This document shows positions 1 through 64,000 of a DNA stretch of 64,000 nucleotides, piece by piece (the stretch's first letter is position 1; the number at the start of each line of letters is the position of its first letter). The notes beneath the pieces were generated by a model, which had not been told where the DNA came from, made no database searches, and saw only the letters and a list, made by a program, of their open reading frames with translations. This stretch comes from Thermodesulfobacteriota bacterium. GTDB lineage: Bacteria > Desulfobacterota_D > UBA1144 > Nemesobacterales > UBA2774. The position numbers and the translations under genes are program-made. The DNA is taken from positions 918 through 64,917 of the forward strand of contig BQJP01000008.1 in assembly GCA_021604765.1 (NCBI GenBank), given 5' to 3'.

Positions 1-735
1 GGGTGTACGGCGCCTAAGCGGGATGAAAATCAGTTACACGCCGCAGTTGTGGAACTAATTGCACACAAAGACGCAACTATCAAATATTCAACTATTCAGA
101 ACTGGTACCCCGGAGACAGTGAGGGTAAAGGTGGAATATACAACTTTGTAACAAAACGTGGCAGATGTCTAGGTAACAACTCTCATATCTCATGGACACA
201 GGTTGAAACCGGATCAGCAATCACCTGGAAATATCCTAGCTGTATTCTTGAAGGTGACAACTCCGTTGGAGAGTTCTATTCAGTAGCGCTTACAAACAGA
301 AAACAGCAGGCAGATACCGGCACTAAAATGATTCACAAAGGAAAAAATACTTCCAGCACAATCATTTCTAAAGGAATTTCGGCTGGTTTTGGGCAAAACA
401 CATATAGAGGATTAGTTGAGATAGGCAAAGACGCTAGCGGCGCTAGAAACTATACTCAGTGCGACTCTATGCTAATTGGGGACAAATGCGGAGCGCACAC
501 ATTCCCATATATTGAGGTAAAAAATTCAACTGCTCAAATGGAACATGAAGCTTCCACTTCTAAAATTGGAGAAGATCAGATTTTCTATTGCCAACAGAGG
601 GGTCTGTCGGCTGAGGACGCAGTATCGTTGATCGTAAACGGTTTTTGCAAAGACGTATTTAAAGAGCTTCCGTTTGAGTTTGCTGTAGAGGCTGAAAAAT
701 TATTAAGCATCAGTCTTGAGGGTAGTGTCGGATAA
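1..735 (+). CDS. sufB: Fe-S cluster assembly protein SufB, C-terminal part (5' end outside window)
   Basis: Translation ...[54 protein letters not shown]... is typical of the SufB C-terminus. Frame 1 is open from base 1. sufC follows immediately. Confidence 0.85.
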
Positions 736-785
736 CACCCCTGCTCTGAATCAAACACAGATAAAGATTTATAAGGAGAAAGAAT

Positions 786-1547
786 ATGTTGGAAATAAAG
801 AATCTACATGCAAGTGTAGAGGGACAGGAAATTCTGAAGGGGCTTAACCTGACTATTAATGCTGGAGAAGTCCATTCTATTATGGGGCCTAACGGATCAG
901 GCAAAAGCACTTTAGCTCAGGTTCTGGCTGGGCGTGATTCTTATGAAATAACAGAGGGTGAAATTTTATTTGAAGGTAAAGACCTGCTTGAGCTAGAACC
1001 TGAAGAACGTGCATGTGAAGGAATTTTTATGGCTTTTCAATACCCGGTAGAGATTCCTGGTGTCGCTAACACATATCTATTGAGAGAAGCATTAAATTCA
1101 GTTCGGAAATACCGTGGGGAAGAACCGCTAAAACACATTGAATTTGCAAAATATGCTAAACAGAAAATGGAAGTCATGCAAATTAGTGACAACTTGCTAA
1201 AACGTGCTGTAAATGAAGGCTTTTCTGGTGGAGAAAAAAAGAGAAACGAAATATTCCAGATGCAGGTATTAGAGCCTAAACTTGCTATTCTAGATGAAAC
1301 TGACTCAGGGCTTGATATTGACGCTCTTAAAGTAGTATCTGACGGTGTAAACGCTCTTAGGAGTCCGGAGCGCGGATTTTTGGTAATAACTCACTATCAA
1401 AGGTTGCTAGATTATATTGTTCCCGATTTTGTTCATGTTTTAGTAGACGGAAAGATTGTAAAAACCGGCGGTAAAGAACTTGCACTTGAGCTTGAGGACA
1501 AGGGCTACGGATGGGTTGAAGAAGAAAAAACAGCGGCTAATAGTTAG
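786..1547 (+). CDS. sufC: Fe-S cluster assembly ATPase SufC
   Basis: Walker A GPNGSGKST and ABC signature FSGGEKKR. 253 aa. RBS AAGGAGAA upstream of the ATG. Confidence 0.9.
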   Translation: MLEIKNLHASVEGQEILKGLNLTINAGEVHSIMGPNGSGKSTLAQVLAGRDSYEITEGEILFEGKDLLELEPEERACEGIFMAFQYPVEIPGVANTYLLREALNSVRKYRGEEPLKHIEFAKYAKQKMEVMQISDNLLKRAVNEGFSGGEKKRNEIFQMQVLEPKLAILDETDSGLDIDALKVVSDGVNALRSPERGFLVITHYQRLLDYIVPDFVHVLVDGKIVKTGGKELALELEDKGYGWVEEEKTAANS

Positions 1548-1558
1548 GGAGATATTTA

Positions 1559-2902
1559 ATGAGTATTACACTATCAGAAAAAGATAACGGATACATTGAA
1601 GGATTTGCTGGATTTAAAAAAAATGCGCCAGGCAGTAGTCTAGATTGGCTGCAATCAGTTCGTGAGCGGGCTATCACAAAGTTTTCAGAGTTGGGATTCC
1701 CTACACCGCAGAATGAAGACTGGCGTTTTACTAATGTCGCACCTATCGCCAGGAGTTCTTTTAACATTTTAGAAAACGGACACGACAAAGTCTCAAGTAG
1801 TGATTTAACTCAATTTCAATTCGAAGATACTGAAGTAGCTGAGCTTGTTTTTATTAACGGGCATTATTCCAAGGAGCTGTCTAAATATGGAAACCTTCCT
1901 GAAGGAGTAATACTTAAAAATCTGGCAGATGCGATTGAGTCAGAACAAGAAATTGTAAAAAGCAACCTAGCTAGATATGCTGATTTCAAAGACGAAGCAT
2001 TCACTGCATTAAATACTGCATTTATGGAAGACGGTGGATTTGTTTATATCCCAAAAGGTATTGTAGTGGAAACTCCCATTCATTTACTTTATATATCAAC
2101 AGATGAAGGCACTCCTTCTATAACAAACCCCAGAAACTTAATAATTGCGGAAGACAACTGTGAGGCAAACGTAATTGAGCACTATACTTCAATGACCGAT
2201 AACATCTATCTTTCAAATGTTGTCACTGAAATCGTTGTAGGTGAAAACAGTACTATCGGACATTACATGATCGAGCTTGAAAGCAAAAAGGCTTTTAACA
2301 TTTCAACACTTAGAGTACAGCAAGCAAGGAGCAGTAACATAAGGTCTCACTCCGTATTGCTTGGGGGCTCACTTGTCAGAAACAACGTTCACCCTGTATT
2401 GGCAGGTGAAGGCTGTGATTCGCTAATTAACGGATTGTATATGCCATCCCACCGCCAGCATATGGACAATTATATGAAAGTAGAGCATGCAAGCCCACAC
2501 TGCGACAGCAGACAGCTATATAATGGAATTCTTGATGGTAGATCTAGAGGAGTATTTCATGGACGAATAATTGTGCATGAAGATGCTCAAAAGACTGATG
2601 CAAAACAGACCAACAGGAACCTTCTACTTTCTGACACTGCCCAAATTGATACAAAACCTCAGCTCGAGATTTATGCTGATGATGTGAAGTGTACTCATGG
2701 AGCCACAATTGGACAGATAGATGAGAACGCTCTATTCTACCTACGCTCAAGAGGTATCTCTAAAGATGCCGCAAGGGACATTATACTCCATGCTTTTACA
2801 AATGAGGCTCTAGAGAGTATGGGTGTTGACTCTGTAAAAAATTACTGCTATAAACTTGTCACCAATTGGTTTGACCAAAGAAAAGAAGAGCAAGAATCTT
2901 AG
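1559..2902 (+). CDS. sufD: Fe-S cluster assembly protein SufD
   Basis: 447 aa placed between sufC and a ferredoxin. The C-terminal beta-helix region (…GATIGQIDENALFYLRSRGI…) is SufD-like. Confidence 0.8.
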   Translation: MSITLSEKDNGYIEGFAGFKKNAPGSSLDWLQSVRERAITKFSELGFPTPQNEDWRFTNVAPIARSSFNILENGHDKVSSSDLTQFQFEDTEVAELVFINGHYSKELSKYGNLPEGVILKNLADAIESEQEIVKSNLARYADFKDEAFTALNTAFMEDGGFVYIPKGIVVETPIHLLYISTDEGTPSITNPRNLIIAEDNCEANVIEHYTSMTDNIYLSNVVTEIVVGENSTIGHYMIELESKKAFNISTLRVQQARSSNIRSHSVLLGGSLVRNNVHPVLAGEGCDSLINGLYMPSHRQHMDNYMKVEHASPHCDSRQLYNGILDGRSRGVFHGRIIVHEDAQKTDAKQTNRNLLLSDTAQIDTKPQLEIYADDVKCTHGATIGQIDENALFYLRSRGISKDAARDIILHAFTNEALESMGVDSVKNYCYKLVTNWFDQRKEEQES

Positions 2903-2933
2903 ATCTCAAGCAGAAACTTATATAGGACTGAAA

Positions 2934-3248
2934 ATGGCTGAATTTGAGAAAGTAGCAAAGGTGTCTGATATTCAACCCGGAGAAATTAAATCATTTGTTT
3001 TAGGCAATGAAATGGTTGCTATCTGCAATACAGATGGGAAATTTTACGCATTTATTGATGAATGTTCTCATCAGACACTCCCCCTCTCAGATGGGTTACT
3101 CGAAGGAAAGACGATTACATGCGCATATCATGGCGCCGAGTTCAATGTCGAGACTGGTGAGGCCCTATGTCTTCCAGCAGTAGATGGCATAGAAACCTAT
3201 GAAGTAAAAATTGAAGGCGACGACATATATATTCTTTTACCAGACTAA
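2934..3248 (+). CDS. Rieske [2Fe-2S] ferredoxin-like protein in the suf operon
   Basis: Rieske boxes CSHQ…(17)…CAYHGAEF. The ORF track begins at 2856, overlapping sufD. The in-frame ATG at 2934 (MAEFEK) avoids that overlap. Confidence 0.7.
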   Translation: MAEFEKVAKVSDIQPGEIKSFVLGNEMVAICNTDGKFYAFIDECSHQTLPLSDGLLEGKTITCAYHGAEFNVETGEALCLPAVDGIETYEVKIEGDDIYILLPD

Positions 3249-3420
3249 AATTAATATATCCCCCCAATTTTCCTAAGTTCCAACCAACAGAAAAATTAGA
3301 ACGTCCGTTCAATCTTTTCAGATAATTTTTAAAAGTGAATGCTAAAATTGTATATAGAAACTTTTACTAATATTCACTATCTAAAATTCGGCGGCATACA
3401 GGCTTTATAGGAGGAGCAAA

Positions 3421-4226
3421 GTTGAAGTTAAAACACCTAATCTCTCTACCACTCTTTTTGATCTTGGTATTATCAATCTCATGTGACAATAACAATTCTG
3501 GCGGTGGCACTGATCCAGAAGGACTTCCGACCGCCTGGCGTGAATTTCAGAAGAATGTTTATAGAATTTCTTGTGAATGACGCAGAAGGCAATATTCTTT
3601 GGGCATCGGGCCGAACAAACAGTCTTGGTGCTATTATTGAGGGTGCTGACGGACCAATCCTACCGACAGAACTTGTCCTTGAGAACCCGCAAGCATTTCA
3701 ACCACACTATCAACAAATTACCTCTGAAGACCAGGTACAGATTTATCAGGAAGTAGTTGCTGATTCTGATGGTGACATTACTACAAGCTTCTTGAGACGT
3801 GTATTTACAATTAAAAACAACAGGATTAGACCGGAAGGATTTGACCCGGCATTCTTTTTTGAAAGTTCATCCCCATTTGAAAGGCAGCTTGCAGAGATTC
3901 CTGGAGAAGCTAAATTTGATCCATATTATACAGACCCTGAACTGACTGGCGCCGACATAATTGAATATGTGATATCACTTGATCCTCAAACTTTGGCAGC
4001 AGTCGACAATGTAAAAGCATCATTGTTTAACCAATCTATTCCACCGTTTTATCTCCAGCAAAGATTTAATGACGCCAACGTAGGTGCTGCAGAAAAAGAG
4101 AATATCCAAAGACTTTACTATCTAACAAGTCATTTGAATACTCAGAATGTTAAAGATGATAGTGGAGAGACATTTATTAAAGATTGGAAGCTAATGCTGG
4201 CGACAGATAGCCAGAATGTTCAATAA
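3421..4226 (+). pseudogene. Putative lipoprotein with an apparent frameshift: signal peptide and lipobox in frame 1, main body in frame 3
   Basis: A strong RBS (AGGAGGAG-N5) precedes TTG 3421. It encodes LKLKHLISLPLFLILVLSISC|DNNNSGGG… (lipobox LSISC) and hits a stop at about 3580. A 247-aa ORF (3483-4226) continues in a different frame with no signal peptide of its own. Confidence 0.4.
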
Positions 4227-4255
4227 CGCTGGCTTTAAGGTAATCTTCATAACAA

Positions 4256-4606
4256 ATGCAGATCAAACTAAAGCGTGTTTACGAAGAACCTGCAAATTCT
4301 GATGGAATTAGAATACTGGTAGAAAGGCTTTGGCCAAGAGGTTTATCTAAAGAGAAAGCTAAAGTAGATATCTGGCTAAAAGATGCTGCTCCTTCCACAG
4401 AACTCAGAAAGTGGTTCAACCATGACAGAGCAAAATGGGAGGAGTTTAAAAAGCGGTACTATATAGAACTCGATCAAAACCCAGAAGCACTAAAACCAAT
4501 TTACGATTTGCCCAATACCGTTAATATTACATTTGTATACGCCTCAAAAGAAGAGCAGTATAACAATTCAGTTGCTCTTAGAAACTATATTTCTAATTAT
4601 CGGTGA
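4256..4606 (+). CDS. DUF488 (YeaO-like) family protein
   Basis: 116 aa: [10 protein letters not shown]…[32 protein letters not shown]…LRKWFNHD matches the DUF488 pattern. Confidence 0.7.
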
Positions 4607-6299
4607 CCGCACCTTCTGATGCAGAAGAAACAAGCTTTGCATATTTCGCAAGTACCCCTCTTTTCTCTTTGGGTTTAGGCTGCTTCCAATCAGAGAGTCT
4701 CCTTTTGATCTCAGCCTTTGATATTTCAAGATTAATTTCACGTTTCTTTGCATCAATAGTAATAACATCACCGTTTTTAACAATTGCAATTACTCCGCCA
4801 TCTACAGCTTCTGGTGTAATGTGACCTACAACAAAACCATGTGTACCGCCTGAGAATCTTCCGTCGGTTATAAGCGCAACGTCATTGCCTAGCCCTTTAC
4901 CCATAATCGCAGAAGTAGGAGCTAACATCTCACGCATACCCGGTCCGCCTCTCGGTCCTTCATAGCGAATGACGATCACATGCCCCTTTTTTACCTTTCC
5001 GCTTAAGATTGCCTTTAGAGACTCCTCCTCGGAATTAAATACGATTGCTTTTCCAGTAAACGATAGCCCTTCATGACCTGAAATCTTTGCCACTGCGCCT
5101 TCTGAAGCCAGATTTCCTCTCAATATAACTATGTGACTATCTTTTTTAATAGGCTTTTTAATTGAGTGAACTATATCCTGTCCTTTTGGATAAGATCCTA
5201 CACCTCTTAAATTCTCTTTTACAGTTTTTCCTGTAACAGTTAAACAGTCACCGTGAAGCAATCCCGCTTGTAGTAACATTTTTAGTAGAGGTGTAATGCC
5301 GCCAATCTTGCAAAAATCAGCCATCATATATTTCCCACTCGGTTTAAGATCTGCGAGAACAGGGGTTTTCTTACCTATGCGTGTGAAGTCATCAATAGTG
5401 AGTTTAACGTTCATAGAATTTGCCATTGCAAGGAGGTGAAGTACTGCGTTTGTTGAACCGCCAAGAGTGATTACCACGGTTATTGCATTTTCAAATGCCT
5501 TTTTAGTCATTATATCACTAGGACGAATACCTTTTTTAATTAGATTTACAACCGCAGCTCCGGCATCCTGGCAATCTTTTATCTTGTCTCTAGAAATTGC
5601 AGCCTGCGCAGAACTATTAGGTAGACTCATACCAAGAGCCTCTATTGCTGAAGCCATAGTATTTGCTGTATACATACCCCCACATGAACCTGGTCCTGGA
5701 ATAGCATTTGATTCAATTTGTTTAAGCTGTCTGTCAGAGATGTCTTTATTGGCATGTGCCCCTACCGCTTCAAAAACAGAAACTACATCTATATCCTGCC
5801 CCTTGTAGTTTCCAGGCATAATCGTTCCGCCATATACAAATACAGATGGACGATTTAAACGAGACATGGCAATTAAACAACCAGGCATATTCTTATCACA
5901 GCCACCTATAGCAACAACACCGTCAAATCCTTCTCCGGCAGCAACAGTCTCAATTGAATCCGCTATAACTTCACGAGAAACGAGTGAGTACCTCATCCCA
6001 GGAGTTCCCATAGAAATGCCGTCAGAATTAGTAATAGTATTGAAGATAATAGATTTACCACCTGCTTTGTCAGCACCGACCCCTGCTTGTACGGCTAGCT
6101 TATCTATATGCATATTACAGGGAGTTACCATACTCCAAGTAGAAGCAATCCCAACAATAGGTTTTCTAAAATCTTTGTCTTTAAAACCCACTGCTCTCAA
6201 CATTGATCGGTTAGGAGCTTTATCGGCACCATCAACTACCAATGATGAAAACTTTTGTAACGTAACCGGTTTAGTATTCATTTCTGACTTTTTCTTCAA
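4593..6299 (-). CDS. ilvD: Dihydroxy-acid dehydratase
   Basis: 568 aa containing …GGCDKNMPG… and …SGGTHGF… IlvD/EDD motifs. TTG start at 6299 has AGGAGG 6 nt upstream. Confidence 0.9.
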
Positions 6300-6508
6300 G
6301 ACATTCCTCCTGGCAAATCTGGATCAAGATCGAATAATTATCTACAAATAGAAATTCATGTCAATTTTAGAGTACGAATTAGTACTTGAATGAACCCCCT
6401 ACTACAGTATATCATCTAATTATATAGAGAATTGTGATTATAGTCTTACATCTTTAGAAGAATGTGGATGGTGGTGCTTACTTCACACACGAACTAAGGG
6501 GGTGCTAT

Positions 6509-6970
6509 ATGAATGCTTTCATTTTTACTATAGTTTCGGGAATAGTTGGCACGGCTGGAATGAGTCTGTCTATGTGGTTGATTACCAAATCCGGAATAGC
6601 CAATGCGGGAATGATAAGAGCTATCGGTAGCCTGTTCACTAAGTCTTATGACAATTCTTTTAATCCAGGAATTGTTATCCACTTCATTTCTGGAATATTG
6701 TTTGCTTTCCTGTATGTGATTTTAATTAGCATCTTTGCACCAACTTCTGTTGCTGCAGCTATAGGAACTGGGGCTATGATTGGGCTCTTCCACGGCGTTG
6801 CATTCGCTTTTCTGTTGGTAATTATGGTTGCCGAGCATCACCCAATCGAACAGTTCAGAACTGCAGGCTTTGAAGTGGCAATTGCTCATCTGGTTGGACA
6901 TATAATATACGGAATCCTTGTAGGGCTTGTTGTCGGACTTAGCGGCGCAAGAATATTCTTGCTCTCATAA
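6509..6970 (+). CDS. Small polytopic membrane protein (hypothetical)
   Basis: Four to five hydrophobic helices. ATG 6509 is preceded by AAGGGGG. The ORF-track start at 6464 lacks an RBS. Confidence 0.6.
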   Translation: MNAFIFTIVSGIVGTAGMSLSMWLITKSGIANAGMIRAIGSLFTKSYDNSFNPGIVIHFISGILFAFLYVILISIFAPTSVAAAIGTGAMIGLFHGVAFAFLLVIMVAEHHPIEQFRTAGFEVAIAHLVGHIIYGILVGLVVGLSGARIFLLS

Positions 6971-6979
6971 AAGGAGACC

Positions 6980-7801
6980 TTATGGATAAACATAGGGAAC
7001 TATAAATAACAAAGCTGTAATTATAAAACCTACAAAAATTAGTTTGAAGAGAAAAGCGGCAAGTTTTTCAGAGGGTAAAATTGCTGATATTAAAAAAATT
7101 AGGCTGCAAAAAGCAAAATAATAATTGATGTAAGGCCTTCCTATATTTGCGAACAGAAGTGCTGATAGAAATGCAAGGCAAGAAAACATAGAGGCGGCTC
7201 GCTTGCCAAAGACTACAGTTATAGTTCTATGTCCTGCTGCCTTATCTACAGAATAATCCATCACTGCCCCGAAAGAATGTATCCCCATCACACAAATGGC
7301 AACAAAATATATCTTAAGAGGGATATCCCATACCTCACTTCCGAAACTGTAACCTATAGAAAATGCGAGGAAAAAAAGTATCCCGTTTGAAATAGAATCA
7401 AGTGGAGGTCTTTCTTTCAGCCTTATTGGCGGGGCAGAATAATAATAGGAAACAGCAATGAGTAGCAACATACTCAAAATGTTAGATAAGTTGAGAGTCG
7501 CAAATGAGCTTAGTAACAAAAGAACTGAAACAATAATTGAGACTTTCTTTATAATTACCCGCTCTTCTTCGTTGAAATTAAGAAGCTTCTTTCTGGGATT
7601 CAACTTATCAGAATCATAGTCATAAAGGTCATTAATACCGTAAAGAATTATGCTAAAGGGGAAAGAGAGCAATATAATTTGAACGATAGAGAGTAAGGTC
7701 AGGGATGAATTAGAATAACAAAGTCCAATCACAAAAACTAAAGGCGCCACCACCCAACCAAGCGGTCTACTTACCTTTAATAATAAGATTAAACTCCGCA
7801 T
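6980..7801 (-). CDS. UbiA-family aromatic prenyltransferase
   Basis: 273 aa polytopic protein with an Asp-rich motif NDLYDYDSDK, typical of UbiA prenyltransferases. Confidence 0.7.
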   Translation of the reverse strand: MRSLILLLKVSRPLGWVVAPLVFVIGLCYSNSSLTLLSIVQIILLSFPFSIILYGINDLYDYDSDKLNPRKKLLNFNEEERVIIKKVSIIVSVLLLLSSFATLNLSNILSMLLLIAVSYYYSAPPIRLKERPPLDSISNGILFFLAFSIGYSFGSEVWDIPLKIYFVAICVMGIHSFGAVMDYSVDKAAGHRTITVVFGKRAASMFSCLAFLSALLFANIGRPYINYYFAFCSLIFLISAILPSEKLAAFLFKLIFVGFIITALLFIVPYVYP

Positions 7802-7830
7802 ATCAATTCTTTAGAAACACTAAGCAACTA

Positions 7831-8955
7831 TTAAACAAGGACTTCATCCAAAGTTTTAAAAAACTTAAGTATTTCATCCTCGGTATTGTAGAAATGTGGG
7901 GCAACCCTTAATCCGCCGCCTCTATAATTGACCACAATATTCTGTTCAAAGAGTTTTTCAGCCATTTCTTTTGGATTAAAATCACCAGCAAACGAGATAA
8001 TCCCACCTCTTTCATCACTATTTTTAGGGGTCTTTAGTGTAAATTCTCTTTTCTCTGCTTCGCTTATTATTAAGTCCCCAAGTTCATGAATCCGCTTTCC
8101 AATTTTATCTACCCCAATCTCAAGCAATAGATCAACCGCAGCACCCAAGCCATATATTCCAATCGTATTAAATGTGCCCTCTTCAAATCTAAGCGCATTA
8201 TTTTTCAACTTAAATTCTAAGCTTTCAAAGTTGTGATCATTTTCAACACTTTTCCAACCAACCAAATTGGGCTTAATTTTAGAGGCCAGTTCTTTTTTGC
8301 AGTAAAATATTCCAATCCCCTCAGGAGCAAGAAGCCACTTATGACCGTCTGCGGAAAGAAAGTCCGCGTTAATATCTTTTACATCGATTGGCACAGCTCC
8401 AAGACTTTGTATGGCATCAACAAAAAACAAAATCTCTTTATTCTTACAAATCTGCCCCAATTTCTTAAGATCGATCATGAATCCATTTACAGACTGCACA
8501 GAACTCATAGTAACAAGCTTTGTTTGGGAATCTATTAAACCCTCTATATCCTCAAACAATATTCTCTCGTCACGAAGGGGAATAAATCTTACCTCCACCC
8601 CACGTTCTTTAAGGTTGAGCCAAGGGTAGATATTTGAAGAAAACTCTTTCTCAAATACAAGCACATTGTCTCCTTGTTTCCAATCGAGACCTGAGGCTAC
8701 AATAGAAATTCCATGTGAAGTATTTTTTACAAAAGCTATTTCATCATCATCGGCACCAATAAACTCGGCACATGAAGCCCTGATTTCCTCAATTCTTACA
8801 ACCCATGAATCGTAATCAAAGCCAGACTCTCCAGAGGCTTGTGCTAAAAACTTTACAGTTTCATTTTTAACTCTAAGAGATACAGGTGAGACTCCGGCAT
8901 GATCAAGGTATACGAAATTATTTCTAATAGGGAATTCTTTTCTGAAATTTTCCAT
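7831..8955 (-). CDS. Aminotransferase class-V fold PLP enzyme (cysteine desulfurase-like)
   Basis: 374 aa with the PLP-lysine motif SADGHKW. C-terminal …RVAPHFYNTEDE is typical of the class-V family. Confidence 0.7.
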   Translation of the reverse strand: MENFRKEFPIRNNFVYLDHAGVSPVSLRVKNETVKFLAQASGESGFDYDSWVVRIEEIRASCAEFIGADDDEIAFVKNTSHGISIVASGLDWKQGDNVLVFEKEFSSNIYPWLNLKERGVEVRFIPLRDERILFEDIEGLIDSQTKLVTMSSVQSVNGFMIDLKKLGQICKNKEILFFVDAIQSLGAVPIDVKDINADFLSADGHKWLLAPEGIGIFYCKKELASKIKPNLVGWKSVENDHNFESLEFKLKNNALRFEEGTFNTIGIYGLGAAVDLLLEIGVDKIGKRIHELGDLIISEAEKREFTLKTPKNSDERGGIISFAGDFNPKEMAEKLFEQNIVVNYRGGGLRVAPHFYNTEDEILKFFKTLDEVLV

Positions 8956-9043
8956 TTATTTTTATCCTTAAAATATCTAGCCATAGAAACTAATATATAA
9001 CACTATCTCAATCTAGTCTTCCTATCAAATCTTCATAAACTTG

Positions 9044-9072
9044 TTGACAAATTCTTCAAAAAGTGCGATATT
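9044..9072 (+). promoter_or_regulatory. Sigma-70 promoter of the cold-shock gene (TTGACA-17-GATATT)
   Basis: TTGACA at 9044-9049, a 17-nt spacer, then GATATT at 9067-9072. This leaves a ~38-nt leader before cspA, as is common for csp genes. Confidence 0.5.
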
Positions 9073-9110
9073 AACCTCTCGAAGTAGATTTTCTAGGAGG
9101 AATTTATTTA

Positions 9111-9320
9111 ATGCAGGGAACAGTAAAATGGTTTAACAGCTCTAAAGGATACGGATTTATCCAATCTGATGAGATAGATAAAGACGTATTTGTTCATTAC
9201 AGTGTTATCGAAGGCGACGGTTATAAGAGCCTAGCAGAAGGTGAAGCTGTAGAGTTTGAAATAACAGACGGACCAAAAGGGCCTCAAGCAACAAAAGTTA
9301 TGAAAGCTGGCTCTGAGTAG
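9111..9320 (+). CDS. cspA: Cold-shock protein (CspA family)
   Basis: 69 aa: [18 protein letters not shown]…VFVHYS with RNP1/RNP2 motifs. RBS AGGAGGAA. Confidence 0.9.
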
Positions 9321-9477
9321 ACTTCTTTTTCAAAAGCCTATTATTAGCTTTTGATGATTTAGAAGATCCGATTGATATTTTGACCCTCCCTAACTTTAAT
9401 CAGGACATATTCTGATTAACATAGTTTTGTTGTATTTGCTTGACACTAAGCTTTAAACCCCTCAATATTTTAGTACT

Positions 9478-10239
9478 GTGTTTACACATAAAGATTTTAT
9501 AAGAAAAGTTGCGACTATCAGTTTGGCAGTCTTGATACTTCCTCTCCTGGGTCTCTACGAGGGTTCACAGTTCCAATTTGCCCAAATTGCATACAATGGA
9601 AGCTCAGATCCGAGACCAAGAGCATATAAAAGATTAATGAGCTCGCTTGAGCTAAGAACAAGTGTGCAGGTTTCATACAATAAAAAGACGTTATCACTAG
9701 CTGACCCTGATCTATTTAATTATCCCTTCCTTTATTTAGCAGGAGATGGCAGTTTTGAATCATTTTCTCCTGAAGAAAGAAGAAAGATCAGGAAATACCT
9801 TAAATTTGGGGGAACTTTAATAATTGATGATGTCTCCGGAGAAGAAAATTCAAGCTTTGATAAACAGATAAGAGAGGAACTAGTAAACATAATGCCAGAG
9901 ATCCCCCTTACTCCAATAGGACATGAGCATGTAGTTTATAAATCATTCTATCTCTTGAATTCAGTAAGTGGGAGAAAAGTAATTCAACCATACCTTGAAG
10001 GAATCACATTCAGAGATGAAGATAGGACGGCAGTTTTCTACTCTAGGAATGACTTAGGTGGAGCATGGTCTGAAGATGAATTTGGCAAATGGGAGTTTGA
10101 AGTTGTTCCAGGTGGGGAGGCTCAAAGAGAAAGAGCTATCAGATTGGGAATAAATATTATAATGTACGCACTAACCGGAAATTACAAAAAAGATCAAGTG
10201 CATACACCCTTTATCAAAAGACGACAGATGAATTTTTAA
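9478..10239 (+). CDS. DUF4159-like protein with an N-terminal membrane anchor
   Basis: 253 aa with an N-terminal TM. …YPFLYLAGDG…KFGGTLIIDD… resembles DUF4159 / class-I glutamine-amidotransferase-like fold proteins. GTG start. Confidence 0.5.
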   Translation: MFTHKDFIRKVATISLAVLILPLLGLYEGSQFQFAQIAYNGSSDPRPRAYKRLMSSLELRTSVQVSYNKKTLSLADPDLFNYPFLYLAGDGSFESFSPEERRKIRKYLKFGGTLIIDDVSGEENSSFDKQIREELVNIMPEIPLTPIGHEHVVYKSFYLLNSVSGRKVIQPYLEGITFRDEDRTAVFYSRNDLGGAWSEDEFGKWEFEVVPGGEAQRERAIRLGINIIMYALTGNYKKDQVHTPFIKRRQMNF

Positions 10240-10265
10240 CACATTTCAGATATATTCAAAAGAAT

Positions 10266-10559
10266 ATGAACGATATTAATATCTGCCCTTTATGTAAACG
10301 CTCCCTTCCTGAAAAACCAAGCAAACATCACCTAATACCTAAAACATTTAAGGGGAAAGAAATAGTACTCTTGCATAGAGTCTGTCACAGACAAATCCAT
10401 GCTAATTTCACTGAAAGAGAACTACTAAATCACTATCACACTATTGAGCGTATTCTTGAGAATGAAAATGTACAAAAGTTTGTGAAATGGGTTGAGAACA
10501 AACCTCCAGATTTTCATGTCAGAACTAAAAACACTTCCCTGAAAAGAGCGAAAAACTGA
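10266..10559 (+). CDS. Small HNH-type endonuclease-like protein
   Basis: 97 aa: CPLCK…HHLIPK…LHRVCHRQIH is an HNH-like metal-binding signature. Confidence 0.5.
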   Translation: MNDINICPLCKRSLPEKPSKHHLIPKTFKGKEIVLLHRVCHRQIHANFTERELLNHYHTIERILENENVQKFVKWVENKPPDFHVRTKNTSLKRAKN

Positions 10560-10593
10560 CTTTAAGAATTAGAACATATTGCTATATAATTCT

Positions 10594-11382
10594 CTAATCA
10601 GGCAGCTTGTTAAGTGCAATTACTGCAAACATAGCACCTTGAGAATCTTTAAGAAATGCCATTCTACCAACATCTGGTAAATCTTTTGCAGGAATTACTA
10701 TTTCACCACCTAATTCAACGGATTCATCCACTATAACATCGCAGTTATTGACGGCAAAATAAACAAACCACACAGGTGGCACACACCATTCTTCCTGTAT
10801 AGGCAACATCCCTGCTGCAGGCCTATCCCCGTTCATTAACATAGTATAGATAATACCATTGAAGTCCATATCTTGCGCTTGCCAGCCAAATAGTTCTGTA
10901 TAAAATTCTTTTGCTTTTTCAGTATCATTTGTTGCAAGCTCATTCCATACCAATGCGCCGTGCTCATTTACAACCTTGGCTCCTATATGCTTCAGAGGCT
11001 GCCATACTGAAAAAATAGCTCCTGTGGGATCTATAATCGCAGCCATTCTTCCGGCATCAAACACATCCATAGGTGAAACTACCATAGCCGCCCCCAATGA
11101 TTCAGCTTTTTCCACCACTTCATCTACATTTGAAACTGATATATAACTAGCCCAATGTGTCGGAATCCCTTGTTCTTTTTGTTCTGGCCACATTTCATAT
11201 AGCGCTGCAGTCTCTTTCCCTCTTATGTGAGCCATGGAATAAACGTTGTCATTGCCAATTGGCACATCAGTAATGTCCCAGCTAAAAAGCTTCGAATAAA
11301 ATTCTTTCGCCTTACCGGAATCTGAAGCTACTAATTCAGGCCAGCAAAAAGTTCCGGGTTTATATTCCGCCATTTCGCTCAT
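10594..11382 (-). CDS. Two-domain VOC (glyoxalase/bleomycin-resistance/dioxygenase) family protein
   Basis: 262 aa with tandem repeats of the …AKEFY..LFGW… VOC module. Confidence 0.65.
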   Translation of the reverse strand: MSEMAEYKPGTFCWPELVASDSGKAKEFYSKLFSWDITDVPIGNDNVYSMAHIRGKETAALYEMWPEQKEQGIPTHWASYISVSNVDEVVEKAESLGAAMVVSPMDVFDAGRMAAIIDPTGAIFSVWQPLKHIGAKVVNEHGALVWNELATNDTEKAKEFYTELFGWQAQDMDFNGIIYTMLMNGDRPAAGMLPIQEEWCVPPVWFVYFAVNNCDVIVDESVELGGEIVIPAKDLPDVGRMAFLKDSQGAMFAVIALNKLPD

Positions 11383-11686
11383 ACTATCTTCCCCCTTGGA
11401 AAAAAGTGGTTTAAGTTAGCAATACATATCAATATTATCACAAAATAGTTAAGATATGATTAAAATGAATATCTACTAAAAAAGACTTAGGGTGATTTTT
11501 AATCACCCTAAGTAAGCCAAGAAGGACCCAAGGTTATGGGTGTGTTACGGATTGGATAAGAGGTGGCATTCTTAGTACAACACTTTAAAATGAAGAAGGT
11601 ATTCAGGAATTATTAAAAACATGTTAATGTCTGAATTCAAATACAGAAATTACTCTAAAATCAAAATCATATTATAGGAGATTAAA

Positions 11687-12100
11687 ATGGCAGAAAGATG
11701 GTTCCTCATCATACTATTGGCGATTGTATGCTTTTCTTTTGGTAGCTTCTTTGGCAAACTGGCTTCATTAAAAGACATTCCGTTTAGGGTCTACTTTTTT
11801 GAAGCTGTAGGGACTCTCACTGTTTTTACAACATTCGTCATTTACTATAGAAACACAATATTTACTAACTTTGCGATTAATTTTCCAGCTCTTTTGATGG
11901 GGCTATGCTGGGGAATTGGGACAGTACTGTTCATCATAGCTCTCAAGTATGCAAAACTCTCAATAGTGGCACCGCTATCAGCAGCATACCCGGCTCTGAC
12001 TGTTATCCTTGCATTAATATTTTTAGGGGAAAAATTGGAATTGAGAGAAATTGCCGGAATTGGATTTGCTATTATATCAGTTGTATTATTGGCAAGATAA
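11687..12100 (+). CDS. EamA/DMT-family small transporter (4 TM)
   Basis: 137 aa with four hydrophobic helices and an EamA-like C-terminus …LIFLGEKLELREIAGIGFAIISVVLL. Confidence 0.6.
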   Translation: MAERWFLIILLAIVCFSFGSFFGKLASLKDIPFRVYFFEAVGTLTVFTTFVIYYRNTIFTNFAINFPALLMGLCWGIGTVLFIIALKYAKLSIVAPLSAAYPALTVILALIFLGEKLELREIAGIGFAIISVVLLAR

Positions 12101-12128
12101 TGTCTGCCAGAGTGTTTTGAATATTAGC

Positions 12129-12833
12129 CTAAATGATGTCAGGCCTATTTGTAACTATTCCACTTACTCCAGTTTTTTTTAAACTCTGAGCTTTCAATGT
12201 CTCATCTACAGTCCAGGTAAACGTTTGCAAACCGTTTTCTCTCGCTCGTTCAACTAAACCTTTTGTAATAAACCAACGAAAGGGTGCAACAACATCCGCA
12301 CCACAATTTTTAGCAAGTCTAACAGGATCTAAAGATGCAAATAAGATTAAGCCGGTTTTAACCTTAGGCTCTAACTCTTTTATCATTTTCAGCCTGTTTG
12401 GTTTAAATGAAACAACAAATGCTTCGTCAAACAACTCATTCTTGCTTATAATATCAACGATCTTGTCTTCAATTCCATTTTCTTTCAATTCAAGAACAAA
12501 CTTGGCTCTACCTCTTCCGCAATCCAGAACTTCATTTAAGGTTGGTACTTTTTCGCCTTTACCGGCATTAAGTTCTTTCAATTCTGATAGTGTTTTTAAA
12601 GCTACAAGCCCCGTACCATCTGTCGTTCTATCTACAGTATTGTCATGTATGACAACTAGATGACCATCTATACTCTGCCGCACATCAAACTCAATCAAAT
12701 CCGTATTTAGATCAATAGCACGTTCAAAAGATCTGAGCGTGTTCTCAGGCTCATAAGCACTAGCACCACGATGAGCAATTTTGAAAAAGAAATTTTGGTC
12801 TTGCATATCAGTCATATTTTTTAGTAAATACAA
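12129..12833 (-). CDS. Glycerophosphodiester phosphodiesterase
   Basis: The motif HRGASAYEPENTLRSFERAIDL…EFDV…HD is canonical for GDPD. Confidence 0.85.
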   Translation of the reverse strand: MYLLKNMTDMQDQNFFFKIAHRGASAYEPENTLRSFERAIDLNTDLIEFDVRQSIDGHLVVIHDNTVDRTTDGTGLVALKTLSELKELNAGKGEKVPTLNEVLDCGRGRAKFVLELKENGIEDKIVDIISKNELFDEAFVVSFKPNRLKMIKELEPKVKTGLILFASLDPVRLAKNCGADVVAPFRWFITKGLVERARENGLQTFTWTVDETLKAQSLKKTGVSGIVTNRPDII

Positions 12834-13613
12834 TTACCGGAAAAGATCATCTTCAGGATTTCTTATAAGCTCCTTTGCTCCTTTTCCTTTAGTCTCGTAT
12901 TCATAACCTCTTACAATTATGACAGGTACAGATTCTGCTTTTTCCATCAGAAGTCCTGCAGCTGATGCTATCTCATCAGCTATAGCCATTACAGTCGCGT
13001 TCAATTCAAAACCCTTTGAATCTGTTTCGCCTCTATAGTCCTTCAAGGCTTTTATACCTGAGCAGCCTATAGCTATATCAACCAGCCCATCACGCCAAGG
13101 TCTTCCCACAGTATCAGTAATAATCACAGCAACTTCAAATCCTAGTTTTTTTTTCAAACCTTCTAAGAGGTTATCTGCAGATTTATCCGAATCTATTGGC
13201 AGTAATGTAACAATATTACCACCTGATACGTTTGAAGTATCAACTCCGGCGTTTGCAGATATAACTCCACCCCTGGTCTCAACTATAAGTCTACCCTTTT
13301 CAGGTTTTCTTTGATCCATCTTGATGATTTTTGTAGTCTCACTAAGTATTACTTCTATTAATCGAGGATCTTTGCTTACTTCTTTCGATAACGTATGGGC
13401 AAAGGGAGAAGGCTCTACTTTGTCCAAATCTACAATCCTATTCTCAGCTTTAGAAATAATTTTTTGAGCAATAACTAGGATATCACCCTGCTCTAATATG
13501 AGCCCTGAATCTGCAACCGCATTACATATTATCTGTACTATATCATCATTCGGTTTAATCTCCGGGATGCCACACACCGGGATTAATGAAATTGATTGTG
13601 TCGATTTTGTCAT
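12834..13613 (-). CDS. CofE/FbiB-N-like F420-0:gamma-glutamyl ligase homolog
   Basis: 259 aa: …IPVCGIPEIKPNDDI…ILVIAQKIISKAENR… matches the CofE family. It abuts the GDPD gene at 12833/12834. Confidence 0.6.
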   Translation of the reverse strand: MTKSTQSISLIPVCGIPEIKPNDDIVQIICNAVADSGLILEQGDILVIAQKIISKAENRIVDLDKVEPSPFAHTLSKEVSKDPRLIEVILSETTKIIKMDQRKPEKGRLIVETRGGVISANAGVDTSNVSGGNIVTLLPIDSDKSADNLLEGLKKKLGFEVAVIITDTVGRPWRDGLVDIAIGCSGIKALKDYRGETDSKGFELNATVMAIADEIASAAGLLMEKAESVPVIIVRGYEYETKGKGAKELIRNPEDDLFR

Positions 13614-13771
13614 TTTTCGTCCAATACCTATTTTATGTAGCTCGCAATCATAATAGTCTAGTATAAATCTATTTCAAGAAGGTCCTCTGAATAAGGCCTA
13701 TCTGCCATATTAATTCATGCTGTATTTATTTCAGATTATAGACTATCCTTTCCAACAGGAAAGAAGACTAA

Positions 13772-14194
13772 ATGAAAGCAACCAAATTAGTAGATACTAT
13801 CCAAAAACTTGTGAAGTTGGCAGACAAAGAATATTACTACAACGAACATAATTTCCAGCTCCGCTTTGAATCTCAAGATTCAAGTTATGTAGTTGGCTCT
13901 AGGCAAAACGGTTGGATATATCTTTCTGTTTACTTTGGCTCCCAAATTGATTTCAAGTTTTATATCGAAAGAGACGGAACGGTTCTTTTGGATGAAGGCA
14001 GTAGTGCCGATTTAGTAGAATACTACGGTCCTGAGTATGTCATAAGTCTAATTAATAATGCGGCAGAGGGTTTACTCATTTTTGGAACTGGAGCAATTGA
14101 ATCAGGGAACTATGAATTTAAAACCATGGAACAAGTAACTGAAGAATTTAATCAGATTAGAAATCCAGTCAAAGAAGAACCTGACAAGCATTAG
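13772..14194 (+). CDS. Hypothetical protein
   Basis: 140-aa ORF with codon usage consistent with its neighbours. No recognisable motif. Confidence 0.4.
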   Translation: MKATKLVDTIQKLVKLADKEYYYNEHNFQLRFESQDSSYVVGSRQNGWIYLSVYFGSQIDFKFYIERDGTVLLDEGSSADLVEYYGPEYVISLINNAAEGLLIFGTGAIESGNYEFKTMEQVTEEFNQIRNPVKEEPDKH

Positions 14195-14216
14195 CACAAA
14201 TTAATATCAACTTAGC

Positions 14217-14771
14217 CTATTTCCACTTAATATTACATCCAATACTTGGTATCTGATCTTCACCTACAGGATCTCCATTTAACAATTTGTTCAGCGCTTC
14301 CCTTATATGCTCTCCAGTAACCGGCTTCCCGTTGCCTGGCCTGGAATGATCCATCTGCCCTCTGTAGACACAAAGCAAATCACCATCGAATATATAAAAG
14401 TCCGGTGTGCATGCCGCGTCATAAGCCTGTGCTACTTCCTGAGTTTCATCAAAAAGATAAGGAAAAGGATAACCCAGGCGCTCCGCATCTTCTTTCATTT
14501 TATCAGGATGATCTGCAGGGTAATTCGCGACATCATTAGAATTTATAGCAATAAAAGAAACGCCATGAGGAATATAATCATTTGCTAATTCTACCAGCCC
14601 TTCCTGCACATGTTTTACGTATGGGCAGTGATTGCATATGAACATAATCACTGTAGCTTTCTCAGAAATAAGCTCATTTAGATGATATTCTGTTTCATCT
14701 ATAGCGTTAATGAGTTTAAATTCCGGAGCTTTTGTACCCAAAGGGAGCATTGTTGATGGTGTTAATGCCAT
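14217..14771 (-). CDS. Thioredoxin-fold protein (AhpC/TSA-like, CxxC)
   Basis: 184 aa with a CNHCP redox motif in a thioredoxin-like context. Confidence 0.7.
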   Translation of the reverse strand: MALTPSTMLPLGTKAPEFKLINAIDETEYHLNELISEKATVIMFICNHCPYVKHVQEGLVELANDYIPHGVSFIAINSNDVANYPADHPDKMKEDAERLGYPFPYLFDETQEVAQAYDAACTPDFYIFDGDLLCVYRGQMDHSRPGNGKPVTGEHIREALNKLLNGDPVGEDQIPSIGCNIKWK

Positions 14772-14801
14772 AATTAATTCTCCTAATTTTAGTTGTGAAT
14801 G

Positions 14802-15212
14802 TTATTCGTCTGAAAAATTTATTTTCTTATGTGACCCATCACAAAAAGGTTTATTTCCTGAGGCTCCGCATCTGCAAAGATAGTACGGATCGTCATTTGA
14901 AATACTCATCTCGTCTTTAATATTTAGTTCTATATCTCCTGATACCTCATAAGGCCCATTCATAAATATTCTGATCGCTCTTCTGCCCTCATCATTGTCT
15001 TGATCACTTTCAGATTTTTCGATTTGACTAGAGAACCTTATCTTTTTATGCGTTCCGTCACAAAAAGGCTTAGTCTGAGAAGCCCCGCATCTACAAAGGG
15101 CAATTCTTTTTTTCACCTCTAACTCATCGCCATTAGAATTGGTTAACGTCTCAAGCTCCTCAACACCTAACGGGCCATCGTCAAATACATTAATACAACA
15201 TTTATCACTCAT
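14802..15212 (-). CDS. Tandem CDGSH iron-sulfur domain protein
   Basis: Two CDGSH motifs: CRCGASQTKPFCDGTH and CRCGASGNKPFCDGSH. Confidence 0.85.
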   Translation of the reverse strand: MSDKCCINVFDDGPLGVEELETLTNSNGDELEVKKRIALCRCGASQTKPFCDGTHKKIRFSSQIEKSESDQDNDEGRRAIRIFMNGPYEVSGDIELNIKDEMSISNDDPYYLCRCGASGNKPFCDGSHKKINFSDE

Positions 15213-15336
15213 ATCCAGCCTCCGAATCCAGGGAATTAATAGCAGAAATAAATTTTACACAGGATGTATTAATTATTCTATCTGTGATTGTAACATAGGA
15301 ATTATTTTACATATTTTACATAAATAAAAAAGCCAC

Positions 15337-15365
15337 TTGACAGACCAGTCTGTCTGTTGTAATAT
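15337..15365 (+). promoter_or_regulatory. Sigma-70 promoter (TTGACA-17-TAATAT) with an inverted-repeat operator ACAGAC-CA-GTCTGT in the spacer
   Basis: TTGACA at 15337-15342, TAATAT at 15360-15365. The inverted repeat at 15341-15354 lies within the spacer. An identical inverted repeat recurs at 15974-15987 upstream of the next gene. Confidence 0.6.
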
Positions 15366-15372
15366 AAAAGTC

Positions 15373-15954
15373 ATGCAGAAAAATGCAAGACTATCGAGCA
15401 AAGACCGGATCATTGAAACCGCTAATGATCTATTTTATCGTCAGGGCTATCATCAAACCGGGATTAACCAGATAATTGAAGAATCCGGTGTTGCTAAAGC
15501 AACTTTTTACAGCAACTTCAAATCTAAAGAGGATCTTGGGGTTGAGTATCTAAGAGAACGCGACCGCATTGATACAAATGCTACCAAAAATACGCTAAAT
15601 GGCATAACTGATCCACATGAAAGGTATATGTCAATAATCAATGGCCTATTAAGATACATGAAAGATACTGATTTCAGGGGATGCGCATTTGGGAATATGG
15701 CTGTAGAGATTACTGATCCCAATCACCCTATGCGCAAGGAAGTGAAGCTGCACGATGACAGATTTCGTTCAATACTAAAGGATGTGATTCAAGACTTGAA
15801 GGATTCAAACCCTAAATACAAGCAGCTAGATGTAGATCAACTGGTTGACACCTATCACCTATTAGTAGAGGGGGCAGTAGTTGCCAGCAAAAATTATAAT
15901 GATACATGGCCAATTGAAAGAGCGGTCAAATTAATCGAAAAATTAGTGAAATAA
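15373..15954 (+). CDS. TetR/AcrR-family transcriptional regulator
   Basis: N-terminal HTH …DLFYRQGYHQTGINQIIEESGVAKATFYSNF… The ORF-track start at 15337 is the TTG inside the -35 box. The true start is ATG 15373 (MQKNAR). Confidence 0.8.
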   Translation: MQKNARLSSKDRIIETANDLFYRQGYHQTGINQIIEESGVAKATFYSNFKSKEDLGVEYLRERDRIDTNATKNTLNGITDPHERYMSIINGLLRYMKDTDFRGCAFGNMAVEITDPNHPMRKEVKLHDDRFRSILKDVIQDLKDSNPKYKQLDVDQLVDTYHLLVEGAVVASKNYNDTWPIERAVKLIEKLVK

Positions 15955-15973
15955 TTTTTTTATACAATTATAG

Positions 15974-15987
15974 ACAGACCAGTCTGT
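15974..15987 (+). promoter_or_regulatory. Second copy of the ACAGACCAGTCTGT operator, upstream of the methyltransferase gene
   Basis: The same 14-bp inverted repeat as at 15341. It lies 27 nt upstream of the ATG at 16015 and 13 nt before the RBS AGGAGG. Confidence 0.55.
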
Positions 15988-16014
15988 TTAATTACAAATC
16001 AGGAGGTATTAGTT

Positions 16015-17094
16015 ATGTGTAGTAACTGTGGAGTTAATATAAACGAAGTAAAATCTGAGCAATTTGCTGAAAAGCTCATGACCATATTAAATCACGGGGC
16101 CATTAATTTAATGATCTCAATCGGCTACCGAACAGGATTATTTGACACGATGAGCAAGCTCGAGCCCTCGACAAGTGAGGAGATCGCAGAGGCTTCTGGT
16201 CTGGACGAACGCTATGTCAGAGAGTGGCTCGGAGCAATGGTAACAGGAGAAATCATAGATTACGACCCAGAGAACAAAACTTATTCTTTGCCTCAAGAGC
16301 ATGGCGCCTGGCTTACTCGAGCTGCCGTACCCAACAATATTGCGGTAACAGCACAGTGGATGTCCGTACTGGGCTCTGTAGAGGACAAAATCGTAGACTG
16401 CTTCAAAAACGGAGGAGGGGTGCCCTACGAAGCTTTTGAGCGCTTCCATGAGGTAATGTCGGACGAGAGCAACCAGACAGTTATAGCACCTCTCTTAGAC
16501 CAAACCCTTCCATTAATACCCGGCATCAAAGAAAAGCTTGAAGAAGGAATCGAGGTTCTGGACGTTGGTTGTGGAAGCGGTTTTGCTCTGGTACATCTGG
16601 CCAAAGAATTTCCAAACAGCCAATTTACCGGATATGACATTTCTCAAGAGGCTGTTGAAAGAGGTATGGCTCACGCAGCAGAGCATGGGTTAAAAAATGT
16701 CAACTTGATCGCTAAAGATGTTGCTAAAATCGATGATGTAGAGAAGTTCGACTTTATTACCACATTTGACGCGGTTCATGATCAGGCAGATCCAGATCGG
16801 GTATTGGTAAATATATACAGGGCTCTAAAAGATGAAGGCATCTATTTAATGCAGGATATTGCCGGTTCAAGTCATGTTCACAACAATATGGACCACCCGC
16901 TTGGGCCACTCCTGTACACAACCTCATGTATGCACTGTATGACTGTCTCACTATCGCAAAATGGTAAAGGTCTAGGAGCAATGTGGGGAAAAGAGCTGGC
17001 AAGTGATATGTTGAAAAGCGCTGGGTTTACTCAAGTAGAGATTAAAGAGTTGCCACATGATCCAATTAACTATTATTACATTGTAAGAAAATAA
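16015..17094 (+). CDS. Class I SAM-dependent methyltransferase with an N-terminal winged-helix-like domain
   Basis: Motif I VLDVGCGSGF, followed by acidic motifs II and III. Confidence 0.75.
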   Translation: MCSNCGVNINEVKSEQFAEKLMTILNHGAINLMISIGYRTGLFDTMSKLEPSTSEEIAEASGLDERYVREWLGAMVTGEIIDYDPENKTYSLPQEHGAWLTRAAVPNNIAVTAQWMSVLGSVEDKIVDCFKNGGGVPYEAFERFHEVMSDESNQTVIAPLLDQTLPLIPGIKEKLEEGIEVLDVGCGSGFALVHLAKEFPNSQFTGYDISQEAVERGMAHAAEHGLKNVNLIAKDVAKIDDVEKFDFITTFDAVHDQADPDRVLVNIYRALKDEGIYLMQDIAGSSHVHNNMDHPLGPLLYTTSCMHCMTVSLSQNGKGLGAMWGKELASDMLKSAGFTQVEIKELPHDPINYYYIVRK

Positions 17095-17098
17095 TGAT

Positions 17099-18643
17099 CT
17101 AGCTATCTTCAAAACGTGGAAAGAGGCTCTGTCCTTTTTCCACGGTCTGGCCAGATTGTATAATACCCCAATCTTTGGTGTCAGATAGAATCTTAGAATT
17201 GATGGGATCCTGAGAACCCAGTCGTTCCCATATCTTCTCTGCAGACTCCGGCATGAAAGGATAAATTAATATTGTTACAACTCCGATCGCCTGAACTATA
17301 GTCCAGAGTACTGTGCCCAATCTTTCCTGATTTTCTTCTTTAGCAAGAGTCCATGGGGCTGACTCATCAACATATTTATTTACATCGGCAATATAATCCC
17401 ATAGCGCAACTAATGCTTTATGAAAAGCAATTTCGTCCATTTCTCTTTCAAAAATATCAACCATCGTAAAAGCTTTATCTCTGACATTTGCGTCATCAGA
17501 ATTAAGATCACCTGCCACAGGAACTTTACCATCAAAATATTTCTCGATCATGCCCAGTGTTCTGCTAACCAAATTACCAAGACCGTTTGCAAGCTCACCG
17601 TTTACCCTTGCGATTATTGCGCTTTTGGAAAAATCACCATCTTGACCAAACGGAATTTCTCTCAGAAGAAAATATCTGAACACATCAGCACCAAATTCCT
17701 CAACGACCTGATAAGGGTCTACAACATTACCAATAGACTTAGACATCTTTTCCCCTTCTACAGTCCACCAACCATGAGCAAAGACTGTTTTGGGAAGCTC
17801 AATACCAGCTGACATTAAAAATGCGGGCCAATATACGGCATGGAACCTCAATATATCCTTACCCACAAGGTGCACATCAGCAGGCCAGTTCTCTTTAAAC
17901 ATTTCCTCGTTATCGGGAAATCCAACACCAGTTATGTAATTCGTAAGAGCATCGAACCAAACATAGATCACATGGTCTGAATTTCCAGGAACTGGAATTC
18001 CCCATGTAAAAGTTGTACGGCTTATGCTAAGATCGCGGAGACCCCCTTCTACAAACCGAGCAACCTCATTTAGCCTGTAACCGGGCTGAACAAATTCGGG
18101 GTGTTTTTTATAGTGTTCAAGTAGAGGTTCCTGATACTTTGAAAGTCTGAAGAAATAACTTTCTTCTTTTACTTTCTCAATTATAGGGCGTTTATCCTCA
18201 GGAATGGTCATAATCTCTTCAAGCTGGGTCTCTGTAATAAAAGCTTCATTCCTTACGTCATACCAGCCTTCATATTCACTGAGGTAAATATCCCCTGCCT
18301 CTTCTACTCTTCTGAAAATCTCTGCTACTGAAATCTTATGTCTCTCTTCGGTAGTTCTAATAAAATCATTATTAGTAATATTGAGCAATCCTGAGAGATC
18401 TTGAAATCTTGTAACCACCTTGTCTGCAAGCTCTATTGGGGTCATACCGTTTGCTTCAGCTGTTGTTTCAATCTTCTGCCCATGCTCGTCAGTCCCTGTA
18501 AGGAAGAAAACATTATTTCCTTGAAGTCTTTTGAACCTGGCAATCACATCAGCGGCAATGGTTGTGTATGCGTGTCCAATATGGGGCACGTCATTTACAT
18601 AATAAATTGGAGTCGTAACATAAAAAGACTTAGACATAAACAT
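17099..18643 (-). CDS. metG: Methionyl-tRNA synthetase (short form)
   Basis: HIGH motif PHIGHAYT and KMSKS motif KMSKSIGN. Confidence 0.9.
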   Translation of the reverse strand: MFMSKSFYVTTPIYYVNDVPHIGHAYTTIAADVIARFKRLQGNNVFFLTGTDEHGQKIETTAEANGMTPIELADKVVTRFQDLSGLLNITNNDFIRTTEERHKISVAEIFRRVEEAGDIYLSEYEGWYDVRNEAFITETQLEEIMTIPEDKRPIIEKVKEESYFFRLSKYQEPLLEHYKKHPEFVQPGYRLNEVARFVEGGLRDLSISRTTFTWGIPVPGNSDHVIYVWFDALTNYITGVGFPDNEEMFKENWPADVHLVGKDILRFHAVYWPAFLMSAGIELPKTVFAHGWWTVEGEKMSKSIGNVVDPYQVVEEFGADVFRYFLLREIPFGQDGDFSKSAIIARVNGELANGLGNLVSRTLGMIEKYFDGKVPVAGDLNSDDANVRDKAFTMVDIFEREMDEIAFHKALVALWDYIADVNKYVDESAPWTLAKEENQERLGTVLWTIVQAIGVVTILIYPFMPESAEKIWERLGSQDPINSKILSDTKDWGIIQSGQTVEKGQSLFPRFEDS

Positions 18644-18717
18644 TAATCTCCATAATATTTCTTCTTCCCTTCATTAGAAACTCTCTTAATTAGAAACTCA
18701 AGGACTATGATAATACC

Positions 18718-19719
18718 CTAACTAGCTATCCTTATAAAAAGATTCTCAAATGAAAGCTGTTTGTTCGCATTTAAATGGTAAATATCATTTTGGGTTTTCT
18801 CTAAAGCACCCATTTTATCTAAAATGTTATCAAGGTCCCATTTCTGTGCTATTTGATTACTTGGTTCTATCAAATCTATATTTGTAATCCCTGTCTTATC
18901 TGAATCAGTCTTTATTAACATAAGATCGCGAAGCCACAGCGAAATAAATTCAAAAGCAAGGGTCATTCTCTCCATATCTTCAGGAGTCGAGGTGAGAGGC
19001 ATATATTCAGCCAGCCCTATAACCCTCATAGCAGAGTGAGGCTTGAGGTGCATTAAAAATTGAATCAATTCTTTTCTCCACTTTATCAAATCGCTATCCA
19101 TCATAAAAGCTCTGCCAAGACTACCATTTGATAACTTTGAGCATATATGAGCTTCTTCTAATGAAAGCTCGCCCCTTTTTTTGAGTTCATTAAAAACCAA
19201 TTCTTCAGGTAAAGCATTGAACCTGATGAGCTGACATCTGGAACGTATTGTTGGCAAAAGAGAATCCGGATTTGAGGTAATAAGAATTATTACTGAATTT
19301 GGAGGCGGCTCTTCGAGTGTTTTTAAGAACGCATTTTGCGCTCCATTGCTCATTCTTTCAGCTTCATCAACTATTACAACTTTGTATTTACCTTCAAAGG
19401 ATTTAAGAAAAAGCCTATCTTCAACTCCCTCTCTAATCTGCTCCACCTTGATATTTTTAACCCCTTCGAACTGAACGTAAATTACGTCAGGGTGGATGCC
19501 TTTGTCTATTTTTGAACATGAGCTGCAATCACAGCCATCTGACTCAAGTGAACTACCAGTCTGACAATTTATTAATTTAGCAAATTCATTTGCTACAAGT
19601 TTTTTACCAATGCCGTCAGGACCAAAAAACAAATATGAATGAGAAATAAGATTCTCACTTACTGCTCTTTTTAATATTTCCTTTTGAAAATCATGTCCTT
19701 TTATTTCATCGTTGAACAT
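18718..19719 (-). CDS. holB: DNA polymerase III delta' subunit
   Basis: …HSYLFFGPDGIGKK…, a zinc module CQTGSSLESDGCDCSSC, and SRC…. Confidence 0.8.
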   Translation of the reverse strand: MFNDEIKGHDFQKEILKRAVSENLISHSYLFFGPDGIGKKLVANEFAKLINCQTGSSLESDGCDCSSCSKIDKGIHPDVIYVQFEGVKNIKVEQIREGVEDRLFLKSFEGKYKVVIVDEAERMSNGAQNAFLKTLEEPPPNSVIILITSNPDSLLPTIRSRCQLIRFNALPEELVFNELKKRGELSLEEAHICSKLSNGSLGRAFMMDSDLIKWRKELIQFLMHLKPHSAMRVIGLAEYMPLTSTPEDMERMTLAFEFISLWLRDLMLIKTDSDKTGITNIDLIEPSNQIAQKWDLDNILDKMGALEKTQNDIYHLNANKQLSFENLFIRIAS

Positions 19720-19756
19720 TTGTATCTCTTTAATCCGTATAATCGACGAGAAGTTA

Positions 19757-20377
19757 TTAACTTTCCTTTGCGATCGAATTTATTACAATGCCACTTATCT
19801 CTTCATGAATTTCTGAACTATCTCTATCACCATTTATCTTCTTTATTCTCTCCGGCTCTCTTCTAGCTAATAACATATAACCCTGTCTTATGGTCTCATG
19901 AAACTCCAATGGCTCTTCATCCATTTTAGTTATGTCTCCTCTAGTTTGCAGCCGTGTAAGACCGGTCCTTACAGGAAGATTCAATAAAAAAGTGATATTT
20001 GGAATCAGATCAAGAGTTGAAGCTGTTGCAATCTTGTTAACTAACCGCTTATCAAGTTTTCTGCCGTGACCCTGATATACTAGAGTCGAGTCAAAATATC
20101 TGTCACAGATTACGATCTCACCATCTTGAAGTTTGGGCTTGATAAAGTCTCTAACGTGCTGAGCTCTATCGGCGCAGAAAAGACAGAGCTCTGAAAAAGG
20201 GTCGAGATCTAGATCCCTTTCATCAAGTATCATCTTTCTGATTAACTCTCCCAAGCGCCCCCAACCAGGCTCACGTGTTAAAGTGACTTTATATCCGCGT
20301 TCAGAAAGGAATTCTACTAGAAGTTTGGCTTGAGTACTCTTTCCACTCCCCTCTACACCTTCAAATGTAATAAACAT
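19757..20377 (-). CDS. tmk: Thymidylate kinase
   Basis: FITFEGVEGSGKSTQ P-loop with …DRY… The tmk-holB-metG order is conserved in many bacteria. Confidence 0.9.
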   Translation of the reverse strand: MFITFEGVEGSGKSTQAKLLVEFLSERGYKVTLTREPGWGRLGELIRKMILDERDLDLDPFSELCLFCADRAQHVRDFIKPKLQDGEIVICDRYFDSTLVYQGHGRKLDKRLVNKIATASTLDLIPNITFLLNLPVRTGLTRLQTRGDITKMDEEPLEFHETIRQGYMLLARREPERIKKINGDRDSSEIHEEISGIVINSIAKES

Positions 20378-20493
20378 AATTAGATTTACCTTTTAGATTT
20401 ACCTTTGGAAACTAGAATTAAGACAAACTGGCAATTTAACTCAGAATCACCAGAGAATCCTACCATAATTCTTACTATTGATACAGGCAATTT

Positions 20494-21222
20494 TCAGTTT
20501 TCAAGACCAACTGCTTTCTTGAGATTTTTGAGTTCTTTACTAGTTATATCCCTCCATCGACCTCTCTCGAGATTTCCAATACTAAGTGGACCGACCGACA
20601 TTCTTCTGAGCTGTCTAACAGGGTGCATAAATTCCGCAAAAAATCGTTTAACCAGATGATTTCTACCCTCATGAAAAGAAATTTCTAAAGTACTAGAGAT
20701 TTTATCCGCTTTGATAAGCTTGATAGAGTCAGGCTTTGCATATCCGTCTTCAAGTTCTACTCCTTGTGCCATCTGGGCTGACTTAGCATTGCTAACATTG
20801 CCTTTAACTATCGCAAAATAAGTCTTTTTGAGTTCGAAACTTGGATGAAGAACTCTATTTGCAAGCTCTCCATCATTCGTTAAGAGTATTACTCCCTCAA
20901 CGTCATAGTCCAGTCTGCCAACAGGATAGACTCTTTCAGGTATTTCGGTAATCAATTCTTGTATGGTCCTTTTTTCGTCCTGCCCCTCACCAAGAGCGGT
21001 AATGTAGAGTTTTGGTTTATTGAGAATTAGATATCTGTTTTGCTCAGGCTTAATTATTTTACCGCGAACCTTGATTACATCATTATCAGGGTCTATTGTG
21101 GATCCTAGATTTCTTTCATTCTTACCGTTAACACTTACAACCCCATCAGAAATGAGATTGTCTGCACCCCTTCTAGACGAAATACCACAAATGGACAGAT
21201 ACCTATTTAGTCTTATTTTCAA
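20494..21222 (-). CDS. Pseudouridine synthase (RsuA/RluB family) with S4 domain
   Basis: S4 domain IRLNRYLSICGISSRRGAD and catalytic …VGRLDYDVEGV…. Confidence 0.8.
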   Translation of the reverse strand: MKIRLNRYLSICGISSRRGADNLISDGVVSVNGKNERNLGSTIDPDNDVIKVRGKIIKPEQNRYLILNKPKLYITALGEGQDEKRTIQELITEIPERVYPVGRLDYDVEGVILLTNDGELANRVLHPSFELKKTYFAIVKGNVSNAKSAQMAQGVELEDGYAKPDSIKLIKADKISSTLEISFHEGRNHLVKRFFAEFMHPVRQLRRMSVGPLSIGNLERGRWRDITSKELKNLKKAVGLEN

Positions 21223-21285
21223 TTAATGTCCCGGATAGTTCTTAGATAGCGCTTAGAATAAAAGCCACGTATTATGGCTAAAAGA

Positions 21286-21672
21286 TTATCTTGCAAAAAG
21301 AGCTTCCCTTTTCGCCCAAAAGGTCGTGTTTTGACCTCTTATACCGAACTTCACATAGCCGCTGCCTTTATCTTGCAAAAAAGCTTTTTCATTCCCTGTC
21401 AATTTCACACATTTTTTGTCATCTGATATAATCCCCTCTGCAAGCTCAATCTTTTCCTCTCCGACAAATTGATAGTACTTTTCTATATCAATTTTTTTGT
21501 AACAAGCGGGGAATCCAGCTTCTGTAAAACACTCCCTATGCTGAAAATCACAAGTGGACTTTACAGCGATAGAATCTTGTACTGGCAATAACATGATAAA
21601 ACAAAAAGCAATTAATAAAGTCATATACCCTAAATTGTTTAAACTAACCTCAAACACTTTTTTTAAACGCAT
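21286..21672 (-). CDS. Secreted Cys-containing hypothetical protein
   Basis: 128 aa with a signal peptide and 5 Cys. Confidence 0.4.
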   Translation of the reverse strand: MRLKKVFEVSLNNLGYMTLLIAFCFIMLLPVQDSIAVKSTCDFQHRECFTEAGFPACYKKIDIEKYYQFVGEEKIELAEGIISDDKKCVKLTGNEKAFLQDKGSGYVKFGIRGQNTTFWAKREALFAR

Positions 21673-21696
21673 GTAATATTCTCCTTTGTTTAAAAT

Positions 21697-22515
21697 CTAG
21701 TTCAAATCCATTCTCTGTTTTTTATAACCAGCAGGAGGCTCCAGATCTGAGGCATTAACTGTAGTTTTCTTTGAAGAAACTAATTCTGATTCACTAATCA
21801 CGACTCCATTTCCATAATCTATTGACTGCACAGGGAAGCCGTTCATCTTTTCAATCTGTTTGAACACATTGTTTTCAAACTTCATTTGTTGTCCAAACAT
21901 TCCTTTACTATTTTTAAATGACTTGCTTAATTGATCCATAAATTGTGACATCTCAACCATAACCGTCTTCATTTCAGCCCCACCTTCAAGACTCTCCCAA
22001 GAAGCTACACAATGCTGGCTTGTTTTCACATCACCACGATATACATCATAATTTGTACAGCTATAATTGTTTACTTTTCCGCTACCTGCTTTTTTGATAA
22101 CTGGTTCGACAGTTTGGCTTTCTCCTGCACCTGGCATTCTTCCCTTCATCATTTTCTCCATCATAGCTCTTTCTTCTGGACTTGCATCTTTCATTGCTTC
22201 TTCAAATTGGCTCATAGCTTCAGCCATAACTCCAGCAAGTTCATTCATAGTAGCTTTGTCTAAAACAACATAGGATTTATCTTGATGATTTACCATAATC
22301 ATCTCTTTTTTATCACCATGATAGATCATAGCGCCATCGAGTTTTTCTCCATTTTCATAAAATTCCATTTTAAAATTATTGCCCTTCACCATACCCTTTG
22401 TTTTATGAGTAGCCTCCGGATCAACCTGACTCTGGTCCATTTCAAATATAACGTCAGCAAATGAACTAAACGTGAAACTAATTGTAAAAACTAGGATAGC
22501 GAGAATTTTTAACAT
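21697..22515 (-). CDS. Secreted Met-rich hypothetical protein
   Basis: Signal peptide. The region …EERAMMEKMMKGRMPGAG… is Met-rich and resembles a Cu(I)-binding methionine motif. Confidence 0.45.
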   Translation of the reverse strand: MLKILAILVFTISFTFSSFADVIFEMDQSQVDPEATHKTKGMVKGNNFKMEFYENGEKLDGAMIYHGDKKEMIMVNHQDKSYVVLDKATMNELAGVMAEAMSQFEEAMKDASPEERAMMEKMMKGRMPGAGESQTVEPVIKKAGSGKVNNYSCTNYDVYRGDVKTSQHCVASWESLEGGAEMKTVMVEMSQFMDQLSKSFKNSKGMFGQQMKFENNVFKQIEKMNGFPVQSIDYGNGVVISESELVSSKKTTVNASDLEPPAGYKKQRMDLN

Positions 22516-22696
22516 AAAGCCCCTCCATATTTTTTTATTAAGTCTAACACAAATATTAGACTATTTTGCTCTTATCATCAGCGCTAAACTAAAAATATTG
22601 TGTTGATGTATGAATTAAGCGCCAATTACCATAAATTGCTCAAGAATAGGAGGGTTTTTATCTTGACAATTTTTACATTCCACATAACATAATGCT

Positions 22697-23053
22697 GTGC
22701 TTTACAACTATATACCAATTCTACTCATACTAATATTTGCAATTGGACTTGCTTCAATAATGCTCGGGCTTTCTTCGCAGTTAGGACCAAAAAGAAAAGC
22801 CAAAGGCAAGCTTGCGCCATATGAATCTGGAATGGCTCCGACTGGGGATACCAGAGGAAAATTTTCAATAAAATATTATTTAGTTGGAGCACTATTTATA
22901 CTATTCGATGTTGAAGCTGTGTTCCTTTTTGCTTGGGCTGTGGTCTTTAAAGATCTAGGAATCCTAGCTTTACTTGAATTAATTGTTTTTCTGATAGTTA
23001 TAATGGCAGGATATTTTTATGTTATTAAAAAAGGAGCATTAGATTGGGAGTAA
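22697..23053 (+). CDS. nuoA: NADH-quinone oxidoreductase subunit A
   Basis: 118 aa with 3 TM. …YESGMAP…FILFDVE… GTG start. Confidence 0.85.
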
Positions 23054-23529
23054 ACGCAGATCCACTAGTTGGTGGAGAGGGTTTTTTAACAACAACAATA
23101 GAAGCTTTCGCAAACTGGGGAAGAAAAAATAGTCTTTGGCCAATGCCCTTTGGAACAGCGTGTTGCGCTATTGAGATGATGGGAGTTTTTGCCTCAAGAT
23201 ACGACCTTTCAAGATTTGGAGCAGAGGTTGCTAGATTTTCCCCGCGTCAAGCTGACTTAATGATAGTTTCAGGAACAATTACCTATAAAATGGCCTCTGT
23301 ATGCAGAAGGATTTACGATCAGATGCCAGAGCCAAAATGGGTAATTGCAATGGGCTCTTGCACATGCGGAGGCGGTCCTTTTGACAGCTATGCAGTTGTA
23401 CAGGGAATAGACGAGTTCCTTCCTGTTGATGTTTATGTAGGAGGCTGTCCTCCGAGACCTGAAGCCCTAATTGATGCAGTTATGAAGATCCAGAAAAAAA
23501 TAGAGATGAAAGGGGCCCCTGTAGTATGA
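23044..23529 (+). CDS. nuoB: NADH-quinone oxidoreductase subunit B
   Basis: …[14 protein letters not shown]… and …[10 protein letters not shown]…GGCPPRPEA… N2-cluster cysteines. Confidence 0.9.
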
Positions 23530-24047
23530 GTTTTGATTTAGAACAGGCGACCGTCTTGCTACAAAACGAGTTTCCGCAAGATATTTTGGATATCAAAGAG
23601 TACAGAAATGAAACTACTCTTCTAATAAAAAAAGACCAAATCCATAGATTCTGCAAACATCTAAAAGACAATTTGGATTTCACTTTTTTAGCTGATTTAA
23701 CTGCAGTTGATTACCTTGAAGTTAAATTACCCCGCTATGAAGTTGTATACCATATTCACAGATTTGGACCTGATTGCGAAGAGAATATCAGAATAAGGCT
23801 TAAAGCTGAGCTGACTGATGATAACCCAAAGATTGACTCGGTTGCATCCATTTGGAGTAGCGCTGATTGGTTGGAAAGAGAAGTATACGATATGTTTGGG
23901 ATTGAATTTACAGGACATCCCGATCTAAGGCGAATCCTAATGCCTGAGGATTACGGACCTTTTCCACTTAGAAAAGATTTTGATGTAAGAAACCGTGAAG
24001 CTTCAAAGGAGTCATTTGAAAAGGCTCTTGAGGACGGTAGGGATTAA
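23526..24047 (+). CDS. nuoC: NADH-quinone oxidoreductase subunit C
   Basis: 173-aa 30-kDa subunit fold …[22 protein letters not shown]…. Confidence 0.85.
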
Positions 24048-25276
24048 TGGAAAGAGTTGAATTCATAAGCGAAGATCAATCAGTAATACACGAGGACGGC
24101 ACCAGAACTGAGACCATGATGCTCAACATGGGACCTCAGCACCCAGCTACACATGGTGTTTTAAGAATCGTGCTCCACTTAGACGGCGAGATGGTTGTAA
24201 AAGCTGTGCCTTATATTGGTTATCTTCACAGAGGAATTGAGAAATTATGTGAGCATATTACTTACCAACAATGCCTGCCTTATACGGATAGGATGGACTA
24301 CATTGCATCCATATGTAACAACATTGGATACATACTTGCTGTTGAAAAACTGCTTGGAATCGAAGAAGAAATACCACAAAGAGCTAAAACGGCTGAAGTT
24401 ATACTATTTGAACTCGGACGAATTGAGTCGCATTTAGTAGGAATCGGAACTAACGCTCTTGATCTAGGGGCAATGAGTGCTTTCCTCTATTGCTTTAAAG
24501 AAAGAGAAAGAATATATGACATACTGGAGACTGTTTGTGGAGCAAGGCTAACCACTTCTTATCCAAGAGTAGGAGGTCTTCCACTTGATTTGCCTGATAA
24601 CTTTGAGGAAGTAGTAAGAAATTTTCTAAAGATATTCCCTAAAACACTGACCGAAGTAGAAAACCTGCTAACTAGAAACAAAATATGGATAGAAAGAACA
24701 AAAGGTGTTGCGGTCATTAGTGCTAAAGACGCGATTGATTTAGGTCTCACAGGGCCAGCTCTGAGAGGTAGCGGTGTGCCGTATGACGTGAGAAAAGCCA
24801 CTCCATATTTAGGATACGAGAATTATGACTTTGAAGTACCTGTAGCAAACGAGGGTGATGCCTACTCCCGTTATCTATGCAGAATGGAGGAAATGCATCA
24901 GAGTTTAAAGATCATACAACAAGCTATAGACAACCTCCCTGACGGACCTTTCATTGCGGATCTCCCTGATATTGTTCTGCCTGAGAAGGAACTTACCTAT
25001 ACCAAAATGGAATCACTTATCAGACATTTTGTAATAGTTTATGAAGGATTCAAACCACCTGCGGGAGAAATACAACACGCCGTTGAAAACCCTAAAGGAG
25101 AGTTATCTTATTACTTGATAAGTGATGGCTCAGGAAAACCTTACAGAATGCGTGTGAGGGGACCATCGTTTGTAAACATGCAGGCTCTTTCTAAAATGGT
25201 AGAAGGCAGTTTAGTCGCTGACGTAATTGCTGCAATCGGAAGCCTTGATATCGTACTGGGAGAGATAGACCGCTAA
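24047..25276 (+). CDS. nuoD: NADH-quinone oxidoreductase subunit D (49 kDa)
   Basis: 409 aa: …MMLNMGPQHPATHGVLR…. Confidence 0.9.
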   Translation: MERVEFISEDQSVIHEDGTRTETMMLNMGPQHPATHGVLRIVLHLDGEMVVKAVPYIGYLHRGIEKLCEHITYQQCLPYTDRMDYIASICNNIGYILAVEKLLGIEEEIPQRAKTAEVILFELGRIESHLVGIGTNALDLGAMSAFLYCFKERERIYDILETVCGARLTTSYPRVGGLPLDLPDNFEEVVRNFLKIFPKTLTEVENLLTRNKIWIERTKGVAVISAKDAIDLGLTGPALRGSGVPYDVRKATPYLGYENYDFEVPVANEGDAYSRYLCRMEEMHQSLKIIQQAIDNLPDGPFIADLPDIVLPEKELTYTKMESLIRHFVIVYEGFKPPAGEIQHAVENPKGELSYYLISDGSGKPYRMRVRGPSFVNMQALSKMVEGSLVADVIAAIGSLDIVLGEIDR

Positions 25277-25464
25277 TCAGGTTTAATCCCGAATAACAGT
25301 TCATATATTAACTTTCGAGTCTTTTTATATAAAGTATACCGCTCCCCATTAAGAACCATATAGATTTAAAACCCTCTGTCCAATCTATATGATCCCACTA
25401 CCTGATATACATTCCTTTATGAGTAAATATATTGTAATATTCCAATGAGTTAAAAGGTCACAAA

Positions 25465-26139
25465 ATGCGTTTATTAATAATAGAAGATGATAAGAAAACG
25501 GCGTCTTTCATTAAGAAAGGTTTTAAACGTGCGGGCTTTACAGTAGATCATGTCTCAGACGGAGAAAAGGCTCTCAATTTATTGCTATCGGAGGCTTATG
25601 ATGCTGCTGTTCTAGATATAATGCTCCCAAAACTAGATGGAATAAGCGTAGTTAAGGAGACTCGAAAGTTGGGTGTACATACTCCTGTAATCATATTAAG
25701 CGCTAAGCACTCCGCCGATGATCGGATAAGGGGGCTCAATTGTGGGGGAGATGATTACCTGGTCAAGCCATTTCTGTTTTCTGAGCTTCTTGCACGTGTG
25801 CACGCTCTCACTAGAAGAAAAAATTATACTATCCAGGATATGAAACTAAATGTCGGAGACCTTCAACTGGATTTTAGTACCAGGGAAGTCTTCAGATCAG
25901 GCAAGAAAATTGAGCTAAGAACAAAGGAATTTGAGCTTCTAGAATATTTTATGCGTAACGAGGGCATTGTACTAATGAAGACTATGATTCTGGAACATTT
26001 ATGGGGTTACAACTTCGAGCCGCAAACGAACGTAGTAGAGGTGCTAGTATGCAATTTAAGAAACAAAATCGAGCACAAAGGCGAGAAAAAGATAATTAAT
26101 ACCATTCGAGGTGTCGGTTATGTCCTTAAGGTTTCTTGA
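25465..26139 (+). CDS. OmpR-family response regulator
   Basis: Receiver domain (D…VLDIMLPKLDG) plus a winged-helix output domain. Confidence 0.85.
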   Translation: MRLLIIEDDKKTASFIKKGFKRAGFTVDHVSDGEKALNLLLSEAYDAAVLDIMLPKLDGISVVKETRKLGVHTPVIILSAKHSADDRIRGLNCGGDDYLVKPFLFSELLARVHALTRRKNYTIQDMKLNVGDLQLDFSTREVFRSGKKIELRTKEFELLEYFMRNEGIVLMKTMILEHLWGYNFEPQTNVVEVLVCNLRNKIEHKGEKKIINTIRGVGYVLKVS

Positions 26140-27517
26140 CAATATTTCGAGAAACGTCGTTACTAGATTGACCCTCTGGTATTCATCTGTATTTATACTG
26201 AGTTTTCTACTCCTATTCGGCATAGCATATTATTACATATATTCATCTATCAAGTATCTTGAGAGACGGGACATTCAGGTTGAGCACAGGGAGTTAACTA
26301 TAAAACATGAAGGCGGTGGGCTACCTGCTCTAAAAGAAGAGCTTGAATTTGAACATAAAGTTGCCGGGACAAATTTTTTCTTTGTTCGACTTATAAATCC
26401 CAAGAACGATATTGTGTTTTTGAATATTCCCGATCAATCAACGGAACTCGACTTTAAAGAGCTGGAAGATATTATCACGAGTGAAAACAAACAATGGATA
26501 CATTTATCCGGCATTAGAGATTTGCATGACTGGGACATTCTATCAAGTTTTCTTAGTAACGGCTTTCTACTACAAGTTGGCAAGAGCACCGAGACTCAGC
26601 TTAGTTTTCTTAATAGGTTCCGCTGGATATTCCTGGCTGTTATGGGCTTTGTGATAACTATTGGAATCGCTGTAGGCGCTATACTTGCAAACCGGGCAGT
26701 CAGACCCGCGCGAACTTTAAACAATACATTGAAATCAATATTAGAAAACAGTGATATACGAGCACGTGTTCCTATTGAGAAAACAGGCGATGAATTTGAT
26801 GGCTTAGCCGCAATGTTCAACACCATGCTGGATAAAAATGAACTCTTAATAACCAGCCTCCGCAGTTCTTTAGAGAACATTGCGCACGACATACGCACTC
26901 CGGTAACAAGATTAATGGGGACTGCCGAATTAGCTTTAGATTCAAAACATGACCCACAAAGCACGAGGGAAGCACTTGATGAATGCATAAAAGAATCGCA
27001 ACAGATAATTACAATACTGAATGCTCTGATGGAGATTTCAGCTGCAGAAAGCGGAGCTATAGAACTTAAGATTGAGAAAACGAATCTCTCAGCACTACTA
27101 AAAGAAGTTGTTGATCTCTATGATTTTATCGCAGAAGGTAAAAACATAACAATCAAGACAAATTTACCGGAGATTCTCACAGCAGGGATTGATAGAAATA
27201 AAATGCGTCAAGCGCTTTCAAATCTAGTTGATAACTCAATCAAATACACCCCGAAAGACGGTAGTGTTGAGATTGAAGCATACGAAAGAGCCAATGAAGT
27301 TTGTGTTAAAATCAGCGATACAGGTGTAGGTATAGACCCCGAGGAAATTGACAGGATATGGGAACGGTTATATCGTGGAGACAAAAGCCGTTCTCAGAAA
27401 GGACTTGGTCTTGGACTGAGCATTGTAAAACCAATTATTGAGGCCCACAAAGGACATATAGAAGTTTCAAGCCAACCCGGCAGGGGTTCAATCTTTACAA
27501 TACATCTACCTAAATAG
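26111..27517 (+). CDS. Sensor histidine kinase (2 TM, periplasmic sensor, HAMP, HisKA, HATPase)
   Basis: H-box …NIAHDIRTP… and G-boxes …DTGVGI… and GLGLGLSIV. It overlaps the response-regulator gene. Confidence 0.85.
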   Translation: MSVMSLRFLDNISRNVVTRLTLWYSSVFILSFLLLFGIAYYYIYSSIKYLERRDIQVEHRELTIKHEGGGLPALKEELEFEHKVAGTNFFFVRLINPKNDIVFLNIPDQSTELDFKELEDIITSENKQWIHLSGIRDLHDWDILSSFLSNGFLLQVGKSTETQLSFLNRFRWIFLAVMGFVITIGIAVGAILANRAVRPARTLNNTLKSILENSDIRARVPIEKTGDEFDGLAAMFNTMLDKNELLITSLRSSLENIAHDIRTPVTRLMGTAELALDSKHDPQSTREALDECIKESQQIITILNALMEISAAESGAIELKIEKTNLSALLKEVVDLYDFIAEGKNITIKTNLPEILTAGIDRNKMRQALSNLVDNSIKYTPKDGSVEIEAYERANEVCVKISDTGVGIDPEEIDRIWERLYRGDKSRSQKGLGLGLSIVKPIIEAHKGHIEVSSQPGRGSIFTIHLPK

Positions 27518-27548
27518 AAAGGCATTTTTCATTCCCCCCGTCTGATGA

Positions 27549-27570
27549 AACATTAAATATATTTAATGTT
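27549..27570 (+). promoter_or_regulatory. 22-bp perfect palindrome AACATTAAATA|TATTTAATGTT upstream of the IPTL-CTERM gene
   Basis: Reverse-complement symmetry read directly from the sequence. It lies between the HK stop and the next start. Confidence 0.4.
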
Positions 27571-27654
27571 CATTTAAGCTTAATTTAATCTTGCCGTGTT
27601 AAAATCCTAACAGTAATTCAGATTTATCGATAAATCTAAGGTATGGAGGAATCA

Positions 27655-28899
27655 ATGTATAAAATCATTAGAGGGTACTACCCTCAGTTTATTCTAACAA
27701 TAGTATTTTTATTTGGAGTTATCGGCATGTTCTCAGCCGCACCCGTGGCGCGGGCTGATCTTCTGGTGGGTACTGACGGCCCGCCTGGTTCAGGTGCAGT
27801 TCGCCGTTTCAACAATTTCGGGACATACTTGGGTGATTTCACTACAGGAGGCCCCGGCTTGGACGGACCAGCGGCAGTGCAATTTGGTCCGGACGGCAAC
27901 GTCTACGTATTGAGCGGCAGTAACACAGTACTTCGCTACAACAGCACAACAGGTGTATTTATTGACGAATTCATTCCAACTGGTTCAAACGGTCTGGATG
28001 ATGCAAAGGACATGATATTTGGACCCGACGGCAACTTGTACCTAGCCAATAACGAAAATCCCGCAAACACTATTGGTGAGGGTGGCGAGGTCTTACGCTT
28101 CAACGGTACAACGGGAGCCTTCATGGGCACATTCATACAAAACGGCGCCGGACTGGGACCGCCCACCAATGTCGATACTGTGTCTGAAGCCATGAGCATG
28201 GCTTTCGGACCCGACGGTTTCTTCTACCTAGGAAATGACCCGCGCGAGGTGCTTGATCCTGAGGATGGAGATATACAGGGTTATATGGTTATGCGTTTTA
28301 ACGGCACAACCGGACAGTATATCGACACCCCATTCCCTCCCAATTTCCTGGGTTTGCACGATCCTAACGGCATGACTATCGGACCCGACTGCAATCTATA
28401 CATAAGCAGCGAGGGGCTTTCAAATAATGGTAACCCCCCAAATCCTAATGTTATATACCGTTTGAATCTTACGACCGGGAATAATACACCTGATACCATT
28501 GAAGAATTTGTTCCTTCAAACGGGTTCCTTGACGCCGACTTACCTGGTGGGCAACCAGGGCCCCCTAATAGAGGCATGATAGAGCCTGAGAAGATCGTCT
28601 TCGGTCCTAATGGTGATTTATACGTTACAAGCGGCGATACGGCTGAAGTTTGGCGCTACAATGGTACAACGGGAGCGATAGTTGGTGGCGGAGCGTTTGC
28701 CATGCAGGGGCTCGGTGCGGACTCGTCAGATCCCAAGGGGATTACCTTCTTCCCGGGCGAATCACTCCAGTGTGACATACCATTTCCTGTTGCACAGATT
28801 CCGACTCTTAGTCAATGGGGATTGGTTGCAATGGCAGGAGCTCTAGGAATAATAGCTTTCTTAGTGTTGACTATACGCAGAAAGAAAGCGGTAGCTTAG
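27655..28899 (+). CDS. Secreted 6-bladed beta-propeller-like repeat protein with C-terminal IPTL-CTERM sorting domain
   Basis: Signal peptide. About six repeats of [FGPDGNxY…V.R(F/Y)NGTTG.F…]. C-terminus …IPTLSQWGLVAMAGALGIIAFLVLTIRRKKAVA (IPTLxxWG + TM + basic). ATG 27655 has GGAGG 5 nt upstream. Confidence 0.75.
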   Translation: MYKIIRGYYPQFILTIVFLFGVIGMFSAAPVARADLLVGTDGPPGSGAVRRFNNFGTYLGDFTTGGPGLDGPAAVQFGPDGNVYVLSGSNTVLRYNSTTGVFIDEFIPTGSNGLDDAKDMIFGPDGNLYLANNENPANTIGEGGEVLRFNGTTGAFMGTFIQNGAGLGPPTNVDTVSEAMSMAFGPDGFFYLGNDPREVLDPEDGDIQGYMVMRFNGTTGQYIDTPFPPNFLGLHDPNGMTIGPDCNLYISSEGLSNNGNPPNPNVIYRLNLTTGNNTPDTIEEFVPSNGFLDADLPGGQPGPPNRGMIEPEKIVFGPNGDLYVTSGDTAEVWRYNGTTGAIVGGGAFAMQGLGADSSDPKGITFFPGESLQCDIPFPVAQIPTLSQWGLVAMAGALGIIAFLVLTIRRKKAVA

Positions 28900-29007
28900 A
28901 AAAAATTTTTCATCATCCATCCTCTATGGATACAGGTGGGGGTTATATTAGGATTTAGGTTCAAATTAATTTCCACCTGGAATTTAATTAACATAAATTT
29001 AACTATC

Positions 29008-29034
29008 AGGGAGCTTCGGCTCCCTTTTTGTTTG
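29008..29034 (+). terminator. Rho-independent terminator GGGAGC-TTCG-GCTCCC + T-tract
   Basis: A 6-bp GC-rich stem with a TTCG tetraloop followed by TTTTTGTTT, downstream of the IPTL-CTERM gene. Confidence 0.6.
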
Positions 29035-29129
29035 GTAAGTATGCTAAGCAAGCCATAATATCCTATTCATAATCCCAGCTTAAACTGATCTTAACAAATG
29101 GTGGCATTACAAAATATAGCTGCAACCAA

Positions 29130-29792
29130 TTATTGGAAGGATGGAGGTTTTACAACTTCAGCCCCGTCCGGAGTCTTGAAGTTAAAAAGAGAATCAGATA
29201 CACCACCGTCTACTTTAATATCGGCAAGTTTTACCGTTGTGAGATTACCAAATGGGTCATATAAATAAAGTGTATTCACCATCATGTCAGTCTTATTAAC
29301 CGAAATAGTAACCTTGTTATATTCCTCATCACCTTTCGGTACCAGATCAACCAAATAACTACCGTTAGGACTTATGTCTTCAGACTCTGCAAAGCTAGCA
29401 TTAAAAAGCTCTTTGATATTACCTAAACCTGAAAGAAGTGTGGTTGTTGATTGCGTTTCAGACACCTGAGCGAGCGGCGTTTCTATGACCTGCTCTTCTT
29501 CCTCATCATAAAACCATAGAGTTTTACCATCAGAAACAATTTGATCTTTATTAGGTGAATTGTAATTCCATCTCATTTTGCCAGGTTTTTTAAACCAGAC
29601 CTCACCCTGTGCTAACTGGGTTTTATTTAATGCCTTTACTTCTGATTCTTGAGTAAACAAGGCTTGGAAATTATTAATTTGTTCATACTTTTTCTGAATA
29701 CCGTCTATAACAGAATTCAAATTATCTTCAGCGTGAACTTCAATGGAGAATACACATAATAAAAGACATATGGTAAATAATTTTTTAGACAT
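29130..29792 (-). CDS. lolA: Outer-membrane lipoprotein carrier protein LolA
   Basis: Signal peptide with …F.Q…G..W.KPG.MRW.Y..P..Q.I.SDG..LW.YD… LolA pattern. Confidence 0.8.
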   Translation of the reverse strand: MSKKLFTICLLLCVFSIEVHAEDNLNSVIDGIQKKYEQINNFQALFTQESEVKALNKTQLAQGEVWFKKPGKMRWNYNSPNKDQIVSDGKTLWFYDEEEEQVIETPLAQVSETQSTTTLLSGLGNIKELFNASFAESEDISPNGSYLVDLVPKGDEEYNKVTISVNKTDMMVNTLYLYDPFGNLTTVKLADIKVDGGVSDSLFNFKTPDGAEVVKPPSFQ

Positions 29793-32101
29793 TATTGCCT
29801 CTCTTCAACCTGACTTGGATCAATGAATACTTCCCTTGGTTTTCCAGCTACTTCCTGCGGACCGACAATCCCTTCTTTTTCCATAATCTCAACTATTCGA
29901 GCCGCCCTGTTGTAACCTATCTTAAGTTTTCTCTGTAGCATAGAGATTGAAGCCTGACCACTTTCGGCGATCGTCCTTAGCGCCTGTTGATAAAGCTCGT
30001 CTTTCTCATCATCCAGATCAGAGTCACCTTCTTGTTCTTCTACAAAAGTGATTTCTTCATTATAGTGAGGCTGTCCCTGAGATTTCACAAAATCGGTTAT
30101 TCCCTCTCTCTCTTCATCAGAGATAAGAGCACCCTGGAGCCTCACAAGATTTGATGTTCCAGGCTCTAAAAATAGCATATCTCCTTTTCCAAGAAGCCTC
30201 TCCGCGCCGCCTGCATCTAAAATGATCCTCGAATCAATCTTCGAGAATACCAAGAATGAAATCCTGGCCGGGAAGTTGGCTTTGATAAGCCCTGCAACAA
30301 CGTCCGCCGAAGGACGCTGTGTTGCAACTATTAGGTGAATACCTGCTGCGCGCGCTTTCTGTGCAAGCCTTGTAACTGAATCTTTAATTTCGTTACCGGA
30401 AACCATCATAAGATCTGCAAGCTCATCAAGAACAATAACTATGTATGGTAGGAATCTCTCCCACTTATCCTCAGCGTCATGCTTCATTAAATTTTTATTG
30501 TATGACTCAATGTCTCTAACACCCTCTTCAGAAAGAATCCTATATCTGTTATCCATTTCCATCACAGCCCATCTCAGAGCTGCTGCTGCCTTTTTAGGAT
30601 CTGTTACTACTGGATGGAGAAGGTGTGGTATATCTTCATATACGGAAAGCTCAAGCATCTTGGGATCTATCATAATAAACTTAAGCTCACGGGGGCTTGC
30701 TTTGTAAAGCATGCTAGTGATTATCGCATTTAGGAGAACACTCTTTCCCGACCCTGTGGTACCTGCAATCATAAGATGAGGTGCTTTTCTAAGATCCATA
30801 TAAAAAGAAAGCCCCGAGATGTCTTTACCTAATGCGAGTGTCAAAAAGGATTCGCTCTTTGAAAACTCAGGATCCTCAAGCATTTCCCTTAACACAACAA
30901 GCTCTCGTTTTGTATTGGGAACTTCTATTCCTATAACATCCTTACCTGGGATTGGAGCAATTATTCTTATACTCACAGCACTGAGCCCCATAGCTAGATC
31001 ATTCTCAAGAGCAGCTATTTTATTGATCTTAATTCCAGGCGCCGGTTTATATTCAAACATCGTAATCACAGGACCCGGTCTTATTTCAGTAACTTTTCCC
31101 TTGACTCCAAAATCTTCTAATTTGTCTTCTATTAGTTTAGCTTTTTCATAAACAGCTGTCCTATCTACTTCAATTCCAGAATCCATTTTTGCATCCAATA
31201 AGTCAGTAGATGGAAGTTTATAATCCTCGTGCAATGTTTCCTTTTTAGGAAAAAACTCTTCCAGTCCCTTTAATTTTGGTTCCTCTACTACAATTTGCGG
31301 ATGTTCACTATCCGTCTGAATTTCCTCAGTTGTATATTCTGTGACAATTTCATCTTCCAAATTTATTATGTCTTCATTAAGTATCTCATCTACAGGACTT
31401 TGTTTACCATTTAGAACTATTGAGGCATCTGCGGTTGATATTTGAGGTTCTTCTATACTATCAGCTTTGGGTTTGGCGTAGGACTCCTTGAGTTGACTCA
31501 CTCCGCTCTTAGCTTTGTATACAAGATATTTAGATACTCCTAAGGCATGTTGGATGATATACATGGACCACTTTCCCGTAAACCCTATTAATTGCGTTAA
31601 AGATAAACTCGATATAATTATTAAACTGAGCAAAAACAATATGGTTACAATTAAATATGATCCGACCTTGCCAGCTATACCATCTCTGAGTATTGTGGCT
31701 ACCGAACTTCCTATCCATCCGCCTGCGGGGTTGTAGCCTAAAAAGTCAGTTCCTATAAATGCCAGTCCAAGAAAAGTCATTATGGCTAAGAGAAAGATAA
31801 ATGAAGCAATTGCCTTTCTATAAAGACTATTTCCAGCGCGATTCAGAAAAACAACGACAGATGAATAAAACATCACTATAGGGACTACGAAAGCACATAT
31901 ACCAAAAGCTTTTCCTAGCATATCGGAAATGAAGACTCCAATGGTACCCATAGCACCTTGAACATCTTGATCTGTACCTGAGCTATAAAAAATGAGGCTG
32001 AGAGCGGAGAAAATCCCTAAAGAGAATAAGAATGCTGAAATTAGCTCTCTAATAAGGTTATCTGAGGAATTTTGCTTGGAACTGCTTCTCTTTCTTGCCA
32101 T
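29792..32101 (-). CDS. ftsK: DNA translocase FtsK/SpoIIIE
   Basis: N-terminal 4 TM, Walker A GTTGSGKS, a C-terminal gamma winged helix, and 769 aa. Confidence 0.9.
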   Translation of the reverse strand: MARKRSSSKQNSSDNLIRELISAFLFSLGIFSALSLIFYSSGTDQDVQGAMGTIGVFISDMLGKAFGICAFVVPIVMFYSSVVVFLNRAGNSLYRKAIASFIFLLAIMTFLGLAFIGTDFLGYNPAGGWIGSSVATILRDGIAGKVGSYLIVTILFLLSLIIISSLSLTQLIGFTGKWSMYIIQHALGVSKYLVYKAKSGVSQLKESYAKPKADSIEEPQISTADASIVLNGKQSPVDEILNEDIINLEDEIVTEYTTEEIQTDSEHPQIVVEEPKLKGLEEFFPKKETLHEDYKLPSTDLLDAKMDSGIEVDRTAVYEKAKLIEDKLEDFGVKGKVTEIRPGPVITMFEYKPAPGIKINKIAALENDLAMGLSAVSIRIIAPIPGKDVIGIEVPNTKRELVVLREMLEDPEFSKSESFLTLALGKDISGLSFYMDLRKAPHLMIAGTTGSGKSVLLNAIITSMLYKASPRELKFIMIDPKMLELSVYEDIPHLLHPVVTDPKKAAAALRWAVMEMDNRYRILSEEGVRDIESYNKNLMKHDAEDKWERFLPYIVIVLDELADLMMVSGNEIKDSVTRLAQKARAAGIHLIVATQRPSADVVAGLIKANFPARISFLVFSKIDSRIILDAGGAERLLGKGDMLFLEPGTSNLVRLQGALISDEEREGITDFVKSQGQPHYNEEITFVEEQEGDSDLDDEKDELYQQALRTIAESGQASISMLQRKLKIGYNRAARIVEIMEKEGIVGPQEVAGKPREVFIDPSQVEERQ

Positions 32102-32209
32102 GGATTGTTAAAGTTAATTATACAATAATTAGGTTAAGTATTCAAAATTGTTAGGTTTAGTATATAGATCCAATCAGAGTATAAACGACATTTAAAACTG
32201 AGAGAATGC

Positions 32210-33673
32210 CTATCCTCCGTTTAAAGCAACTAGAACTGATCCTGCTGCCTCCAGAGCTAAGTGCCAGGAATCAAAAGGAAATACTCCTAGAAGAAGAGTT
32301 CCTATGCAAAGCACAACCAGCACTATCGATGAGGCAATCTTAAATGAAGGAAAAGTGGCTGTATCATCTTTCATATAAGCGTAAACAAGGACTCTTATAT
32401 AATAATATGCGGAAACTACGCTGCTTAGAATACCTATTATTGCTAACCAGTAGAAATCTGCCTGTACGGCAGAGAGAAAAATTCTATACTTAGCAAAAAA
32501 TCCTATAGTTGGTGGAATTCCTGCAAGAGAAAACATAAATACCCCTAGCGCCAGGGCAAGATATGGTCTTTTTTTCCAAAGCCCTGAAATATCCTCAAAC
32601 GTCTCACATTCCTTACCATCTCTTGATAAGTAAGCTAAAACGCCGAATGCGCCTAAGTTCATAAACATATATGCAAAAAAATAATAAATTACACTACTTA
32701 CAGCTAATTTATCACCGCCATATGCAGCAACGACACCAACCAGAGCATATCCGGCATGAGCAATACTTGAGTAAGCAAGCATACGTTTTATGCTCTTTTG
32801 AGCTATTGCCGCTATGTTCCCCACTATCATAGTGAATACTGCAACTATCCAGAGAACCGGCATAATAGTTAACTGAATCTCAGCAAATCCTTCGAAAATA
32901 ACTCTTAAAAGGATGGCAAAAGCTGCGGCCTTTACACCAACTGACATAAAAGCGGTCACAGGCATAGGGGCTCCCTCATAAACATCGGGCACCCATTGAT
33001 GTAATGGAAAAGCTCCTATCTTAAATATAAATCCGACAAGCACTAATGCGCTACCTGCCAAAAACAGTGGGTTTGTAGGATCAAATTTGCTTAATATCTC
33101 ATCCAAATAAACCGACCCTGAAGCTCCATAGAGTAGTGCTATACCGTAAAGGAGTATCGCTGATGAAAAACCGCCCAAGATAAGATATTTAATCCCGGCT
33201 TCTGTTGATCTGACAGATTTTCTGTTAAAAGCAGAGAGTATATATACAGATATAGACATTATCTCAAATCCGAGAAAAAGGGACATAAACTCTTTTCCAG
33301 AGCTTAGAATCATCATCCCTGATGTTGAAAAAAGTATTAAGGCATAAAGCTCATTTGAGTGCTTACTTATCTTTGAAAGGTAGTCTCTTGAAAAAATGAC
33401 TGCTAGAAATGCGCCAATGAGAAAAATAACATTAAAATAAGCAGCGAACTGATCTAGAGAAAGCGCTCCTGAGAAAGCTGTTTCTGGTACCCCAAATCTC
33501 TTAATATTGAGGATAAAACCAACTGCTAATCCTAAAAGTGCTATACCAAAGAGATTCTTTTTTGCAGAATCTCTGAGTATTGGATCGAGCACTATAATTA
33601 TGAGGCCTGCTATTATGAGAGAGAGTTCCGGTCCAATTAGAAGAGTACTTTTAAAAACCTCGCTTAAATCCAT
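32210..33673 (-). CDS. nuoN: NADH-quinone oxidoreductase subunit N-like antiporter subunit (PF00361 family), orphan
   Basis: 487 aa with 14 TM. N-terminus MDLSEVF…LIGPELSLIIAGLIIIVLD is NuoN-like. No other nuo/mrp gene is adjacent. Confidence 0.7.
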   Translation of the reverse strand: MDLSEVFKSTLLIGPELSLIIAGLIIIVLDPILRDSAKKNLFGIALLGLAVGFILNIKRFGVPETAFSGALSLDQFAAYFNVIFLIGAFLAVIFSRDYLSKISKHSNELYALILFSTSGMMILSSGKEFMSLFLGFEIMSISVYILSAFNRKSVRSTEAGIKYLILGGFSSAILLYGIALLYGASGSVYLDEILSKFDPTNPLFLAGSALVLVGFIFKIGAFPLHQWVPDVYEGAPMPVTAFMSVGVKAAAFAILLRVIFEGFAEIQLTIMPVLWIVAVFTMIVGNIAAIAQKSIKRMLAYSSIAHAGYALVGVVAAYGGDKLAVSSVIYYFFAYMFMNLGAFGVLAYLSRDGKECETFEDISGLWKKRPYLALALGVFMFSLAGIPPTIGFFAKYRIFLSAVQADFYWLAIIGILSSVVSAYYYIRVLVYAYMKDDTATFPSFKIASSIVLVVLCIGTLLLGVFPFDSWHLALEAAGSVLVALNGG

Positions 33674-33815
33674 TTATAATTCCTCGAAATTAGTAGAGTT
33701 TACAGAGTTAAAAGGTCGTTTTGAGTAGTTTAGTATGGTGGAGGTACAGGGTGTTGTCAAGTTCACAGCAAGCTGTGTATTTCTAATAGTCTTTATTGTT
33801 GAATTTGAGCGCTAC

Positions 33816-34637
33816 TCAAGAGTTAGCAGAGTTCTCATAATCACACTCAGGCTTAACATATTCGGCTACATCTTTAATTGTCGCGTTCTTCCCACATAAG
33901 CAACATTTTGGATGTTTATTTACTTTTACAGTGTCAAAAGTCATTTTGAGTGCATTATACATTAAGAGACGGTCCTCCAATGTATCGCCTATTTCTAATA
34001 TTTCTTTTAATGTTTCAACAGCCTGCATTGTTCCCACGGTTCCGGCTACCGCACCTAAGATTCCAGCTTCCTGGCAGCTTGGCATCATCCCTTCAGGGGG
34101 AATCTCGGGATATAAACAACGGTAACAAGCTCCACCGTTATGTGGTTTAAAGACTGAGATCTGACCCTCAAACTGCAATATTGCTCCGGAAATTAGAGTT
34201 TTTTTCTCGAAATAGCAAGCATCATTAACCAAATACCGTGTCATAAAATTATCCGAACCATCAACAACTATATCAAAATTCTTTACGATGTCCCGTATGT
34301 TATCTTTGGTAATTTTGCTGTCGTACGCAATTATATCAACATCAGGATTTAATTTCTCAAGCTTTTCCTGAGCTGAATGTGTTTTAGGTTTTCCAATATC
34401 CTCAGTATAGTGAAGGACTTGTCTTTGAAGGTTTGATATTTCCACCTGATCAGAGTCGGCAATTCCTATGGTCCCTACTCCGGCGGCAGCTAAATATAGT
34501 GCAATTGGCGAACCCAGTCCTCCTACACCTAAACAAAACACCTTTGCATCTAAAAGTTTCTTTTGCCCTTCGCCACCAACTTCCGGCAGCAAAATGTGCC
34601 TACTGTATCTATAAATCTGGTCTTCAGTTAATTGCAA
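33816..34637 (-). CDS. MoeB/ThiF-family E1-like adenylyltransferase (no rhodanese domain, C-terminal Cys cluster)
   Basis: Nucleotide-binding GVGGLGSP, catalytic-region C…C, and C-terminal CCLCGK. 273 aa. Confidence 0.85.
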   Translation of the reverse strand: MQLTEDQIYRYSRHILLPEVGGEGQKKLLDAKVFCLGVGGLGSPIALYLAAAGVGTIGIADSDQVEISNLQRQVLHYTEDIGKPKTHSAQEKLEKLNPDVDIIAYDSKITKDNIRDIVKNFDIVVDGSDNFMTRYLVNDACYFEKKTLISGAILQFEGQISVFKPHNGGACYRCLYPEIPPEGMMPSCQEAGILGAVAGTVGTMQAVETLKEILEIGDTLEDRLLMYNALKMTFDTVKVNKHPKCCLCGKNATIKDVAEYVKPECDYENSANS

Positions 34638-34640
34638 TCT

Positions 34641-35057
34641 TCAACCTTCCGTAACTTCAATTTGCTCTTCATTAAACTGCCCATCAAAATCTTCTAAAAC
34701 CCAAGCTCTAGCATCACTATATTTTCCGCTCATGATAGAAAAAATAATATAGATCCAATCAGGCCAACCTCTTTGCCTATCAGTTTCTGAAGCTTTCGAG
34801 GGATGATCAGGGTGTGAGTGATAGATTCCTAGTATTTCCATTTGATTTCCTCTCGCCCATTCATCAGCTTCTTTAAAAGAAACAGGATCTAATTCATAAC
34901 GGTCATGGGCTCTTTGTGTGTTGAGATTTCCACATTCTTTGTAGTGGGTAATATTTCCGTTTGTGCCGATCATGACTCCGCAAACTTCGTGCGGGAACCC
35001 CGCTTCAGCGTGTTTAATCATTCCATCGTATGCCGATTTTGCTACTTTTACCACCAT
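34641..35057 (-). CDS. JAMM/MPN+ metalloprotease (Mec+/CysO-hydrolase-like)
   Basis: JAMM motif E…HSHPDHPSKASETD. 138 aa. Confidence 0.85.
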   Translation of the reverse strand: MVVKVAKSAYDGMIKHAEAGFPHEVCGVMIGTNGNITHYKECGNLNTQRAHDRYELDPVSFKEADEWARGNQMEILGIYHSHPDHPSKASETDRQRGWPDWIYIIFSIMSGKYSDARAWVLEDFDGQFNEEQIEVTEG

Positions 35058-35995
35058 ATACCTCCGCTCAAATATCTATATCCTCCATCAGGGAACACTG
35101 TAACGACCACTCCCTCTTCAAGGGTTTTCGCACACTCAATTGCAGCGTAAGCAACCGCTCCTCCTGAATGACCTACAAAAATGCCTTCCTTCTTTAGAAG
35201 GTCTTTCATTGTGTCATAAGCATCTTCTGTTGTAACTCCAACCAGTTCATCCGCCTTATGTGAATCATATATTCCAGGAACAATTGACGAAGGCATATGC
35301 TTCATCCCTTCAAGCCCATGTAAAGCCTCAGAGGGTTCAATAGAAATAGTTTTAATATCAGGATTAAATTCCTTAAGCCTTCTGCTGGTTCCCATAAATG
35401 TCCCGCTAGTGCCTAGACCAGCTAGAAAATGTGTTACCCTGCCTTCCGTCTGATCCCAAATTTCAACGGCTGTTGTTTCGTAATGAGACTGAGGGTTAGC
35501 CGGGTTATTATACTGATCAGGCATATAGTACTTATCCGGATTTTCAGCTTTTAATTTCCTGGCAAGCCTTATAGCTCCATCTGAGCCTTCAAGTGGATCT
35601 GAATAAATTATTTTCGCTCCAAAAGCTGTGAGCGTTTTTTTTCTTTCAATATTAATATTCATTGGCGTAACAAGCTCTACCTTATAACCTAGAGCTGCAC
35701 CAAACATAGCATATGCAATAGCGGTATTACCGGAGGAAGAATCCATCAGAATCTTATCATGTGTTAGTTGACCGGAGTTTATTCCATCTAAAATCATCCA
35801 CAGAGCTGGACGATCCTTAACAGAACCTCCGGGATTGAACCACTCGGCCTTAGCATAAACCTCAACACTGGGTTTTATCCCTGCAGTAATATTATTCAGT
35901 TTGATGAGAGGTGTATTTCCCACCAATTCAATTACGGAATTAGCTCTTTTTAATCCGCTTTCCGAAGATTTAATTCTGGCTAACGATAGGTTCAT
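35048..35995 (-). CDS. cysM: Cysteine synthase (CysM/CysK fold, PLP-dependent)
   Basis: PLP lysine …NPGGSVKDRPA…, plus GNT…, GTSGT and …SGG… motifs. Confidence 0.85.
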   Translation of the reverse strand: MNLSLARIKSSESGLKRANSVIELVGNTPLIKLNNITAGIKPSVEVYAKAEWFNPGGSVKDRPALWMILDGINSGQLTHDKILMDSSSGNTAIAYAMFGAALGYKVELVTPMNINIERKKTLTAFGAKIIYSDPLEGSDGAIRLARKLKAENPDKYYMPDQYNNPANPQSHYETTAVEIWDQTEGRVTHFLAGLGTSGTFMGTSRRLKEFNPDIKTISIEPSEALHGLEGMKHMPSSIVPGIYDSHKADELVGVTTEDAYDTMKDLLKKEGIFVGHSGGAVAYAAIECAKTLEEGVVVTVFPDGGYRYLSGGIWW

Positions 35996-36231
35996 TAAGT
36001 ACGCTCAATTACAAGTTTGTATATATCGCCTTCTTGGTGAAGATCTAATATTTTGTGTCCGTCCTGTTCAACACTCTTGGGGACGTTTATTAAAGGCTCT
36101 CCTTCACGTAAAGTTACCTCTAGCACTTCCCCTGTGGACATAGTTTCAAGTTTCAACTTAGTTTTTACAAAAGTCATAGGGCAAATTTCTTTTGTTATAT
36201 CTATCTGACTGTCTATTTTATATTCTGTCAT
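35995..36231 (-). CDS. TusA-like sulfurtransferase (CPxP)
   Basis: 78 aa: …EICPMTFVKTK… CPxP motif. The stop overlaps the cysM start. Confidence 0.8.
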   Translation of the reverse strand: MTEYKIDSQIDITKEICPMTFVKTKLKLETMSTGEVLEVTLREGEPLINVPKSVEQDGHKILDLHQEGDIYKLVIERT

Positions 36232-36536
36232 TTTACTAACCTTACATTAACTCTCAAATACCAATACTTTGGCATTTTAAGAGTACCATACAGGCACATT
36301 TGCAACAAATATTTGTGTTTGAGCGGGGGTCTAATATTTATTTAGAAATCATGTGTAAACTAAGTCTCATCTTCTATTTCAATGTCAATTATTTCAGATT
36401 CGTCTTGATTATTATTTTTAGAAATTTTCTCTTTTTTAGAACTCACGGATAACCTCCCTACCCAAAAAGCGATAAGGATTATCAATAAAAGTATTAGTAA
36501 TTTTCCCATTTAATATTATGTTTCGACCGGCAGAAA

Positions 36537-37271
36537 TTAAGCCCGATCCTTTTGTTTATTATTTAGATTGAGCCAGGAGATAATAGATTCAAAAATCAAT
36601 CTACCCTGGGTTCCGTTAAGTATTTCTTCAGCACATCTCTCAGGGTGAGGCATCATGCCAAGCACATTGCCTTCTTTGTTAGTTATGCCTGCGATATTCT
36701 CTATTGATCCGTTAGGGTTTGACTCGGGTGTTACATCCCCATTATCAGCACAATATTTGAATACTATCTGAGAATTCTCATTAAGCGCTTTGAGCTCATC
36801 TGGAGAGCAGAAATAATTACCCTCACCATGCGCTATGGGGATTTCCAACGTATCGCCTACTTTCATGTTTTCAGTAAAAAGATTTTTAGTGCTTTCAACC
36901 CTAATATTGACCCATTTACAGACAAACTTTAAAGAGGAATTTGTTATGAGAGCCCCAGGCAGGAGACCTGATTCTACAAGAACTTGAAAACCATTACAAA
37001 TACCAATAACTGGCCTTCCAGACTGTGCGAATTTTTCTACCGACTTCATAATTGGAGAAAGACTAGCTATTGATCCAGTTCTAAGATAATCACCGTAAGA
37101 AAATCCTCCCGGCAGAACTATACAATCAAATTGCCCGACATCTGTCTCGTGGTGCCACAAGAATTCGCATTCTTGCCGTAAGACATGTTTTATAGCATGA
37201 TAGCAATCGTGATCACAGTTGGACCCAGGAAATACAACTATTCCAAACTTGTAGATATTACTCTTCGACAT
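36537..37271 (-). CDS. purQ: Phosphoribosylformylglycinamidine synthase subunit PurQ
   Basis: Class-I GATase triad …GICNGFQ… with H/E. 244 aa. Confidence 0.85.
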
Positions 37272-37509
37272 TTACAACAAAATCCTCTATCACCGGATTT
37301 GACAGGAGTTTCATGCACATATCATTCACTCGCTCTTTTACTTTACCTGCATCCTCATCAGTGATCTTTAGTTCTATTAATTTACCAATTCTTGCGTCCT
37401 CTACTTTCTCGTATCCAAGATTATGAAGTGCTGTAAGTACAGTCTTCCCCTGAGGATCTAAGACCACAGGCTTTAACTTCACTTCGACTTTAACTTTGAA
37501 TTCTTTCAT
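37258..37509 (-). CDS. purS: Phosphoribosylformylglycinamidine synthase subunit PurS
   Basis: 83 aa: …VLDPQGKTV… It overlaps purQ. Confidence 0.8.
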
Positions 37510-37527
37510 TAGGTTTTATTCCTTCTT

Positions 37528-38367
37528 TTATATATTCCCCTTGAGTAATGAAATAAGCCTCTCAAGTTCGTCACTAGAATAATAATCAATTTCAATCTTA
37601 CCCTTTCCCTGCTTATCCACAATTCTTACCTGTGTGCTAAGAACATTCTTCAACTCATCTAAAATTTGCTTAAGATAAATATCCTCAGGCTCTGTGGCGG
37701 TTTCTTTCTTCTTACGTTTTGAAATTTTCTTTATCAGCTGTTCCGTGTTTCTGACAGATAACCTTTGTTTTTGTATAGCTTTTAAAGCTTCTCTTGCTTC
37801 AGCTGGTGATTCAATACTCAGAATAGCACGGGCATGACCTGATGTTATATCACCAGCGATCAGGGCTGCTTTGGCTTCATCGGGAAGTTTTAACAACCTC
37901 AGCTGATTTGTTATAGTGGACCTTTCCTTTCCAATTTGACGGGAAACATCTTCATGGGTTAATTCGAACTCATCAATTAAATGTTGATAGGCAACTGCCT
38001 CTTCTATTGGGTTTAGATCTTCGCGCTGCAGGTTCTCTATTAGTGCGAGTTCCATGACCTCCCTATCAGATGCTTCTTTAATAATTACGGGAACTCTTGT
38101 AACCCCGGCCCGTTGAGCTGCTCGCCATCTCCTCTCCCCAGCAATAATCTCATAACCATTCTCAACAGTTCTGACTACAAGTGGCTGTAGAATGCCTTTT
38201 TCCTTAATAGAATTAGCAAGTTCACCAATTGCTTCTTCGTCAAATTCCTTTCTTGGCTGGGAAGAATTGGGTTTAACTTCATTTATTGACGCTACAATGT
38301 AGCCCTCAAGTTTTTCTTCTTTAGGTATAAGAGCATCCAGACCTCTACCCAGATTAGACTTCTTCAA
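37528..38367 (-). CDS. parB: Chromosome partitioning protein ParB
   Basis: ParB box …GERRWRAA…, an HTH, and 279 aa. Confidence 0.85.
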   Translation of the reverse strand: MKKSNLGRGLDALIPKEEKLEGYIVASINEVKPNSSQPRKEFDEEAIGELANSIKEKGILQPLVVRTVENGYEIIAGERRWRAAQRAGVTRVPVIIKEASDREVMELALIENLQREDLNPIEEAVAYQHLIDEFELTHEDVSRQIGKERSTITNQLRLLKLPDEAKAALIAGDITSGHARAILSIESPAEAREALKAIQKQRLSVRNTEQLIKKISKRKKKETATEPEDIYLKQILDELKNVLSTQVRIVDKQGKGKIEIDYYSSDELERLISLLKGNI

Positions 38368-39151
38368 CAGACTGACCTCCGTTCCTGGCTATTATTTCTT
38401 GTGCCAACGAGATATAACTCTTTGCTCCGATAGATTTAACGTCATACAATAACGCAGGTTTTCCGTGACTAGGTGATTCGGCGAGCCTGACGTTTCTATA
38501 GATTATAGTATCAAAAACATCACCGTTAAAATAATTTCTAAGTTCGTTTGCAACCATATGGCAAATATTATTCCTAGAGTCAAACATCGTAAGCAAATAC
38601 CCTTCTATGCTCAACTCGGGATTTAGCCTCTGCTTGATTAATGAAATAGTTCTCTTTAGCTGCCCAAGCCCCTCCATAGCATAATATTCACACTGAACAG
38701 GGACTAAGACCGAATCTGAGGCGGCTAGAGCATTCACAGTCAAAAGACTCAATGATGGTGGGCAATCAATGAAAATGTAATCGTATTGGTCCCGCACCAA
38801 GTCAATAGCATCTTTAAGTCTCCACTCCCTTCTTTCCAAATGTATGAGTTCTACTTCAGCCCCAGTTAGCTCTGAATTAGCTGGCACAACAGTTAAGAAG
38901 CCACCGAGAGAATCAGGCTCAATTTTAACAGAAATATCATTGATACTTGATTCTCCAATTAATGCATTATATATAGTTTCACTTAATCCGTCTTTATCTA
39001 CCCCAACTCCGCTTGAAGCATTACCTTGAGGGTCAAAATCGATGAACAATGTTTTCTTATGAGCTGCTGCTAACGACGCGGCAAGGTTAATTACCGTTGT
39101 TGTTTTTCCTACTCCGCCTTTCTGATTTGCAACACATATGACTTTTCCCAT
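38354..39151 (-). CDS. parA: Chromosome partitioning ATPase ParA/Soj
   Basis: Deviant Walker A KGGVGKTT. 265 aa. Confidence 0.9.
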   Translation of the reverse strand: MGKVICVANQKGGVGKTTTVINLAASLAAAHKKTLFIDFDPQGNASSGVGVDKDGLSETIYNALIGESSINDISVKIEPDSLGGFLTVVPANSELTGAEVELIHLERREWRLKDAIDLVRDQYDYIFIDCPPSLSLLTVNALAASDSVLVPVQCEYYAMEGLGQLKRTISLIKQRLNPELSIEGYLLTMFDSRNNICHMVANELRNYFNGDVFDTIIYRNVRLAESPSHGKPALLYDVKSIGAKSYISLAQEIIARNGGQSVEEV

Positions 39152-39509
39152 CTGAAGACTACCGCGAATAGCACCCCTTTATTTATATAGTGGATATCGA
39201 TTATTTAAGTCTAAATGAAAATAAAATTTAGTGACCTGGTCACTGCCTCTATGTCCAAGCTCTAACTTGAATACTATCATATTATCTACTATCACCATTC
39301 ACCGCAAGACTGCACATTTATTTAAACAATGATCGAGAATTATATATAATGTATAAAATAGCAAATACTGCCTTCTCAAATTAATATTTCTGTTAAGCTT
39401 GCTTACAATACAAAACAGTAGATTTAAGTTGCAATTTTAATAGATTCTATGTAAGATTGCTTCAGTTTATTATAGCACTACTCATATAAACATATCACAC
39501 CCAATCTGG

Positions 39510-40364
39510 TTGGACAGATTCTGGAGGCATTACATGGACACGGACCGTTATACTATTATGCTGGTCACAGCAGGGCACCAAGGTGCAAAATCTTTTAGTG
39601 TAAAAAAATCCCATATTAGATTAGTTTTTTGTAGCATTATCATATTTGCTTTTATATCACTATTTTCTTTTAGCACAAGCTATATCTATTACAAAGATTC
39701 AGCAAAAAAATCCCAGTCTGTTAACAAACTAATTAGCACTATTAATTTATTAAGCCAAGATATAGACGAAAACAGAATGATAGAAGCAAAATTGAGAAAT
39801 AAGCTTCAGGGAATAGAAGAAACTTTGCTGGAAATGCAGGAAATCCTTCAGAAAAAAGGTATTAAAAAAGAGTTATCAATCGGTGGAGAATTTATTCCAG
39901 CAGAAAGGTTGAGCCTATCATATGTTGATTATATGAAAAAGGATATAGATGACCTATTTAATACTATGATAAGTACTCCAGTGGGCACCCCCTTAAAAGG
40001 AAAGATAAATTCCAACTTTGGATACAGAAAAGACCCGTTTAAACGTAAAGCGGGTTTCCATTCTGGAATTGATATAGATGCGCATCATGGTCAGGCAGTT
40101 GTAGCAACCGCGGATGGTAAAGTTATTAAAGCTTCTTGGCACAGCAGTTATGGAAAGACCGTTATTATTAAACATGAAGATAAGTATGAAACATTATTCG
40201 GACATTTATCTAAGATTACAGTTAAAGAAGGAGACACGGTTAAGGTTGGAGATGTAATTGGTAAAGCAGGTTCCACAGGAAGGTCCACCGGAACTCACCT
40301 TCATTACGAAGTGATTAAAGATGGTAAAAGAGTAAATCCAAAAAACTTTTTATCGCTAAAATAA
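39510..40364 (+). CDS. M23-family metallo-endopeptidase with an N-terminal TM and coiled coil
   Basis: HxxxD and HxH motifs (…HSGIDIDAHHG…, GSTGRSTGTHLHYE). Confidence 0.85.
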   Translation: MDRFWRHYMDTDRYTIMLVTAGHQGAKSFSVKKSHIRLVFCSIIIFAFISLFSFSTSYIYYKDSAKKSQSVNKLISTINLLSQDIDENRMIEAKLRNKLQGIEETLLEMQEILQKKGIKKELSIGGEFIPAERLSLSYVDYMKKDIDDLFNTMISTPVGTPLKGKINSNFGYRKDPFKRKAGFHSGIDIDAHHGQAVVATADGKVIKASWHSSYGKTVIIKHEDKYETLFGHLSKITVKEGDTVKVGDVIGKAGSTGRSTGTHLHYEVIKDGKRVNPKNFLSLK

Positions 40365-40365
40365 A

Positions 40366-40812
40366 GTGGGAATCTTTAATAAAAAAAAGGACAGCAAAAA
40401 AGTGCCGAAATCGGATCCAAATCTTATAACGACACTGATTGGGGCCGGATGTGAATTTGAAGGCAATATGTCTACCTCAACATCTACTAGAATAGATGGA
40501 AAATTAAACGGCAAAATAACAGGCGAGAACACTATAATAATCGGCGAAAACGGATTGGTGCTCGGAGAAATCAAGTCCGCTGATACAGTTGTGTATGGAA
40601 GAGTTGAAGGCGTAATAGAAACTCACAGCTTAGAAATAAAAAGAAGTGGAATAGTGCTTGGTGATGTTTTTATAGAATCACTGATTGTAGAAGATGGCGG
40701 CGTTTATAATGGCAGATGCACTATGGATGAGGTCACCGAAAATATTAGTATTGAAACTACAGAAGGTACCAAAAAAGAACTTTCCTCAAACACGCTTGAA
40801 TTTAAGGGCTAA
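40366..40812 (+). CDS. Bactofilin
   Basis: Beta-helical bactofilin repeats …G.I.G.V.G….I…G.V.G…. Confidence 0.8.
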   Translation: MGIFNKKKDSKKVPKSDPNLITTLIGAGCEFEGNMSTSTSTRIDGKLNGKITGENTIIIGENGLVLGEIKSADTVVYGRVEGVIETHSLEIKRSGIVLGDVFIESLIVEDGGVYNGRCTMDEVTENISIETTEGTKKELSSNTLEFKG

Positions 40813-40827
40813 CTTTCAGAAACCATA

Positions 40828-41283
40828 CTAATGATGGTGCTTATGGCCACCTTCTTGTCCCTTTTTAACTGGTACTTCAATCATAACTTCGCCAGCCTTT
40901 TCAAAAACCAGTTTTAAATTCACACTATCTTTACCTACAAGAGATTCCTTTAAACCTATTAACATAATATGCATGCCGCCTGGTTGAAAATCTATGGAAT
41001 TGTTTGATGGAATATCCAATACCTCGATCATCTCCATTGTTGCGACTCCATTACTGTCAACCTTACTTGTATGAAGCTCAGCACTTTCTGCAGCTTTAGA
41101 TGACATACTAACTAATTTGTCATCTTCATCTCCATTGCTCTGAATTGTCATATATATAGCGCTTACCGAGCTGCCTGGAGGAACTTCTCTCACCCAGGCG
41201 TCATTTATGGCGATATCACCCTCTGCGGATGAGAATTGAGCAAAAGCAAAAAAGATAACTCCAAGTAACAAAGTTGTTTTCAT
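40828..41283 (-). CDS. Periplasmic copper chaperone PCu(A)C
   Basis: Signal peptide, …GGMHIMLIGLK…, and a C-terminal HKHHH. Confidence 0.8.
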   Translation of the reverse strand: MKTTLLLGVIFFAFAQFSSAEGDIAINDAWVREVPPGSSVSAIYMTIQSNGDEDDKLVSMSSKAAESAELHTSKVDSNGVATMEMIEVLDIPSNNSIDFQPGGMHIMLIGLKESLVGKDSVNLKLVFEKAGEVMIEVPVKKGQEGGHKHHH

Positions 41284-41326
41284 AGTAAATACTCCGTGAA
41301 CTAAAGCTATTTTTGACGAGCTAAAT

Positions 41327-41935
41327 TTATAAAATACTTTCTATATCACCAGCTATTGAAGCTGGGTCCATTCTATTCTGGGGGTATTTCATGAGTATTT
41401 CTCCGTCAGGTGTAATTAGAAGCACACTTGAGTTATGCCCCATCAAATACTCTGATGATGATTCCACTTCTTCCTTGCTGTAAAAAATATTATAGTCATC
41501 AGCTACTTTATCTATCTCTTCTGGAGTTCCTGTTAGTCCTATAAAGTTTTCATTATAGTATGGCACATAGCTCTTTAGTTTCTCTTGAGTGTCGCGCTCT
41601 GGGTCTACTGTTACAAAAACAACCTGGACTTGATCTGCTTGATCCCCAAGTTGATCTACAACGTTGTTCATTACCGACATAGTCATAGGACATATATCAG
41701 GGCAATGAGTGTATCCAAAAAATATAAGGACAAGCTTATCTTTAAAATCTGAGAGGCTCACTTTAGACCCATCTTGGTCTGTCAGAGTAAATTCTGGCGC
41801 TTCTCTTTCATATACTATTCCATAGTAATCTGATTTATTGTTCTGATCTAAATAAACATAAAGGATTATGCCCCAGAGCAGTATGATTATAACCAACATT
41901 CCAATTAGAATTTTAAAAAGATTCCTTCTCTTCAT
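41327..41935 (-). CDS. SCO1/SenC copper chaperone
   Basis: N-terminal TM with a thioredoxin-like CPDIC…H motif. Confidence 0.85.
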   Translation of the reverse strand: MKRRNLFKILIGMLVIIILLWGIILYVYLDQNNKSDYYGIVYEREAPEFTLTDQDGSKVSLSDFKDKLVLIFFGYTHCPDICPMTMSVMNNVVDQLGDQADQVQVVFVTVDPERDTQEKLKSYVPYYNENFIGLTGTPEEIDKVADDYNIFYSKEEVESSSEYLMGHNSSVLLITPDGEILMKYPQNRMDPASIAGDIESIL

Positions 41936-42087
41936 CAGTTCCTCGAAACATCAAAGTTCAGTTATAAGTAGAATGGATAATATATTACCCTAAAAATATC
42001 ACCAAGTACCTAAAATCGAGGAAATATCAGGGAAATAAGTTAGATTAGCTCATAAATTTGTAATATTTATAATGTGAAAAGGTTATC

Positions 42088-42185
42088 TAAAAACAAAAAG
42101 AGGGAATGCTCAGATGGCGGTTAGTGCATTCCCTCTTTTAAAGGAGGATGGAGGATGACTTGTTAAGTATTCCGTTTAACTTCGA
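42088..42185 (-). ncRNA. Putative small RNA with tandem CCUCC (anti-SD-like) motif and a strong intrinsic terminator
   Basis: On the minus strand: TTGACA (42219-42214), a 17-nt spacer, then TATTTT (42196-42191). The transcript contains …CAUCCUCCAUCCUCCUUU… An 11-bp stem (42099-42109 with 42126-42136) is followed by UUUUUGUUUUU. No ORF longer than 13 aa. Confidence 0.3.
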
Positions 42186-42419
42186 TAATAAAAATAAAGT
42201 ATTTTACTTAAGTTGTCAAGAAGAATTTTCCTCTATTCAACAAATAATCCTAAGCAGCTGGATTTAATTAAAAATTATTGCTTAATAAAAAACCTTATAG
42301 TGATTGGGGTATTTTCTTGAAAGTTAATGGAACCATGATATATTTTCGGTTTTGAATTTACAGCTAAAACAACAAAATATTAATCTCTAAAGGTATTTAA
42401 TCCTTTAGACTCTAACTAA

Positions 42420-42491
42420 GGCGGCGTAGCTCAGGGGCAGAGCGGGGCTCTCATAAGGCCTGTGTCGGTGGTTCAAATCCACCCGTCGCCA
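42420..42491 (+). tRNA. tRNA-Met (anticodon CAT; elongator Met or Ile2/lysidine type)
   Basis: Cloverleaf: acceptor GGCGGCG/CGTCGCC, D-arm GCTC…GAGC, anticodon loop CTCATAA, T-arm GGTGG-TTCAAAT-CCACC. No encoded CCA. Confidence 0.85.
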
Positions 42492-42492
42492 C
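42443..42492 (+). repeat. 50-bp direct repeat copy 1 (3' half of tRNA-Met), putative attL
   Basis: Exact 50/50 identity with 58932-58981. Confidence 0.85.
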
Positions 42493-42656
42493 TCTTTTTA
42501 AACCCCAATATTTATTATATATTTAAATGGATACAGGAACTTACAACTGCCGATATTGAAATTGCTTCTTTTCTATATTTTTCTCTTTTTTTCTCAATTT
42601 TACTACTTTTTATGTCAGAACAATCCCACGAACAAAAAGTAGGATAAAACGAAAGC

Positions 42657-43598
42657 TCAATTTTCCTTTATAAACTCATCAATCAGTTTTGCGATTTGTT
42701 CTGGTGCATCCTCATGACAGTAGTGACCAACTCCCTCTAGAGTATAAATGTTGCCATTCGGAAAAGCCTCACTAAAGAGCGGAAGGAAGTGTGCAGATTG
42801 AAGAGTTTTGTCTTCCATTCCCCATATTGCTAATGCAGGCTTGCGTGATAGCTCTTTTGCTATGAGAGTGTCACTCACCTCAAATCTATGCGTACCTTCC
42901 GCAAACCCCTGAGCCCAACCGATAGCGCCTTTACAATTCTCCGGAGATTTGAAATGATCACGATAAGCATGTAACCAGGTATCTGTGATGACCTCATTAT
43001 GCACGAATCCGTTTAATTTTAGAGTACTGAGAATATTGTAATCAAGCTGTCCGAGAATCTGCCCTAAAGTGCCATCCGCATATGCCTTAGCGATCCAGCT
43101 GAACCATGGAGAGGCCACCCCATTTTTTTCAAGAGCATCAGCAAGACCCGGCTGCCCAAGCGGTGTGGGTCCGTTGGTGCTAATAATCCGCTTAATGCGA
43201 TCTGGATGACGAATAGCCAAGCCAATACCTGTAGGTCCGCCAAAGTCATGCATTACAAGCGTGATGTCTCTCAAGTCAAGATCGAGTACAAACCGCTCAA
43301 GGTTATCGATATGATCCTGAAGCAGATAGCTCCTATCCTGGGGTGTATCACTTTTTCCGAAGCCCATGTGGTCGGGTGCTATTACTCTATATAATGATGA
43401 AAGATCTTGGATGAGATTTCTGAACAAATATCCCCATGTTGGCTCACCGTGAAGGGCCAGTATTGTCTCACCCTCGCCCTCCTCCACATAATGCATCTTG
43501 AAGCCCGGAGCGCTCGTGTAGTAAGCTTCGAAAAGCCACGTTCCTTCAAAGGTTTCCTCAGATGGTAAATCCAATAGCATAGGCGGTTTGTTTTTCAT
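42657..43598 (-). CDS. Alpha/beta hydrolase, haloalkane-dehalogenase-like
   Basis: …HGEPTWGYLFRN… and nucleophile elbow …HDFGG…. Confidence 0.7.
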   Translation of the reverse strand: MKNKPPMLLDLPSEETFEGTWLFEAYYTSAPGFKMHYVEEGEGETILALHGEPTWGYLFRNLIQDLSSLYRVIAPDHMGFGKSDTPQDRSYLLQDHIDNLERFVLDLDLRDITLVMHDFGGPTGIGLAIRHPDRIKRIISTNGPTPLGQPGLADALEKNGVASPWFSWIAKAYADGTLGQILGQLDYNILSTLKLNGFVHNEVITDTWLHAYRDHFKSPENCKGAIGWAQGFAEGTHRFEVSDTLIAKELSRKPALAIWGMEDKTLQSAHFLPLFSEAFPNGNIYTLEGVGHYCHEDAPEQIAKLIDEFIKEN

Positions 43599-44278
43599 TT
43601 TAATTTGCGCTTTTTGGTCATATGTTTAATTGCAACTTTTGTAGTCCATACTGTATTTGCTAGAAAACGGAAATTGGTTAGTGCGGCTTGATAACCGTCT
43701 CCTTCTGGAACCTGTGCTGCAGCAGTTGCGTCTTTCACCACAGCAATTTCAAACCCTTGCTCTAATAGCTCACGTAAATGGGACTCAACACATAAATTGG
43801 CTGACATACCTGCCAAAATAACCTTATCGATCTTACGCTTTCTTAATTGAAGAACAAGGTCGTTTGCTTCTGGACCATATACTTTATGAGGGCTGCATAC
43901 TATTGTTTTGCCATCGTTAATATAGGGTTTATATTGCTCAAGCCAGTCTGCACCTGAACCTTCAAATTCATCTAAATTTAGGGCGCTTTTTCGGTCAAAC
44001 ATTCCTATATAATGCATTAACCTTTCTAATGCACCCTCAAATTTCCAGCCATGATCTGTTGGATAATAATAGTGAGGGGAGATAAAAACCGGTATTCCAT
44101 TTTTCTTTGCGGTTTTAAAAAGAGAATCTAAATTCTTAACAGTGTTGTTCTCAGTTACGTTTTCTCCAACTACACCCCAAGTTACTCCTTCTGGACTTAG
44201 GAAATCATTTTGTGGATCAGTAATAACCAAAGCTGTATTCTTAAAGTCTACTTTTAATCCTGGGTTTGGTAATGCCAT
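43595..44278 (-). CDS. Isochorismatase-family hydrolase
   Basis: …ALVITDPQNDFLSP… with a catalytic …C…. Confidence 0.7.
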   Translation of the reverse strand: MALPNPGLKVDFKNTALVITDPQNDFLSPEGVTWGVVGENVTENNTVKNLDSLFKTAKKNGIPVFISPHYYYPTDHGWKFEGALERLMHYIGMFDRKSALNLDEFEGSGADWLEQYKPYINDGKTIVCSPHKVYGPEANDLVLQLRKRKIDKVILAGMSANLCVESHLRELLEQGFEIAVVKDATAAAQVPEGDGYQAALTNFRFLANTVWTTKVAIKHMTKKRKLK

Positions 44279-44386
44279 TTTTAGTCACCTCTTTATATTA
44301 AGTTTTTATTAAACATTCAAACAAATAGCTCCTTTGAAAGGACTATAGAGGAGAGATTTTTTTGATCTCTCCTCTAAGATGTGCAT

Positions 44387-44734
44387 TCAATTAACAAATA
44401 GAATCCAGCCGTTCTGCTCACTTCCCTCAACCTTGCCTGTGATCTTTACGTTGGTTCTATTAGGGTTTCGCTCTATCTTCATCAAACCGTCTTGAAGACC
44501 TTGAAGTGAATAAACTCTGGTCTCTGTTACAAGAACATGCTGATGAGGTGGCAAACCATCACAAGGATGTGTTGCTATAACCGGATTAACAGTACCTTTG
44601 GCGTAATCTGGTATTAGGCAAATTACATTTCCTTGAACGGTCTTTGAGTCATCTGCATAGCTCAAAGTAGCCGCAAAGATTGAAAGCGTAAGTCCAAATA
44701 TTAATGTTAGCGTTGTTAGTTTTAAGTTTCTCAT
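44387..44734 (-). CDS. Secreted hypothetical protein
   Basis: Signal peptide. 115 aa. Confidence 0.45.
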   Translation of the reverse strand: MRNLKLTTLTLIFGLTLSIFAATLSYADDSKTVQGNVICLIPDYAKGTVNPVIATHPCDGLPPHQHVLVTETRVYSLQGLQDGLMKIERNPNRTNVKITGKVEGSEQNGWILFVN

Positions 44735-44768
44735 TTTAATTTCTCCTTTTTATTGATTTTATTTATGA

Positions 44769-45782
44769 TTATTTTTTAGCTGTGGACTTCTTAACTACAT
44801 TTTTCTGCATAAATCTATCAATGTGATTTGAAATAATGTACAAATCCTCTTCAAGGGCGAAGTGCCCAGTGTCGAGAATGTTAAAATCGATATTCTTTAA
44901 ATCTCGTTTGTAAGGGTAAGCACCTTCAGCAGGAAAAATGTGGTCATTCTTACCCCAGACTATAAGAGTAGGTGGTTGGTGCTTTCTGAGATAAGCCTGC
45001 CAATCTGGATATAACGGTGGATTTGAACCGTAGCTGTAGAATAGAGCGAGTTGGATTTCTTGGTTTCCTGGACGGTCTAATAGAGGCTGGACGTGACCCC
45101 AGTTGTCAGGGCTAATAGTTTCAACATTTCGTACTCCATGAGTATATTGCCACTTAGTTGTGTCCAAGGTTAGGAATCCTTTAAGAGGTTCAGCGTTTGC
45201 CTCAGACCTGTCTTTCCAATAAGCTTTAAGTGGAATCCAAAATTCACGAAGACCCTCTTCATAAGCATTTCCGTTCTGTATTATTAGAGCATCCACCTTT
45301 TCAGGATTTTTAGCTGCGATACGGAAACCAACTGGAGCACCGTAGTCCTGAAGGTATAGGGTGTAATTTTCTATCCCCATTTTGTTGATGAACTTTTCAA
45401 CTACAACTGCTAAGTTATCAAATGTATAATCGAACTCATCAACTGTAGGCATAGAACTGAAACCATATCCTGGATAATCTGGAGCTATCACATGGTATTT
45501 GTCTGAGAGCTCTGGAATAAGATCCCTGAACATATGAGAAGAAGTAGGGAACCCATGCAATAGAACAATAGTGGGAGCATCTTTAGACCCCGCTTCTCTA
45601 TAGAAAATATCTAGTCCGTCTATTTTGATGGTTTTGTGAAGAGTCTGATTGTTACTTTGAGACTGTTCTCCTGCGAACGCAGAAACTCCGCTTAGATCAT
45701 TACTTGATAAATTAGGCGTAATAGATCCAGCAATCATTAATACTAAAAACATCAGTAAAGCTTTTCTAAAAAGGTTTAACAT
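44769..45782 (-). CDS. Secreted alpha/beta hydrolase (epoxide hydrolase/dehalogenase-like)
   Basis: …[10 protein letters not shown]… and …DYGAPVGF… The true start is likely ATG 45782 (MLNLF… signal peptide) with AGGAGG 8 nt upstream. The ORF-track start at 45860 would overlap the promoter. Confidence 0.7.
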
Positions 45783-45819
45783 TGTACTACCTCCTGAAAC
45801 TTTGATAGTTCCTATAAGT

Positions 45820-45834
45820 GCAATGGGCGTGCCA
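45820..45834 (-). promoter_or_regulatory. Sigma-54 (-24/-12) promoter TGGCAC-N5-TTGCA
   Basis: Minus strand reads TGGCACgcccaTTGCA, an exact consensus. It sits about 38 nt upstream of the hydrolase-operon start and next to the bEBP gene. Confidence 0.7.
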
Positions 45835-45970
45835 ATGTAGGGAGTTTTTGCTTGTAACACACTAAGCCACTGACATTAAATGATTTATTGAAACTATTAG
45901 GAAGGTTCAATTACAGAACTAGGTCTGAAAAATTTGGGATATTTAGAAAATCTTTGCTATATGGAAACTT

Positions 45971-47542
45971 CTATCTCTTAGAAATACCAAGCTTTCTCAT
46001 TCGCGATTCTAGGGTGGAAGAGTTCAGCCCTAAGATCTTAGCTGCTCCTTTATCACCACTAACTCTCCCGCCAGTTAATTCTAAAGCTTTTAAAATATGG
46101 TTTTTCTCTAATTCTTCTAAAGTTGCAACCTCATTGCTATCCGACAGCTTATCATTTGTTTTACTTTTAGGTACCCAATCACCCAATTGCAATGTGGTCG
46201 TCTCACTTATAATCACTGCTCTCTCTATTATGTTTTCTAATTCCCTTACATTTCCAGGCCAGTTGTATTCTACAAGACGGCCCATAACCTTCTTACTTAC
46301 AGATTTGATGTTCTTTCCAACCTTTACTCCTAACTTGTCACAAAAGTAATTGACTAATAAAGGTATATCTTCCTTTCTCTCACGTAAGGCTGGAGAATGA
46401 AGGGGAAAAACATTGAGTCTATAAAAAAGATCTTCACGAAAATCTCCTTTTTCAATAGCAGTCTCTAAATCTCGATTAGTAGCTGCTATCACTCTTACGT
46501 CCACTTTCATAGTCTTCGGATTACCAAGTCTTTCAAATTCACCTTCTTGGAGAACCCTAAGCAGCTTAGCTTGTAGTCCCAATGGCAGGTCACCTATTTC
46601 ATCTAAAAATATAGTGCCGCCATTAGCAAGTTCAAATCTGCCGATTTTTTGACTTATAGCCCCGGTAAAAGCCCCCTTTTCATGACCGAATAACTCGCTC
46701 TCTATTAAATTAGCGGGAAGTGCAGAACAATTTACTTTTACCAAAGGTCTATCTTTTCTGGAGCTGTTGTTATGTACTGCACGTGCTAATAATTCTTTGC
46801 CTGTACCCGTCTCTCCCAGTATCAATACAGTCGAACTTGTTTGTGCAACCTGTTCAACTTTTTTTAATACTTTTTTTATTGTGTTACTTTTACCAATTAT
46901 CTCCGTAAAGTTGTATTCCTCTTTGATTTCTTCCTGAAGGTAAATATTTTCTTGTTCAAGTTGGTTCTTTAACTTCTCTACTTCAGAATAAGCCTGTTTA
47001 AGCGCCTCTTCCGCCTCTTTTTCTTTAGTTACATCTCTGAAAACAACAACTGCACCAACCAATTTACCTTTTTCCCATATAGGGGTGCTAACATATTCAA
47101 CAGGAAAGCTGCTTCCGTCTTTTCGCCAAAATACTTCATCTTTTACAACATGAACCTTGCCATCTTTGAAGGCTGCATATATAGGACACTCAGTGTTTGG
47201 ATAATGTGATCCATCAGCTCTTGAATGATGCAAGATCTTGTGTTGAGATTTCCCTAGGAGTTCTTCGGGATTCCAACCAATCATTTCTGCTGCCGCTGGG
47301 TTAACGAAGGTTGTATTTCCTTTTGAATCAAGGCCGTAGATTCCTTCTCCCGCAGCATTAAGGATTAACTCATTCCTTGTTTTAAGTTTGCTGATTTCAT
47401 CGCTCATCTCTTTTATCTTAACATGCGAGTATTTTTTTTCGAAGATATCTAAAACGTTAATTGTTCCTTTTACAACTTCATTGTTGAAAGTATTTTCTGA
47501 GAATGTTTCTTTTATTATTTTAGACATATCAAGCTCCTCCAA
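45971..47542 (-). CDS. Sigma-54-dependent transcriptional activator (PAS + AAA+ + Fis HTH)
   Basis: PAS domain, Walker [15 protein letters not shown] motif, [15 protein letters not shown], and a C-terminal HTH. Confidence 0.9.
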
Positions 47543-47558
47543 AAAACTGCTTTGTTAT

Positions 47559-47574
47559 TACCGAACGTTCGGTA
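47559..47574 (+). promoter_or_regulatory. Perfect 16-bp palindrome TACCGAACGTTCGGTA (putative TetR operator 1) overlapping a TATAAT box
   Basis: Perfect dyad. TATAAT at 47573-47578. Confidence 0.55.
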
Positions 47575-47618
47575 TAATTACATCATATTTGATTTTTATT
47601 ATGTTGTCAAGTATTTTT

Positions 47619-47636
47619 TTACCGTACGTTCGGTAA
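47619..47636 (+). promoter_or_regulatory. Near-palindrome TTACCGTACGTTCGGTAA (putative TetR operator 2)
   Basis: 17/18 symmetric. It lies 34 nt upstream of the TetR ATG and 45 bp from operator 1. Confidence 0.5.
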
Positions 47637-47669
47637 CGTGGCAGTCTGCAAATTCTGAAGGAGACGAAT

Positions 47670-48245
47670 ATGGCTAGAAATAAAAGTGTTGATGACGAGA
47701 CCCTGATCATAAAACTGACACAAGCTTTCCGTGATTATGGATACGAAGGTGCATCCTTAAATATCTTAGCAAAAGCTACAGGACTTCAAAAAGCGAGTCT
47801 ATATCATAGGTTTCCTGGGGGAAAAGAAGAGATGGCTCTAGAGGTCTTAAATAGGGCGGGCAACTGGGTTGGAGAAAATATTGTATTACCGCTAACTTCA
47901 AATATTAAACCCGAGAAGAAAATTAAAATCATGGCAAAAAAACTTGATGAATTTTATTCGGGCGGAAATAATTCATGTTTACTTAACATGTTAGCCTCCC
48001 CAGAGATGATAAAGGGCCCATTTACAAGTCATATTAAAGAAGCATTTGAAGTTTGGATAAAAACACTATCAGATGTGCTTGTAGAAAGCGGACTAAGTAG
48101 AAAAGAAAGCAGGAAAAGAGCAGAAAATGCTATAGCCATGCTTCAGGGTTCCCTCGTTATGTCTAGAGGAATGAATGACCCAAAACTTTTTAAAAACTTT
48201 CTAAAGAACTTACCTAACATGCTATTAGATAATAATAAGTTATAA
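47670..48245 (+). CDS. TetR-family transcriptional regulator
   Basis: HTH …ASLNILAKATGLQKASLYHRFPGGKEEM…. Confidence 0.8.
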   Translation: MARNKSVDDETLIIKLTQAFRDYGYEGASLNILAKATGLQKASLYHRFPGGKEEMALEVLNRAGNWVGENIVLPLTSNIKPEKKIKIMAKKLDEFYSGGNNSCLLNMLASPEMIKGPFTSHIKEAFEVWIKTLSDVLVESGLSRKESRKRAENAIAMLQGSLVMSRGMNDPKLFKNFLKNLPNMLLDNNKL

Positions 48246-48250
48246 CTCTA

Positions 48251-48291
48251 AAAAAAGGAGTACAAACAATTAAGCTTGTACTCCTTTTCTA
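48251..48291. terminator. Bidirectional intrinsic terminator (A-tract, 9-bp stem GGAGTACAA/TTGTACTCC, T-tract)
   Basis: Lies between the convergent TetR (+) and YHS (-) genes. Confidence 0.6.
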
Positions 48292-48315
48292 TGCCAAATT
48301 CTATTCTATATTTAA

Positions 48316-48777
48316 TTAAAGATCAGCGGGATCTTTGTCTTTTATATTTGGCCAATGCTTGTTTGCTTTTACTATATTGCCTGGAATATCTTCAAACCAT
48401 ATTTTCTGGATTTTTTTATCGAGATTAAGATATAGAGTTCCATCTACGATTTTCCATGCTTCAGGATCTCCGACAAATTTCTTACCTACTGATGCACCAT
48501 ATGCACAGTAACCTCCGTATGCCGGAAGATATTTATTAGGATTCGCTTCAAATGCCTTCTTGTTCGCTTCGTTGGCAAAGAGGTAAGTCACATCGTCAAT
48601 TACAACTAGGTTGTTTCCGTCACCTCTTACAGGTTTTCCTTCTGTATGATATGCAACAAGGTCATAACCTAGAACACCTGTTGTGCTTTCTTGAACATAT
48701 CCTGCAAAAGAATCAACTGCAAAAAAACTTACTGCTACAACTAAAACTGTTAACATAATTGTTTGAATTTTCTTCAT
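48316..48777 (-). CDS. Secreted YHS-domain-like protein
   Basis: Signal peptide, …GYDLVAY…YLF.NE.NK.AF..NP.KYLPAYGGYCAYG…. Confidence 0.55.
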   Translation of the reverse strand: MKKIQTIMLTVLVVAVSFFAVDSFAGYVQESTTGVLGYDLVAYHTEGKPVRGDGNNLVVIDDVTYLFANEANKKAFEANPNKYLPAYGGYCAYGASVGKKFVGDPEAWKIVDGTLYLNLDKKIQKIWFEDIPGNIVKANKHWPNIKDKDPADL

Positions 48778-48991
48778 GATAGTCTCCTATTTTGTTATTT
48801 TGTGAAACATTCTGTCCCAATGTGTACTCAAAATATCTGATTCTCTACTACTCTGACATTGCCCTAATTTACTAAGCTAGGATTAGCAAATATTGGATCA
48901 AGTAATTAAACTTGAGCCATAATTTGAACGACTCGTTTGTTTATATATTCATCACCCCCTTGTGACTATATATTGGCTAGAATCTGATCTC

Positions 48992-49720
48992 CTATATCAG
49001 CTCAACCATGTTGTACTGAGACAATTTATCCTTGAACTGAAGCCTTGCTCTCCTAAGCCTGGACTTAACTGCACTGAGGCTTAGACCGAGCAATCTTCCA
49101 ACTTCAAGATTTGTGTGTCCTTCCATATCTTTTAAACGAAGCACAGTTCGGTATATTTCAGGAATCTCCATTAGTATTGATTCAATTTTTTCACGTCTCT
49201 TTTCTTGCATGAGTATTTGATCTGGAATAAACCTCCAGTCTTCTGCAGGCATAGAATACTTAGTTTCTTTCTCATCGTATGTTTCTTCTATAAGCTGTTT
49301 TTCATCTTGATACTTTTTATTACTTCTCAAATACATAAGACAAGTATTTTTAGCTATGCTATATAGCCAGGTAGAGAACTTGGATTCGTTTCTAAATGTT
49401 CCGAGCTTCTCTACAAGTGTTATGAAAACTTCCTGAAGAACATCATCAGCATTTCTTTCATTTTTGGTAAATTTAAGTGCAAGCCTGTATATCTTGCAGC
49501 TATATCTGTTTACAAGTTCATTAAATGCCCACTCATCTTTGTGATTTAAATAGAGTTTGACTAAATTTTCATCATCCTCATTTCTATACCTAATAAAAGA
49601 AAAATCCTCTGATTTATCAATTAGCGGTGACTCTATTACGTGTTTAATAGGTCTCTGCTTAACCTGGTAATTTGCAATATTATCTATATTGTTTGACTCT
49701 GCTAAATTAGTATTTTCCAT
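48992..49720 (-). CDS. ECF (sigma-70 family) sigma factor with N-terminal extension
   Basis: Region 2 …DVLQEVFITLVEKLGTF… and region 4 …RLLGLSLSAVKSRLRRAR…. Confidence 0.8.
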   Translation of the reverse strand: MENTNLAESNNIDNIANYQVKQRPIKHVIESPLIDKSEDFSFIRYRNEDDENLVKLYLNHKDEWAFNELVNRYSCKIYRLALKFTKNERNADDVLQEVFITLVEKLGTFRNESKFSTWLYSIAKNTCLMYLRSNKKYQDEKQLIEETYDEKETKYSMPAEDWRFIPDQILMQEKRREKIESILMEIPEIYRTVLRLKDMEGHTNLEVGRLLGLSLSAVKSRLRRARLQFKDKLSQYNMVELI

Positions 49721-50053
49721 CTTTCTTCTCCTTTTCTAATTCTTATTAATTTTTATTTACTACATGTATGTATAAAGCAAGGAGTGTGCCAAATATAAAA
49801 ATTAGGCTGGAGGATAATGTAATTGCCTTAAATAATTGAATTAAATTAACATTTAGGTGGAGCTTGGCTGAGGTTAACGTATTGAGATCAAATGTATTTA
49901 TTTACGCTATATTATAAATTTGCGAAATGTCACGACTTACTATTTCAATTTGATCTAAAGATAAGGTGTTGAGTAAACATGAATAGGAAGTCTTCTTGCA
50001 ATCTAATTATCTGTATTTTCCTAAAACTAATTATTTGCATCTCACTTTTATTG

Positions 50054-50560
50054 TTAGTAAGTAAAGGCGATGCCTATTAGTATTGCCTTAGAAGATTCTG
50101 CATGATATAAACCGATCTCAAACCCACAATCAATTGCTATTTGATCATTGGCCTCATATACAAAACTAGTTTTATGATATATTGGTTTTTCAGTATCATA
50201 TTCGGCAAACTCTCCTGCTACTTCTGAAACAACTGCTGTATTTTTTCTAAACGTAGGAACTTCTATCTCCAGCCCATAGTAAAACATTTCATCAAAAGGT
50301 TGGTCTATAAATATCTTGCTAGTTGGTGAATAGCCAAATTCCTCTTGTATTGGTGTAATAAATAGAATTTTTTCTAGTCCTAGCAAAACATCTGATTCAG
50401 ATCCAATTACTCTATATTCAATTCCTGTCTCTAACTCAACCTCCACTTTTTCGGATATATAGTCATAAACACCTTCGGTTGAAGAATGAGCAAACACTAA
50501 TTGAGAATTGAGAACGATGAAGAGTAAAAAAATCGTGTGAATAATAATTTTAAATAACAT
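50054..50560 (-). CDS. Secreted hypothetical protein
   Basis: Signal peptide. 168 aa. Tightly linked downstream of the TPR gene. Confidence 0.45.
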   Translation of the reverse strand: MLFKIIIHTIFLLFIVLNSQLVFAHSSTEGVYDYISEKVEVELETGIEYRVIGSESDVLLGLEKILFITPIQEEFGYSPTSKIFIDQPFDEMFYYGLEIEVPTFRKNTAVVSEVAGEFAEYDTEKPIYHKTSFVYEANDQIAIDCGFEIGLYHAESSKAILIGIAFTY

Positions 50561-50593
50561 TATGTTTCCCCCATATTTTTATTATATGAGACC

Positions 50594-51916
50594 TTACTTT
50601 CTAGTAACTAATATTGTATTTATATCCAGGATCAAAGCTTTAGATTCATTAACTTTGTTTTGATCAAAATATGGATTTATATCTAAAGCTAACTCAAAGT
50701 GCTTTTTAGCTTCCTTAAATTTATTCTGGCTATAGCAAATCATTCCCGCGTGATAATGGAGAAGGGCATCCTTTGTACCTAACTTAAGTGATTGGTTTAT
50801 GGCATCCTGAGCCTTATCAAGATCATTACGTTTGAAATGCACCCAAGCGAGTGTGTCATAAGCATAAATGTCTTCAGTATCTTTGGAATCTTGTAGGGCC
50901 AGATCTAACGCAAGGTCTAAATGTTTGTTACTATCTACATAAAATAATACAAGGTCTCTTGAGTGACCTTTAATGCCATCCTGTATTATCGTATCGTAAC
51001 TTTCCTCAGCCTTTTTATAAAGTCTGTCAGCCTTTTCGGTCTTGCCTTGGCTCTTGTAAATATCTCCAAGTGAAATATAAAACTGTGGTTTTGGGTTCAG
51101 CTCTAAGGTTTTTTCATAAAGATTAATTGCTTCTTCGAAATTACCTTTTATAGCATTTACTTCCGCCAGATGCTCAAGTGCAAGATAATAATTGTCATAG
51201 ATATCAAGTGCTTCTTTATAATAATCCCGGGCCTTGTCTAGCTCTCCAGTATTAAAATAAAATGAACCTAGAATTACTTTTGCCCAAGCTATGTTTTCAT
51301 TAGGCAGGTTCATTTTATTTCCATAATCTATTGATTTTTCCATCGCCTTAATTGCACCAATTGTGTCGCCCCAGAGAAACTTTAATTGAGCTATCCTGCT
51401 GTATGAATAAAAACCGGGCTCTAGATAGAGCATAAGTCCGTACGCTTTTAGAGCTTCTTCATACATACCAAGTTCAAGAAAGGCATCTCCTTGAAGTCCA
51501 TAAGATATAGCCTTGTCTGGCCTCAACTCTATTGCTTTTTTCGCATAATTTATTGATTTGTGAAAATCATGTTTATATGAACTAATCTGCCCTAAGTAGA
51601 TGTAAGCAGCATATGAATCAGGATAAAGCTCGAGTGCTCTCTCTATAGCTTTTTCTGCTAGTTGATAAGGGCCTATTTGACCCACTTCCCTACCTTTTTG
51701 TATGTAAGATTCTCCAAGTTTTAAGTAGTAATAGTAATCTTCAGGATGTTTGTTGATCTTAGTTTTATATAAATTTATCTCCTTATCAGCCGGACTTTCT
51801 ATGGCTACCTTTTCAACTTCACTATGAGAATGTCCACCTTTATGAGCGTAAGAGAAAGCTGGTGAAACTAATAATGCTATGAAGAAAAAAATTATTGGTG
51901 ATCTATATGTTATCAT
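50594..51916 (-). CDS. Secreted TPR-repeat protein with an N-terminal His-rich segment
   Basis: Signal peptide, HKGGHSHSE, and multiple TPR units (…YYYLKLGESY…, …ALKAYGLMLYLEP…). Confidence 0.75.
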   Translation of the reverse strand: MITYRSPIIFFFIALLVSPAFSYAHKGGHSHSEVEKVAIESPADKEINLYKTKINKHPEDYYYYLKLGESYIQKGREVGQIGPYQLAEKAIERALELYPDSYAAYIYLGQISSYKHDFHKSINYAKKAIELRPDKAISYGLQGDAFLELGMYEEALKAYGLMLYLEPGFYSYSRIAQLKFLWGDTIGAIKAMEKSIDYGNKMNLPNENIAWAKVILGSFYFNTGELDKARDYYKEALDIYDNYYLALEHLAEVNAIKGNFEEAINLYEKTLELNPKPQFYISLGDIYKSQGKTEKADRLYKKAEESYDTIIQDGIKGHSRDLVLFYVDSNKHLDLALDLALQDSKDTEDIYAYDTLAWVHFKRNDLDKAQDAINQSLKLGTKDALLHYHAGMICYSQNKFKEAKKHFELALDINPYFDQNKVNESKALILDINTILVTRK

Positions 51917-51958
51917 GGTTTATCCTCCTATTTAGATTGCAAATTAAGCAGTAAAATG

Positions 51959-51979
51959 AGGGGGCATGCTGCCCCCTCT
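51959..51979 (-). terminator. Intercistronic hairpin (9-bp GC stem GAGGGGGCA/TGCCCCCTC) between the DUF4331 and TPR genes
   Basis: Perfect 9-bp stem with a 3-nt loop. The downstream U-tract on the minus strand is weak, so this is a possible partial terminator or attenuator. Confidence 0.35.
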
Positions 51980-51988
51980 ATTATTCTA

Positions 51989-53647
51989 TTAATCAACTGG
52001 ACAAAAGCCCGTGTCTGTACCTGTACAACCAAACTCTCCTGGATCAACGTGACGGCTATTGCGTCCATCATTTGGATAATTCAAATAAGGAAATGATGTG
52101 CGGTATGGAAGCACATCATTTGCGTTAACACCATCGCCAATTCTATTGTGAGGAAAGATGTTGAAATCAGGATTTAATACTCCTACAGCTACACGGGATG
52201 TAATATCAATCACATCATCAATCACACGACGTCCGTTAGGAAATCCGGCAGGGTCATCATTGAACTCATCATCATCAAGAACGGTCAGGAAACCTAAACG
52301 GCTTTGCTGATCAGGCGGTGTTGGAGGAACTCCAGTGTTAAGTCTGAGCAGGTCAGCAATCGGTCCTGTTGGTGTTCCCTCAGGAGCAATAGGTGCTGTG
52401 TACTGTACTAGTGGTAAAAGATCAAGCCTTGGAACATTAGGTATAGGAAGAATGTTCGGGCCAAATAGAGCCTCATATACTGAGTTCAATACTCTAGCAA
52501 TTACTGGATCGAGAAAGAAATCTGAGAACTCTGCATCATTTTTTGGCTGAGCCATACTGAACTTATCTTTAAATCCAATACCAATGATTAGCTCGTTAAT
52601 TAGAGGATTAGCCATTCTTTGAATCTGAGTGAATCTTCTTGATAGTCTGGGATCTTCTCCAGGTCCTCTGAAAGTTTTCTTGGTAGGTCTTGAGCTTGTT
52701 CCCCACATACCTATTGTGGACTCTGGTTCTGAGGCGCTATGAATCTCGCCATCGCTAGTTAGAAGTTCTATTGGAACTTCTATGGCAATAGCGTTTACGT
52801 TATAACCAGAGAACTCATCAGAAGCATAGTTGTTAAAATCATCAGCATCTTGTTCATCAGTTAATACACCCTGTACAACAAAACCTTGGGTTCTGAAATT
52901 GAATGAATCGAATGCTGCGCCAAGATCTAGCCAGAACGGATCATCAACAGTACCGGCAAAAGATTTAACACCGTTATCAAGCTTATAAATACCCTGCTCA
53001 AATAATAATGGGTAATTAGGCATGGTTCTTGGGCCTGCATTGGTAGGAACTTTAAATAGTGATCCACCGTTAGCATTTTGAAGGACTGTACGTTTCTTTC
53101 CTTTTACCATTGTAACGGTATAGGACTGTCTTAGACCAAGTCCTTCAGACCCGGGTCCATCTAAAGCTGTAATTGCTGGTGGGACAACCAGCTGTCCAAC
53201 AGTTGAATTTCCGTTTAAGTCATCCGGAGAATTAGCTGGCGCATTTACACCACCAAGCGCACCAACATACGCAGTAAATACATTTGGTAATCGAATTTCA
53301 TTCTGAAAGCGAAATTCGAAAACTATATCTTCCACTGCGTCATGGTCGTTATCAACCCTAATTGCATATAGAATTTCAGGATCGAAGGGGAAATATGTAG
53401 GACCGTTTCCTGGTTCTAGAAACGGGTCGTAAGTTACAATCATTGTAACTTTGTCAGAAGCGCTAGGATCCGAAGGATCATAACTTACGAAAGCAAATAC
53501 ATCTGGTATATCGGCTTCGTCATCTATCGCAGTTATAGGAGCCTCTCTATGATTAGCTGCCTGTGCGATATTTTGAATACTTGTAATAGACATTGTTAAG
53601 CCCATTATCAATAATGCAAATACGGTGAAAACTCTTGAAATACTCAT
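51989..53647 (-). CDS. Secreted DUF4331-family protein
   Basis: Signal peptide, then …ANHREAP…DDEADIPDVFAF… The true start is likely ATG 53647 (MSISRVF) with GGAGGT 7 nt upstream. Confidence 0.6.
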   Translation of the reverse strand: MSISRVFTVFALLIMGLTMSITSIQNIAQAANHREAPITAIDDEADIPDVFAFVSYDPSDPSASDKVTMIVTYDPFLEPGNGPTYFPFDPEILYAIRVDNDHDAVEDIVFEFRFQNEIRLPNVFTAYVGALGGVNAPANSPDDLNGNSTVGQLVVPPAITALDGPGSEGLGLRQSYTVTMVKGKKRTVLQNANGGSLFKVPTNAGPRTMPNYPLLFEQGIYKLDNGVKSFAGTVDDPFWLDLGAAFDSFNFRTQGFVVQGVLTDEQDADDFNNYASDEFSGYNVNAIAIEVPIELLTSDGEIHSASEPESTIGMWGTSSRPTKKTFRGPGEDPRLSRRFTQIQRMANPLINELIIGIGFKDKFSMAQPKNDAEFSDFFLDPVIARVLNSVYEALFGPNILPIPNVPRLDLLPLVQYTAPIAPEGTPTGPIADLLRLNTGVPPTPPDQQSRLGFLTVLDDDEFNDDPAGFPNGRRVIDDVIDITSRVAVGVLNPDFNIFPHNRIGDGVNANDVLPYRTSFPYLNYPNDGRNSRHVDPGEFGCTGTDTGFCPVD

Positions 53648-53681
53648 AATTCTTACCTCCATTGAAGTTGTTTTGAATATA

Positions 53682-53709
53682 TATACGGAGGTTGTTCTGA
53701 ATTGGAGCA
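53682..53709 (-). promoter_or_regulatory. ECF-type promoter TGCTCCAA-N14-CGTATA upstream of DUF4331
   Basis: Minus strand: TGCTCC (53709-53704), a 16-nt spacer, then CGTATA (53687-53682). It shares the motif found at 55081, 55651 and 57085. Confidence 0.55.
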
Positions 53710-53769
53710 TATATTTTATAGAACTAATATGTATTTTATAATATATATGTATTATTTTGACTTCTGGAA

Positions 53770-53802
53770 ACTAAAACGGCTGCCTTTTAGACAGCCGTTT
53801 AT
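53770..53802 (-). terminator. Intrinsic terminator after msrB (stem AACGGCTG/CAGCCGTT, U-tract on minus strand)
   Basis: 8-bp stem at 53775-53782 and 53792-53799. Confidence 0.5.
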
Positions 53803-53881
53803 ACAAGATAGGAGATTAAGAGATGATTCTTAAAGGGGGATTTAGATTCTTTGTTACGATAAATTTTATCAATATGCACTA

Positions 53882-54412
53882 TTAATTCTTTTCCTCTACA
53901 AAAACAAGCGCACCCGAGTTTAAACAATATCTAAGGCCTGTTGGTTCTGGTCCATCGTTGAAGACGTGTCCCAAATGCTCTCCGCATTTTGACAAAACTT
54001 CAGTTCTTTTAAAACCTAGGTCGTAATCATCCTTGAGTACTATTGCATCTTCAGAGATAGGTTGATAGAAACTCGGCCATCCAGTACCAGAATCGTATTT
54101 ATGTTCTGAACTAAATACTGGCTCTTTACAGCCTGCGGTTAGGTATACGCCTTCCTTCTTATTGTAAAGCAGATCTCCCGAGAATGCTTTTTCTGTTCCT
54201 TTCTCCCAAAGCAACTGATACTGAACCGGCGTTAACCTTTGCTTCCATTCTTCTTTGGTAATTTTTGAGAGATCATTTGTGTTGGATTCTTCCTGCGTAG
54301 CCTCTGAAACTTTCACATAACCAATTGACTCTTTTTGCGTTGAATTAAAATATAATAGCCCAAGAGCTAAAATCACTACTAACATTATTCCCGTCGATAT
54401 TCTTTCATTCAT
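53882..54412 (-). CDS. msrB: Peptide-methionine (R)-S-oxide reductase MsrB with N-terminal signal/anchor
   Basis: …[24 protein letters not shown]… catalytic Cys motif. A Cys pair (…GCKEPVF…CGEH…) is consistent with the zinc site. Confidence 0.85.
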
Positions 54413-54481
54413 GGTTTTCTCCTCTAAAATAGAAGGCGCTTTTGAATTGCTATAAGCGCCCCTCTATTGTTTTTCATATAC

Positions 54482-55048
54482 TTAATTAGGTAATACAACA
54501 GTGTCTATGACGTGGATTACACCGTTTGACTGTATTACGTCATATGTCGTAATATTTGCAAAATTGCCCATTTCGTCCTTAAGAACAACGTTTGTTGGAC
54601 CATTCATCCAAGCAACTAAAGTATCACCACTAGCAGTTTTGAACTCAGCCTGTCCGCCTGCAGCTTTGATCTGCTCTGAAAGAGCCTTGAAATCTAGTCT
54701 TCCAGGAATTACATGATATGTGAGCACCTTAGTAAGGGTTTCCTTATTCTCGGGTTTTAGAAGTGTCTCAACAGTTCCTTCAGGTAGGTTTTCAAAAGCG
54801 TCATTTGTAGGAGCAAATACTGTAAATGGTCCTGGGCTTTTGAGAGTCTCAACCAACTCAGCTGCTTTTACTGCTGCAACCAAAGTGGTATGATCCTTCG
54901 AGTTAACAGCGTTGTCTATAATATCCTTTGTAGGATACATAGCCTCACCGCCAACTATTACATTACTTGCAAAAACATTTGATGCTGCCACTGTTAAAGT
55001 AGCAACAACAAGAAACATCATAATAAATTTTTTGAATATACTGTGCAT
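54482..55048 (-). CDS. Secreted fasciclin (FAS1) domain protein
   Basis: …FTVFAPTNDAF…TYHVIPG… FAS1 motifs. Confidence 0.85.
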   Translation of the reverse strand: MHSIFKKFIMMFLVVATLTVAASNVFASNVIVGGEAMYPTKDIIDNAVNSKDHTTLVAAVKAAELVETLKSPGPFTVFAPTNDAFENLPEGTVETLLKPENKETLTKVLTYHVIPGRLDFKALSEQIKAAGGQAEFKTASGDTLVAWMNGPTNVVLKDEMGNFANITTYDVIQSNGVIHVIDTVVLPN

Positions 55049-55080
55049 TTAAGCACCTCCTTAATTTTTTTTCATATATG

Positions 55081-55108
55081 ATTACGGAGGTTACTTTGAG
55101 TTGGATCA
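55081..55108 (-). promoter_or_regulatory. ECF-type promoter TGATCCAA-N14-CGTAAT upstream of fasciclin-msrB
   Basis: Minus strand: TGATCC (55108-55103), a 16-nt spacer, then CGTAAT (55086-55081). RBS GGAGGTG before ATG 55048. Confidence 0.6.
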
Positions 55109-55244
55109 TAAAAAAGAATATTTTTTTGATTAGCACGAACTTTATTATAGAAAGTAGACTGCGAAATTATTCAGATTAGCATATGAGACGATAAAGCAAT
55201 TTAATCTCTAGTAACAATAAGGAGTTAATATTTTTTAGATTACA

Positions 55245-55292
55245 AAAAAGACGGGGGAAGCCTTGTCTATTATGGACTTGGCTTCCCTCTTT
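55245..55292 (-). terminator. Intrinsic terminator (stem GGGAAGCC/GGCTTCCC) after the small secreted protein gene
   Basis: 8-bp GC stem at 55255-55262 and 55280-55287. The minus strand is followed by CCGTCTTTTTT. Confidence 0.55.
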
Positions 55293-55307
55293 TGGGTTGG
55301 GGTATGG

Positions 55308-55586
55308 TTATGATTTGTTGGCTGTGGGGACACTAACGCCAAAGACTATCAAACTGTCTTGATCACTCGAATTATTAACTTGCTTCGAGTCTGTTTCTAT
55401 ATTTTCGCCTTTTGAGCTTATATAGAAACTAATGAAATCTGTCTCAACCATTCCACCTTTTGCTTGGTCGTTAACAGTGCTTTTAACTACGGGTGTTTGT
55501 ACACCGAAAACGTTAACGTCTGCAAAGGATAAGGAAGGACTTAGTAGAGCTAGACTCAATGTTGCTATTGCTAATAGCTTTCTCAT
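55308..55586 (-). CDS. Small secreted hypothetical protein
   Basis: 92 aa with a signal peptide. Confidence 0.5.
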   Translation of the reverse strand: MRKLLAIATLSLALLSPSLSFADVNVFGVQTPVVKSTVNDQAKGGMVETDFISFYISSKGENIETDSKQVNNSSDQDSLIVFGVSVPTANKS

Positions 55587-55650
55587 TTGACTTACCTCCT
55601 TTTAAAATATTTATTCTGAGCCGCTAGGATCATGAATATGTTTTCCTAAG

Positions 55651-55678
55651 ATTACGTTGATACAATAATATTGGATCA
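55651..55678 (-). promoter_or_regulatory. ECF-type promoter TGATCCAA-N14-CGTAAT upstream of the small secreted protein gene
   Basis: Minus strand: TGATCC (55678-55673), a 16-nt spacer, then CGTAAT (55656-55651). Confidence 0.55.
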
Positions 55679-55772
55679 CTTATTTTAATAAGAGGTGGAT
55701 TTATTGAGATTATTACAATTGTTAAGATTTATATTATAGAAAATTATATGAATATTCGATCAAGAATGAAGC

Positions 55773-56381
55773 TTATTCGGCAGGCAACATCTCATTTTCT
55801 TGAGAAGCTTGTATTAATAGGAAACAACCTGTTACAGTGGAAATACTTTCATGAACACTATGTGCATCAGCTCGAATATAATCTCCTTTACCAAAGGTCA
55901 TTCCGCCCATGCTTAACTCACCTTCTATGATGTAACACTCTTCAGCTTCTGCATGAACATGGTCTGGGAAAGTCGATCCAGGATCCATTTTTACAAGAAC
56001 AGTTGAATACTTTCGGGCAGGATCTTCATAAAGCTGTTTTACTTTGACACCATCTACGACTTCAACCCAATCACCTTGATTTTCTCGCACAAATAGATAA
56101 CCGGTTTCCTTCTCTGCTACATCCCTTTCTTTTTGGATTTTTGTAAAAAGTTTATCCTCTAAGCCTCTTGGTTCTTTGCGGGGCTCAGTACTATAAGTTA
56201 CGTCTTCCATTATTTCGTTGAAGTAATCAAGATGCACAGATGCTGAGCCATTTTCTTTAAGCATAGCCTCAAATACTGCTTTATCTTCGTCACCTAAAAC
56301 TCCTAATGCATAAGAAGCAGCCAGATCTTGAATTTCTTCGTCAGTGTACTTTTGACTCATATAAATGTCCTTGTTCTTCAT
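55773..56381 (-). CDS. Cytoplasmic anti-sigma factor: RskA-like N-terminal sigma-binding domain + C-terminal cupin (ChrR-like architecture)
   Basis: N-terminus …LAASYALGVLGDEDKAVFEAML… with no Cys and no TM. C-terminal cupin …VLVKMDPGSTFPDHVH…EECYIIEGEL… It overlaps the ECF sigma gene upstream. Confidence 0.65.
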   Translation of the reverse strand: MKNKDIYMSQKYTDEEIQDLAASYALGVLGDEDKAVFEAMLKENGSASVHLDYFNEIMEDVTYSTEPRKEPRGLEDKLFTKIQKERDVAEKETGYLFVRENQGDWVEVVDGVKVKQLYEDPARKYSTVLVKMDPGSTFPDHVHAEAEECYIIEGELSMGGMTFGKGDYIRADAHSVHESISTVTGCFLLIQASQENEMLPAE

Positions 56382-57021
56382 TAATTATATTCTTCATTTT
56401 AACCATTGCAACTCTGATAGTGCTCTTTACAGATCCTACGGGAATACCAACTTTATCCGCAATTTCACTATGGCTGTACTGATGATAATAAGAAAGCTCC
56501 ACGACCTCTTTTTGCTTAGGTGTGAGTTGAGCCATGGCATGTTTTGTGATTTTTCTCATTTCTGAAGCAACATAAGTATCTTCAGGATTATCTGTTCCCG
56601 TCACCATGCTATCATCAATGCTATCGTCAATGTGAACTGTTTTTGCACTTTTTCTAATCTTATCAATTGAACGGCTCCTGGTAATCATCAATAACCAACT
56701 TAAAGGCTTGCTCAGATCTGAATCATATTTGGATGCGTTGTTCCATACATACATAAATACCTCAAGGGCAACTTCTTCAGCCTCTTCCGGATTAGAAATA
56801 ATCTTATGAGACATACTGTAAACTAGTCTTACAGTTTGTTGGTAAAACGTTCTCATTGCATTTTCATCGCCATTTGAAATTAGCGATAATAATGTTTTTA
56901 ATTCATTTTCCCTGTCAGTGTGCTCAGTAGCAACTGTAGCAGTATCCTGATTCATTTTTTCCCTGTAACTATCTAAGAATAATATGTTAGAATCATTTAT
57001 CTTTGCCATTATATCACACAC
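56341..57021 (-). CDS. ECF sigma factor (cognate to the cupin anti-sigma)
   Basis: Sigma-70 region 2 …EVALEVFMYVWNNASKYD… and region 4 …YSHSEIADKVGIPVGSVKSTI…. Confidence 0.8.
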   Translation of the reverse strand: MCDIMAKINDSNILFLDSYREKMNQDTATVATEHTDRENELKTLLSLISNGDENAMRTFYQQTVRLVYSMSHKIISNPEEAEEVALEVFMYVWNNASKYDSDLSKPLSWLLMITRSRSIDKIRKSAKTVHIDDSIDDSMVTGTDNPEDTYVASEMRKITKHAMAQLTPKQKEVVELSYYHQYSHSEIADKVGIPVGSVKSTIRVAMVKMKNIINEEQGHLYESKVH

Positions 57022-57084
57022 TCTATTCTATATCCAATCATTAAATTACCTTTTTATAGTTACAGAAATACTTATTCGAATAGT

Positions 57085-57112
57085 AATACGACAACTAGAT
57101 CAAATTGGATCA
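57085..57112 (-). promoter_or_regulatory. Autoregulatory ECF promoter TGATCCAA-N14-CGTATT
   Basis: Minus strand: TGATCC (57112-57107), a 16-nt spacer, then CGTATT (57090-57085). It lies upstream of the ECF/anti-sigma operon. Confidence 0.6.
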
Positions 57113-57208
57113 CTTATCTTTGTACTTAAGAAGAAAACATAGAAATGGAGCTGTATTAATAAGAGGTATTCTGCTATGCTTGCAGTAGTTTAGGATAGTT
57201 TGCAAGTT

Positions 57209-57799
57209 CTATTCATCTAATAAATTTAGAGTGTTTTTTAGTTTATCTTTAGCTAGTCTGATTGTGCTTTTTACAGAACCGACAGGCATATCCAACATTT
57301 CTGCAATTTCTGACTGATTGAATTGATAGAAGTAGACAAGCTCTATAACTTTTCTCTGCTTTGGGCTTAATTCCAATAAAGCATCCTGAACGATTTTACG
57401 CTTTTCCTGCCCTAAAACTGTATCTTCCGGGCTAAGATCAGTATTCGTCAATTCTCTTTCGAGCGAATCAGAAATCTCCATGGTGACTTTCCGTGAACGT
57501 AGTTTGTCTATGGCACGTGAGCGTGCAATCATTACAAGCCATGTAGTCGGGTTACTTTGTGAAGGATCAAAATTTGAAGCATTTTTCCAGACATACTTAT
57601 ATACATCTAGGGCAACTTCCTCAGATTCAGATGTATCACTAAGTATTTTCAGCACAAGGCTATATATCAGTCTATTAGACTCATCGTATAATTCACCTAG
57701 TGCATTATCATTTTGTTTTGCAATCTGTGTTAAAAGACGTTGCCATCTTTGATTTCTTTCTAAGGAAGTTTCGGATTTTATATTGATATCTGATGACAT
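57209..57799 (-). CDS. ECF sigma factor
   Basis: Region 2 …EVALDVYKYVWKNASNFD… and region 4 …FNQSEIAEMLDMPVGSVKSTIRLAK…. Confidence 0.8.
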   Translation of the reverse strand: MSSDINIKSETSLERNQRWQRLLTQIAKQNDNALGELYDESNRLIYSLVLKILSDTSESEEVALDVYKYVWKNASNFDPSQSNPTTWLVMIARSRAIDKLRSRKVTMEISDSLERELTNTDLSPEDTVLGQEKRKIVQDALLELSPKQRKVIELVYFYQFNQSEIAEMLDMPVGSVKSTIRLAKDKLKNTLNLLDE

Positions 57800-57990
57800 A
57801 TCTTATCCGTAAGCGGTTATGTAATTTTATACTATACAAAATTAACTGTATAGCGCAGCTAATATTAATTTATCACATAAAGTGAGCGAAATTTCAAAAG
57901 CGGACGTATACATGTTACAAAATATAGAAAAGTTATATGTAATTGTACTTTGATGTTACAAGATGTACCATATTATAATTGAGGAATAGC

Positions 57991-58806
57991 ATGCCTTACG
58001 ACGACAGAATCGAAGAGTTAATATCGGCTTATACACTTGGTGTACTAGACGGTAATGAACTTAAAGAACTCGAAGATTATATAAGAAAAAACCCTGGTGT
58101 TTACCAAGAATTAATCAATGAGAATGAAGCAGTATTCTCTCAGTTAGCTTATGTCCTAAAAGTCTCTAGTCCAAGACCAGGATTACGAAATGAACTATTG
58201 TCAGATATACAAAAAGAAAAAAAGGTTTATGAAATTGAGACCAAACCGCCTTTCTGGCAAAGGTTACAGCCCCTGTGGCTGGGGTTAGGCAGTGCTGTTG
58301 CAGCAATTCTGATAATTTCTCTATTTACCTATAGTTCGTCTCTCAATAACACTGTAAAAGAGCAGCAAGCTAAGATTTCAAATCTTGAGGCTCTTATCTC
58401 CGAAAAAGATTCGGAACTAGCTTTGCTACAAGAAGAATTCGGCTCGCAATCCGAAATGTTAGCGTTTCTTGATAATCCTGAAGTTGTTATTATAAATCTT
58501 GTAAAAACAGAGCCCAATCTAAAAGCTGTGGCCAGAGTGCTCTGGAACCCAGGGGATGATGAAGCACTGTTTTATGGAATAAACCTCCCGGAGGTTCCTG
58601 AAGGCAAGACTTACCAATTATGGGCAATAGCAGGAGAAAAGCCTGAAAGCCTGGGTGTATTTAATGTTGACAATCATGGCAACAATGTTCATCTAATAAA
58701 ATCTCTCAGTAATTTTGGTGACATCGGTACTTTTGCAGTCAGCCTTGAGCCAGCAGGCGGGGTTCCTCTACCTACCGGGAAGGTATATCTAGCCGGTGAA
58801 ATTTAG
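57991..58806 (+). CDS. Membrane anti-sigma factor (RskA / anti-sigma-K type)
   Basis: N-terminus …LISAYTLGVLDGNELKELEDY…, a single TM (…LGLGSAVAAILIISLF…), and a periplasmic C-domain. It is divergent from the ECF gene at 57799, with its own TTGATG-18-TATAAT promoter. ATG 57991 has GAGGA upstream. Confidence 0.7.
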   Translation: MPYDDRIEELISAYTLGVLDGNELKELEDYIRKNPGVYQELINENEAVFSQLAYVLKVSSPRPGLRNELLSDIQKEKKVYEIETKPPFWQRLQPLWLGLGSAVAAILIISLFTYSSSLNNTVKEQQAKISNLEALISEKDSELALLQEEFGSQSEMLAFLDNPEVVIINLVKTEPNLKAVARVLWNPGDDEALFYGINLPEVPEGKTYQLWAIAGEKPESLGVFNVDNHGNNVHLIKSLSNFGDIGTFAVSLEPAGGVPLPTGKVYLAGEI

Positions 58807-58931
58807 CCATTATATTTATTTTTGATCAACCTAAAATATGCAAATAAATGGAAGAACAATCCCACTACAATCACATAAGTTCATAAATAGCATGATAAAT
58901 CTAACAATTCAAGTGAGTTGTGCACTTGGAA

Positions 58932-58981
58932 CGGGGCTCTCATAAGGCCTGTGTCGGTGGTTCAAATCCACCCGTCGCCAC
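58932..58981 (+). repeat. 50-bp direct repeat copy 2 (3' half of tRNA-Met), putative attR
   Basis: Exact copy of 42443-42492. There is no 5' tRNA half here, so it is not a functional tRNA. Confidence 0.85.
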
Positions 58982-59007
58982 CAATCATTTCAATGTCTTA
59001 AGCTGAT

Positions 59008-59229
59008 TCATAAATTTCCTTCGATGCCCAAGTCAGTGGATTTGCCAGTAACAGAAGAGTATTTCCCTAATATGTCAGTCCCTTTTCTCACACTTTCTTC
59101 TGGATGACTATATCTCTCGGTTATCTTTACTGTTGAATGGCCTAGTAGCTTTGCTACTGCATGAAGAAGTATTTCAGACCCTACTAATCTTGTAGCTACA
59201 GTATGACGTAAGCCGTGAAATCCGAGACC
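59008..59229 (-). pseudogene. Tyrosine recombinase (phage integrase) C-terminal remnant
   Basis: Minus-strand translation GLGFHGLRHTVATRLVGSEILLHAVAKLLGHSTVKITERYSHPEE…* carries the catalytic-box R, H.LGH and Y. An in-frame stop lies immediately upstream, leaving only ~73 codons. Confidence 0.75.
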
Positions 59230-59351
59230 TTATTTATTCTGATCTATCAATCTCACAATTTGTATATTAAATACAAAAAGAAAAATATATAATATGGTAT
59301 TGAACCTTTCTGGCTCATGGTGTTACTTACTGTTCAAACGGATAGGAAAAA

Positions 59352-59930
59352 ATGAATAAAACACCGGAAAATACAAATCATTCAGACTTGCAACTGATAG
59401 AGGAAATTGTGGATAGCAACAAAGAGGCGTTTAAAGCTCTCTATGAAAAGTATGTACGGCAGGTTTTCTCTTTTGTTTACAAAATAACGAGGGATTCAAA
59501 GCTTACAGAGGAAGTTGTAAACGATACCATGTTTGAGGTTTGGAAAGGTGCTGCAAATTTCAAAGGAAATTCAACTGTATTGACGTGGATTTTTGGAATT
59601 GCACATAACAAATCGATGAACGAGCTTAGAAAGAAAAGACCTGAAGCCCTCGATCCTGAAGAGTTCTCAAGATTTGCAAGTTCCGATGAAACTGCGGAGG
59701 AAATTGTGGTGAAGAAAGATAGATCAGAAAGAATGAATTATGCTATGAGCGAACTTTCCCCAGAGCATAGAACAGTTTTAGAGCTTACTTTTTATAACGG
59801 TTTGTCATATCAGGAAATAGCAGAAATTATGGAATGTCCCGTAAATACAGTAAAAACCAGGATGTTTTATGCAAAAAATAAGCTTAAGGAAAGTCTCAGT
59901 AAATACGGAATCAATCAACAGGAGTTATAG
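59352..59930 (+). CDS. ECF sigma factor
   Basis: Region 2 …EEVVNDTMFEVWKGAANF… and region 4 …LSYQEIAEIMECPVNTVKTRM…. Confidence 0.8.
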   Translation: MNKTPENTNHSDLQLIEEIVDSNKEAFKALYEKYVRQVFSFVYKITRDSKLTEEVVNDTMFEVWKGAANFKGNSTVLTWIFGIAHNKSMNELRKKRPEALDPEEFSRFASSDETAEEIVVKKDRSERMNYAMSELSPEHRTVLELTFYNGLSYQEIAEIMECPVNTVKTRMFYAKNKLKESLSKYGINQQEL

Positions 59931-59932
59931 CT

Positions 59933-60643
59933 ATGAGCGATAAAAATATATCACACGAAGAAATCAATCTTCTTCTCCCATGGTACTTAAACGGAACACT
60001 TGAGTCAGAGGAAAAAGAGATAGTAAAGAAACATCTCTCAGACTGTTCGCTATGTCATATGGAAATTGAAGAGCTCAAAATGTTGAGAAGCACCGTACTG
60101 GAAGCTAACGAAGCTCAGAATGAAATGCTAAGTGTCCCTGTTGAAAAGATGGAAATGAACGTCATGGATAGAATTGACTCCTTTGAGGAATCGATTGAGC
60201 AAAAAACTCAAAGGGTTCCAATTGATGATACAGATTCAATATGGTCCAAGGTGCAGGGATTCTTTGATGGGATCGCCCTACCTTCACTATCACCAGTAGG
60301 AATGGCCGCACTTTTTGTCATACAGTTTGCAATTATATTAGGTCTGGCCGGGACGCTATTTTTTACAGAGCCTGAGTATGAAGTCCTTAGCGGAAACACC
60401 CAGACTGAAGTAATTAGCGGGCCGACGATTATGCTTTCATTCAAAGACAGTGCAACAGAAAAAGAAATACGCGAAATTTTAAGGGAAATTGATGGCCGAA
60501 TAATTGACGGTCCCAAAGCTGGTGGATTATATATTGTAGAGTTACCTGAAGAAATGACTAATGAGAAAATAATGGAAAATGTAATTGATGATCTGAGCTC
60601 AAATACAAAAGTGATAAAAAATGTCTTTAAGGGAAGCAAGTAA
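59933..60643 (+). CDS. Membrane anti-sigma factor with zf-HC2-type N-terminus
   Basis: H..DCSLCHMEIEEL (HxxxCxxC), one TM (…ALFVIQFAIILGLAGTLFF…), and a periplasmic C-domain. Confidence 0.65.
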   Translation: MSDKNISHEEINLLLPWYLNGTLESEEKEIVKKHLSDCSLCHMEIEELKMLRSTVLEANEAQNEMLSVPVEKMEMNVMDRIDSFEESIEQKTQRVPIDDTDSIWSKVQGFFDGIALPSLSPVGMAALFVIQFAIILGLAGTLFFTEPEYEVLSGNTQTEVISGPTIMLSFKDSATEKEIREILREIDGRIIDGPKAGGLYIVELPEEMTNEKIMENVIDDLSSNTKVIKNVFKGSK

Positions 60644-60676
60644 ATAAGGTATTTTTATTGCTAAGGTCAAATTGAT

Positions 60677-62395
60677 ATGTTGAGAATGAAAATAAACATA
60701 ATAATAGTTGTTTTAATATATGTCTTTTGTTTAGCATATATTGCTGGTGCCCAGGAGAATAAGCCACCTAGCAATCCCAATATTCCTACTAATCCTAATG
60801 ACCCAACTTTCCCAAGAGATCCGAATCAAGGACAACGCATCATCGTACCACCACCGAATAAAGTAATTGTAATCCCGGATGTAGATGATAATCCCAGAAT
60901 ACCGGACAATAACCCTAATAAGCCAGACCGTAACCCACCACGAATACCTGACTATCCAAATAATCCAGGCAGAGTACCCGGTACTCCTGACAGATTAGAT
61001 CCTGAGCCTGAAATACCAAGAGAGCCTATCGCTGAACCAGAGATCCCAAGGGACCCCGTCGCTGAGCCTGATATTCCAACTGTGCCGGATGTACCTGAGC
61101 AACCACAAGGTGTACCAAAAGATCCTGTTGTTGATCAAAATGACCCCAATATTCCCAGACCTGATGACCAAATACCGGCCGCACCAAAACTTCCGGATGA
61201 CCCTTCATTAATTCAGCCTGACATGGAAACTGAATTTCTCACAGCTCCGGTATTTAAAGATGTAACACCCAAAATATTAGAAAGCGACCTAAATAATTAT
61301 ATCCCGAATCAAGTACTGGTGTTGTTAGAGGGCTCGTCAGAAAAGCAGCAAGACATTGATTCTCTGTCCCAAAGCTATAACATTAATAGTATAGACAGTT
61401 CTGTACTAAGCTCTATAAATGCTACTATGGTGCTTTTTGAAATACCTGACAACAGAGGTGTCATTGACGTCTCTAGAACCCTGGCAGCGGATTCAAGAAC
61501 TTTAGCCGCTCAACCTAATTTTTACTTCGAGGGCATGAGCGAAAACAACATTCAATATGGTGTACAGAAGATTAAAGCTGATTCTGCACATAGTATTTCT
61601 ACCGGGAAGGGGATAAAAGTGGCAGTAATAGATACTGGTATAGATTACAGTCATAAAGCTATAGCAAATAAAATATTTATGAAATCAGATTTTGTGGATA
61701 CAGGCTCCTATGAGTTTGATGTACACGGAACATCAATAGCCGGGATTATTGCTTCAACATCAATTGAAGACGGTATAACCGGAGTAGCGCCTGACGTTAA
61801 GATAATTGCAGCAAGAGCTTGTTGGAAAGATCCCAAAAATAAAATTAATACCCTATGTTCATCTAATACTCTTGCTAAAGCACTAAACTACGCCATTTTA
61901 AATAAAGCGCATATCATAAACTTGAGTTTAGGCGGTCCAAAGGACAATATCGTTTCCCTGCTGATAACTAAAGCTAGTAGAGCTGGTATTGTGATAGTTG
62001 CTGCTGCTGGTAATGGAGGCCCCAAAGGCAAGCCGGTCTATCCTGCGGCTTTAAAGGAGGTAATTGCTGTTTCTGCAACTGATTCAGATGATAAACTCTA
62101 CCAATCCTCGACCAGAGGTAAGTATATAGATTTATCAGCACCTGGTGTAGATATCTTAAGTACTGCTCCTGGAAACTCCTGGCAGGTTATTTCAGGAACA
62201 TCCATGGCCGCGGCTCATGTAACAGGGGCTATAGCACTGGTTCTTCAGAAACACCCTGAGTTATCAGCGTTTCAAATGAAAAGCTTGCTTGGATCTACTT
62301 CCATAGATCTGGGCAAGAAAGGCAAAGATATTGAGTTTGGAGAGGGTAGAATAGATGCTTTAAGCGCTCTTCACAAATTAAAGACTAACCCCTAA
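60677..62395 (+). CDS. Secreted subtilisin-like S8 serine protease with N-terminal Pro-rich low-complexity region
   Basis: Signal peptide, about 150 aa of P/D/N/E-rich repeats (…PEIPREPIAEPEIPRDPVAEPDIP…), and the catalytic triad VIDTGID / HGTSIAG / GTSMAAAHVTG. Confidence 0.85.
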   Translation: MLRMKINIIIVVLIYVFCLAYIAGAQENKPPSNPNIPTNPNDPTFPRDPNQGQRIIVPPPNKVIVIPDVDDNPRIPDNNPNKPDRNPPRIPDYPNNPGRVPGTPDRLDPEPEIPREPIAEPEIPRDPVAEPDIPTVPDVPEQPQGVPKDPVVDQNDPNIPRPDDQIPAAPKLPDDPSLIQPDMETEFLTAPVFKDVTPKILESDLNNYIPNQVLVLLEGSSEKQQDIDSLSQSYNINSIDSSVLSSINATMVLFEIPDNRGVIDVSRTLAADSRTLAAQPNFYFEGMSENNIQYGVQKIKADSAHSISTGKGIKVAVIDTGIDYSHKAIANKIFMKSDFVDTGSYEFDVHGTSIAGIIASTSIEDGITGVAPDVKIIAARACWKDPKNKINTLCSSNTLAKALNYAILNKAHIINLSLGGPKDNIVSLLITKASRAGIVIVAAAGNGGPKGKPVYPAALKEVIAVSATDSDDKLYQSSTRGKYIDLSAPGVDILSTAPGNSWQVISGTSMAAAHVTGAIALVLQKHPELSAFQMKSLLGSTSIDLGKKGKDIEFGEGRIDALSALHKLKTNP

Positions 62396-62489
62396 TTCTT
62401 TAACATATCCAAATATTTTCTTCTTTTTTTGAACCTTTTATCTCCTAGCTGTTACTTACAGTTTAAATAACACTTTAGGAGGAGATAGA

Positions 62490-64000
62490 ATGACTCATTT
62501 AAACCTAAATTCACAATCAAGATTAATAGTAATGTCTTTGTTAATTTTATTATCAGTACTTTATTTTCAATTTGGAGATAGTGCATACGCACAAAGTTTC
62601 CCTATAAAAAACCCTAAACCTAGTCCTACACATCGTCCCCCACCCGATAGGTTTGATCCACCTCTAGTAGGCAATCCAGAGAAGGAATACGGAAGAGCGG
62701 CAGACAGAATGGAAGTTAGGTCTGAGACCCATATTGGATGCAGGATTAAAAATTCATCCTATGCATCTGAAGATACCAAAGAATGTATTAATGACGGCCC
62801 ATCACCTGAATATCAAGTTATGTTGGACCAATTCGTTAAAATGCCGGCAGAAAGCAAAGGGTTTGTTGATATACCAAGGGCTGCAAGCAAGTTTGTTGCA
62901 GACGAAGATGAAACATTTGTTGCAATTACTTTCTCTGCTATGTCTTTTACATCGTCCACTGATGAGGACGAGGCGCTTGAAATCAGAGTGCTGGTAGACG
63001 GAATGGTTGCTGAGCCAGGCGAGATTGAATTTGTAGGCGGAGCAAGCCCTGTATTAACTTCACCAAGCCAGTCGTTTACTTTCTATACTACTGTCGATAA
63101 AGGCATCCATACTGTACAAGTTCAGTATTCAACAGAGAACATAGCCTCAAACAGCTCATATCTTAGAAACGCTTCGATTAAGATCAGTACTGATTTAGAT
63201 GGAATAGGTTCTAAAAAATTATTTATAACAGATACCGCTGTCTGGACTCAGATTACAGGTGCTGAGTTCAATTTCGTTATGCCAGCAGATGCTGAAGCAG
63301 CAATAACATTTTCATCCTCTCTAAAGATGGAGCAGGGAGATTTTATTATGCTCCGAGCTGTTGTTGATAATGGTGTATTTGTTCTCTATCCAAAAGAGGT
63401 AACCCTTGCCGGGCGCAAATATCATACTGAAGCAAACAGTGTTACGTTCAATGCTGAGGAGCTTCCTCCAGGAGCCCATACTGTTAAGTTTGAGTGGAGA
63501 TCAAGCTTAACTGATGAGATCGCAATTGCTGAGATGACAGCATGGTCAATTATTGTACAGACCAGGGTAAATGACTCAAAGGATACTTACTTTGACGTTG
63601 TCTCACAGTATGACACTGCAAGTACAGTTGAAACTTATTTTCAGGAAATACCTAATCTTGTAACTCATGTGGAAGTTGATGAGGTATCAGATATAGCTGT
63701 AACTTTTAGTGGCGTTCTCTATGGACCAGGAGTAATTATAGTTGCTCCTATGATAGATGGTTTTGTTGAAACTGATCAAGAGGTTGTTCTTCATCATCCT
63801 TATATCACTTATGAAAACGATGATTTCAAAAACCCAATATCGAATAATACAGGAATAGCTAGCTATACATTTGCTTTAAAAGAACTTTGGCCTAAACAAG
63901 CTGGTTACGATATTGGAGTTGCTTTCCGAGTAGTTCAAGCCGGAGTTAGCACAGATCCCGCAGGTTATGTAACTGACGCAACTCTTACAGTAGATAAGAA
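62490..64000 (+). CDS. Large secreted hypothetical protein (3' end outside window)
   Basis: ATG 62490 encodes MTHLNLNSQSRLIVMSLLILLSVLYFQFGDSAYA (signal peptide). By manual translation the frame stays open to the window end. The ORF-track entry at 62734 lies in another frame inside it. Confidence 0.5.
   Translation, partial: MTHLNLNSQSRLIVMSLLILLSVLYFQFGDSAYAQSFPIKNPKPSPTHRPPPDRFDPPLVGNPEKEYGRAADRMEVRSETHIGCRIKNSSYASEDTKECINDGPSPEYQVMLDQFVKMPAESKGFVDIPRAASKFVADEDETFVAITFSAMSFTSSTDEDEALEIRVLVDGMVAEPGEIEFVGGASPVLTSPSQSFTFYTTVDKGIHTVQVQYSTENIASNSSYLRNASIKISTDLDGIGSKKLFITDTAVWTQITGAEFNFVMPADAEAAITFSSSLKMEQGDFIMLRAVVDNGVFVLYPKEVTLAGRKYHTEANSVTFNAEELPPGAHTVKFEWRSSLTDEIAIAEMTAWSIIVQTRVNDSKDTYFDVVSQYDTASTVETYFQEIPNLVTHVEVDEVSDIAVTFSGVLYGPGVIIVAPMIDGFVETDQEVVLHHPYITYENDDFKNPISNNTGIASYTFALKELWPKQAGYDIGVAFRVVQAGVSTDPAGYVTDATLTVDK

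Follow-up and report, generated by a model that had tools for sequence, protein, structure and literature searches.

A six-bladed propeller protein with an IPTL-CTERM tail travels with a CusR/HprR-like two-component system and a conserved palindromic candidate operator

We analysed a 64-kb stretch of DNA (64,000 nucleotides, hereafter the window) from a Thermodesulfobacteriota MAG that is possibly Dadabacteria-like and has a GC content of 38%. Within the window, genes for a response regulator, a sensor histidine kinase and a propeller protein follow one another on the forward strand, and an intrinsic terminator lies between the propeller gene and a convergent lolA-like gene (Table 1). The propeller gene is listed as an open reading frame of 418 aa at 27643..28899 (+). 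Its true start is the ATG at 27655, four codons inside the listed frame, because this start is preceded by the Shine-Dalgarno sequence GGAGG, agrees with the NCBI model P0001 (414 aa, 100% identical to the propeller protein) and is consistent with the ortholog alignments. The feature as originally reported starts at 27549, which is the position of a palindrome and differs from the gene start. The gene product is an exported six-bladed NHL-type propeller with an IPTL-CTERM tail, and in itself a fairly ordinary protein.

Table 1. Features of the propeller locus, in positions of the window.
Feature	Position	Strand	Details
OmpR-family response regulator, 224 aa	25465..26139	+	Pfam Response_reg and Trans_reg_C
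Sensor histidine kinase, 468 aa as ORF	26111..27517	+	HAMP, HisKA, HATPase_c
22-bp perfect palindrome AACATTAAATATATTTAATGTT	27549..27570	.	candidate operator
Conserved operator-to--10 stretch (TTTAAGC...TTTAATCTTG)	27571..27596	+	ortholog alignment; no good -35 hexamer
Putative extended -10 element TGTTAAAAT (TGnTAnAAT in orthologues)	27597..27605	+	fixed spacing, 8/8 loci
18-bp perfect palindrome AGATTTATCGATAAATCT in 5' leader	27620..27637	.	palindrome scan
Propeller gene	27655..28899	+	414 aa plus stop; Shine-Dalgarno GGAGG 27645-27649
Sec-type signal peptide, residues 1-34	27655..27756	+	ends ...PVARA; predicted cleavage before DLLVG
Six-bladed NHL-type beta-propeller	27760..28749	+	AlphaFold2 model, Foldseek, profile matches
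Short stalk, residues 366-381, with Cys373	28750..28797	+	partner Cys246 in blade 5
IPTL-CTERM sorting domain	28798..28896	+	IPTLSQWG 28798-28821, TM helix 28822-28875, RRKK 28876-28887, then AVA
Intrinsic terminator AGGGAGC-TTCG-GCTCCCT then TTTTTGTTTGG	29008..29035	+	7 pairs, 5 G-C, T-rich tail

On reading of its sequence, the N-terminus of the protein has the features of a signal peptide: a basic (K/R) n-region, a hydrophobic core and an A-x-A site (A-R-A) after which cleavage is predicted. The signal peptide is kept in the alignment of orthologues and forms a helix (residues 3-27) in the AlphaFold2 model. The protein is therefore likely to be exported, and appears to have the N-terminal signal peptide expected of an IPTL-CTERM substrate. 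Its reading as a lipoprotein was rejected for want of a lipobox cysteine.

The AlphaFold2 model (pLDDT 86.5, pTM 0.84) contains 24 strands, which form six four-stranded blades over residues 36-365 (36-77, 83-122, 128-184, 189-242, 248-316 and 322-365). The sequence carries six R[FYL]N..TG motifs and five [FI]GP[DN][GC] motifs, the sixth of the latter being degenerate (FFPGE). Foldseek matched the model to the NHL domain of TRIM71 (TMt 0.73) and to Pizza6 (TMt 0.79). A profile of the family also matched the solved NHL domains of Pizza6, PknD, TRIM2 and TRIM71 with E-values from 1e-11 to 1e-21, at a sequence identity between the propeller and the solved NHL structures of only 13-17%. The six blades, the Foldseek neighbours and the profile matches thus bear out the six-repeat NHL-like propeller proposed in a preliminary description of this DNA. 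The Pfam NHL family (PF01436), carried by many of the homologues, scores 18.8 bits against a gathering threshold of 20, and no single stretch of the protein passes alone. The same description had suggested that the repeat might define a new subfamily. This is not the case: the consensus FGPDGNLYV...VLRYNGTTGAFID is common to 59 diverse homologues, 2719 of the 8000 candidates scored match at E <= 0.001, and the profile reaches PknD, Pizza and TRIM71. The blade is of the common NHL type, with thousands of homologues having the same repeat. The matches listed in a scan of a genome collection did not include this MAG or the orthologues; they were distant propellers of Planctomycetota, Acidobacteriota, Cyanobacteria and other groups, at 29-43% identity, and among these listed matches a single locus, in a Dadabacteria MAG (L060), has an IPTL tail. 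An identity as an SMP-30/lactonase enzyme was rejected, since the match to PF20067 (SSL_N) covers only 19 residues (312-330) with one blade motif. The propeller is followed by a short stalk, and a disulfide between Cys246 and Cys373 is probable from the alignment, in which both cysteines are present in 12 of the 15 orthologues and both are absent in the other three.

The C-terminus consists of IPTLSQWG (residues 382-389), a hydrophobic 18-mer LVAMAGALGIIAFLVLTI (390-407), RRKK (408-411), AVA and the stop codon, and residues 387-413 are helical in the AlphaFold2 model. It had been recognised beforehand as a tripartite IPTL-CTERM sorting domain, with failure against the family HMM named as grounds for giving this up. 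Such a failure did not occur: the tail exceeds the cut-offs of both TIGR04174 (28.9 bits against 20.5) and PF18203 (29.4 against 20.8). All 15 orthologues (56-87% identity) retain this tail, and P383, W388 and G389 are invariant among them. The midcut-by-XrtH family NF033207 matches only the tail (380-414), at 27.1 bits against a cut-off of 45, and in our protein the motif is C-terminal. No other open reading frame of the 64-kb window has an IPTL tail. One or two further tails of this class occur on contigs of related organisms (L148 and L150, with neighbouring genes 48-65% identical). When the 50-aa tail was used as the query, a homology search yielded no candidates, and tblastn against plasmids produced nothing beyond chance matches (E-values of roughly 2 or higher); there was no exosortase in the vicinity of the best of these.

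The enzyme that processes this signal had been described as not identified. This is outdated: NCBIfam TIGR04177 defines exosortase H (XrtH), for which the JGI name is 'exosortase H (IPTLxxWG-CTERM-specific)', and genes for XrtH adjoin genes for IPTL-tailed proteins. A scan with the coding pattern of IPTLSEWG recovered 120 metagenome loci with 121 IPTL tails. Adjoining these tails we found ten strong XrtH-like open reading frames (132-261 bits) and one weak truncated frame (28 bits). All five XrtH frames that were scored against TIGR04177 exceed its cut-off of 86 (92-218 bits), and the Cys, Arg and His residues are invariant in the metagenome XrtH frames. XrtH is a candidate for the processing enzyme; we found no experimental demonstration of XrtH activity on IPTL-CTERM in the literature searched. 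Within the papers searchable, localisation is on record for a single IPTL-CTERM substrate, the S-layer protein of Methylomirabilis lanthanidiphila (PMC8671808).

The window itself contains no XrtH gene, as judged by hmmsearch --max (best E 7.4) and by a scan of open reading frames with multiple TM segments. The tails linked to XrtH in metagenomes belong to other classes than the tail studied here, which is of the class WGL(I/V)AMAG..G, or WGL[IV]AMAG.LGI. The long XrtH contigs L211 and L212 likewise have other tail classes, and no genes in common with the window. Near tails of the same class as ours, the other multi-TM frames looked on reading like unrelated membrane proteins, and none matched the XrtH profile.

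The Pfam domains of the two genes upstream of the propeller gene (Table 1) agree with the OmpR-family regulator and histidine kinase pair that had been placed there. The best NCBIfam matches of the regulator are TIGR01387 (242.4 bits, cut-off 279.2), CusR NF007346 (221) and HprR (210), so that its closest families appear to be CusR, CopR and HprR. The kinase (465 aa as called in L001) has two TM segments flanking a periplasmic domain of ~125 aa, followed by the HAMP, HisKA and HATPase_c domains; its best match is the heavy-metal sensor kinase family TIGR01386, with 226 bits over the full length (cut-off 292.55). Both proteins miss the curated heavy-metal cut-offs, yet TIGR01387 and TIGR01386 are their top-scoring families and the alignments are full-length. 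CusR and HprR have been described as regulators with a single, adjoining target (PMC8249747).

The perfect 22-bp palindrome reported upstream of the propeller gene is exact and occurs once in the window, which holds no longer perfect palindrome. When the window was simulated with a first-order Markov model, perfect palindromes of 22 bp or more arose in about 2% of the runs. All eight ortholog loci that have the two-component system retain the palindrome, and in one of them (L206) it stays perfect through a compensatory double change (AAGATT...AATCTT). In all eight loci exactly 40 nt separate its centre from the -10 hexamer downstream, which would put the centre at about -52 from the transcription start. 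No canonical -35/-10 pair turned up at 27571..27596 in a sigma-70 scan; the consensus scan is silent on the proposed promoter because there is no -35 hexamer. The missing -35 hexamer fits an activator-dependent promoter, and the promoter function of TGTTAAAAT is suggested by its conserved sequence and spacing. In the leader, RNA folding is no better than in shuffled sequences (z = -0.11) and a search of Rfam gave no match; a riboswitch or attenuator was rejected.

Regulator, kinase and propeller genes are linked in eight ortholog loci (the window, L213, L002/L003, L004, L005, L206, L209 and L215), which have at least six distinct flanking contexts. The linkage of the three genes is strict down to a kinase identity of 52%, and the divergence of regulator and kinase parallels that of the propeller; the regulator orthologues of L002, L004, L005 and L206 are 60-79% identical. 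One further propeller orthologue (L207) retains the tail, has no adjoining two-component system and lacks the palindrome. The conserved cassette, the palindrome at fixed spacing and the similarity of the regulator to CusR and HprR all back the proposal, made from a single locus, that the propeller is linked in its regulation to the adjoining two-component system, and control of the propeller by this system gains real support from the comparison. What is new here is the association of the propeller with a two-component system resembling copper sensors and with a conserved palindromic candidate operator.

We consider it probable, with moderate confidence, that the propeller is an exported, tail-sorted envelope protein encoded by its own transcription unit and activated by the adjacent regulator through the palindrome. 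The Sec signal peptide would carry the protein across the inner membrane, and the NHL-type propeller would fold outside the cytoplasm, probably with the Cys246-Cys373 disulfide. The tail, composed of IPTLSQWG, the TM segment and RRKK, would hold the protein in the inner membrane until an XrtH encoded elsewhere in the genome cleaves at the motif and releases or re-attaches the protein; this step is proposed by analogy with PEP-CTERM/exosortase and PGF-CTERM/archaeosortase A. The propeller gene would form a transcription unit of its own, bounded by a weak promoter with an extended -10 and no -35, and by the intrinsic terminator. Most likely, a dimer of the phosphorylated regulator binds to the 22-bp palindrome and turns on this promoter, which would make the propeller the local, and possibly the only, output of the upstream sensor. 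Regulator binding, activation, processing by XrtH and the final location of the protein are what we infer for this locus, and the role of the propeller in the envelope may be binding or enzymatic.

Several other readings have to be weighed against this model. The propeller might be a periplasmic enzyme that is not displayed at the surface, its tail serving only in maturation and release, as proposed for ScyD/E/F; we hold this to be rather unlikely. It is favoured by the ScyD/ScyE family NF033206, which is the best whole-protein NCBIfam match (37.8 bits, E 1.6e-9), and by the Foldseek neighbours of the model, which include lactonases and a peptidyl-hydroxyglycine lyase. The PEP-CTERM proteins ScyD/E/F require CrtB (cyanoexosortase B), and a position on the outer membrane is not supported by any data (PMC12188702). 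The NF033206 score is, however, far under the cut-off of 80, the SGL/lactonase domain PF08450 is unmatched in a Pfam scan, no catalytic residues were identified and the alignment of 15 orthologues contains no invariant His or Cys. The Methylomirabilis S-layer protein, as the sole localised bearer of an IPTL-CTERM, also speaks against a periplasmic enzyme. The ScyD/E/F scytonemin proteins, with their cyanoexosortase B-dependent PEP-CTERM tails, are abundant in the periplasm.

Accessory proteins such as CpxP, MgrB, TorT and ExoR modulate their kinases, and accessory proteins of two-component systems are often themselves regulated by the system they serve. The propeller could similarly be a co-sensor, anchored in the inner membrane and facing the periplasm, that binds the signal or the periplasmic domain of the kinase and modulates signalling, with the IPTL tail mainly an anchor. 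The strict three-gene linkage, the missing XrtH in the window and the frequent self-targeting of accessory proteins would all fit, as would the position among the best matches of the NHL propeller of Mycobacterium tuberculosis PknD (1rwi, E 1e-12 with the family profile), which is an extracellular sensor domain. A mere anchor would nevertheless have no need of an invariant P383, W388 and G389, the L207 orthologue keeps its tail in the absence of an adjoining two-component system, and more distant homologues with the same body end in tails of the PEP-CTERM or T9SS type, both of them tags for export or sorting. We regard a co-sensor as unlikely.

The operator assignment can also be questioned. 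Most OmpR-family regulators bind direct repeats, and the stretch between palindrome and -10 contains TTTAAK-like repeats 11 bp apart that could be the real regulator site instead of the palindrome. The palindrome might then belong to another dimeric factor or to a nucleoid protein in AT-rich DNA, or be a remnant of a hairpin ending the kinase transcript, and it is indeed AT-rich, has a central 6 bp that is not conserved and has no similar element upstream of the regulator gene. Such an unrelated element is improbable in view of its presence in every locus with the two-component system and its absence from the one without, the invariant 40-nt spacing with the compensatory double substitution, the 22-bp palindrome used by the closest characterised regulators, CusR and HprR, and the poor terminator that an A/T-only hairpin without a T-tract would make (none was called there).

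The proposed tail-sorted, regulator-activated propeller resembles known systems in part. As is usual for IPTL-CTERM/XrtH systems, a tail above the cut-offs and a signal peptide flank an otherwise unrelated extracytoplasmic domain; the differences are that the window has no XrtH and just one IPTL gene in 64 kb, that the host is a low-GC MAG of the Thermodesulfobacteriota, and that the tail class is not among the XrtH-adjacent ones found. With Escherichia coli CusRS and HprRS the locus shares the combination of an OmpR-family regulator with a periplasm-sensing kinase, the best-matching families, a 22-bp inverted repeat that adjoins the operon and precedes the neighbouring target gene (in E. coli the cusR-cusC spacer has the 22-bp palindrome AAAATGACAATTTTGTCATTTT), and the pairing of one regulator with one target. 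It differs in that the scores are under the family cut-offs and in that the operator reads ACATTAA...TTAATGT, compared with ATGACAA..TTGTCAT of the CusR box in E. coli. The targets of CusRS and HprRS are an RND efflux pump or hiuH/msrPQ and are divergently transcribed, whereas the target here is a propeller protein gene located downstream on the same strand. The NHL propellers (the PknD sensor, TRIM71/Lin41 and Pizza) likewise have six four-stranded blades, with target-normalised TM-scores of 0.7-0.8, but blades 3 and 5 of the propeller here contain long insertions. ScyD, ScyE and ScyF combine a related propeller body with an exosortase-type C-terminal tag and, as is proposed for the propeller here, come from inducible genes and act outside the cytoplasm; in contrast to our protein, their tag is PEP-CTERM and their enzyme is CrtB, and no biosynthetic cluster is present here.

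A more far-reaching view, which we consider a long shot, is that a Dadabacteria-like lineage has rewired a sensor of the CusRS/HprRS type, leaving an inducible, tail-sorted propeller as the sole local output of the sensor. Such an arrangement would amount to a new envelope response module, such as a coat protein capturing metals, oxidants or ligands, or a feedback co-sensor. A second possibility under this view is that the lineage lacks XrtH and that WGL[IV]AMAG.LGI tails are processed by an enzyme not yet recognised.

The cassette does not represent a new class of system, as the apparent novelty came from the outdated claim of an orphan sorting signal. Like many other sorting systems, IPTL-CTERM with XrtH has been defined by comparative genomics only, and the cassette offers a compact test case, with one sensor pair, one sharply defined candidate operator at invariant spacing and one tagged substrate. 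It is suited to the study of how an OmpR-family regulator acts on a palindromic site, and of when a tail-sorted envelope protein is produced.

The propeller gene, which encodes a protein with a C-terminal IPTL-CTERM tail, is the last of three co-directional genes, followed in the ORF listing of the window (38% G+C) by a convergent lolA/ftsK pair. Its position directly behind an OmpR/histidine kinase pair, pointed out in the preliminary description, was borne out and is kept in several orthologous loci. In the kinase, two transmembrane (TM) segments flank a periplasmic domain of ∼125 aa. The start of the propeller gene was set at ATG 27655 rather than 27643 because of a GGAGG sequence at 27645-27649, the NCBI model (P0001, 414 aa, 'MAG: hypothetical protein DHS20C13_10680 [Thermodesulfobacteriota bacterium]') and the agreement of every orthologue aligned. 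On the same strand, nuoA-D-like genes (22697-25276; NuoC and NuoD identities were read off translations) end at 25276, and the two-component system comes next, not more nuo genes.

Features of the regulator-kinase-propeller region in the window
Feature	Position	Strand	Evidence or remark
OmpR-type response regulator, first gene	25465-26139	+	Pfam domains
HAMP-HisKA-HATPase sensor kinase, second gene	26111-27517	+	Pfam domains
Perfect palindrome, 22 bp	27549-27570		candidate operator
Perfect palindrome, 18 bp, AGATTTATCGATAAATCT	27620-27637		5' leader of propeller gene
Propeller gene, third gene	27655-28899	+	ORF listing starts at 27643
Intrinsic terminator, clean	29008-29025 plus T tract		terminator scan; 3' of propeller gene

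Orthologues of the propeller follow orthologous regulator and kinase genes in several further loci, where the regulators are 60–79% and the kinases 52–74% identical to the window pair. The flanks of L002, L004, L005 and L206 are unlike one another, which indicates that the regulator-kinase-propeller trio moves as a unit. The most distant orthologue examined (P0015, 57% identity; L207, 2146-5722) sits behind a gene for a dCache-HAMP-nucleotidyl cyclase sensor, not a two-component system; it keeps the IPTL tail, and no palindrome element was found at this locus. In L002 (14199-18203), the stretch 3 kb downstream of the cassette holds a paralogous regulator/kinase pair, with 65% and 42% identity to that of the window, and after it two secreted proteins without Pfam matches, which suggests duplication of the 'sensor plus exported target' layout. 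In L206 (4268-6304), the cassette is followed directly by a TIR-domain gene (CAP12-PCTIR) and two transposase genes, a hint that mobile or defence-rich DNA can harbour it.

Loci in which a propeller orthologue follows orthologous regulator and kinase genes
Locus	Propeller protein	Surroundings
Window	propeller gene itself	lolA/ftsK downstream
L213	P0003	kinase gene truncated by contig end; flanks same as window
L002/L003	P0006	flanks differ
L004	P0004	flanks differ
L005	P0013	flanks differ
L206	P0011	flanks differ
L209	P0009	kinase gene truncated by contig end
L215	P0007	short contig, flanks outside it

The tail (residues 382-414) consists of IPTLSQWG, LVAMAGALGIIAFLVLTI, RRKK and AVA. It scores 28.9 bits against TIGR04174 (cut-off 20.5) and 29.4 bits against PF18203 (cut-off 20.8), and is kept in 15 of 15 orthologues (56–87% identity), with P383, W388 and G389 invariant. 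On these results the IPTL-CTERM assignment stands, and neither refutation named in the preliminary description applies: the motif scores, and this is no housekeeping protein that occurs untagged. Farther homologues with the same body carry a PEP-CTERM tail (PF07589; e.g. P0018, 47% identity) or a T9SS tail (PF18962), and this swapping of tails marks the propeller as a cargo module wearing whichever sorting tag its host employs. Among the matches listed, the same tail type at distant genome loci came only from L060, a Dadabacteria MAG; Candidatus Dadabacteria falls within Thermodesulfobacteriota in the NCBI taxonomy, and the window may plausibly come from a Dadabacteria-like bacterium. Elsewhere in the window (59352-62395) lies a trio of ECF sigma factor, anti-sigma factor and S8 subtilisin-like protease, 65, 50 and 48% identical to a trio in L148 (61-3617), where an IPTL-CTERM gene of the window's tail class (WGLIAMAG..G) immediately precedes it. 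Just upstream of the window trio, reading of the sequence points to two more ECF-sigma-like ORFs on the minus strand (56341-57021 and 57209-57799) as well as one that is anti-sigma-like (57979-58806), making three sigma/anti-sigma sets in 6 kb.

The first hint of a processing enzyme was a below-threshold match to 'midcut-by-XrtH protein' in the NCBIfam scan of the propeller protein. We searched metagenome contigs for DNA encoding IPTL(S/T)EWG, which yielded 120 loci with 121 genuine IPTL tails. One family recurred among their multi-TM ORFs: all five members scanned passed TIGR04177 'exosortase H' (XrtH; 92–218 bits, cut-off 86), and a profile from these five found ten strong members (132–261 bits) and one weak, truncated match (28 bits). 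The family has invariant Cys, Arg and His residues, the catalytic triad described for exosortases and archaeosortases. A neighbouring family scores 31.9 bits against NF041730 'exosortase H-associated membrane protein', just below the cut-off of 35, and in L169 the IPTL gene is followed by XrtH and then by the gene for the associated protein. The JGI label for homologues is 'exosortase H (IPTLxxWG-CTERM-specific)'. Given the TIGR04177 matches, this name and the adjacency to IPTL genes, a dedicated candidate enzyme for IPTL-CTERM is already curated, and the earlier view of this sorting signal as an orphan no longer holds. In L205 (887-3932), a 703-aa protein with IPTLSEWG mid-protein and more TM segments after it is encoded directly upstream of an XrtH gene, a layout that the NCBIfam name 'midcut-by-XrtH' implies. 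No XrtH was found in the 64-kb window by profile search with filters off (best E 7.4) or inspection of multi-TM ORFs. In the literature searched, XrtH does not appear and IPTL-CTERM appears once, at the C-terminus of an S-layer protein from Methylomirabilis lanthanidiphila, the only localised protein of this kind (PMC8671808).

The AlphaFold2 model of the propeller protein (59 homologues as input; pLDDT 86.5, pTM 0.84) begins with a helix (signal peptide) and ends in a TM helix, and between the two 24 strands make up six blades of four strands each (residues 36-365), in agreement with the six-bladed propeller first proposed. The family profile matches Pizza designs, the PknD sensor domain and the TRIM2 and TRIM71 NHL domains (E 1e-11 to 1e-21), and Foldseek TM-scores on Pizza/PknD/TRIM NHL-type targets are 0.73–0.79; the Pfam NHL model on the single sequence scores 18.8, just below the threshold of 20. 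The NHL part of the 'NHL/SMP-30-like' label is supported by profile and Foldseek; the SMP-30/strictosidine-synthase part comes down to one 19-residue motif. The blade consensus FGPDGNLYV...VLRYNGTTGAFID is common to the entire set of 59 diverse homologues, and of the 8000 candidates scored 2719 proteins reach E ≤ 0.001. The new repeat subfamily that had been considered is therefore not borne out: the blade is of the common NHL type and carries two long insertions. Cys246 and Cys373 are both present in 12 orthologues and both absent in 3, a pairing that suggests a disulfide tying the stalk to blade 5; this would fit an extracytoplasmic protein. The propeller as a co-sensor of the kinase remains a rival to the mechanism proposed below.

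The candidate operator is the 22-bp palindrome, which is real and the longest perfect palindrome of the window; simulations of matched composition produce one of at least 22 bp by chance in 2% of cases. Only two perfect palindromes in the window reach 18 bp, against 0.36 expected per window by simulation, and both are in the intergenic region before the propeller gene. All eight loci that have the two-component system retain the arms, A(C/G/T)ATTAA...TTAAT(G/C/A/T)T, and the central 6 bp drift. The L206 element, AAGATTAAATATATTTAATCTT, is again a perfect 22-mer, in which a C-to-G change on one side is compensated by G-to-C on the other. In 8/8 loci the palindrome centre precedes the -10 hexamer within a conserved TGnTAnAAT element by exactly 40 nt, so that relative to the inferred start it falls near -52; the promoter scan and the eight-locus alignment gave no good -35 hexamer. 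That the palindrome serves another factor is less likely, given this unvarying distance and the fact that palindrome and two-component system occur together. As for the regulator's exact contacts, TTTAAK repeats at 11-bp spacing also occur in the region, so that either these or the palindrome may be the site. No second copy of the 22-bp element stands out in the window (one 3-mismatch match versus 1.5 expected by chance). The leader RNA fold is not better than that of shuffled sequences, and the leader matches no Rfam family.

The regulator (TIGR01387, 242 bits; CusR, 221 bits; HprR, 210 bits) and the kinase (TIGR01386, 226 bits) match heavy-metal families best, yet below curated cut-offs. Direct repeats are the sites of most OmpR-family proteins. 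The E. coli CusR box in the cusR-cusC spacer, AAAATGACAATTTTGTCATTTT, is likewise a 22-bp inverted repeat, and the CusR/HprR clade thus offers a precedent for a palindromic box. CusR and HprR are described as having one adjacent target each (PMC8249747).

In the mechanism we propose, the kinase would sense a periplasmic signal, and the phosphorylated regulator would bind the -52 palindrome and switch on the promoter. After Sec export the propeller would fold and the C-terminal helix would hold the protein; XrtH, if present, would cut at the IPTL motif and hand it on. The end point may be the cell surface, in line with the S-layer protein mentioned above; the propeller-type PEP-CTERM proteins ScyD/E/F are exosortase-dependent, yet reported abundant in the periplasm (PMC12188702). 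The original observation is confirmed and its annotation sound. The new part is modest and testable: a conserved cassette of sensor, candidate operator and substrate in a poorly studied lineage.

What the first reader, a model, noticed from the sequence alone, without database searches (positions are those of the whole stretch)
33816..36231. Sulfur-carrier-type cysteine biosynthesis operon (TusA-CysM-JAMM-MoeB) with no ubiquitin-like carrier gene present
Four tightly overlapping genes encode:
- a CPxP TusA
- a CysM-type PLP synthase
- a JAMM/MPN+ peptidase with the HSHPDHPS motif
- a rhodanese-less MoeB/ThiF E1 with a C-terminal Cys cluster

In the described Mycobacterium-type pathway, CysM uses thiocarboxylated CysO, the JAMM enzyme releases cysteine, and MoeZ (E1 + rhodanese) charges CysO. 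Here a TusA replaces the rhodanese function.

No 65-100 aa beta-grasp ORF ending in GG is visible in or beside the operon. The only small ORF nearby is a 50-aa hydrophobic peptide at 36361-36510.

The carrier is either encoded elsewhere, is too diverged to see, or the system operates differently.
Basis: partly seen in the sequence, partly recalled or inferred. Interest (0 to 1): 0.65.

Follow-up and report, generated by a model that had tools for sequence, protein, structure and literature searches.

The report
Cysteine-synthesis operon missing its sulfur-carrier gene
A Dadabacteria operon for making cysteine with a ubiquitin-like sulfur-carrier protein has all the helper enzymes but no carrier gene; the carrier is most likely encoded elsewhere in the genome, though I could not show that.

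Summary
On the minus strand at 33816-36231 lie four tightly packed genes: a TusA-family protein, a CysM-like PLP enzyme, a JAMM/MPN+ peptidase and a rhodanese-less MoeB/ThiF E1. All have intact catalytic motifs and evolve under strong purifying selection (dN/dS 0.08-0.11).

No ThiS/MoaD/CysO-like ORF exists anywhere in the 64 kb window, in about 37 related Dadabacteria genome loci, or in 39 related metagenome contigs.

The only non-Dadabacteria loci with the same four genes in the same order (L046, L047, L089, L090) carry a 93-94 aa carrier ending AIAGG+2 and a NIL-domain gene between tusA and cysM. Here the tusA stop and cysM start overlap (TAATG), so the Dadabacteria operon lacks that two-gene segment.

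Outside Dadabacteria, 23 of 24 loci with an E1 next to the JAMM gene also encode a carrier, free or fused to the E1. An E1 without a carrier is therefore lineage-specific in this sample. About half of the Dadabacteria loci have also lost the E1 from the operon.

TusA and an E1-fused rhodanese domain never occur together, which supports the idea that TusA replaces rhodanese.

Best explanation (about 0.65): the carrier acts in trans, possibly shared with other pathways. This could not be shown because no whole Dadabacteria genome was searchable. It is a new variant of a known kind, of moderate interest.

The parts
35995..36231 (-). TusA-family sulfur-transfer protein, 78 aa, active-site Cys in the motif EICPMTFVK
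   Evidence: Pfam PF01206 at 1.8e-19, covering 69 of 70 profile positions. It belongs to a subfamily with the motif CP[MI][TN][FY]VK, shared with CysM/JAMM-linked TusA proteins of Deltaproteobacteria MAGs, anammox bacteria and a Nitrospirae MAG. dN/dS is 0.083.
35048..35995 (-). CysM-like PLP-dependent cysteine synthase, 315 aa, with C-terminal tail RYLSGGIWW
   Evidence: Pfam PALP 2.5e-66. NCBIfam cysM TIGR01138 scores 358 bits, below its cut-off of 394. The closest solved structures are E. coli and Salmonella CysM; M. tuberculosis CysM scores lower. The tail is homologous to KYLSTR[IL]W[ED] in the carrier-linked relatives. dN/dS is 0.078.
34641..35057 (-). JAMM/MPN+ zinc peptidase (Mec+/HcyD-like), 138 aa, overlapping the cysM stop by 10 nt
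   Evidence: Pfam Prok-JAB 2e-20. E24, H80, H82, S90 and D93 are invariant in 13 relatives. dN/dS is 0.107 overall and 0.108 in the clade that lacks the E1.
33816..34637 (-). MoeB/ThiF-type E1 adenylyltransferase, 273 aa, without a rhodanese domain
   Evidence: Pfam ThiF 3.7e-84. NCBIfam MoeB subfamily NF004281 scores 306.5 bits, above its cut-off of 266. Full-length alignment to E. coli ThiF and MoeB keeps the ATP-binding, Asp, Cys and two CxxC motifs. dN/dS is 0.081. On an NJ tree it is sister to the E1 of L046 and L047.
35993..35997 (-). tusA stop and cysM start overlap (TAATG). In the closest complete operons, the carrier gene and a NIL-domain gene sit at this position
   Evidence: Sequence. 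L046, L047, L089 and L090 have a 93-94 aa ThiS-family gene plus a 78 aa NIL gene between tusA and cysM. In the Dadabacteria-type loci where the junction is on the contig (27 of them metagenome contigs), tusA and cysM abut or overlap.
36360..36509 (-). Neighbouring 49 aa membrane peptide between purQ and tusA. It is not a carrier
   Evidence: No Pfam hit. It has one hydrophobic helix followed by an acidic tail, and no GG. It is conserved (LIILIAFW.G...VIDI) in 15 related loci. It is absent from L004, L005 and L008.

Best explanation
**What it is.** This is a reduced version of the protein-thiocarboxylate cysteine pathway. The ubiquitin-like sulfur carrier is supplied in trans from another locus.

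**Proposed mechanism (inferred by analogy with the M. tuberculosis CysO pathway).**
1. The E1 adenylates the C-terminal glycine of a ThiS/MoaD-family carrier encoded elsewhere.
2. A persulfide on the TusA cysteine converts the adenylate to a thiocarboxylate. TusA stands in for the rhodanese domain that MoeZ-type E1s carry.
3. CysM forms the PLP-aminoacrylate from O-phospho- or O-acetylserine, and the thiocarboxylate attacks it.
4. After an S-to-N acyl shift, the JAMM peptidase hydrolyses the carrier-cysteine adduct. This releases cysteine and regenerates the carrier.

**Shown here.**
- The gene identities.
- Intact catalytic motifs.
- Purifying selection on all four genes.
- Absence of a carrier gene in the window and in all related loci.
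- Its presence at the tusA-cysM junction in the nearest full operons.

**Inferred.**
- Every chemical step above.
- The existence and location of the trans carrier.
- That the ancestral Dadabacteria operon lost a carrier-plus-NIL segment.
For: **The retained enzymes are functional**
- An E1 has no known substrate other than a carrier C-terminus. Here it is intact and conserved, with dN/dS 0.081.
- The JAMM motif is invariant. JAMM dN/dS is 0.107 overall and 0.108 in lineages whose operon lacks the E1.
- JAMM overlaps cysM by 10 nt, which suggests translational coupling.

**The operon is homologous to carrier-containing operons**
- L046 and L047 show 59-60% identity for CysM, 60-62% for the E1 and 47-52% for TusA.
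- The Dadabacteria E1 is sister to theirs on the NJ tree.
- Those operons, together with L089 and L090, read TusA-ThiS-NIL-CysM-JAB-ThiF.

**Components of this pathway are often unlinked**
- 15 non-Dadabacteria CysM-JAMM loci have neither an E1 nor a carrier within reach.
- 6 loci have a JAMM-carrier pair without CysM.
- A metagenomic variant reads carrier-NIL-CysM-E1 without JAMM.
- In M. tuberculosis, moeZR (Rv3206c) is unlinked from cysO and cysM (Rv1335, Rv1336). It also serves MoaD (PMC3227635).

**TusA and rhodanese are complementary**.
Against: **No carrier was found in the lineage**
- No Dadabacteria carrier gene was found anywhere. Only about 20 kb per relative and the 64 kb window could be read.
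- The one protein search with a carrier profile returned only close relatives of the query. None sat on a contig whose length matches a Dadabacteria chromosome. That result is uninformative rather than negative.

**The arrangement is unusual**
- Outside Dadabacteria, an E1 next to the JAMM gene is accompanied by a carrier in 23 of 24 loci. An E1 without a carrier is therefore unusual.

**The E1 has been lost repeatedly**
- The E1 has been lost from the operon in several Dadabacteria lineages that do not group together on the CysM tree.
- This would also fit progressive decay of the carrier-dependent branch.
Confidence: 0.65

Rival explanations
1. **Carrier-independent operation.** After loss of the carrier gene, CysM works as an ordinary sulfhydrylase on free sulfide or thiosulfate, or takes sulfur directly from a TusA persulfide. 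The E1 and JAMM are kept for another job, such as Moco or thiamine carrier activation or deconjugation, or they are slowly being lost.
For: - The carrier and NIL genes are absent in all Dadabacteria-type loci.
- The E1 is absent from about half of the genome loci, in lineages scattered on the CysM tree.
- The triad of TusA, CysM and JAMM without an E1 or carrier recurs in anammox bacteria (L052, L055, L065) and in a Nitrospirae MAG (L045).
- The CysM is closest to thiosulfate-using E. coli CysM among solved structures.
Against: - A JAMM peptidase has no role in sulfide, thiosulfate or persulfide chemistry. Yet its catalytic residues are invariant, and its dN/dS is 0.108 in the clade that lacks the E1.
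- JAMM overlaps cysM in every locus.
- The E1 is also under strong purifying selection where it is present.
- Absence from the operon does not mean absence from the genome.
Confidence: 0.2
2. **Carrier in cis.** The C-terminal tail of CysM (...RYLSGG-IWW) is trimmed after GG by the JAMM peptidase. It is then adenylated and thiocarboxylated, and swings into the active site as a built-in carrier.
For: - CysM is the only operon protein with GG near its C-terminus.
- The SGG[IL]WW form is conserved in the 120 closest homologues.
- It is found mainly in lineages that keep the E1.
Against: - The tail aligns with the ordinary RYLSTGVF motif of E. coli CysM, and with KYLSTR[IL]W[ED] of the carrier-linked relatives L046 and L047.
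- GG is replaced by EG, ER, GE or DG in other Dadabacteria that keep JAMM. L003 has an E1 with the tail SGELWW.
- The terminal WW is invariant, which does not fit a discarded propeptide.
- E1 enzymes recognise the beta-grasp body of a carrier, not a bare tail (established knowledge).
Confidence: 0.03
3. **Carrier missed in the window.** A carrier gene is present in the window but went undetected because it is very short, very diverged, or overlaps another gene.
For: Small beta-grasp proteins are hard to detect by sequence. There is a conserved 49 aa ORF directly upstream.
Against: - The six-frame search with a CysO-like HMM at E<=10 gave nothing in the window or in 37 related loci. The same search found free or fused carriers in 30 other loci.
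- No ORF of 40 aa or more ends with GG within 8 residues of its end, except CysM, NuoN and three other ORFs that no later search identified as carriers.
- Pfam at E<=1 on the small ORFs gave no ThiS hit.
- The intergenic gaps in the operon are 0-3 nt.
- The 49 aa peptide is a transmembrane helix with an acidic tail.
Confidence: 0.02

Closest known systems
M. tuberculosis CysO / CysM / Mec+ / MoeZ protein-thiocarboxylate cysteine pathway (Burns et al. 2005, from my own knowledge; summarised in PMC3227635)
   Same: A CysM-type PLP enzyme lies next to a JAMM hydrolase, and an E1 of the MoeB/ThiF family activates the carrier. Pathway genes are not all linked: moeZR is elsewhere in the genome and is shared with Moco synthesis.
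   Different: No cysO gene lies in or near the operon. The E1 has no rhodanese domain, and a TusA gene is present instead. The CysM scores higher against E. coli CysM (226.8 bits as a single sequence, 325 bits as a profile) than against M. tuberculosis CysM (about 182 and 271 bits).
Unnamed TusA-ThiS-NIL-CysM-JAB-ThiF clusters of Thermodesulfobacteriota and Deltaproteobacteria MAGs (L046, L047, L089 = CP129479.1, L090)
   Same: The four genes are homologous, in the same order and orientation. The E1 lacks rhodanese. TusA belongs to the same CP[MI][TN]F subfamily. Identities are 59-60% for CysM and 60-62% for the E1.
   Different: Those clusters carry a 93-94 aa carrier (ending ...PAIAGG plus 2 residues) and a 78 aa NIL-domain gene between tusA and cysM. 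L089 and L090 also have a small sulfite-reductase-like gene and a ThrC-like gene upstream. All of these are absent here.
Wolinella succinogenes HcyS / HcyD / HcyF / MetY homocysteine pathway (Krishnamoorthy and Begley 2011, from my own knowledge)
   Same: The logic is the same: a carrier thiocarboxylate, an E1, a JAMM peptidase and a PLP sulfhydrylase. The carrier carries extra residues after GG that the JAMM enzyme removes, as the AIAGG+2 carriers of L046 and L047 suggest.
   Different: The PLP enzyme there is an O-acetylhomoserine sulfhydrylase and the product is homocysteine. A carrier gene is present.
E. coli MoeB/MoaD thiocarboxylation assisted by IscS and TusA or YnjE (reviewed in PMC5372717; YnjE and IscS described in PMC3227635)
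   Same: A rhodanese-less E1 relies on a separate small sulfur-relay protein.
   Different: That system is part of Moco synthesis, with no CysM or JAMM involved.

Membership tests
Protein-thiocarboxylate cysteine pathway (CysO/CysM/Mec+/MoeZ type) | CysM-type PLP enzyme encoded next to a JAMM hydrolase | tested here: met
   PALP 2.5e-66 and Prok-JAB 2e-20, with the two genes overlapping by 10 nt. The pairing is conserved in all related loci.
Protein-thiocarboxylate cysteine pathway (CysO/CysM/Mec+/MoeZ type) | Beta-grasp ThiS/MoaD-family carrier with a C-terminal GG | tested here: not met
   None in the 64 kb window or in any Dadabacteria-type locus. The rest of the genome could not be searched, so the feature is unmet for the locus and untested for the organism.
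Protein-thiocarboxylate cysteine pathway (CysO/CysM/Mec+/MoeZ type) | E1 adenylyltransferase with a sulfur-transfer (rhodanese) module | tested here: not met
   The E1 is present and intact, but it is 273 aa with a ThiF domain only. A separate TusA gene occupies the role. TusA and rhodanese are mutually exclusive in the sampled loci.
Protein-thiocarboxylate cysteine pathway (CysO/CysM/Mec+/MoeZ type) | O-phosphoserine as the acceptor substrate and the carrier thiocarboxylate as the sulfur donor | not testable with these tools
   This needs enzyme assays. Sequence shows only a subfamily-specific loop (HGLEGxKHM) and a C-terminal xW[EDW] tail shared with the carrier-linked relatives.
JAMM/MPN+ metallopeptidases | Motif E...HxH-x7-S-x2-D | tested here: met
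   E24, H80, H82, S90 and D93 are invariant in 13 sequences.
MoeB/ThiF E1-like adenylyltransferases | Nucleotide-binding GxGxxG, Arg finger, catalytic Asp, two CxxC zinc motifs, crossover-loop Cys | tested here: met
   Full-length alignment to 1ZFN (ThiF) and 1JW9 (MoeB). NCBIfam NF004281 scores above its cut-off.
TusA (PF01206) | Pfam score above the gathering threshold, and a conserved active-site Cys | tested here: met
   69.8 bits against a threshold of 28.6. The Cys is conserved in all homologues.
TusA (PF01206) | Canonical CPxP motif | tested here: not met
   The motif is C-P-M-T here and CP[MI][TN] across the subfamily.
Cysteine synthase B, CysM equivalog (TIGR01138) | Score at or above the curated cut-off | tested here: not met
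   358 bits against a cut-off of 394.2. The cysKM subfamily model scores 333 against 344.15. It is a cysteine-synthase-family protein outside the curated equivalogs.

The most novel reading that the evidence does not exclude
Dadabacteria, and perhaps anammox bacteria, run a truly carrier-less version of the pathway. No beta-grasp carrier exists in the genome. A TusA persulfide, or another non-ubiquitin-like donor, feeds CysM directly. The invariant JAMM peptidase has acquired a new substrate or role tied to CysM. The E1 is a leftover that is being lost lineage by lineage.
Probability: 0.12. Interest if true: 0.75.

Novelty: new variant of a known kind. Interest (0 to 1): 0.4.

Why it matters
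Protein-thiocarboxylate routes to cysteine and homocysteine are considered prokaryotic forerunners of ubiquitin chemistry. Their parts (carrier, E1, JAMM, PLP enzyme) are usually read together from one operon.

Here a whole class-level lineage keeps the E1, JAMM, CysM and a TusA under strong selection but has no carrier gene in the operon.

- **If the carrier is in trans:** this would show that one carrier can be shared between pathways. Operon-based pathway calls would then miss or mis-score this route in Dadabacteria, including the small complete Dadabacteria-lineage genomes recovered here (1.4-2.4 Mb).
- **If no carrier exists:** the JAMM peptidase and TusA would have a new role in cysteine synthesis.

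The strict either/or pattern of TusA versus E1-fused rhodanese also gives a clean comparative argument for what TusA does in these systems.

Tried and rejected
1. **Exact look-up of the window's CysM.** It is not on record.
2. **Finding a Dadabacteria carrier with the last protein search.** I used a profile of the L046 and L047 carriers.
   - The family is so large that the 120 listed hits are all at least 71% identical to the query.
   - None lies on a contig with the length of a known Dadabacteria chromosome.
   - The result is uninformative.
3. **Metagenome scan with the E1, hoping to find relocated E1 genes next to a carrier.** Every hit at 68% identity or more was the same carrier-less operon.
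4. **Graham and Tully 2021 supplements (PMC8115339) for thiS or moaD calls.** The stored table is cut before the relevant columns, and no KO identifiers are held.
5. **Literature searches.** TusA+CysO+CysM and Dadabacteria+thiamine+sponge returned no papers. TusA/thiocarboxylate/JAMM returned papers, but none described this gene arrangement.
6. **Cis-carrier idea (CysM tail GG-IWW).** Rejected because GG is not conserved and the tail is homologous to ordinary CysM tails.
7. **GG-terminated small ORFs in related loci.** All were alternative frames of known genes or a PurS protein.
8. **Riboswitch or other RNA upstream.** Rfam finds only one tRNA-Met in the window.
9. **Promoter and terminator scan.** Counts are not above shuffled expectation.
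10. **First dN/dS script.** It timed out and was rerun successfully.
Full report
**What is in the sequence**

Four genes lie on the minus strand between 33816 and 36231:
- TusA-family protein, 36231..35995, 78 aa.
- CysM-like PLP enzyme, 35995..35048, 315 aa.
- JAMM/MPN+ peptidase, 35057..34641, 138 aa.
- MoeB/ThiF E1, 34637..33816, 273 aa.

The tusA stop and the cysM start share one base (TAATG). cysM and the JAMM gene overlap by 10 nt. The JAMM gene and the E1 gene are 3 nt apart.

Pfam assigns the four proteins to TusA (1.8e-19), PALP (2.5e-66), Prok-JAB (2e-20) and ThiF (3.7e-84). The E1 has no rhodanese domain.

NCBIfam places the E1 above the cut-off of the MoeB subfamily model NF004281. 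CysM falls below the curated cysM and cysKM cut-offs. The JAMM protein matches the desampylase model weakly.

The JAMM motif (E24, H80-x-H82-x7-S90-x2-D93) is invariant in 13 relatives.

The E1 aligns end to end with E. coli ThiF and MoeB. It keeps the Arg finger, GxGGLG, the Asp of D..DN, both CxxC pairs and the crossover-loop cysteine.

The TusA motif is CPMT, not CPxP, and the subfamily motif is CP[MI][TN][FY]VK.

**No carrier in the window**

- No ORF of 40 aa or more ends with GG within its last eight residues, apart from CysM, NuoN and three other ORFs that no later search identified as carriers.
- A greedy gene call leaves 39 small ORFs, and none looks like a beta-grasp carrier.
- I built an HMM from 11 CysO-like carriers found in other loci and ran it against six-frame translations. 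It detected free or fused carriers in 30 unrelated loci. It found nothing in the window or in any related locus at E<=10.
- Pfam at E<=1 on the unassigned small ORFs gave no ThiS hit.
- phmmer with ThiS, MoaD, TtuB and CysO sequences recalled from memory gave none either.
- The 49 aa ORF at 36360-36509 is a conserved membrane peptide with an acidic tail.
- Rfam finds only a tRNA-Met in the window.

**Lineage**

The closest proteins and loci are labelled Candidatus Dadabacteria or Thermodesulfobacteriota MAGs. NCBI ranks Dadabacteria as a class of Thermodesulfobacteriota.

The synteny ParA-ParB-PurS-PurQ-(peptide)-TusA-CysM-JAMM-(E1)-NuoN-FtsK-LolA is conserved, including in complete chromosomes.

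**Comparative anatomy**

A scan of GTDB species genomes with a JAMM alignment returned 80 loci. About 29 are from the Dadabacteria lineage and 51 are from other phyla.
- All Dadabacteria loci have TusA-CysM-JAMM, with tusA and cysM abutting.
- About half also have the E1. The rest lack it within 10 kb.
- None has a carrier.

A metagenome scan with the E1 added 39 contigs at 68-94% identity. Wherever the contig reaches far enough, these carry the same four genes in the same order and no carrier. 27 of them include the tusA-cysM junction.

The only non-Dadabacteria loci with all four genes and a rhodanese-less E1 are L046 and L047. They show 59-60% identity for CysM, 60-62% for the E1 and 47-52% for TusA. 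Between tusA and cysM they carry two extra genes:
- a 93-94 aa carrier ending ...PAIAGGAF or ...PAIAGGIS;
- a 78 aa NIL-domain gene.

Two further genomes found through the carrier show the full cluster. Its order is ThrC-like, small NIR_SIR sulfite reductase, TusA, ThiS, NIL, CysM, JAB, ThiF, radical SAM, Na/sulfate symporter.

On neighbour-joining trees:
- The Dadabacteria E1 is sister to the E1 of L046 and L047.
- The Dadabacteria CysM clade is sister to a group containing L046, L047, L039, L043 and the anammox loci.

The simplest reading is that the Dadabacteria operon derives from a carrier-containing cluster by loss of the carrier-NIL segment. The direction of change is inferred, not shown.

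**How unusual this is**

Outside Dadabacteria:
- 24 loci have an E1 next to the JAMM gene, and 23 of them also encode a carrier.
- The carrier is a separate gene in 7 of these and an N-terminal domain of the E1 in 16. These are the carrier-E1-rhodanese fusions of Verrucomicrobia, Eisenbacteria and others.
- 15 CysM-JAMM loci have neither an E1 nor a carrier.
- 6 loci have a JAMM-carrier pair without CysM.

A metagenomic variant reads carrier-NIL-CysM-E1 followed by a large TusA-domain protein, with no JAMM gene.

The modules are therefore shuffled freely. An E1 without a carrier, however, is seen only in the Dadabacteria lineage.

TusA and an E1-fused rhodanese are mutually exclusive:
- TusA with a rhodanese-less E1 occurs in L046, L047, L089, L090 and all E1-bearing Dadabacteria loci.
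- Rhodanese without TusA occurs in 20 loci.
- The two together occur in none.

In L045, TusA is fused to a small sulfite reductase. In L089 and L090 such a reductase is the upstream neighbour of tusA. This hints at where TusA obtains its sulfur.

**Selection**

Pairwise NG86 dN/dS medians are 0.083 for TusA, 0.078 for CysM, 0.107 for JAMM and 0.081 for the E1. In the clade whose operon lacks the E1, JAMM is at 0.108 and TusA at 0.100. All four genes, including the JAMM peptidase in operons that lack both carrier and E1, are functional genes.

**The cis-carrier idea**

CysM ends ...RYLSGGIWW, and this ending is conserved in the 120 closest homologues. Several points count against a built-in carrier:
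- The tail aligns with RYLSTGVF of E. coli CysM, and with KYLSTR[IL]W[ED] of the carrier-linked relatives.
- GG becomes EG, ER, GE or DG in other Dadabacteria that keep JAMM.
- The terminal WW is invariant.

I regard this idea as very unlikely.

**CysM type**

As a single sequence or as a profile of 23 JAMM-linked CysM proteins, the best solved matches are E. coli and Salmonella CysM (226.8 and 325 bits). M. tuberculosis CysM scores about 182 and 271 bits. The acceptor substrate cannot be read from the sequence.

**Interpretation**

An intact, conserved E1 and JAMM peptidase imply a substrate with a carrier-type C-terminus. The most likely explanation (about 0.65) is a ThiS/MoaD-family carrier encoded elsewhere, possibly shared with other pathways.

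There is precedent in M. tuberculosis. MoeZR is unlinked from cysO and cysM and also serves MoaD (PMC3227635).

The main rival (about 0.2) is that the carrier-dependent branch has been abandoned and CysM uses sulfide, thiosulfate or a TusA persulfide. The repeated loss of the E1 fits this view. The universally conserved JAMM peptidase does not.

**What I could not do**

No tool gave access to whole Dadabacteria genomes.
- The carrier-profile protein search was saturated by close relatives of the query.
- The E1 metagenome scan found only the in-operon copies.

The decisive test is a ThiS/MoaD profile search of the complete chromosomes listed under next steps.

**Verdict**

This is a new variant of a known kind, of moderate interest (0.4).

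Noticed in passing
window 36360-36509 (-): A 49 aa single-helix membrane peptide with an acidic tail lies between purQ and tusA. It is conserved (LIILIAFW.G...VIDI) in 15 related Dadabacteria loci and has no Pfam match.
   Followed up: partly
L045, about 8940-10410 (+): In a Nitrospirae MAG, a small NIR_SIR-type sulfite reductase is fused to a C-terminal TusA domain next to CysM-JAMM. In L089 and L090 the same reductase is a separate gene directly upstream of tusA. This suggests TusA takes sulfur from sulfite reduction.
   Followed up: partly
L041, L050, L056, L059, L060, L062, L066, L070-L073, L079, L080, L083 (E1 genes): These are triple fusions of a CysO-like carrier, an E1 and a rhodanese domain, about 480-530 aa, placed next to CysM-JAMM. 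They occur in Verrucomicrobia, Eisenbacteria, Armatimonadota and others. L050 has the domain order carrier-rhodanese-E1. The carrier's C-terminal GG is internal, so it must be released by cleavage, presumably by the adjacent JAMM peptidase.
   Followed up: partly
L138-L170 (about 30 metagenome contigs): A variant cluster reads carrier-NIL-CysM-E1 followed by a protein of about 780 aa containing a TusA domain, with no JAMM gene. It is the mirror image of the Dadabacteria case: a carrier without a JAMM peptidase.
   Followed up: no
L052, L055, L065 (anammox: Candidatus Subterrananammoxibius, Jettenia, Brocadia sapporoensis): These read CysM-JAMM-TusA with no E1 or carrier within 10 kb. It is the same three-gene core as in the Dadabacteria loci that lack the E1, in a different gene order.
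   Followed up: partly
L011, about 9061-9990: In one Dadabacteria MAG the CysM C-terminus is replaced by unrelated residues (...SSSHFSQTADIDI), and the E1 is absent. This may be a frameshift, an assembly error or decay.
   Followed up: no
window 27643-28899 (+): A 418 aa secreted repeat protein carries an IPTL-CTERM sorting signal (PF18203, 7.2e-07).
   Followed up: partly
window 55773-60643: A cluster of three ECF sigma factors (56341-57021, 57209-57799, 59352-59930) lies with a ChrR-cupin anti-sigma-like protein and two other putative anti-sigma proteins. It is followed by a subtilase (60677-62395).
   Followed up: partly
window 49-3248 and 7831-8955: SufB (C-terminal part), SufC, SufD and a Rieske protein sit at the left edge of the window. 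A class-V aminotransferase (cysteine-desulfurase-like) lies 5 kb further on. Apart from the operon itself, these are the only other sulfur-mobilising genes I recognised in the window.
   Followed up: partly
window 51989-53710 (-) and 42420-42492 (+): A large DUF4331 protein (5.6e-98), and the only RNA gene found in the window, a tRNA-Met (CAT).
   Followed up: yes

Follow-up and report, generated by a model that had tools for sequence, protein, structure and literature searches.

In a lambda-type attP, arm-type sites flank the core. Among the described systems closest to the present locus, the Islander principle and the A-class (anticodon-centred) tRNA att sites have been set out in PMC4383910, the CIME and their accretion, as in ICESt1/ICESt3-CIME of Streptococcus thermophilus, are reviewed in PMC5704250, and the tandem ssrA islands of Dehalococcoides, with similarity around each repeat, are described in PMC2764846. 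The locus examined here lies in a window of 64 kb (the whole stretch of DNA that was analysed). The 3' end of its tRNA-Met gene is probably a site-specific integration hotspot at which at least two islands stand in tandem; the first of them (island 1) looks like an integrase-less, CIME-like island stacked on an older, decayed island with a right end beyond 73.4 kb. The host clade with this hotspot would be uncultivated marine Dadabacteria-like bacteria. The features are as follows, with att roles as proposed.

42420-42492 (+): intact tRNA-Met(CAT) gene (ARAGORN; Rfam, 61.6 bits; repeat), proposed attL of island 1
42493-58928 (no strand): island 1, 16.4 kb, without a recombinase gene (Pfam; jackhmmer), absent from this site in L082, L083 and L085
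42493-42656 (no strand): left-end non-coding module, the "type B" flank (L084 alignment, flank alignment, motif positions)
42657-45860 (-): hydrolase operon of alpha/beta hydrolase, isochorismatase, 115-aa protein and secreted alpha/beta hydrolase (Pfam)
45819-45834 (-): sigma-54 promoter consensus TGGCACGCCCATTGCA, which precedes the likely hydrolase-operon start by 37 nt
45971-47542 (-): PAS / sigma-54 activator with AAA+ and HTH_8 domains (Pfam Sigma54_activat, 253 bits)
49776-49791 (-): second sigma-54 promoter consensus, which precedes the ECF sigma gene 48992-49720 by 56 nt
58850-58928 (+): right-end arm (P arm) of island 1 (22-nt motif; L088 and L099; shuffles; nhmmer)
58929-58981 (+): displaced tRNA-Met 3' fragment, tRNA positions ~21-73 (repeat), proposed attR of island 1 and attL of the older island
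58982-59010 (no strand): CCA-ATCA and short spacer of the integrase-side arm, the "type A" flank (flank comparison)
59011-59229 (-): tyrosine-integrase C-terminal remnant of 73 codons (translation; Pfam; 82-83% to intact integrases)
59301-64000 (+): start of a block of ECF sigma, zf-HC2 anti-sigma, S8 protease and 999-aa secreted protein (Pfam)

The tRNA-Met(CAT) gene is the sole tRNA gene that ARAGORN detects in the window, and Rfam finds the same one. The gene ends in GCCACTC with no encoded CCA, and a reading of the sequence indicates that it is not of the initiator type, because a G1-C72 pair is present and a run of three G-C pairs is absent from the anticodon stem. The 50-nt exact repeat reported in the original prediction, 42443-42492 and 58932-58981, is reproduced by a repeat search and a script covering the whole window, and it lengthens to 53 nt (from 42440 and 58929) with one mismatch. 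No further copy is found by the repeat search in the window, and an exact repeat of 50 nt in 64 kb is far beyond chance. In the 23 nt 5' of the second copy, agreement with the tRNA 5' half is confined, by eye, to about 4 of 23 positions, and 58929-58981 is called as a tRNA by neither ARAGORN nor Rfam (E<=1); the second copy is therefore a displaced 3' fragment and not a degenerate second gene. The gene and its cognate fragment are in direct orientation on one replicon, both on the + strand, which is the Islander configuration.

A comparison with related genomes reveals that the left synteny (ParB-ParA-M23-bactofilin-PCuAC-SCO1) in five relatives reaches the tRNA or halts exactly at its 3' end. 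Shared gene content between the tRNA and the second copy, which had been named in advance as evidence against integration, is not what the relatives contain: 3' of tRNA-Met, the gene content is different in every genome compared. Synteny ends at 42492 for L082, L083 and L085, and the alignment continues past the tRNA only into a short flank in L084 (137 nt) and L002 (11 nt). The site is empty in L082, the closest relative (92% nucleotide identity), in which the tRNA is followed by native genes (tRNA-CCAATCA-AmTr-MT20-h133-h111-permease-GDH-MsrB-MFS), as well as in L091 (tRNA, 163 nt, then MsrB-MFS) and L100 (tRNA, then h111/h133-like genes). In L083, a lone tRNA-Met is followed by DNA homologous to 58982-59136; the aligned 208 nt correspond to 58929-59136 with an identity of 77.9%, versus 78.1% for the core, and L085 shares the first 19 nt from 58982 onward. 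The insertion is thus polymorphic, with a precise empty site joined to the 58982-onward DNA in L083 and L085, as the original prediction had expected of an empty site.

Other insertions occur at the same position. In L099, a P arm, a 54-nt tRNA fragment and 36 nt precede h133, which constitutes a canonical attR beside core genes. In the contig Ga0209633_10000317, 24.6 kb separate a type-B left end from a P-arm right end, an architecture as in island 1, and no integrase is seen in the ~13 kb examined of these 24.6 kb. L086 carries a 2.8-kb islet without an integrase, bounded by a 43-nt fragment and inserted in an L101-type site. The tRNA fragments at the hotspot measure 54, 53, 43 and 27 nt, and the strain-specific cargo in relatives includes nos or nar clusters. 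The identity block (tRNA positions ~21-73) opens where the D stem ends and reaches the acceptor end, and the relatives' breakpoints cluster in the anticodon loop: the L086 fragment begins at anticodon-loop nt 32, and the L109-L111 fusion ends after CTCA. Because of the extent of the block and these loop-clustered breakpoints, we infer that strand exchange may take place in the anticodon loop, which would make this an "A" class tRNA att site.

The original prediction named a tyrosine-integrase C-terminal fragment of ~73 codons, outside the right repeat and convergent with it, as the sole recombinase, and this is borne out. The frame at 59011-59229 reads GLGFHGLRHTVATRLV..LLGHSTVKITERYSH.. and opens immediately after a stop; it matches positions 128-169 of 172 of Phage_integrase (PF00589) with 41.6 bits (cutoff 27.1) and keeps HxLRH (HGLRH), LLGH, RYSH and the catalytic Tyr. 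The full catalytic domain and the N-terminal DNA-binding domains are missing, as judged from the profile positions and from intact relatives of 353-357 aa, and the remnant is non-functional because ~280 N-terminal codons are absent. Jackhmmer with an intact integrase as query detects no second tyrosine recombinase in the window and its extension. Intact Int-A homologues, for which the original prediction had suggested a search, are encoded in the metagenome contigs L097 (357 aa) and L089 (353 aa), 82-83% identical over the remnant; their genes lie immediately 3' of a full tRNA-Met and convergent with it, and the remnant is placed likewise beside the fragment. Together with the empty sites, these genes uphold integration at the tRNA 3' end. 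Neither an Int-A relative nor a copy of the 50-mer is found in IMG/VR.

CCAATCA directly follows the tRNA in L082, L083, L085, L090, L093 and L097, and the match to the type-A flank is longer in L083, L085, L089 and L097. The proposal of a second tandem element at this point stands as far as the integrase position is concerned, which is that of the intact relatives; membership of the ECF/anti-sigma/S8/large-protein block is not established, since L083 shares the scar alone and has no such block. The block runs on to at least window-equivalent 73387 in an identical Logan contig (L001/L106), and the right end of the array is not reached by 73.4 kb. ECF-type promoters are shared at 59301 and 62430, and the motif TGAACCTTT-N12-GTTAC is found four times.

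The predicted cargo of island 1 is correct by Pfam. It comprises the sigma-54-dependent hydrolase operon (two alpha/beta hydrolases and an isochorismatase), the PAS activator, TetR, a YHS protein, ECF sigma/168-aa/TPR/DUF4331, MsrB, fasciclin and the pairs ECF-ChrR and ECF-RskA, which amounts to three ECF sigmas with ChrR-cupin and RskA anti-sigmas. The N-terminal translation of the secreted alpha/beta hydrolase places its likely start at 45782, and the strict consensus TGGCAY-N5-TTGC has just two matches in 64 kb, at 45819 and 49776. Neither Pfam applied to every ORF nor jackhmmer run over every stop-free frame finds a recombinase in 42493-58928, non-Xer integrases (PF00589) included, and the island has no int, xis, relaxase or T4SS genes. 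In island 1 and in 59.3-64 kb, Pfam likewise finds neither phage structural genes nor genes for conjugation (T4SS/relaxase), and no phage or conjugation genes are seen in any island examined.

Both ends of island 1 carry conserved DNA. The first ~55 nt of the type-B flank are conserved 3' of the tRNA or a tRNA fragment in L084, L088, L094 and L098; identity to L084 is 80% over 320 nt, which cover the tRNA and the 137-nt flank, and 42566-42611 is identical at 46 of 46 positions. The flank is not native because L082, L099 and L100 carry other native flanks. At the right end, a 22-nt motif, AACAATCCCACTACAATCACAT, occupies 58855-58876, and its GAAC.. form begins 75 nt upstream of the fragment. 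The same 75-nt spacing precedes the tRNA fragments in L088 and L099, making three independent fragments overall; 100 shuffles yield no match to the motif, an exact copy occurs in only 4 of 108 loci, and an nhmmer P-arm profile finds a single copy in 73.4 kb. A partial copy lies at 42618-42629 (GAACAATCCCAC), and in the joined ends of island 1 a second copy is ~126 nt into the other arm. Inverted arm copies are present upstream of int in the intact Int-A contigs L089 and L097. The P-arm motif might equally be an operator or promoter element. With both repeat copies intact over 50 nt and the P arm conserved, island 1 retains attL and attR, as a CIME does.

These observations suggest the following order of events. 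The older island would have come in via the tyrosine integrase Int-A, the gene of which lies ~26-29 nt past the tRNA end and converges on the tRNA, and the 73-codon C-terminus at 59011-59229 would be all that survives of it. Island 1 would then sit between the full tRNA and the Int-A scar, with the regenerated tRNA as its left boundary and the displaced 53-nt fragment, preceded by the conserved arm, as its right one. By analogy with CIME, it may have been inserted in trans by an Int-A-family integrase and may in principle be excisable, that is, cis-mobilizable; alternatively, it may have lost an integrase of its own. Its ends are not assignable to one integrase family with certainty, because the type-B flank differs from the Int-A-side arm. 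Composition also barely separates island 1 from the core; the proposed comparison of 42.5-59 kb with 0-42 kb was nearly uninformative (GC 0.370 versus 0.387, with only 46-52 kb deviating). The link between Int-A and the P arm derives from their juxtaposition here and the inverted arm copies in L089 and L097, and no contig among those examined holds a complete Int-A island (int, its own P arm and fragment). A more speculative extension is that integrase-less cargo islands stack at tRNA-Met and are inserted and shuffled in trans by Int-A encoded on a distinct minimal island, with the type-B left module and the P arm with its AAYAATCNCAYNACAATCACAT motif as conserved ends and the inverted arm and pseudo-core upstream of int as an autoregulatory operator. 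If this tentative scheme holds, one integrase services many cassettes, from the 2.8-kb islet to 16-25-kb blocks with regulons, nos or nar clusters.

The strongest of the competing explanations, itself unlikely, is that island 1 is a fusion of at least two accreted islands, with a type-B/Int-C-family left part and an Int-A-family right part, from which an internal tRNA fragment and integrase were deleted. The first ~45 nt of the type-B flank do resemble the flank in L087, L102, L105 and L002, which is associated with a different integrase remnant (37% to Int-A), and the fragment lengths at the hotspot vary. GC is also uneven within the island, at 0.34 in 48-52 kb versus 0.38-0.40 elsewhere. However, neither nhmmer with a P-arm/core profile nor blastn-short finds an internal fragment or arm in 42.5-58.9 kb, no integrase coding residue is detectable in the type-B flank, and a second independent island also combines a type-B left end with a P-arm right end.

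It is very unlikely that a single Int-A element supplied the P arm, fragment, type-A flank and int as an intact attP and was joined to the chromosome by another route, such as an excised circle inserting again or ECF sigma genes recombining homologously, in which case the type-B flank and some of the 16.4 kb would be resident. In form, 58850-59229 does resemble an attP, a P arm being joined there to an int-side arm, but the middle site of tandem related elements is attP-like by construction. Additionally, the type-B flank resembles a native flank in that it stands behind full tRNAs in many contigs and once behind a fragment (L088); yet the closest lineage has a different native flank and native genes right after the tRNA or fragment (L082, L099, L109-111), and the L088/L108 contig extends 24.6 kb from a type-B flank to the core anchor and ends in another arm and fragment. 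This reading also needs an extra illegitimate event.

An assembly artefact, in which a repeat node was crossed twice and the real structures are an island-1-free chromosome (tRNA, then int scar) and a circle or another strain's DNA, is highly improbable. The source is a MAG, the graph fits a chromosome and a circle equally well, and the linkage over the 50-nt repeat comes from the MAG contig alone, the independent, k-mer-based Logan contig of DRR328265 leaving it unconfirmed because it begins inside the repeat. Nevertheless, typical reads and the large k-mers of metagenome assemblers exceed a repeat of 50-53 nt in length, both junctions are structured as expected for attL and attR, and analogous arrays are present in independent contigs (L086; L088/L108); even as an artefact, island 1 would be a tRNA-Met integrative element in excised form. 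Finally, although bacteria often have several CAT-anticodon tRNA genes, the reading of the 50-nt copy as the remains of a second tRNA-Met gene (the counter-case named in the original prediction) or as a local segmental duplication, unrelated to integration, is refuted: the copy lacks a 5' half and is not called as a tRNA, it begins at the same tRNA position as the L088 and L099 fragments with the same arm upstream, and it is abutted by an integrase remnant, with nothing else duplicated.

With the tandem array as the preferred reading, this marine lineage, streamlined and uncultivated, gathers its strain-specific genes at a single tRNA-Met beside the parAB region, with ECF and sigma-54 regulons, nitrous-oxide reductase clusters or nitrate reductase clusters depending on the strain. 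Judging from sequence, the exchange appears to proceed via a simple tyrosine-integrase system. The precise island boundaries are now usable in MAG curation, and the candidate integrase/att pair, for which L089 and L097 supply intact genes, is a possible site-specific tool for the phylum.

The stacked islands at tRNA-Met resemble the known tandem island arrays at tRNA and tmRNA genes and involve no new mechanism. As in Islander islands (PMC4383910), the ends are marked by a regenerated tRNA and a directly repeated, displaced 3' fragment, intact relatives have a tyrosine integrase gene right beside the tRNA, the identity block spans the anticodon stem through the 3' end, and tandem arrays form at one tDNA. 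In contrast, island 1 has no integrase and its neighbour keeps just 73 codons, and Islander's own filter would reject island 1 because no integrase lies inside it. The arms recall a lambda-type attP in that a short conserved motif stands at a fixed 75 nt on one putative arm with a second copy ~126 nt into the other; unlike in lambda, the motif is also inverted upstream of int in intact Int-A contigs, and its arm role here is putative. As in CIME (PMC5704250), attL and attR are kept while the integration genes are gone, and the island and a related element form a tandem at the target gene's 3' end, with a hybrid site in the middle. The target is a tRNA instead of fda, the host is an uncultivated marine lineage, and mobilisation is proposed here from sequence; unlike in ICESt1/ICESt3-CIME, the neighbour is decayed, and therefore no resident integrase or conjugation machinery is visible. 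The Dehalococcoides ssrA islands (PMC2764846) likewise combine a streamlined genome and one tDNA hotspot with many direct repeats of the tDNA 3' end amid strain-specific cargo, similarity in ~150 bp around each repeat and some repeat-bounded units without an integrase. The present system differs from them in its use of tRNA-Met, in its 53-54-nt block as opposed to the 19-20-nt ssrA block, and in its cargo: in place of reductive dehalogenases it holds regulatory and stress genes, and its relatives hold nos or nar clusters.

The locus shows the classical signature of a tRNA island, combined with tandem accretion, and this reading is well supported. The last 50 nt of the tRNA-Met gene form an exact repeat at 58932-58981, as in the original prediction, and the repeat reaches 53 nt (starting at 42440 and 58929) if one mismatch is allowed; no further copy of the 50-nt repeat is found in the window. 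The copy at 58.9 kb lacks the 5' half of the tRNA, and the 23 nt upstream of it match this half at approximately 4 of 23 positions by manual reading. A second tRNA-Met gene at this copy is rejected, because no tRNA is called there by ARAGORN or Rfam even at E<=1. The linkage across the repeat rests on the MAG assembly, and the identical Logan contig L001/L106, which extends the window to the right, starts inside the repeat. The features of the locus are:

Left flank of tRNA-Met: ParB, ParA, M23 peptidase, bactofilin, PCuAC, and SCO1
42420-42492: tRNA-Met(CAT), the sole tRNA in the region (ARAGORN, Rfam)
45819-45834, minus strand: sigma-54 promoter match; the hydrolase operon has its likely start 37 nt downstream
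49776-49791, minus strand: sigma-54 promoter match; an ECF sigma gene lies 56 nt downstream
59011-59229, minus strand: integrase remnant, 73 codons right after a stop, with HGLRH..LLGH..RYSH present
59301-59326 and 62430-62455, plus strand: promoter motif TGAACCTTT-N12-GTTAC
Window-equivalent 65629 and 66408, in L106: promoter motif TGAACCTTT-N12-GTTAC

Relatives were collected through SCO1, which adjoins the tRNA; its homologues carry annotations of Candidatus Dadabacteria or Thermodesulfobacteriota. A genome-collection scan with the SCO1 alignment gave mostly Burkholderiales among the matches listed, with L002-L010 of use. There are no exact matches on record for the SCO1, PCuAC, or DUF4331 proteins of the window, and one protein encoded in the extension to the right has an identical counterpart in the NCBI MAG DHS20C13. 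The five relatives found via SCO1 share 92% (L082), 78% (L083), 81.5% (L084), 77.5% (L085), and 74% (L002) nucleotide identity with the window. The aligned core stops exactly at 42492 in L082, L083, and L085, and continues past the tRNA into a short flank only in L084 (137 nt) and L002 (11 nt). Downstream of the tRNA, the gene content is different in every genome compared, and the conserved core anchor h133-h111-(permease)-GDH-MsrB-MFS-SDR, in which h133 and h111 are two of the genes, recurs at varying distances. The arrangements after the tRNA or its fragment are:

L082, the closest relative: tRNA-CCAATCA, then an aminotransferase and a methyltransferase adjoining the anchor
L109-L111, of the L082 lineage: the same aminotransferase and methyltransferase beside an island end
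L091: full tRNA, with anchor genes directly after
L100: full tRNA, with anchor-like genes directly after
L099: arm, 54-nt tRNA fragment, 36 nt, and h133, a canonical attR
L083: full tRNA, then 208 nt with homology to window 58929-59136, a stretch that covers some of the integrase scar
L085: the first 19 nt of that post-tRNA flank (the type-A side, which follows the fragment in the window) in common with the window
Ga0209633_10000317 (L088 and L108), left: island end (arm and 54-nt fragment), type-B flank, and approximately 24.6 kb including narGH
Ga0209633_10000317, right: degenerate arm and 27-nt exact fragment, 30 nt, and h133

The empty sites expected in related genomes are thus found in L082, L091, L100, L083, and L085. 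The position of the aminotransferase and methyltransferase beside the island end in L109-L111 shows that both are native in the L082 lineage.

The tyrosine-integrase C-terminal fragment of approximately 73 codons reported just beyond the right repeat is borne out by translation and by Pfam, in which it matches Phage_integrase at profile positions 128-169 of 172 with 41.6 bits. No tyrosine recombinase is present between the repeats, among either ORFs or stop-free frames. The 50-mer was used as the query for a metagenome scan, which yielded 20 contigs. The intact homologue that had been sought exists in two metagenome contigs, L097 (357 aa) and L089 (353 aa), in each case directly 3' of a full tRNA-Met and convergent with it. 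These integrases are 82-83% identical to the remnant, and the remnant is therefore a decayed integrase, referred to as Int-A, from a family of islands specific to tRNA-Met. The intact protein scores 123.7 bits against Phage_integrase and lies under all NCBIfam cutoffs, that is, it is a generic tyrosine recombinase. A phage origin is rejected, as IMG/VR contains no relative of the integrase and none of the 50-mer. The scar match in L083 is 77.9% identical versus 78.1% for the core, and this equality suggests that the Int-A scar predates the divergence of L083 from the window lineage. In L087, L102, L105, and L002, the corresponding place next to tRNA-Met holds integrase remnants of another family, with 37% identity to Int-A; in the first three they lie 17 nt after the tRNA.

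The ends of island 1 (42493-58928) are shared with other islands. The tRNA fragments of the window, L088, and L099 have a similar start at tRNA position ~20-21, and the motif AAYAATCNCAYNACAATCACAT lies exactly 75 nt upstream of the fragment in all three, inside a homologous arm of approximately 100 nt (the P arm). This motif has no chance matches in shuffled sequence, and of 108 loci only 4 contain it without mismatch; the arm profile finds one copy in the window and its extension. At the left end, the type-B flank, 164 nt of non-coding DNA after the tRNA, is conserved after the tRNA or fragment in L084, L088, L094, and L098, and carries a partial or full copy of AAYAATCNCAYNACAATCACAT approximately 126 nt in. 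That type B represents a native tRNA trailer is rejected, because L082, L099, and L109-111 have a different native flank with native genes; a decayed integrase 3' end is rejected as well, because translation of type B in three frames yields nothing recognisable. Within the flank, the T-rich stretch 42566-42611 is identical to L084 at 46 of 46 nt, versus approximately 80% for the surroundings and core. Additionally, contigs with the second remnant family resemble type B over the ~45 nt that directly follow the tRNA.

Approximately 370-450 nt upstream of both intact int genes, on the int strand, the P arm recurs in inverted form, complete with the motif and followed by tRNA positions 20-43 (L097 1599-1699 and L089 10727-10827, tRNA-oriented). 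The tRNA part includes the entire anticodon stem-loop, and the similarity ends beyond it. The int gene thus lies between the real core and an inverted pseudo-att site, which may represent an operator mimic, an invertible switch, or a relic.

The identity block begins near tRNA position 21 and extends to the tRNA 3' end, and two breakpoints fall within it. L086 is an L101-type site with a 2.8-kb integrase-less islet (37-2938), which encodes a membrane protein, an NmrA-like protein, and a protein of 97 aa. The islet lies between tRNA-Met and a 43-nt fragment beginning at anticodon-loop nt 32, the first loop base; its post-fragment DNA is identical to the flank after the tRNA in L101. In L109 (reverse-complemented, 7004-7087), L110, and L111, the P arm and tRNA positions 20-35 are fused directly to the native aminotransferase gene at codon 91, and the tRNA part ends after CTCA, inside the anticodon loop, as would be expected of an aberrant integrase-mediated deletion. 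As both breakpoints lie in the loop, we infer a crossover there, which would place the site in the 'A' class of the A and J classes of tRNA att sites (PMC4383910). The observations are consistent with repeated site-specific insertion at the tRNA-Met core by tyrosine integrases, and the tandem array that results reads, from left to right, tRNA, island 1, fragment, and decayed Int-A island. An Int-A-type enzyme may act in trans on island 1, as the shared arm suggests.

By its layout, Ga0209633_10000317 carries a second island with the end architecture of island 1; no integrase is found in the ~13 kb examined of its ~24.6 kb. The tRNA-Met hotspot holds a nosZ-nosDFYL nitrous-oxide reductase cluster in L083 (1420-9065) and narGH with a cytochrome c in L108 (14827-20402), and on account of these clusters it appears that islands of this clade carry respiratory nitrogen-cycle genes as cargo.

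In island 1, Pfam confirms the accessory cargo named from the sequence (hydrolase operon, TetR, three ECF sigmas with anti-sigmas, MsrB, fasciclin, and DUF4331-TPR). The only two strict TGGCAY-N5-TTGC matches in 64 kb are the sigma-54 promoter matches of this island; since one precedes an ECF sigma gene, an ECF sigma cascade may be under the control of a sigma-54 activator. The island MsrB (53882-54412, minus strand) has 176 aa, including an N-terminal extension. It shares only 48% identity with the core MsrB, which is found downstream of the hotspot in L082 and in distant Dadabacteria, and is an extra, non-orthologous copy. The proposed comparison of composition between 42.5-59 kb and the core is almost uninformative, with a small GC difference (0.370 versus 0.387) and 46-52 kb as the sole deviant part.

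To the right of the remnant, the four copies of TGAACCTTT-N12-GTTAC each lie 25-40 nt upstream of a start codon, preceding the ECF sigma operon and genes for 999-aa, 193-aa, and 159-aa proteins. Given these shared promoters, the ECF / anti-sigma / S8 / large-protein block is one ECF-type autoregulated regulon of secreted proteins. The block is absent from L083, although the integrase scar is partly present there. The Logan contig ends in unique DNA at window-equivalent 73387, and no fragment or arm marking the right end of the array is found up to that point; a search via h133 homologues gave no DHS20C13 protein, only contigs of the L082 lineage or other strains. In the same block, L106 also encodes a tandem pair of paralogous ~438-aa proteins that share 57% identity (9158-11943, window-equivalent 68113-70898), with source names of CSLREA or 'choice-of-anchor Q' domain proteins and no Pfam match on record.

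Neither islands nor integrases are mentioned in the main paper on marine Dadabacteria (PMC8115339). A CIME is defined by both att sites without an integrase (PMC5704250), and by its sequence island 1, with both att sites and no integrase, fits this definition. A close precedent is the Dehalococcoides ssrA hotspot, where strain-specific cargo is divided by numerous repeats whose surroundings are conserved (PMC2764846).
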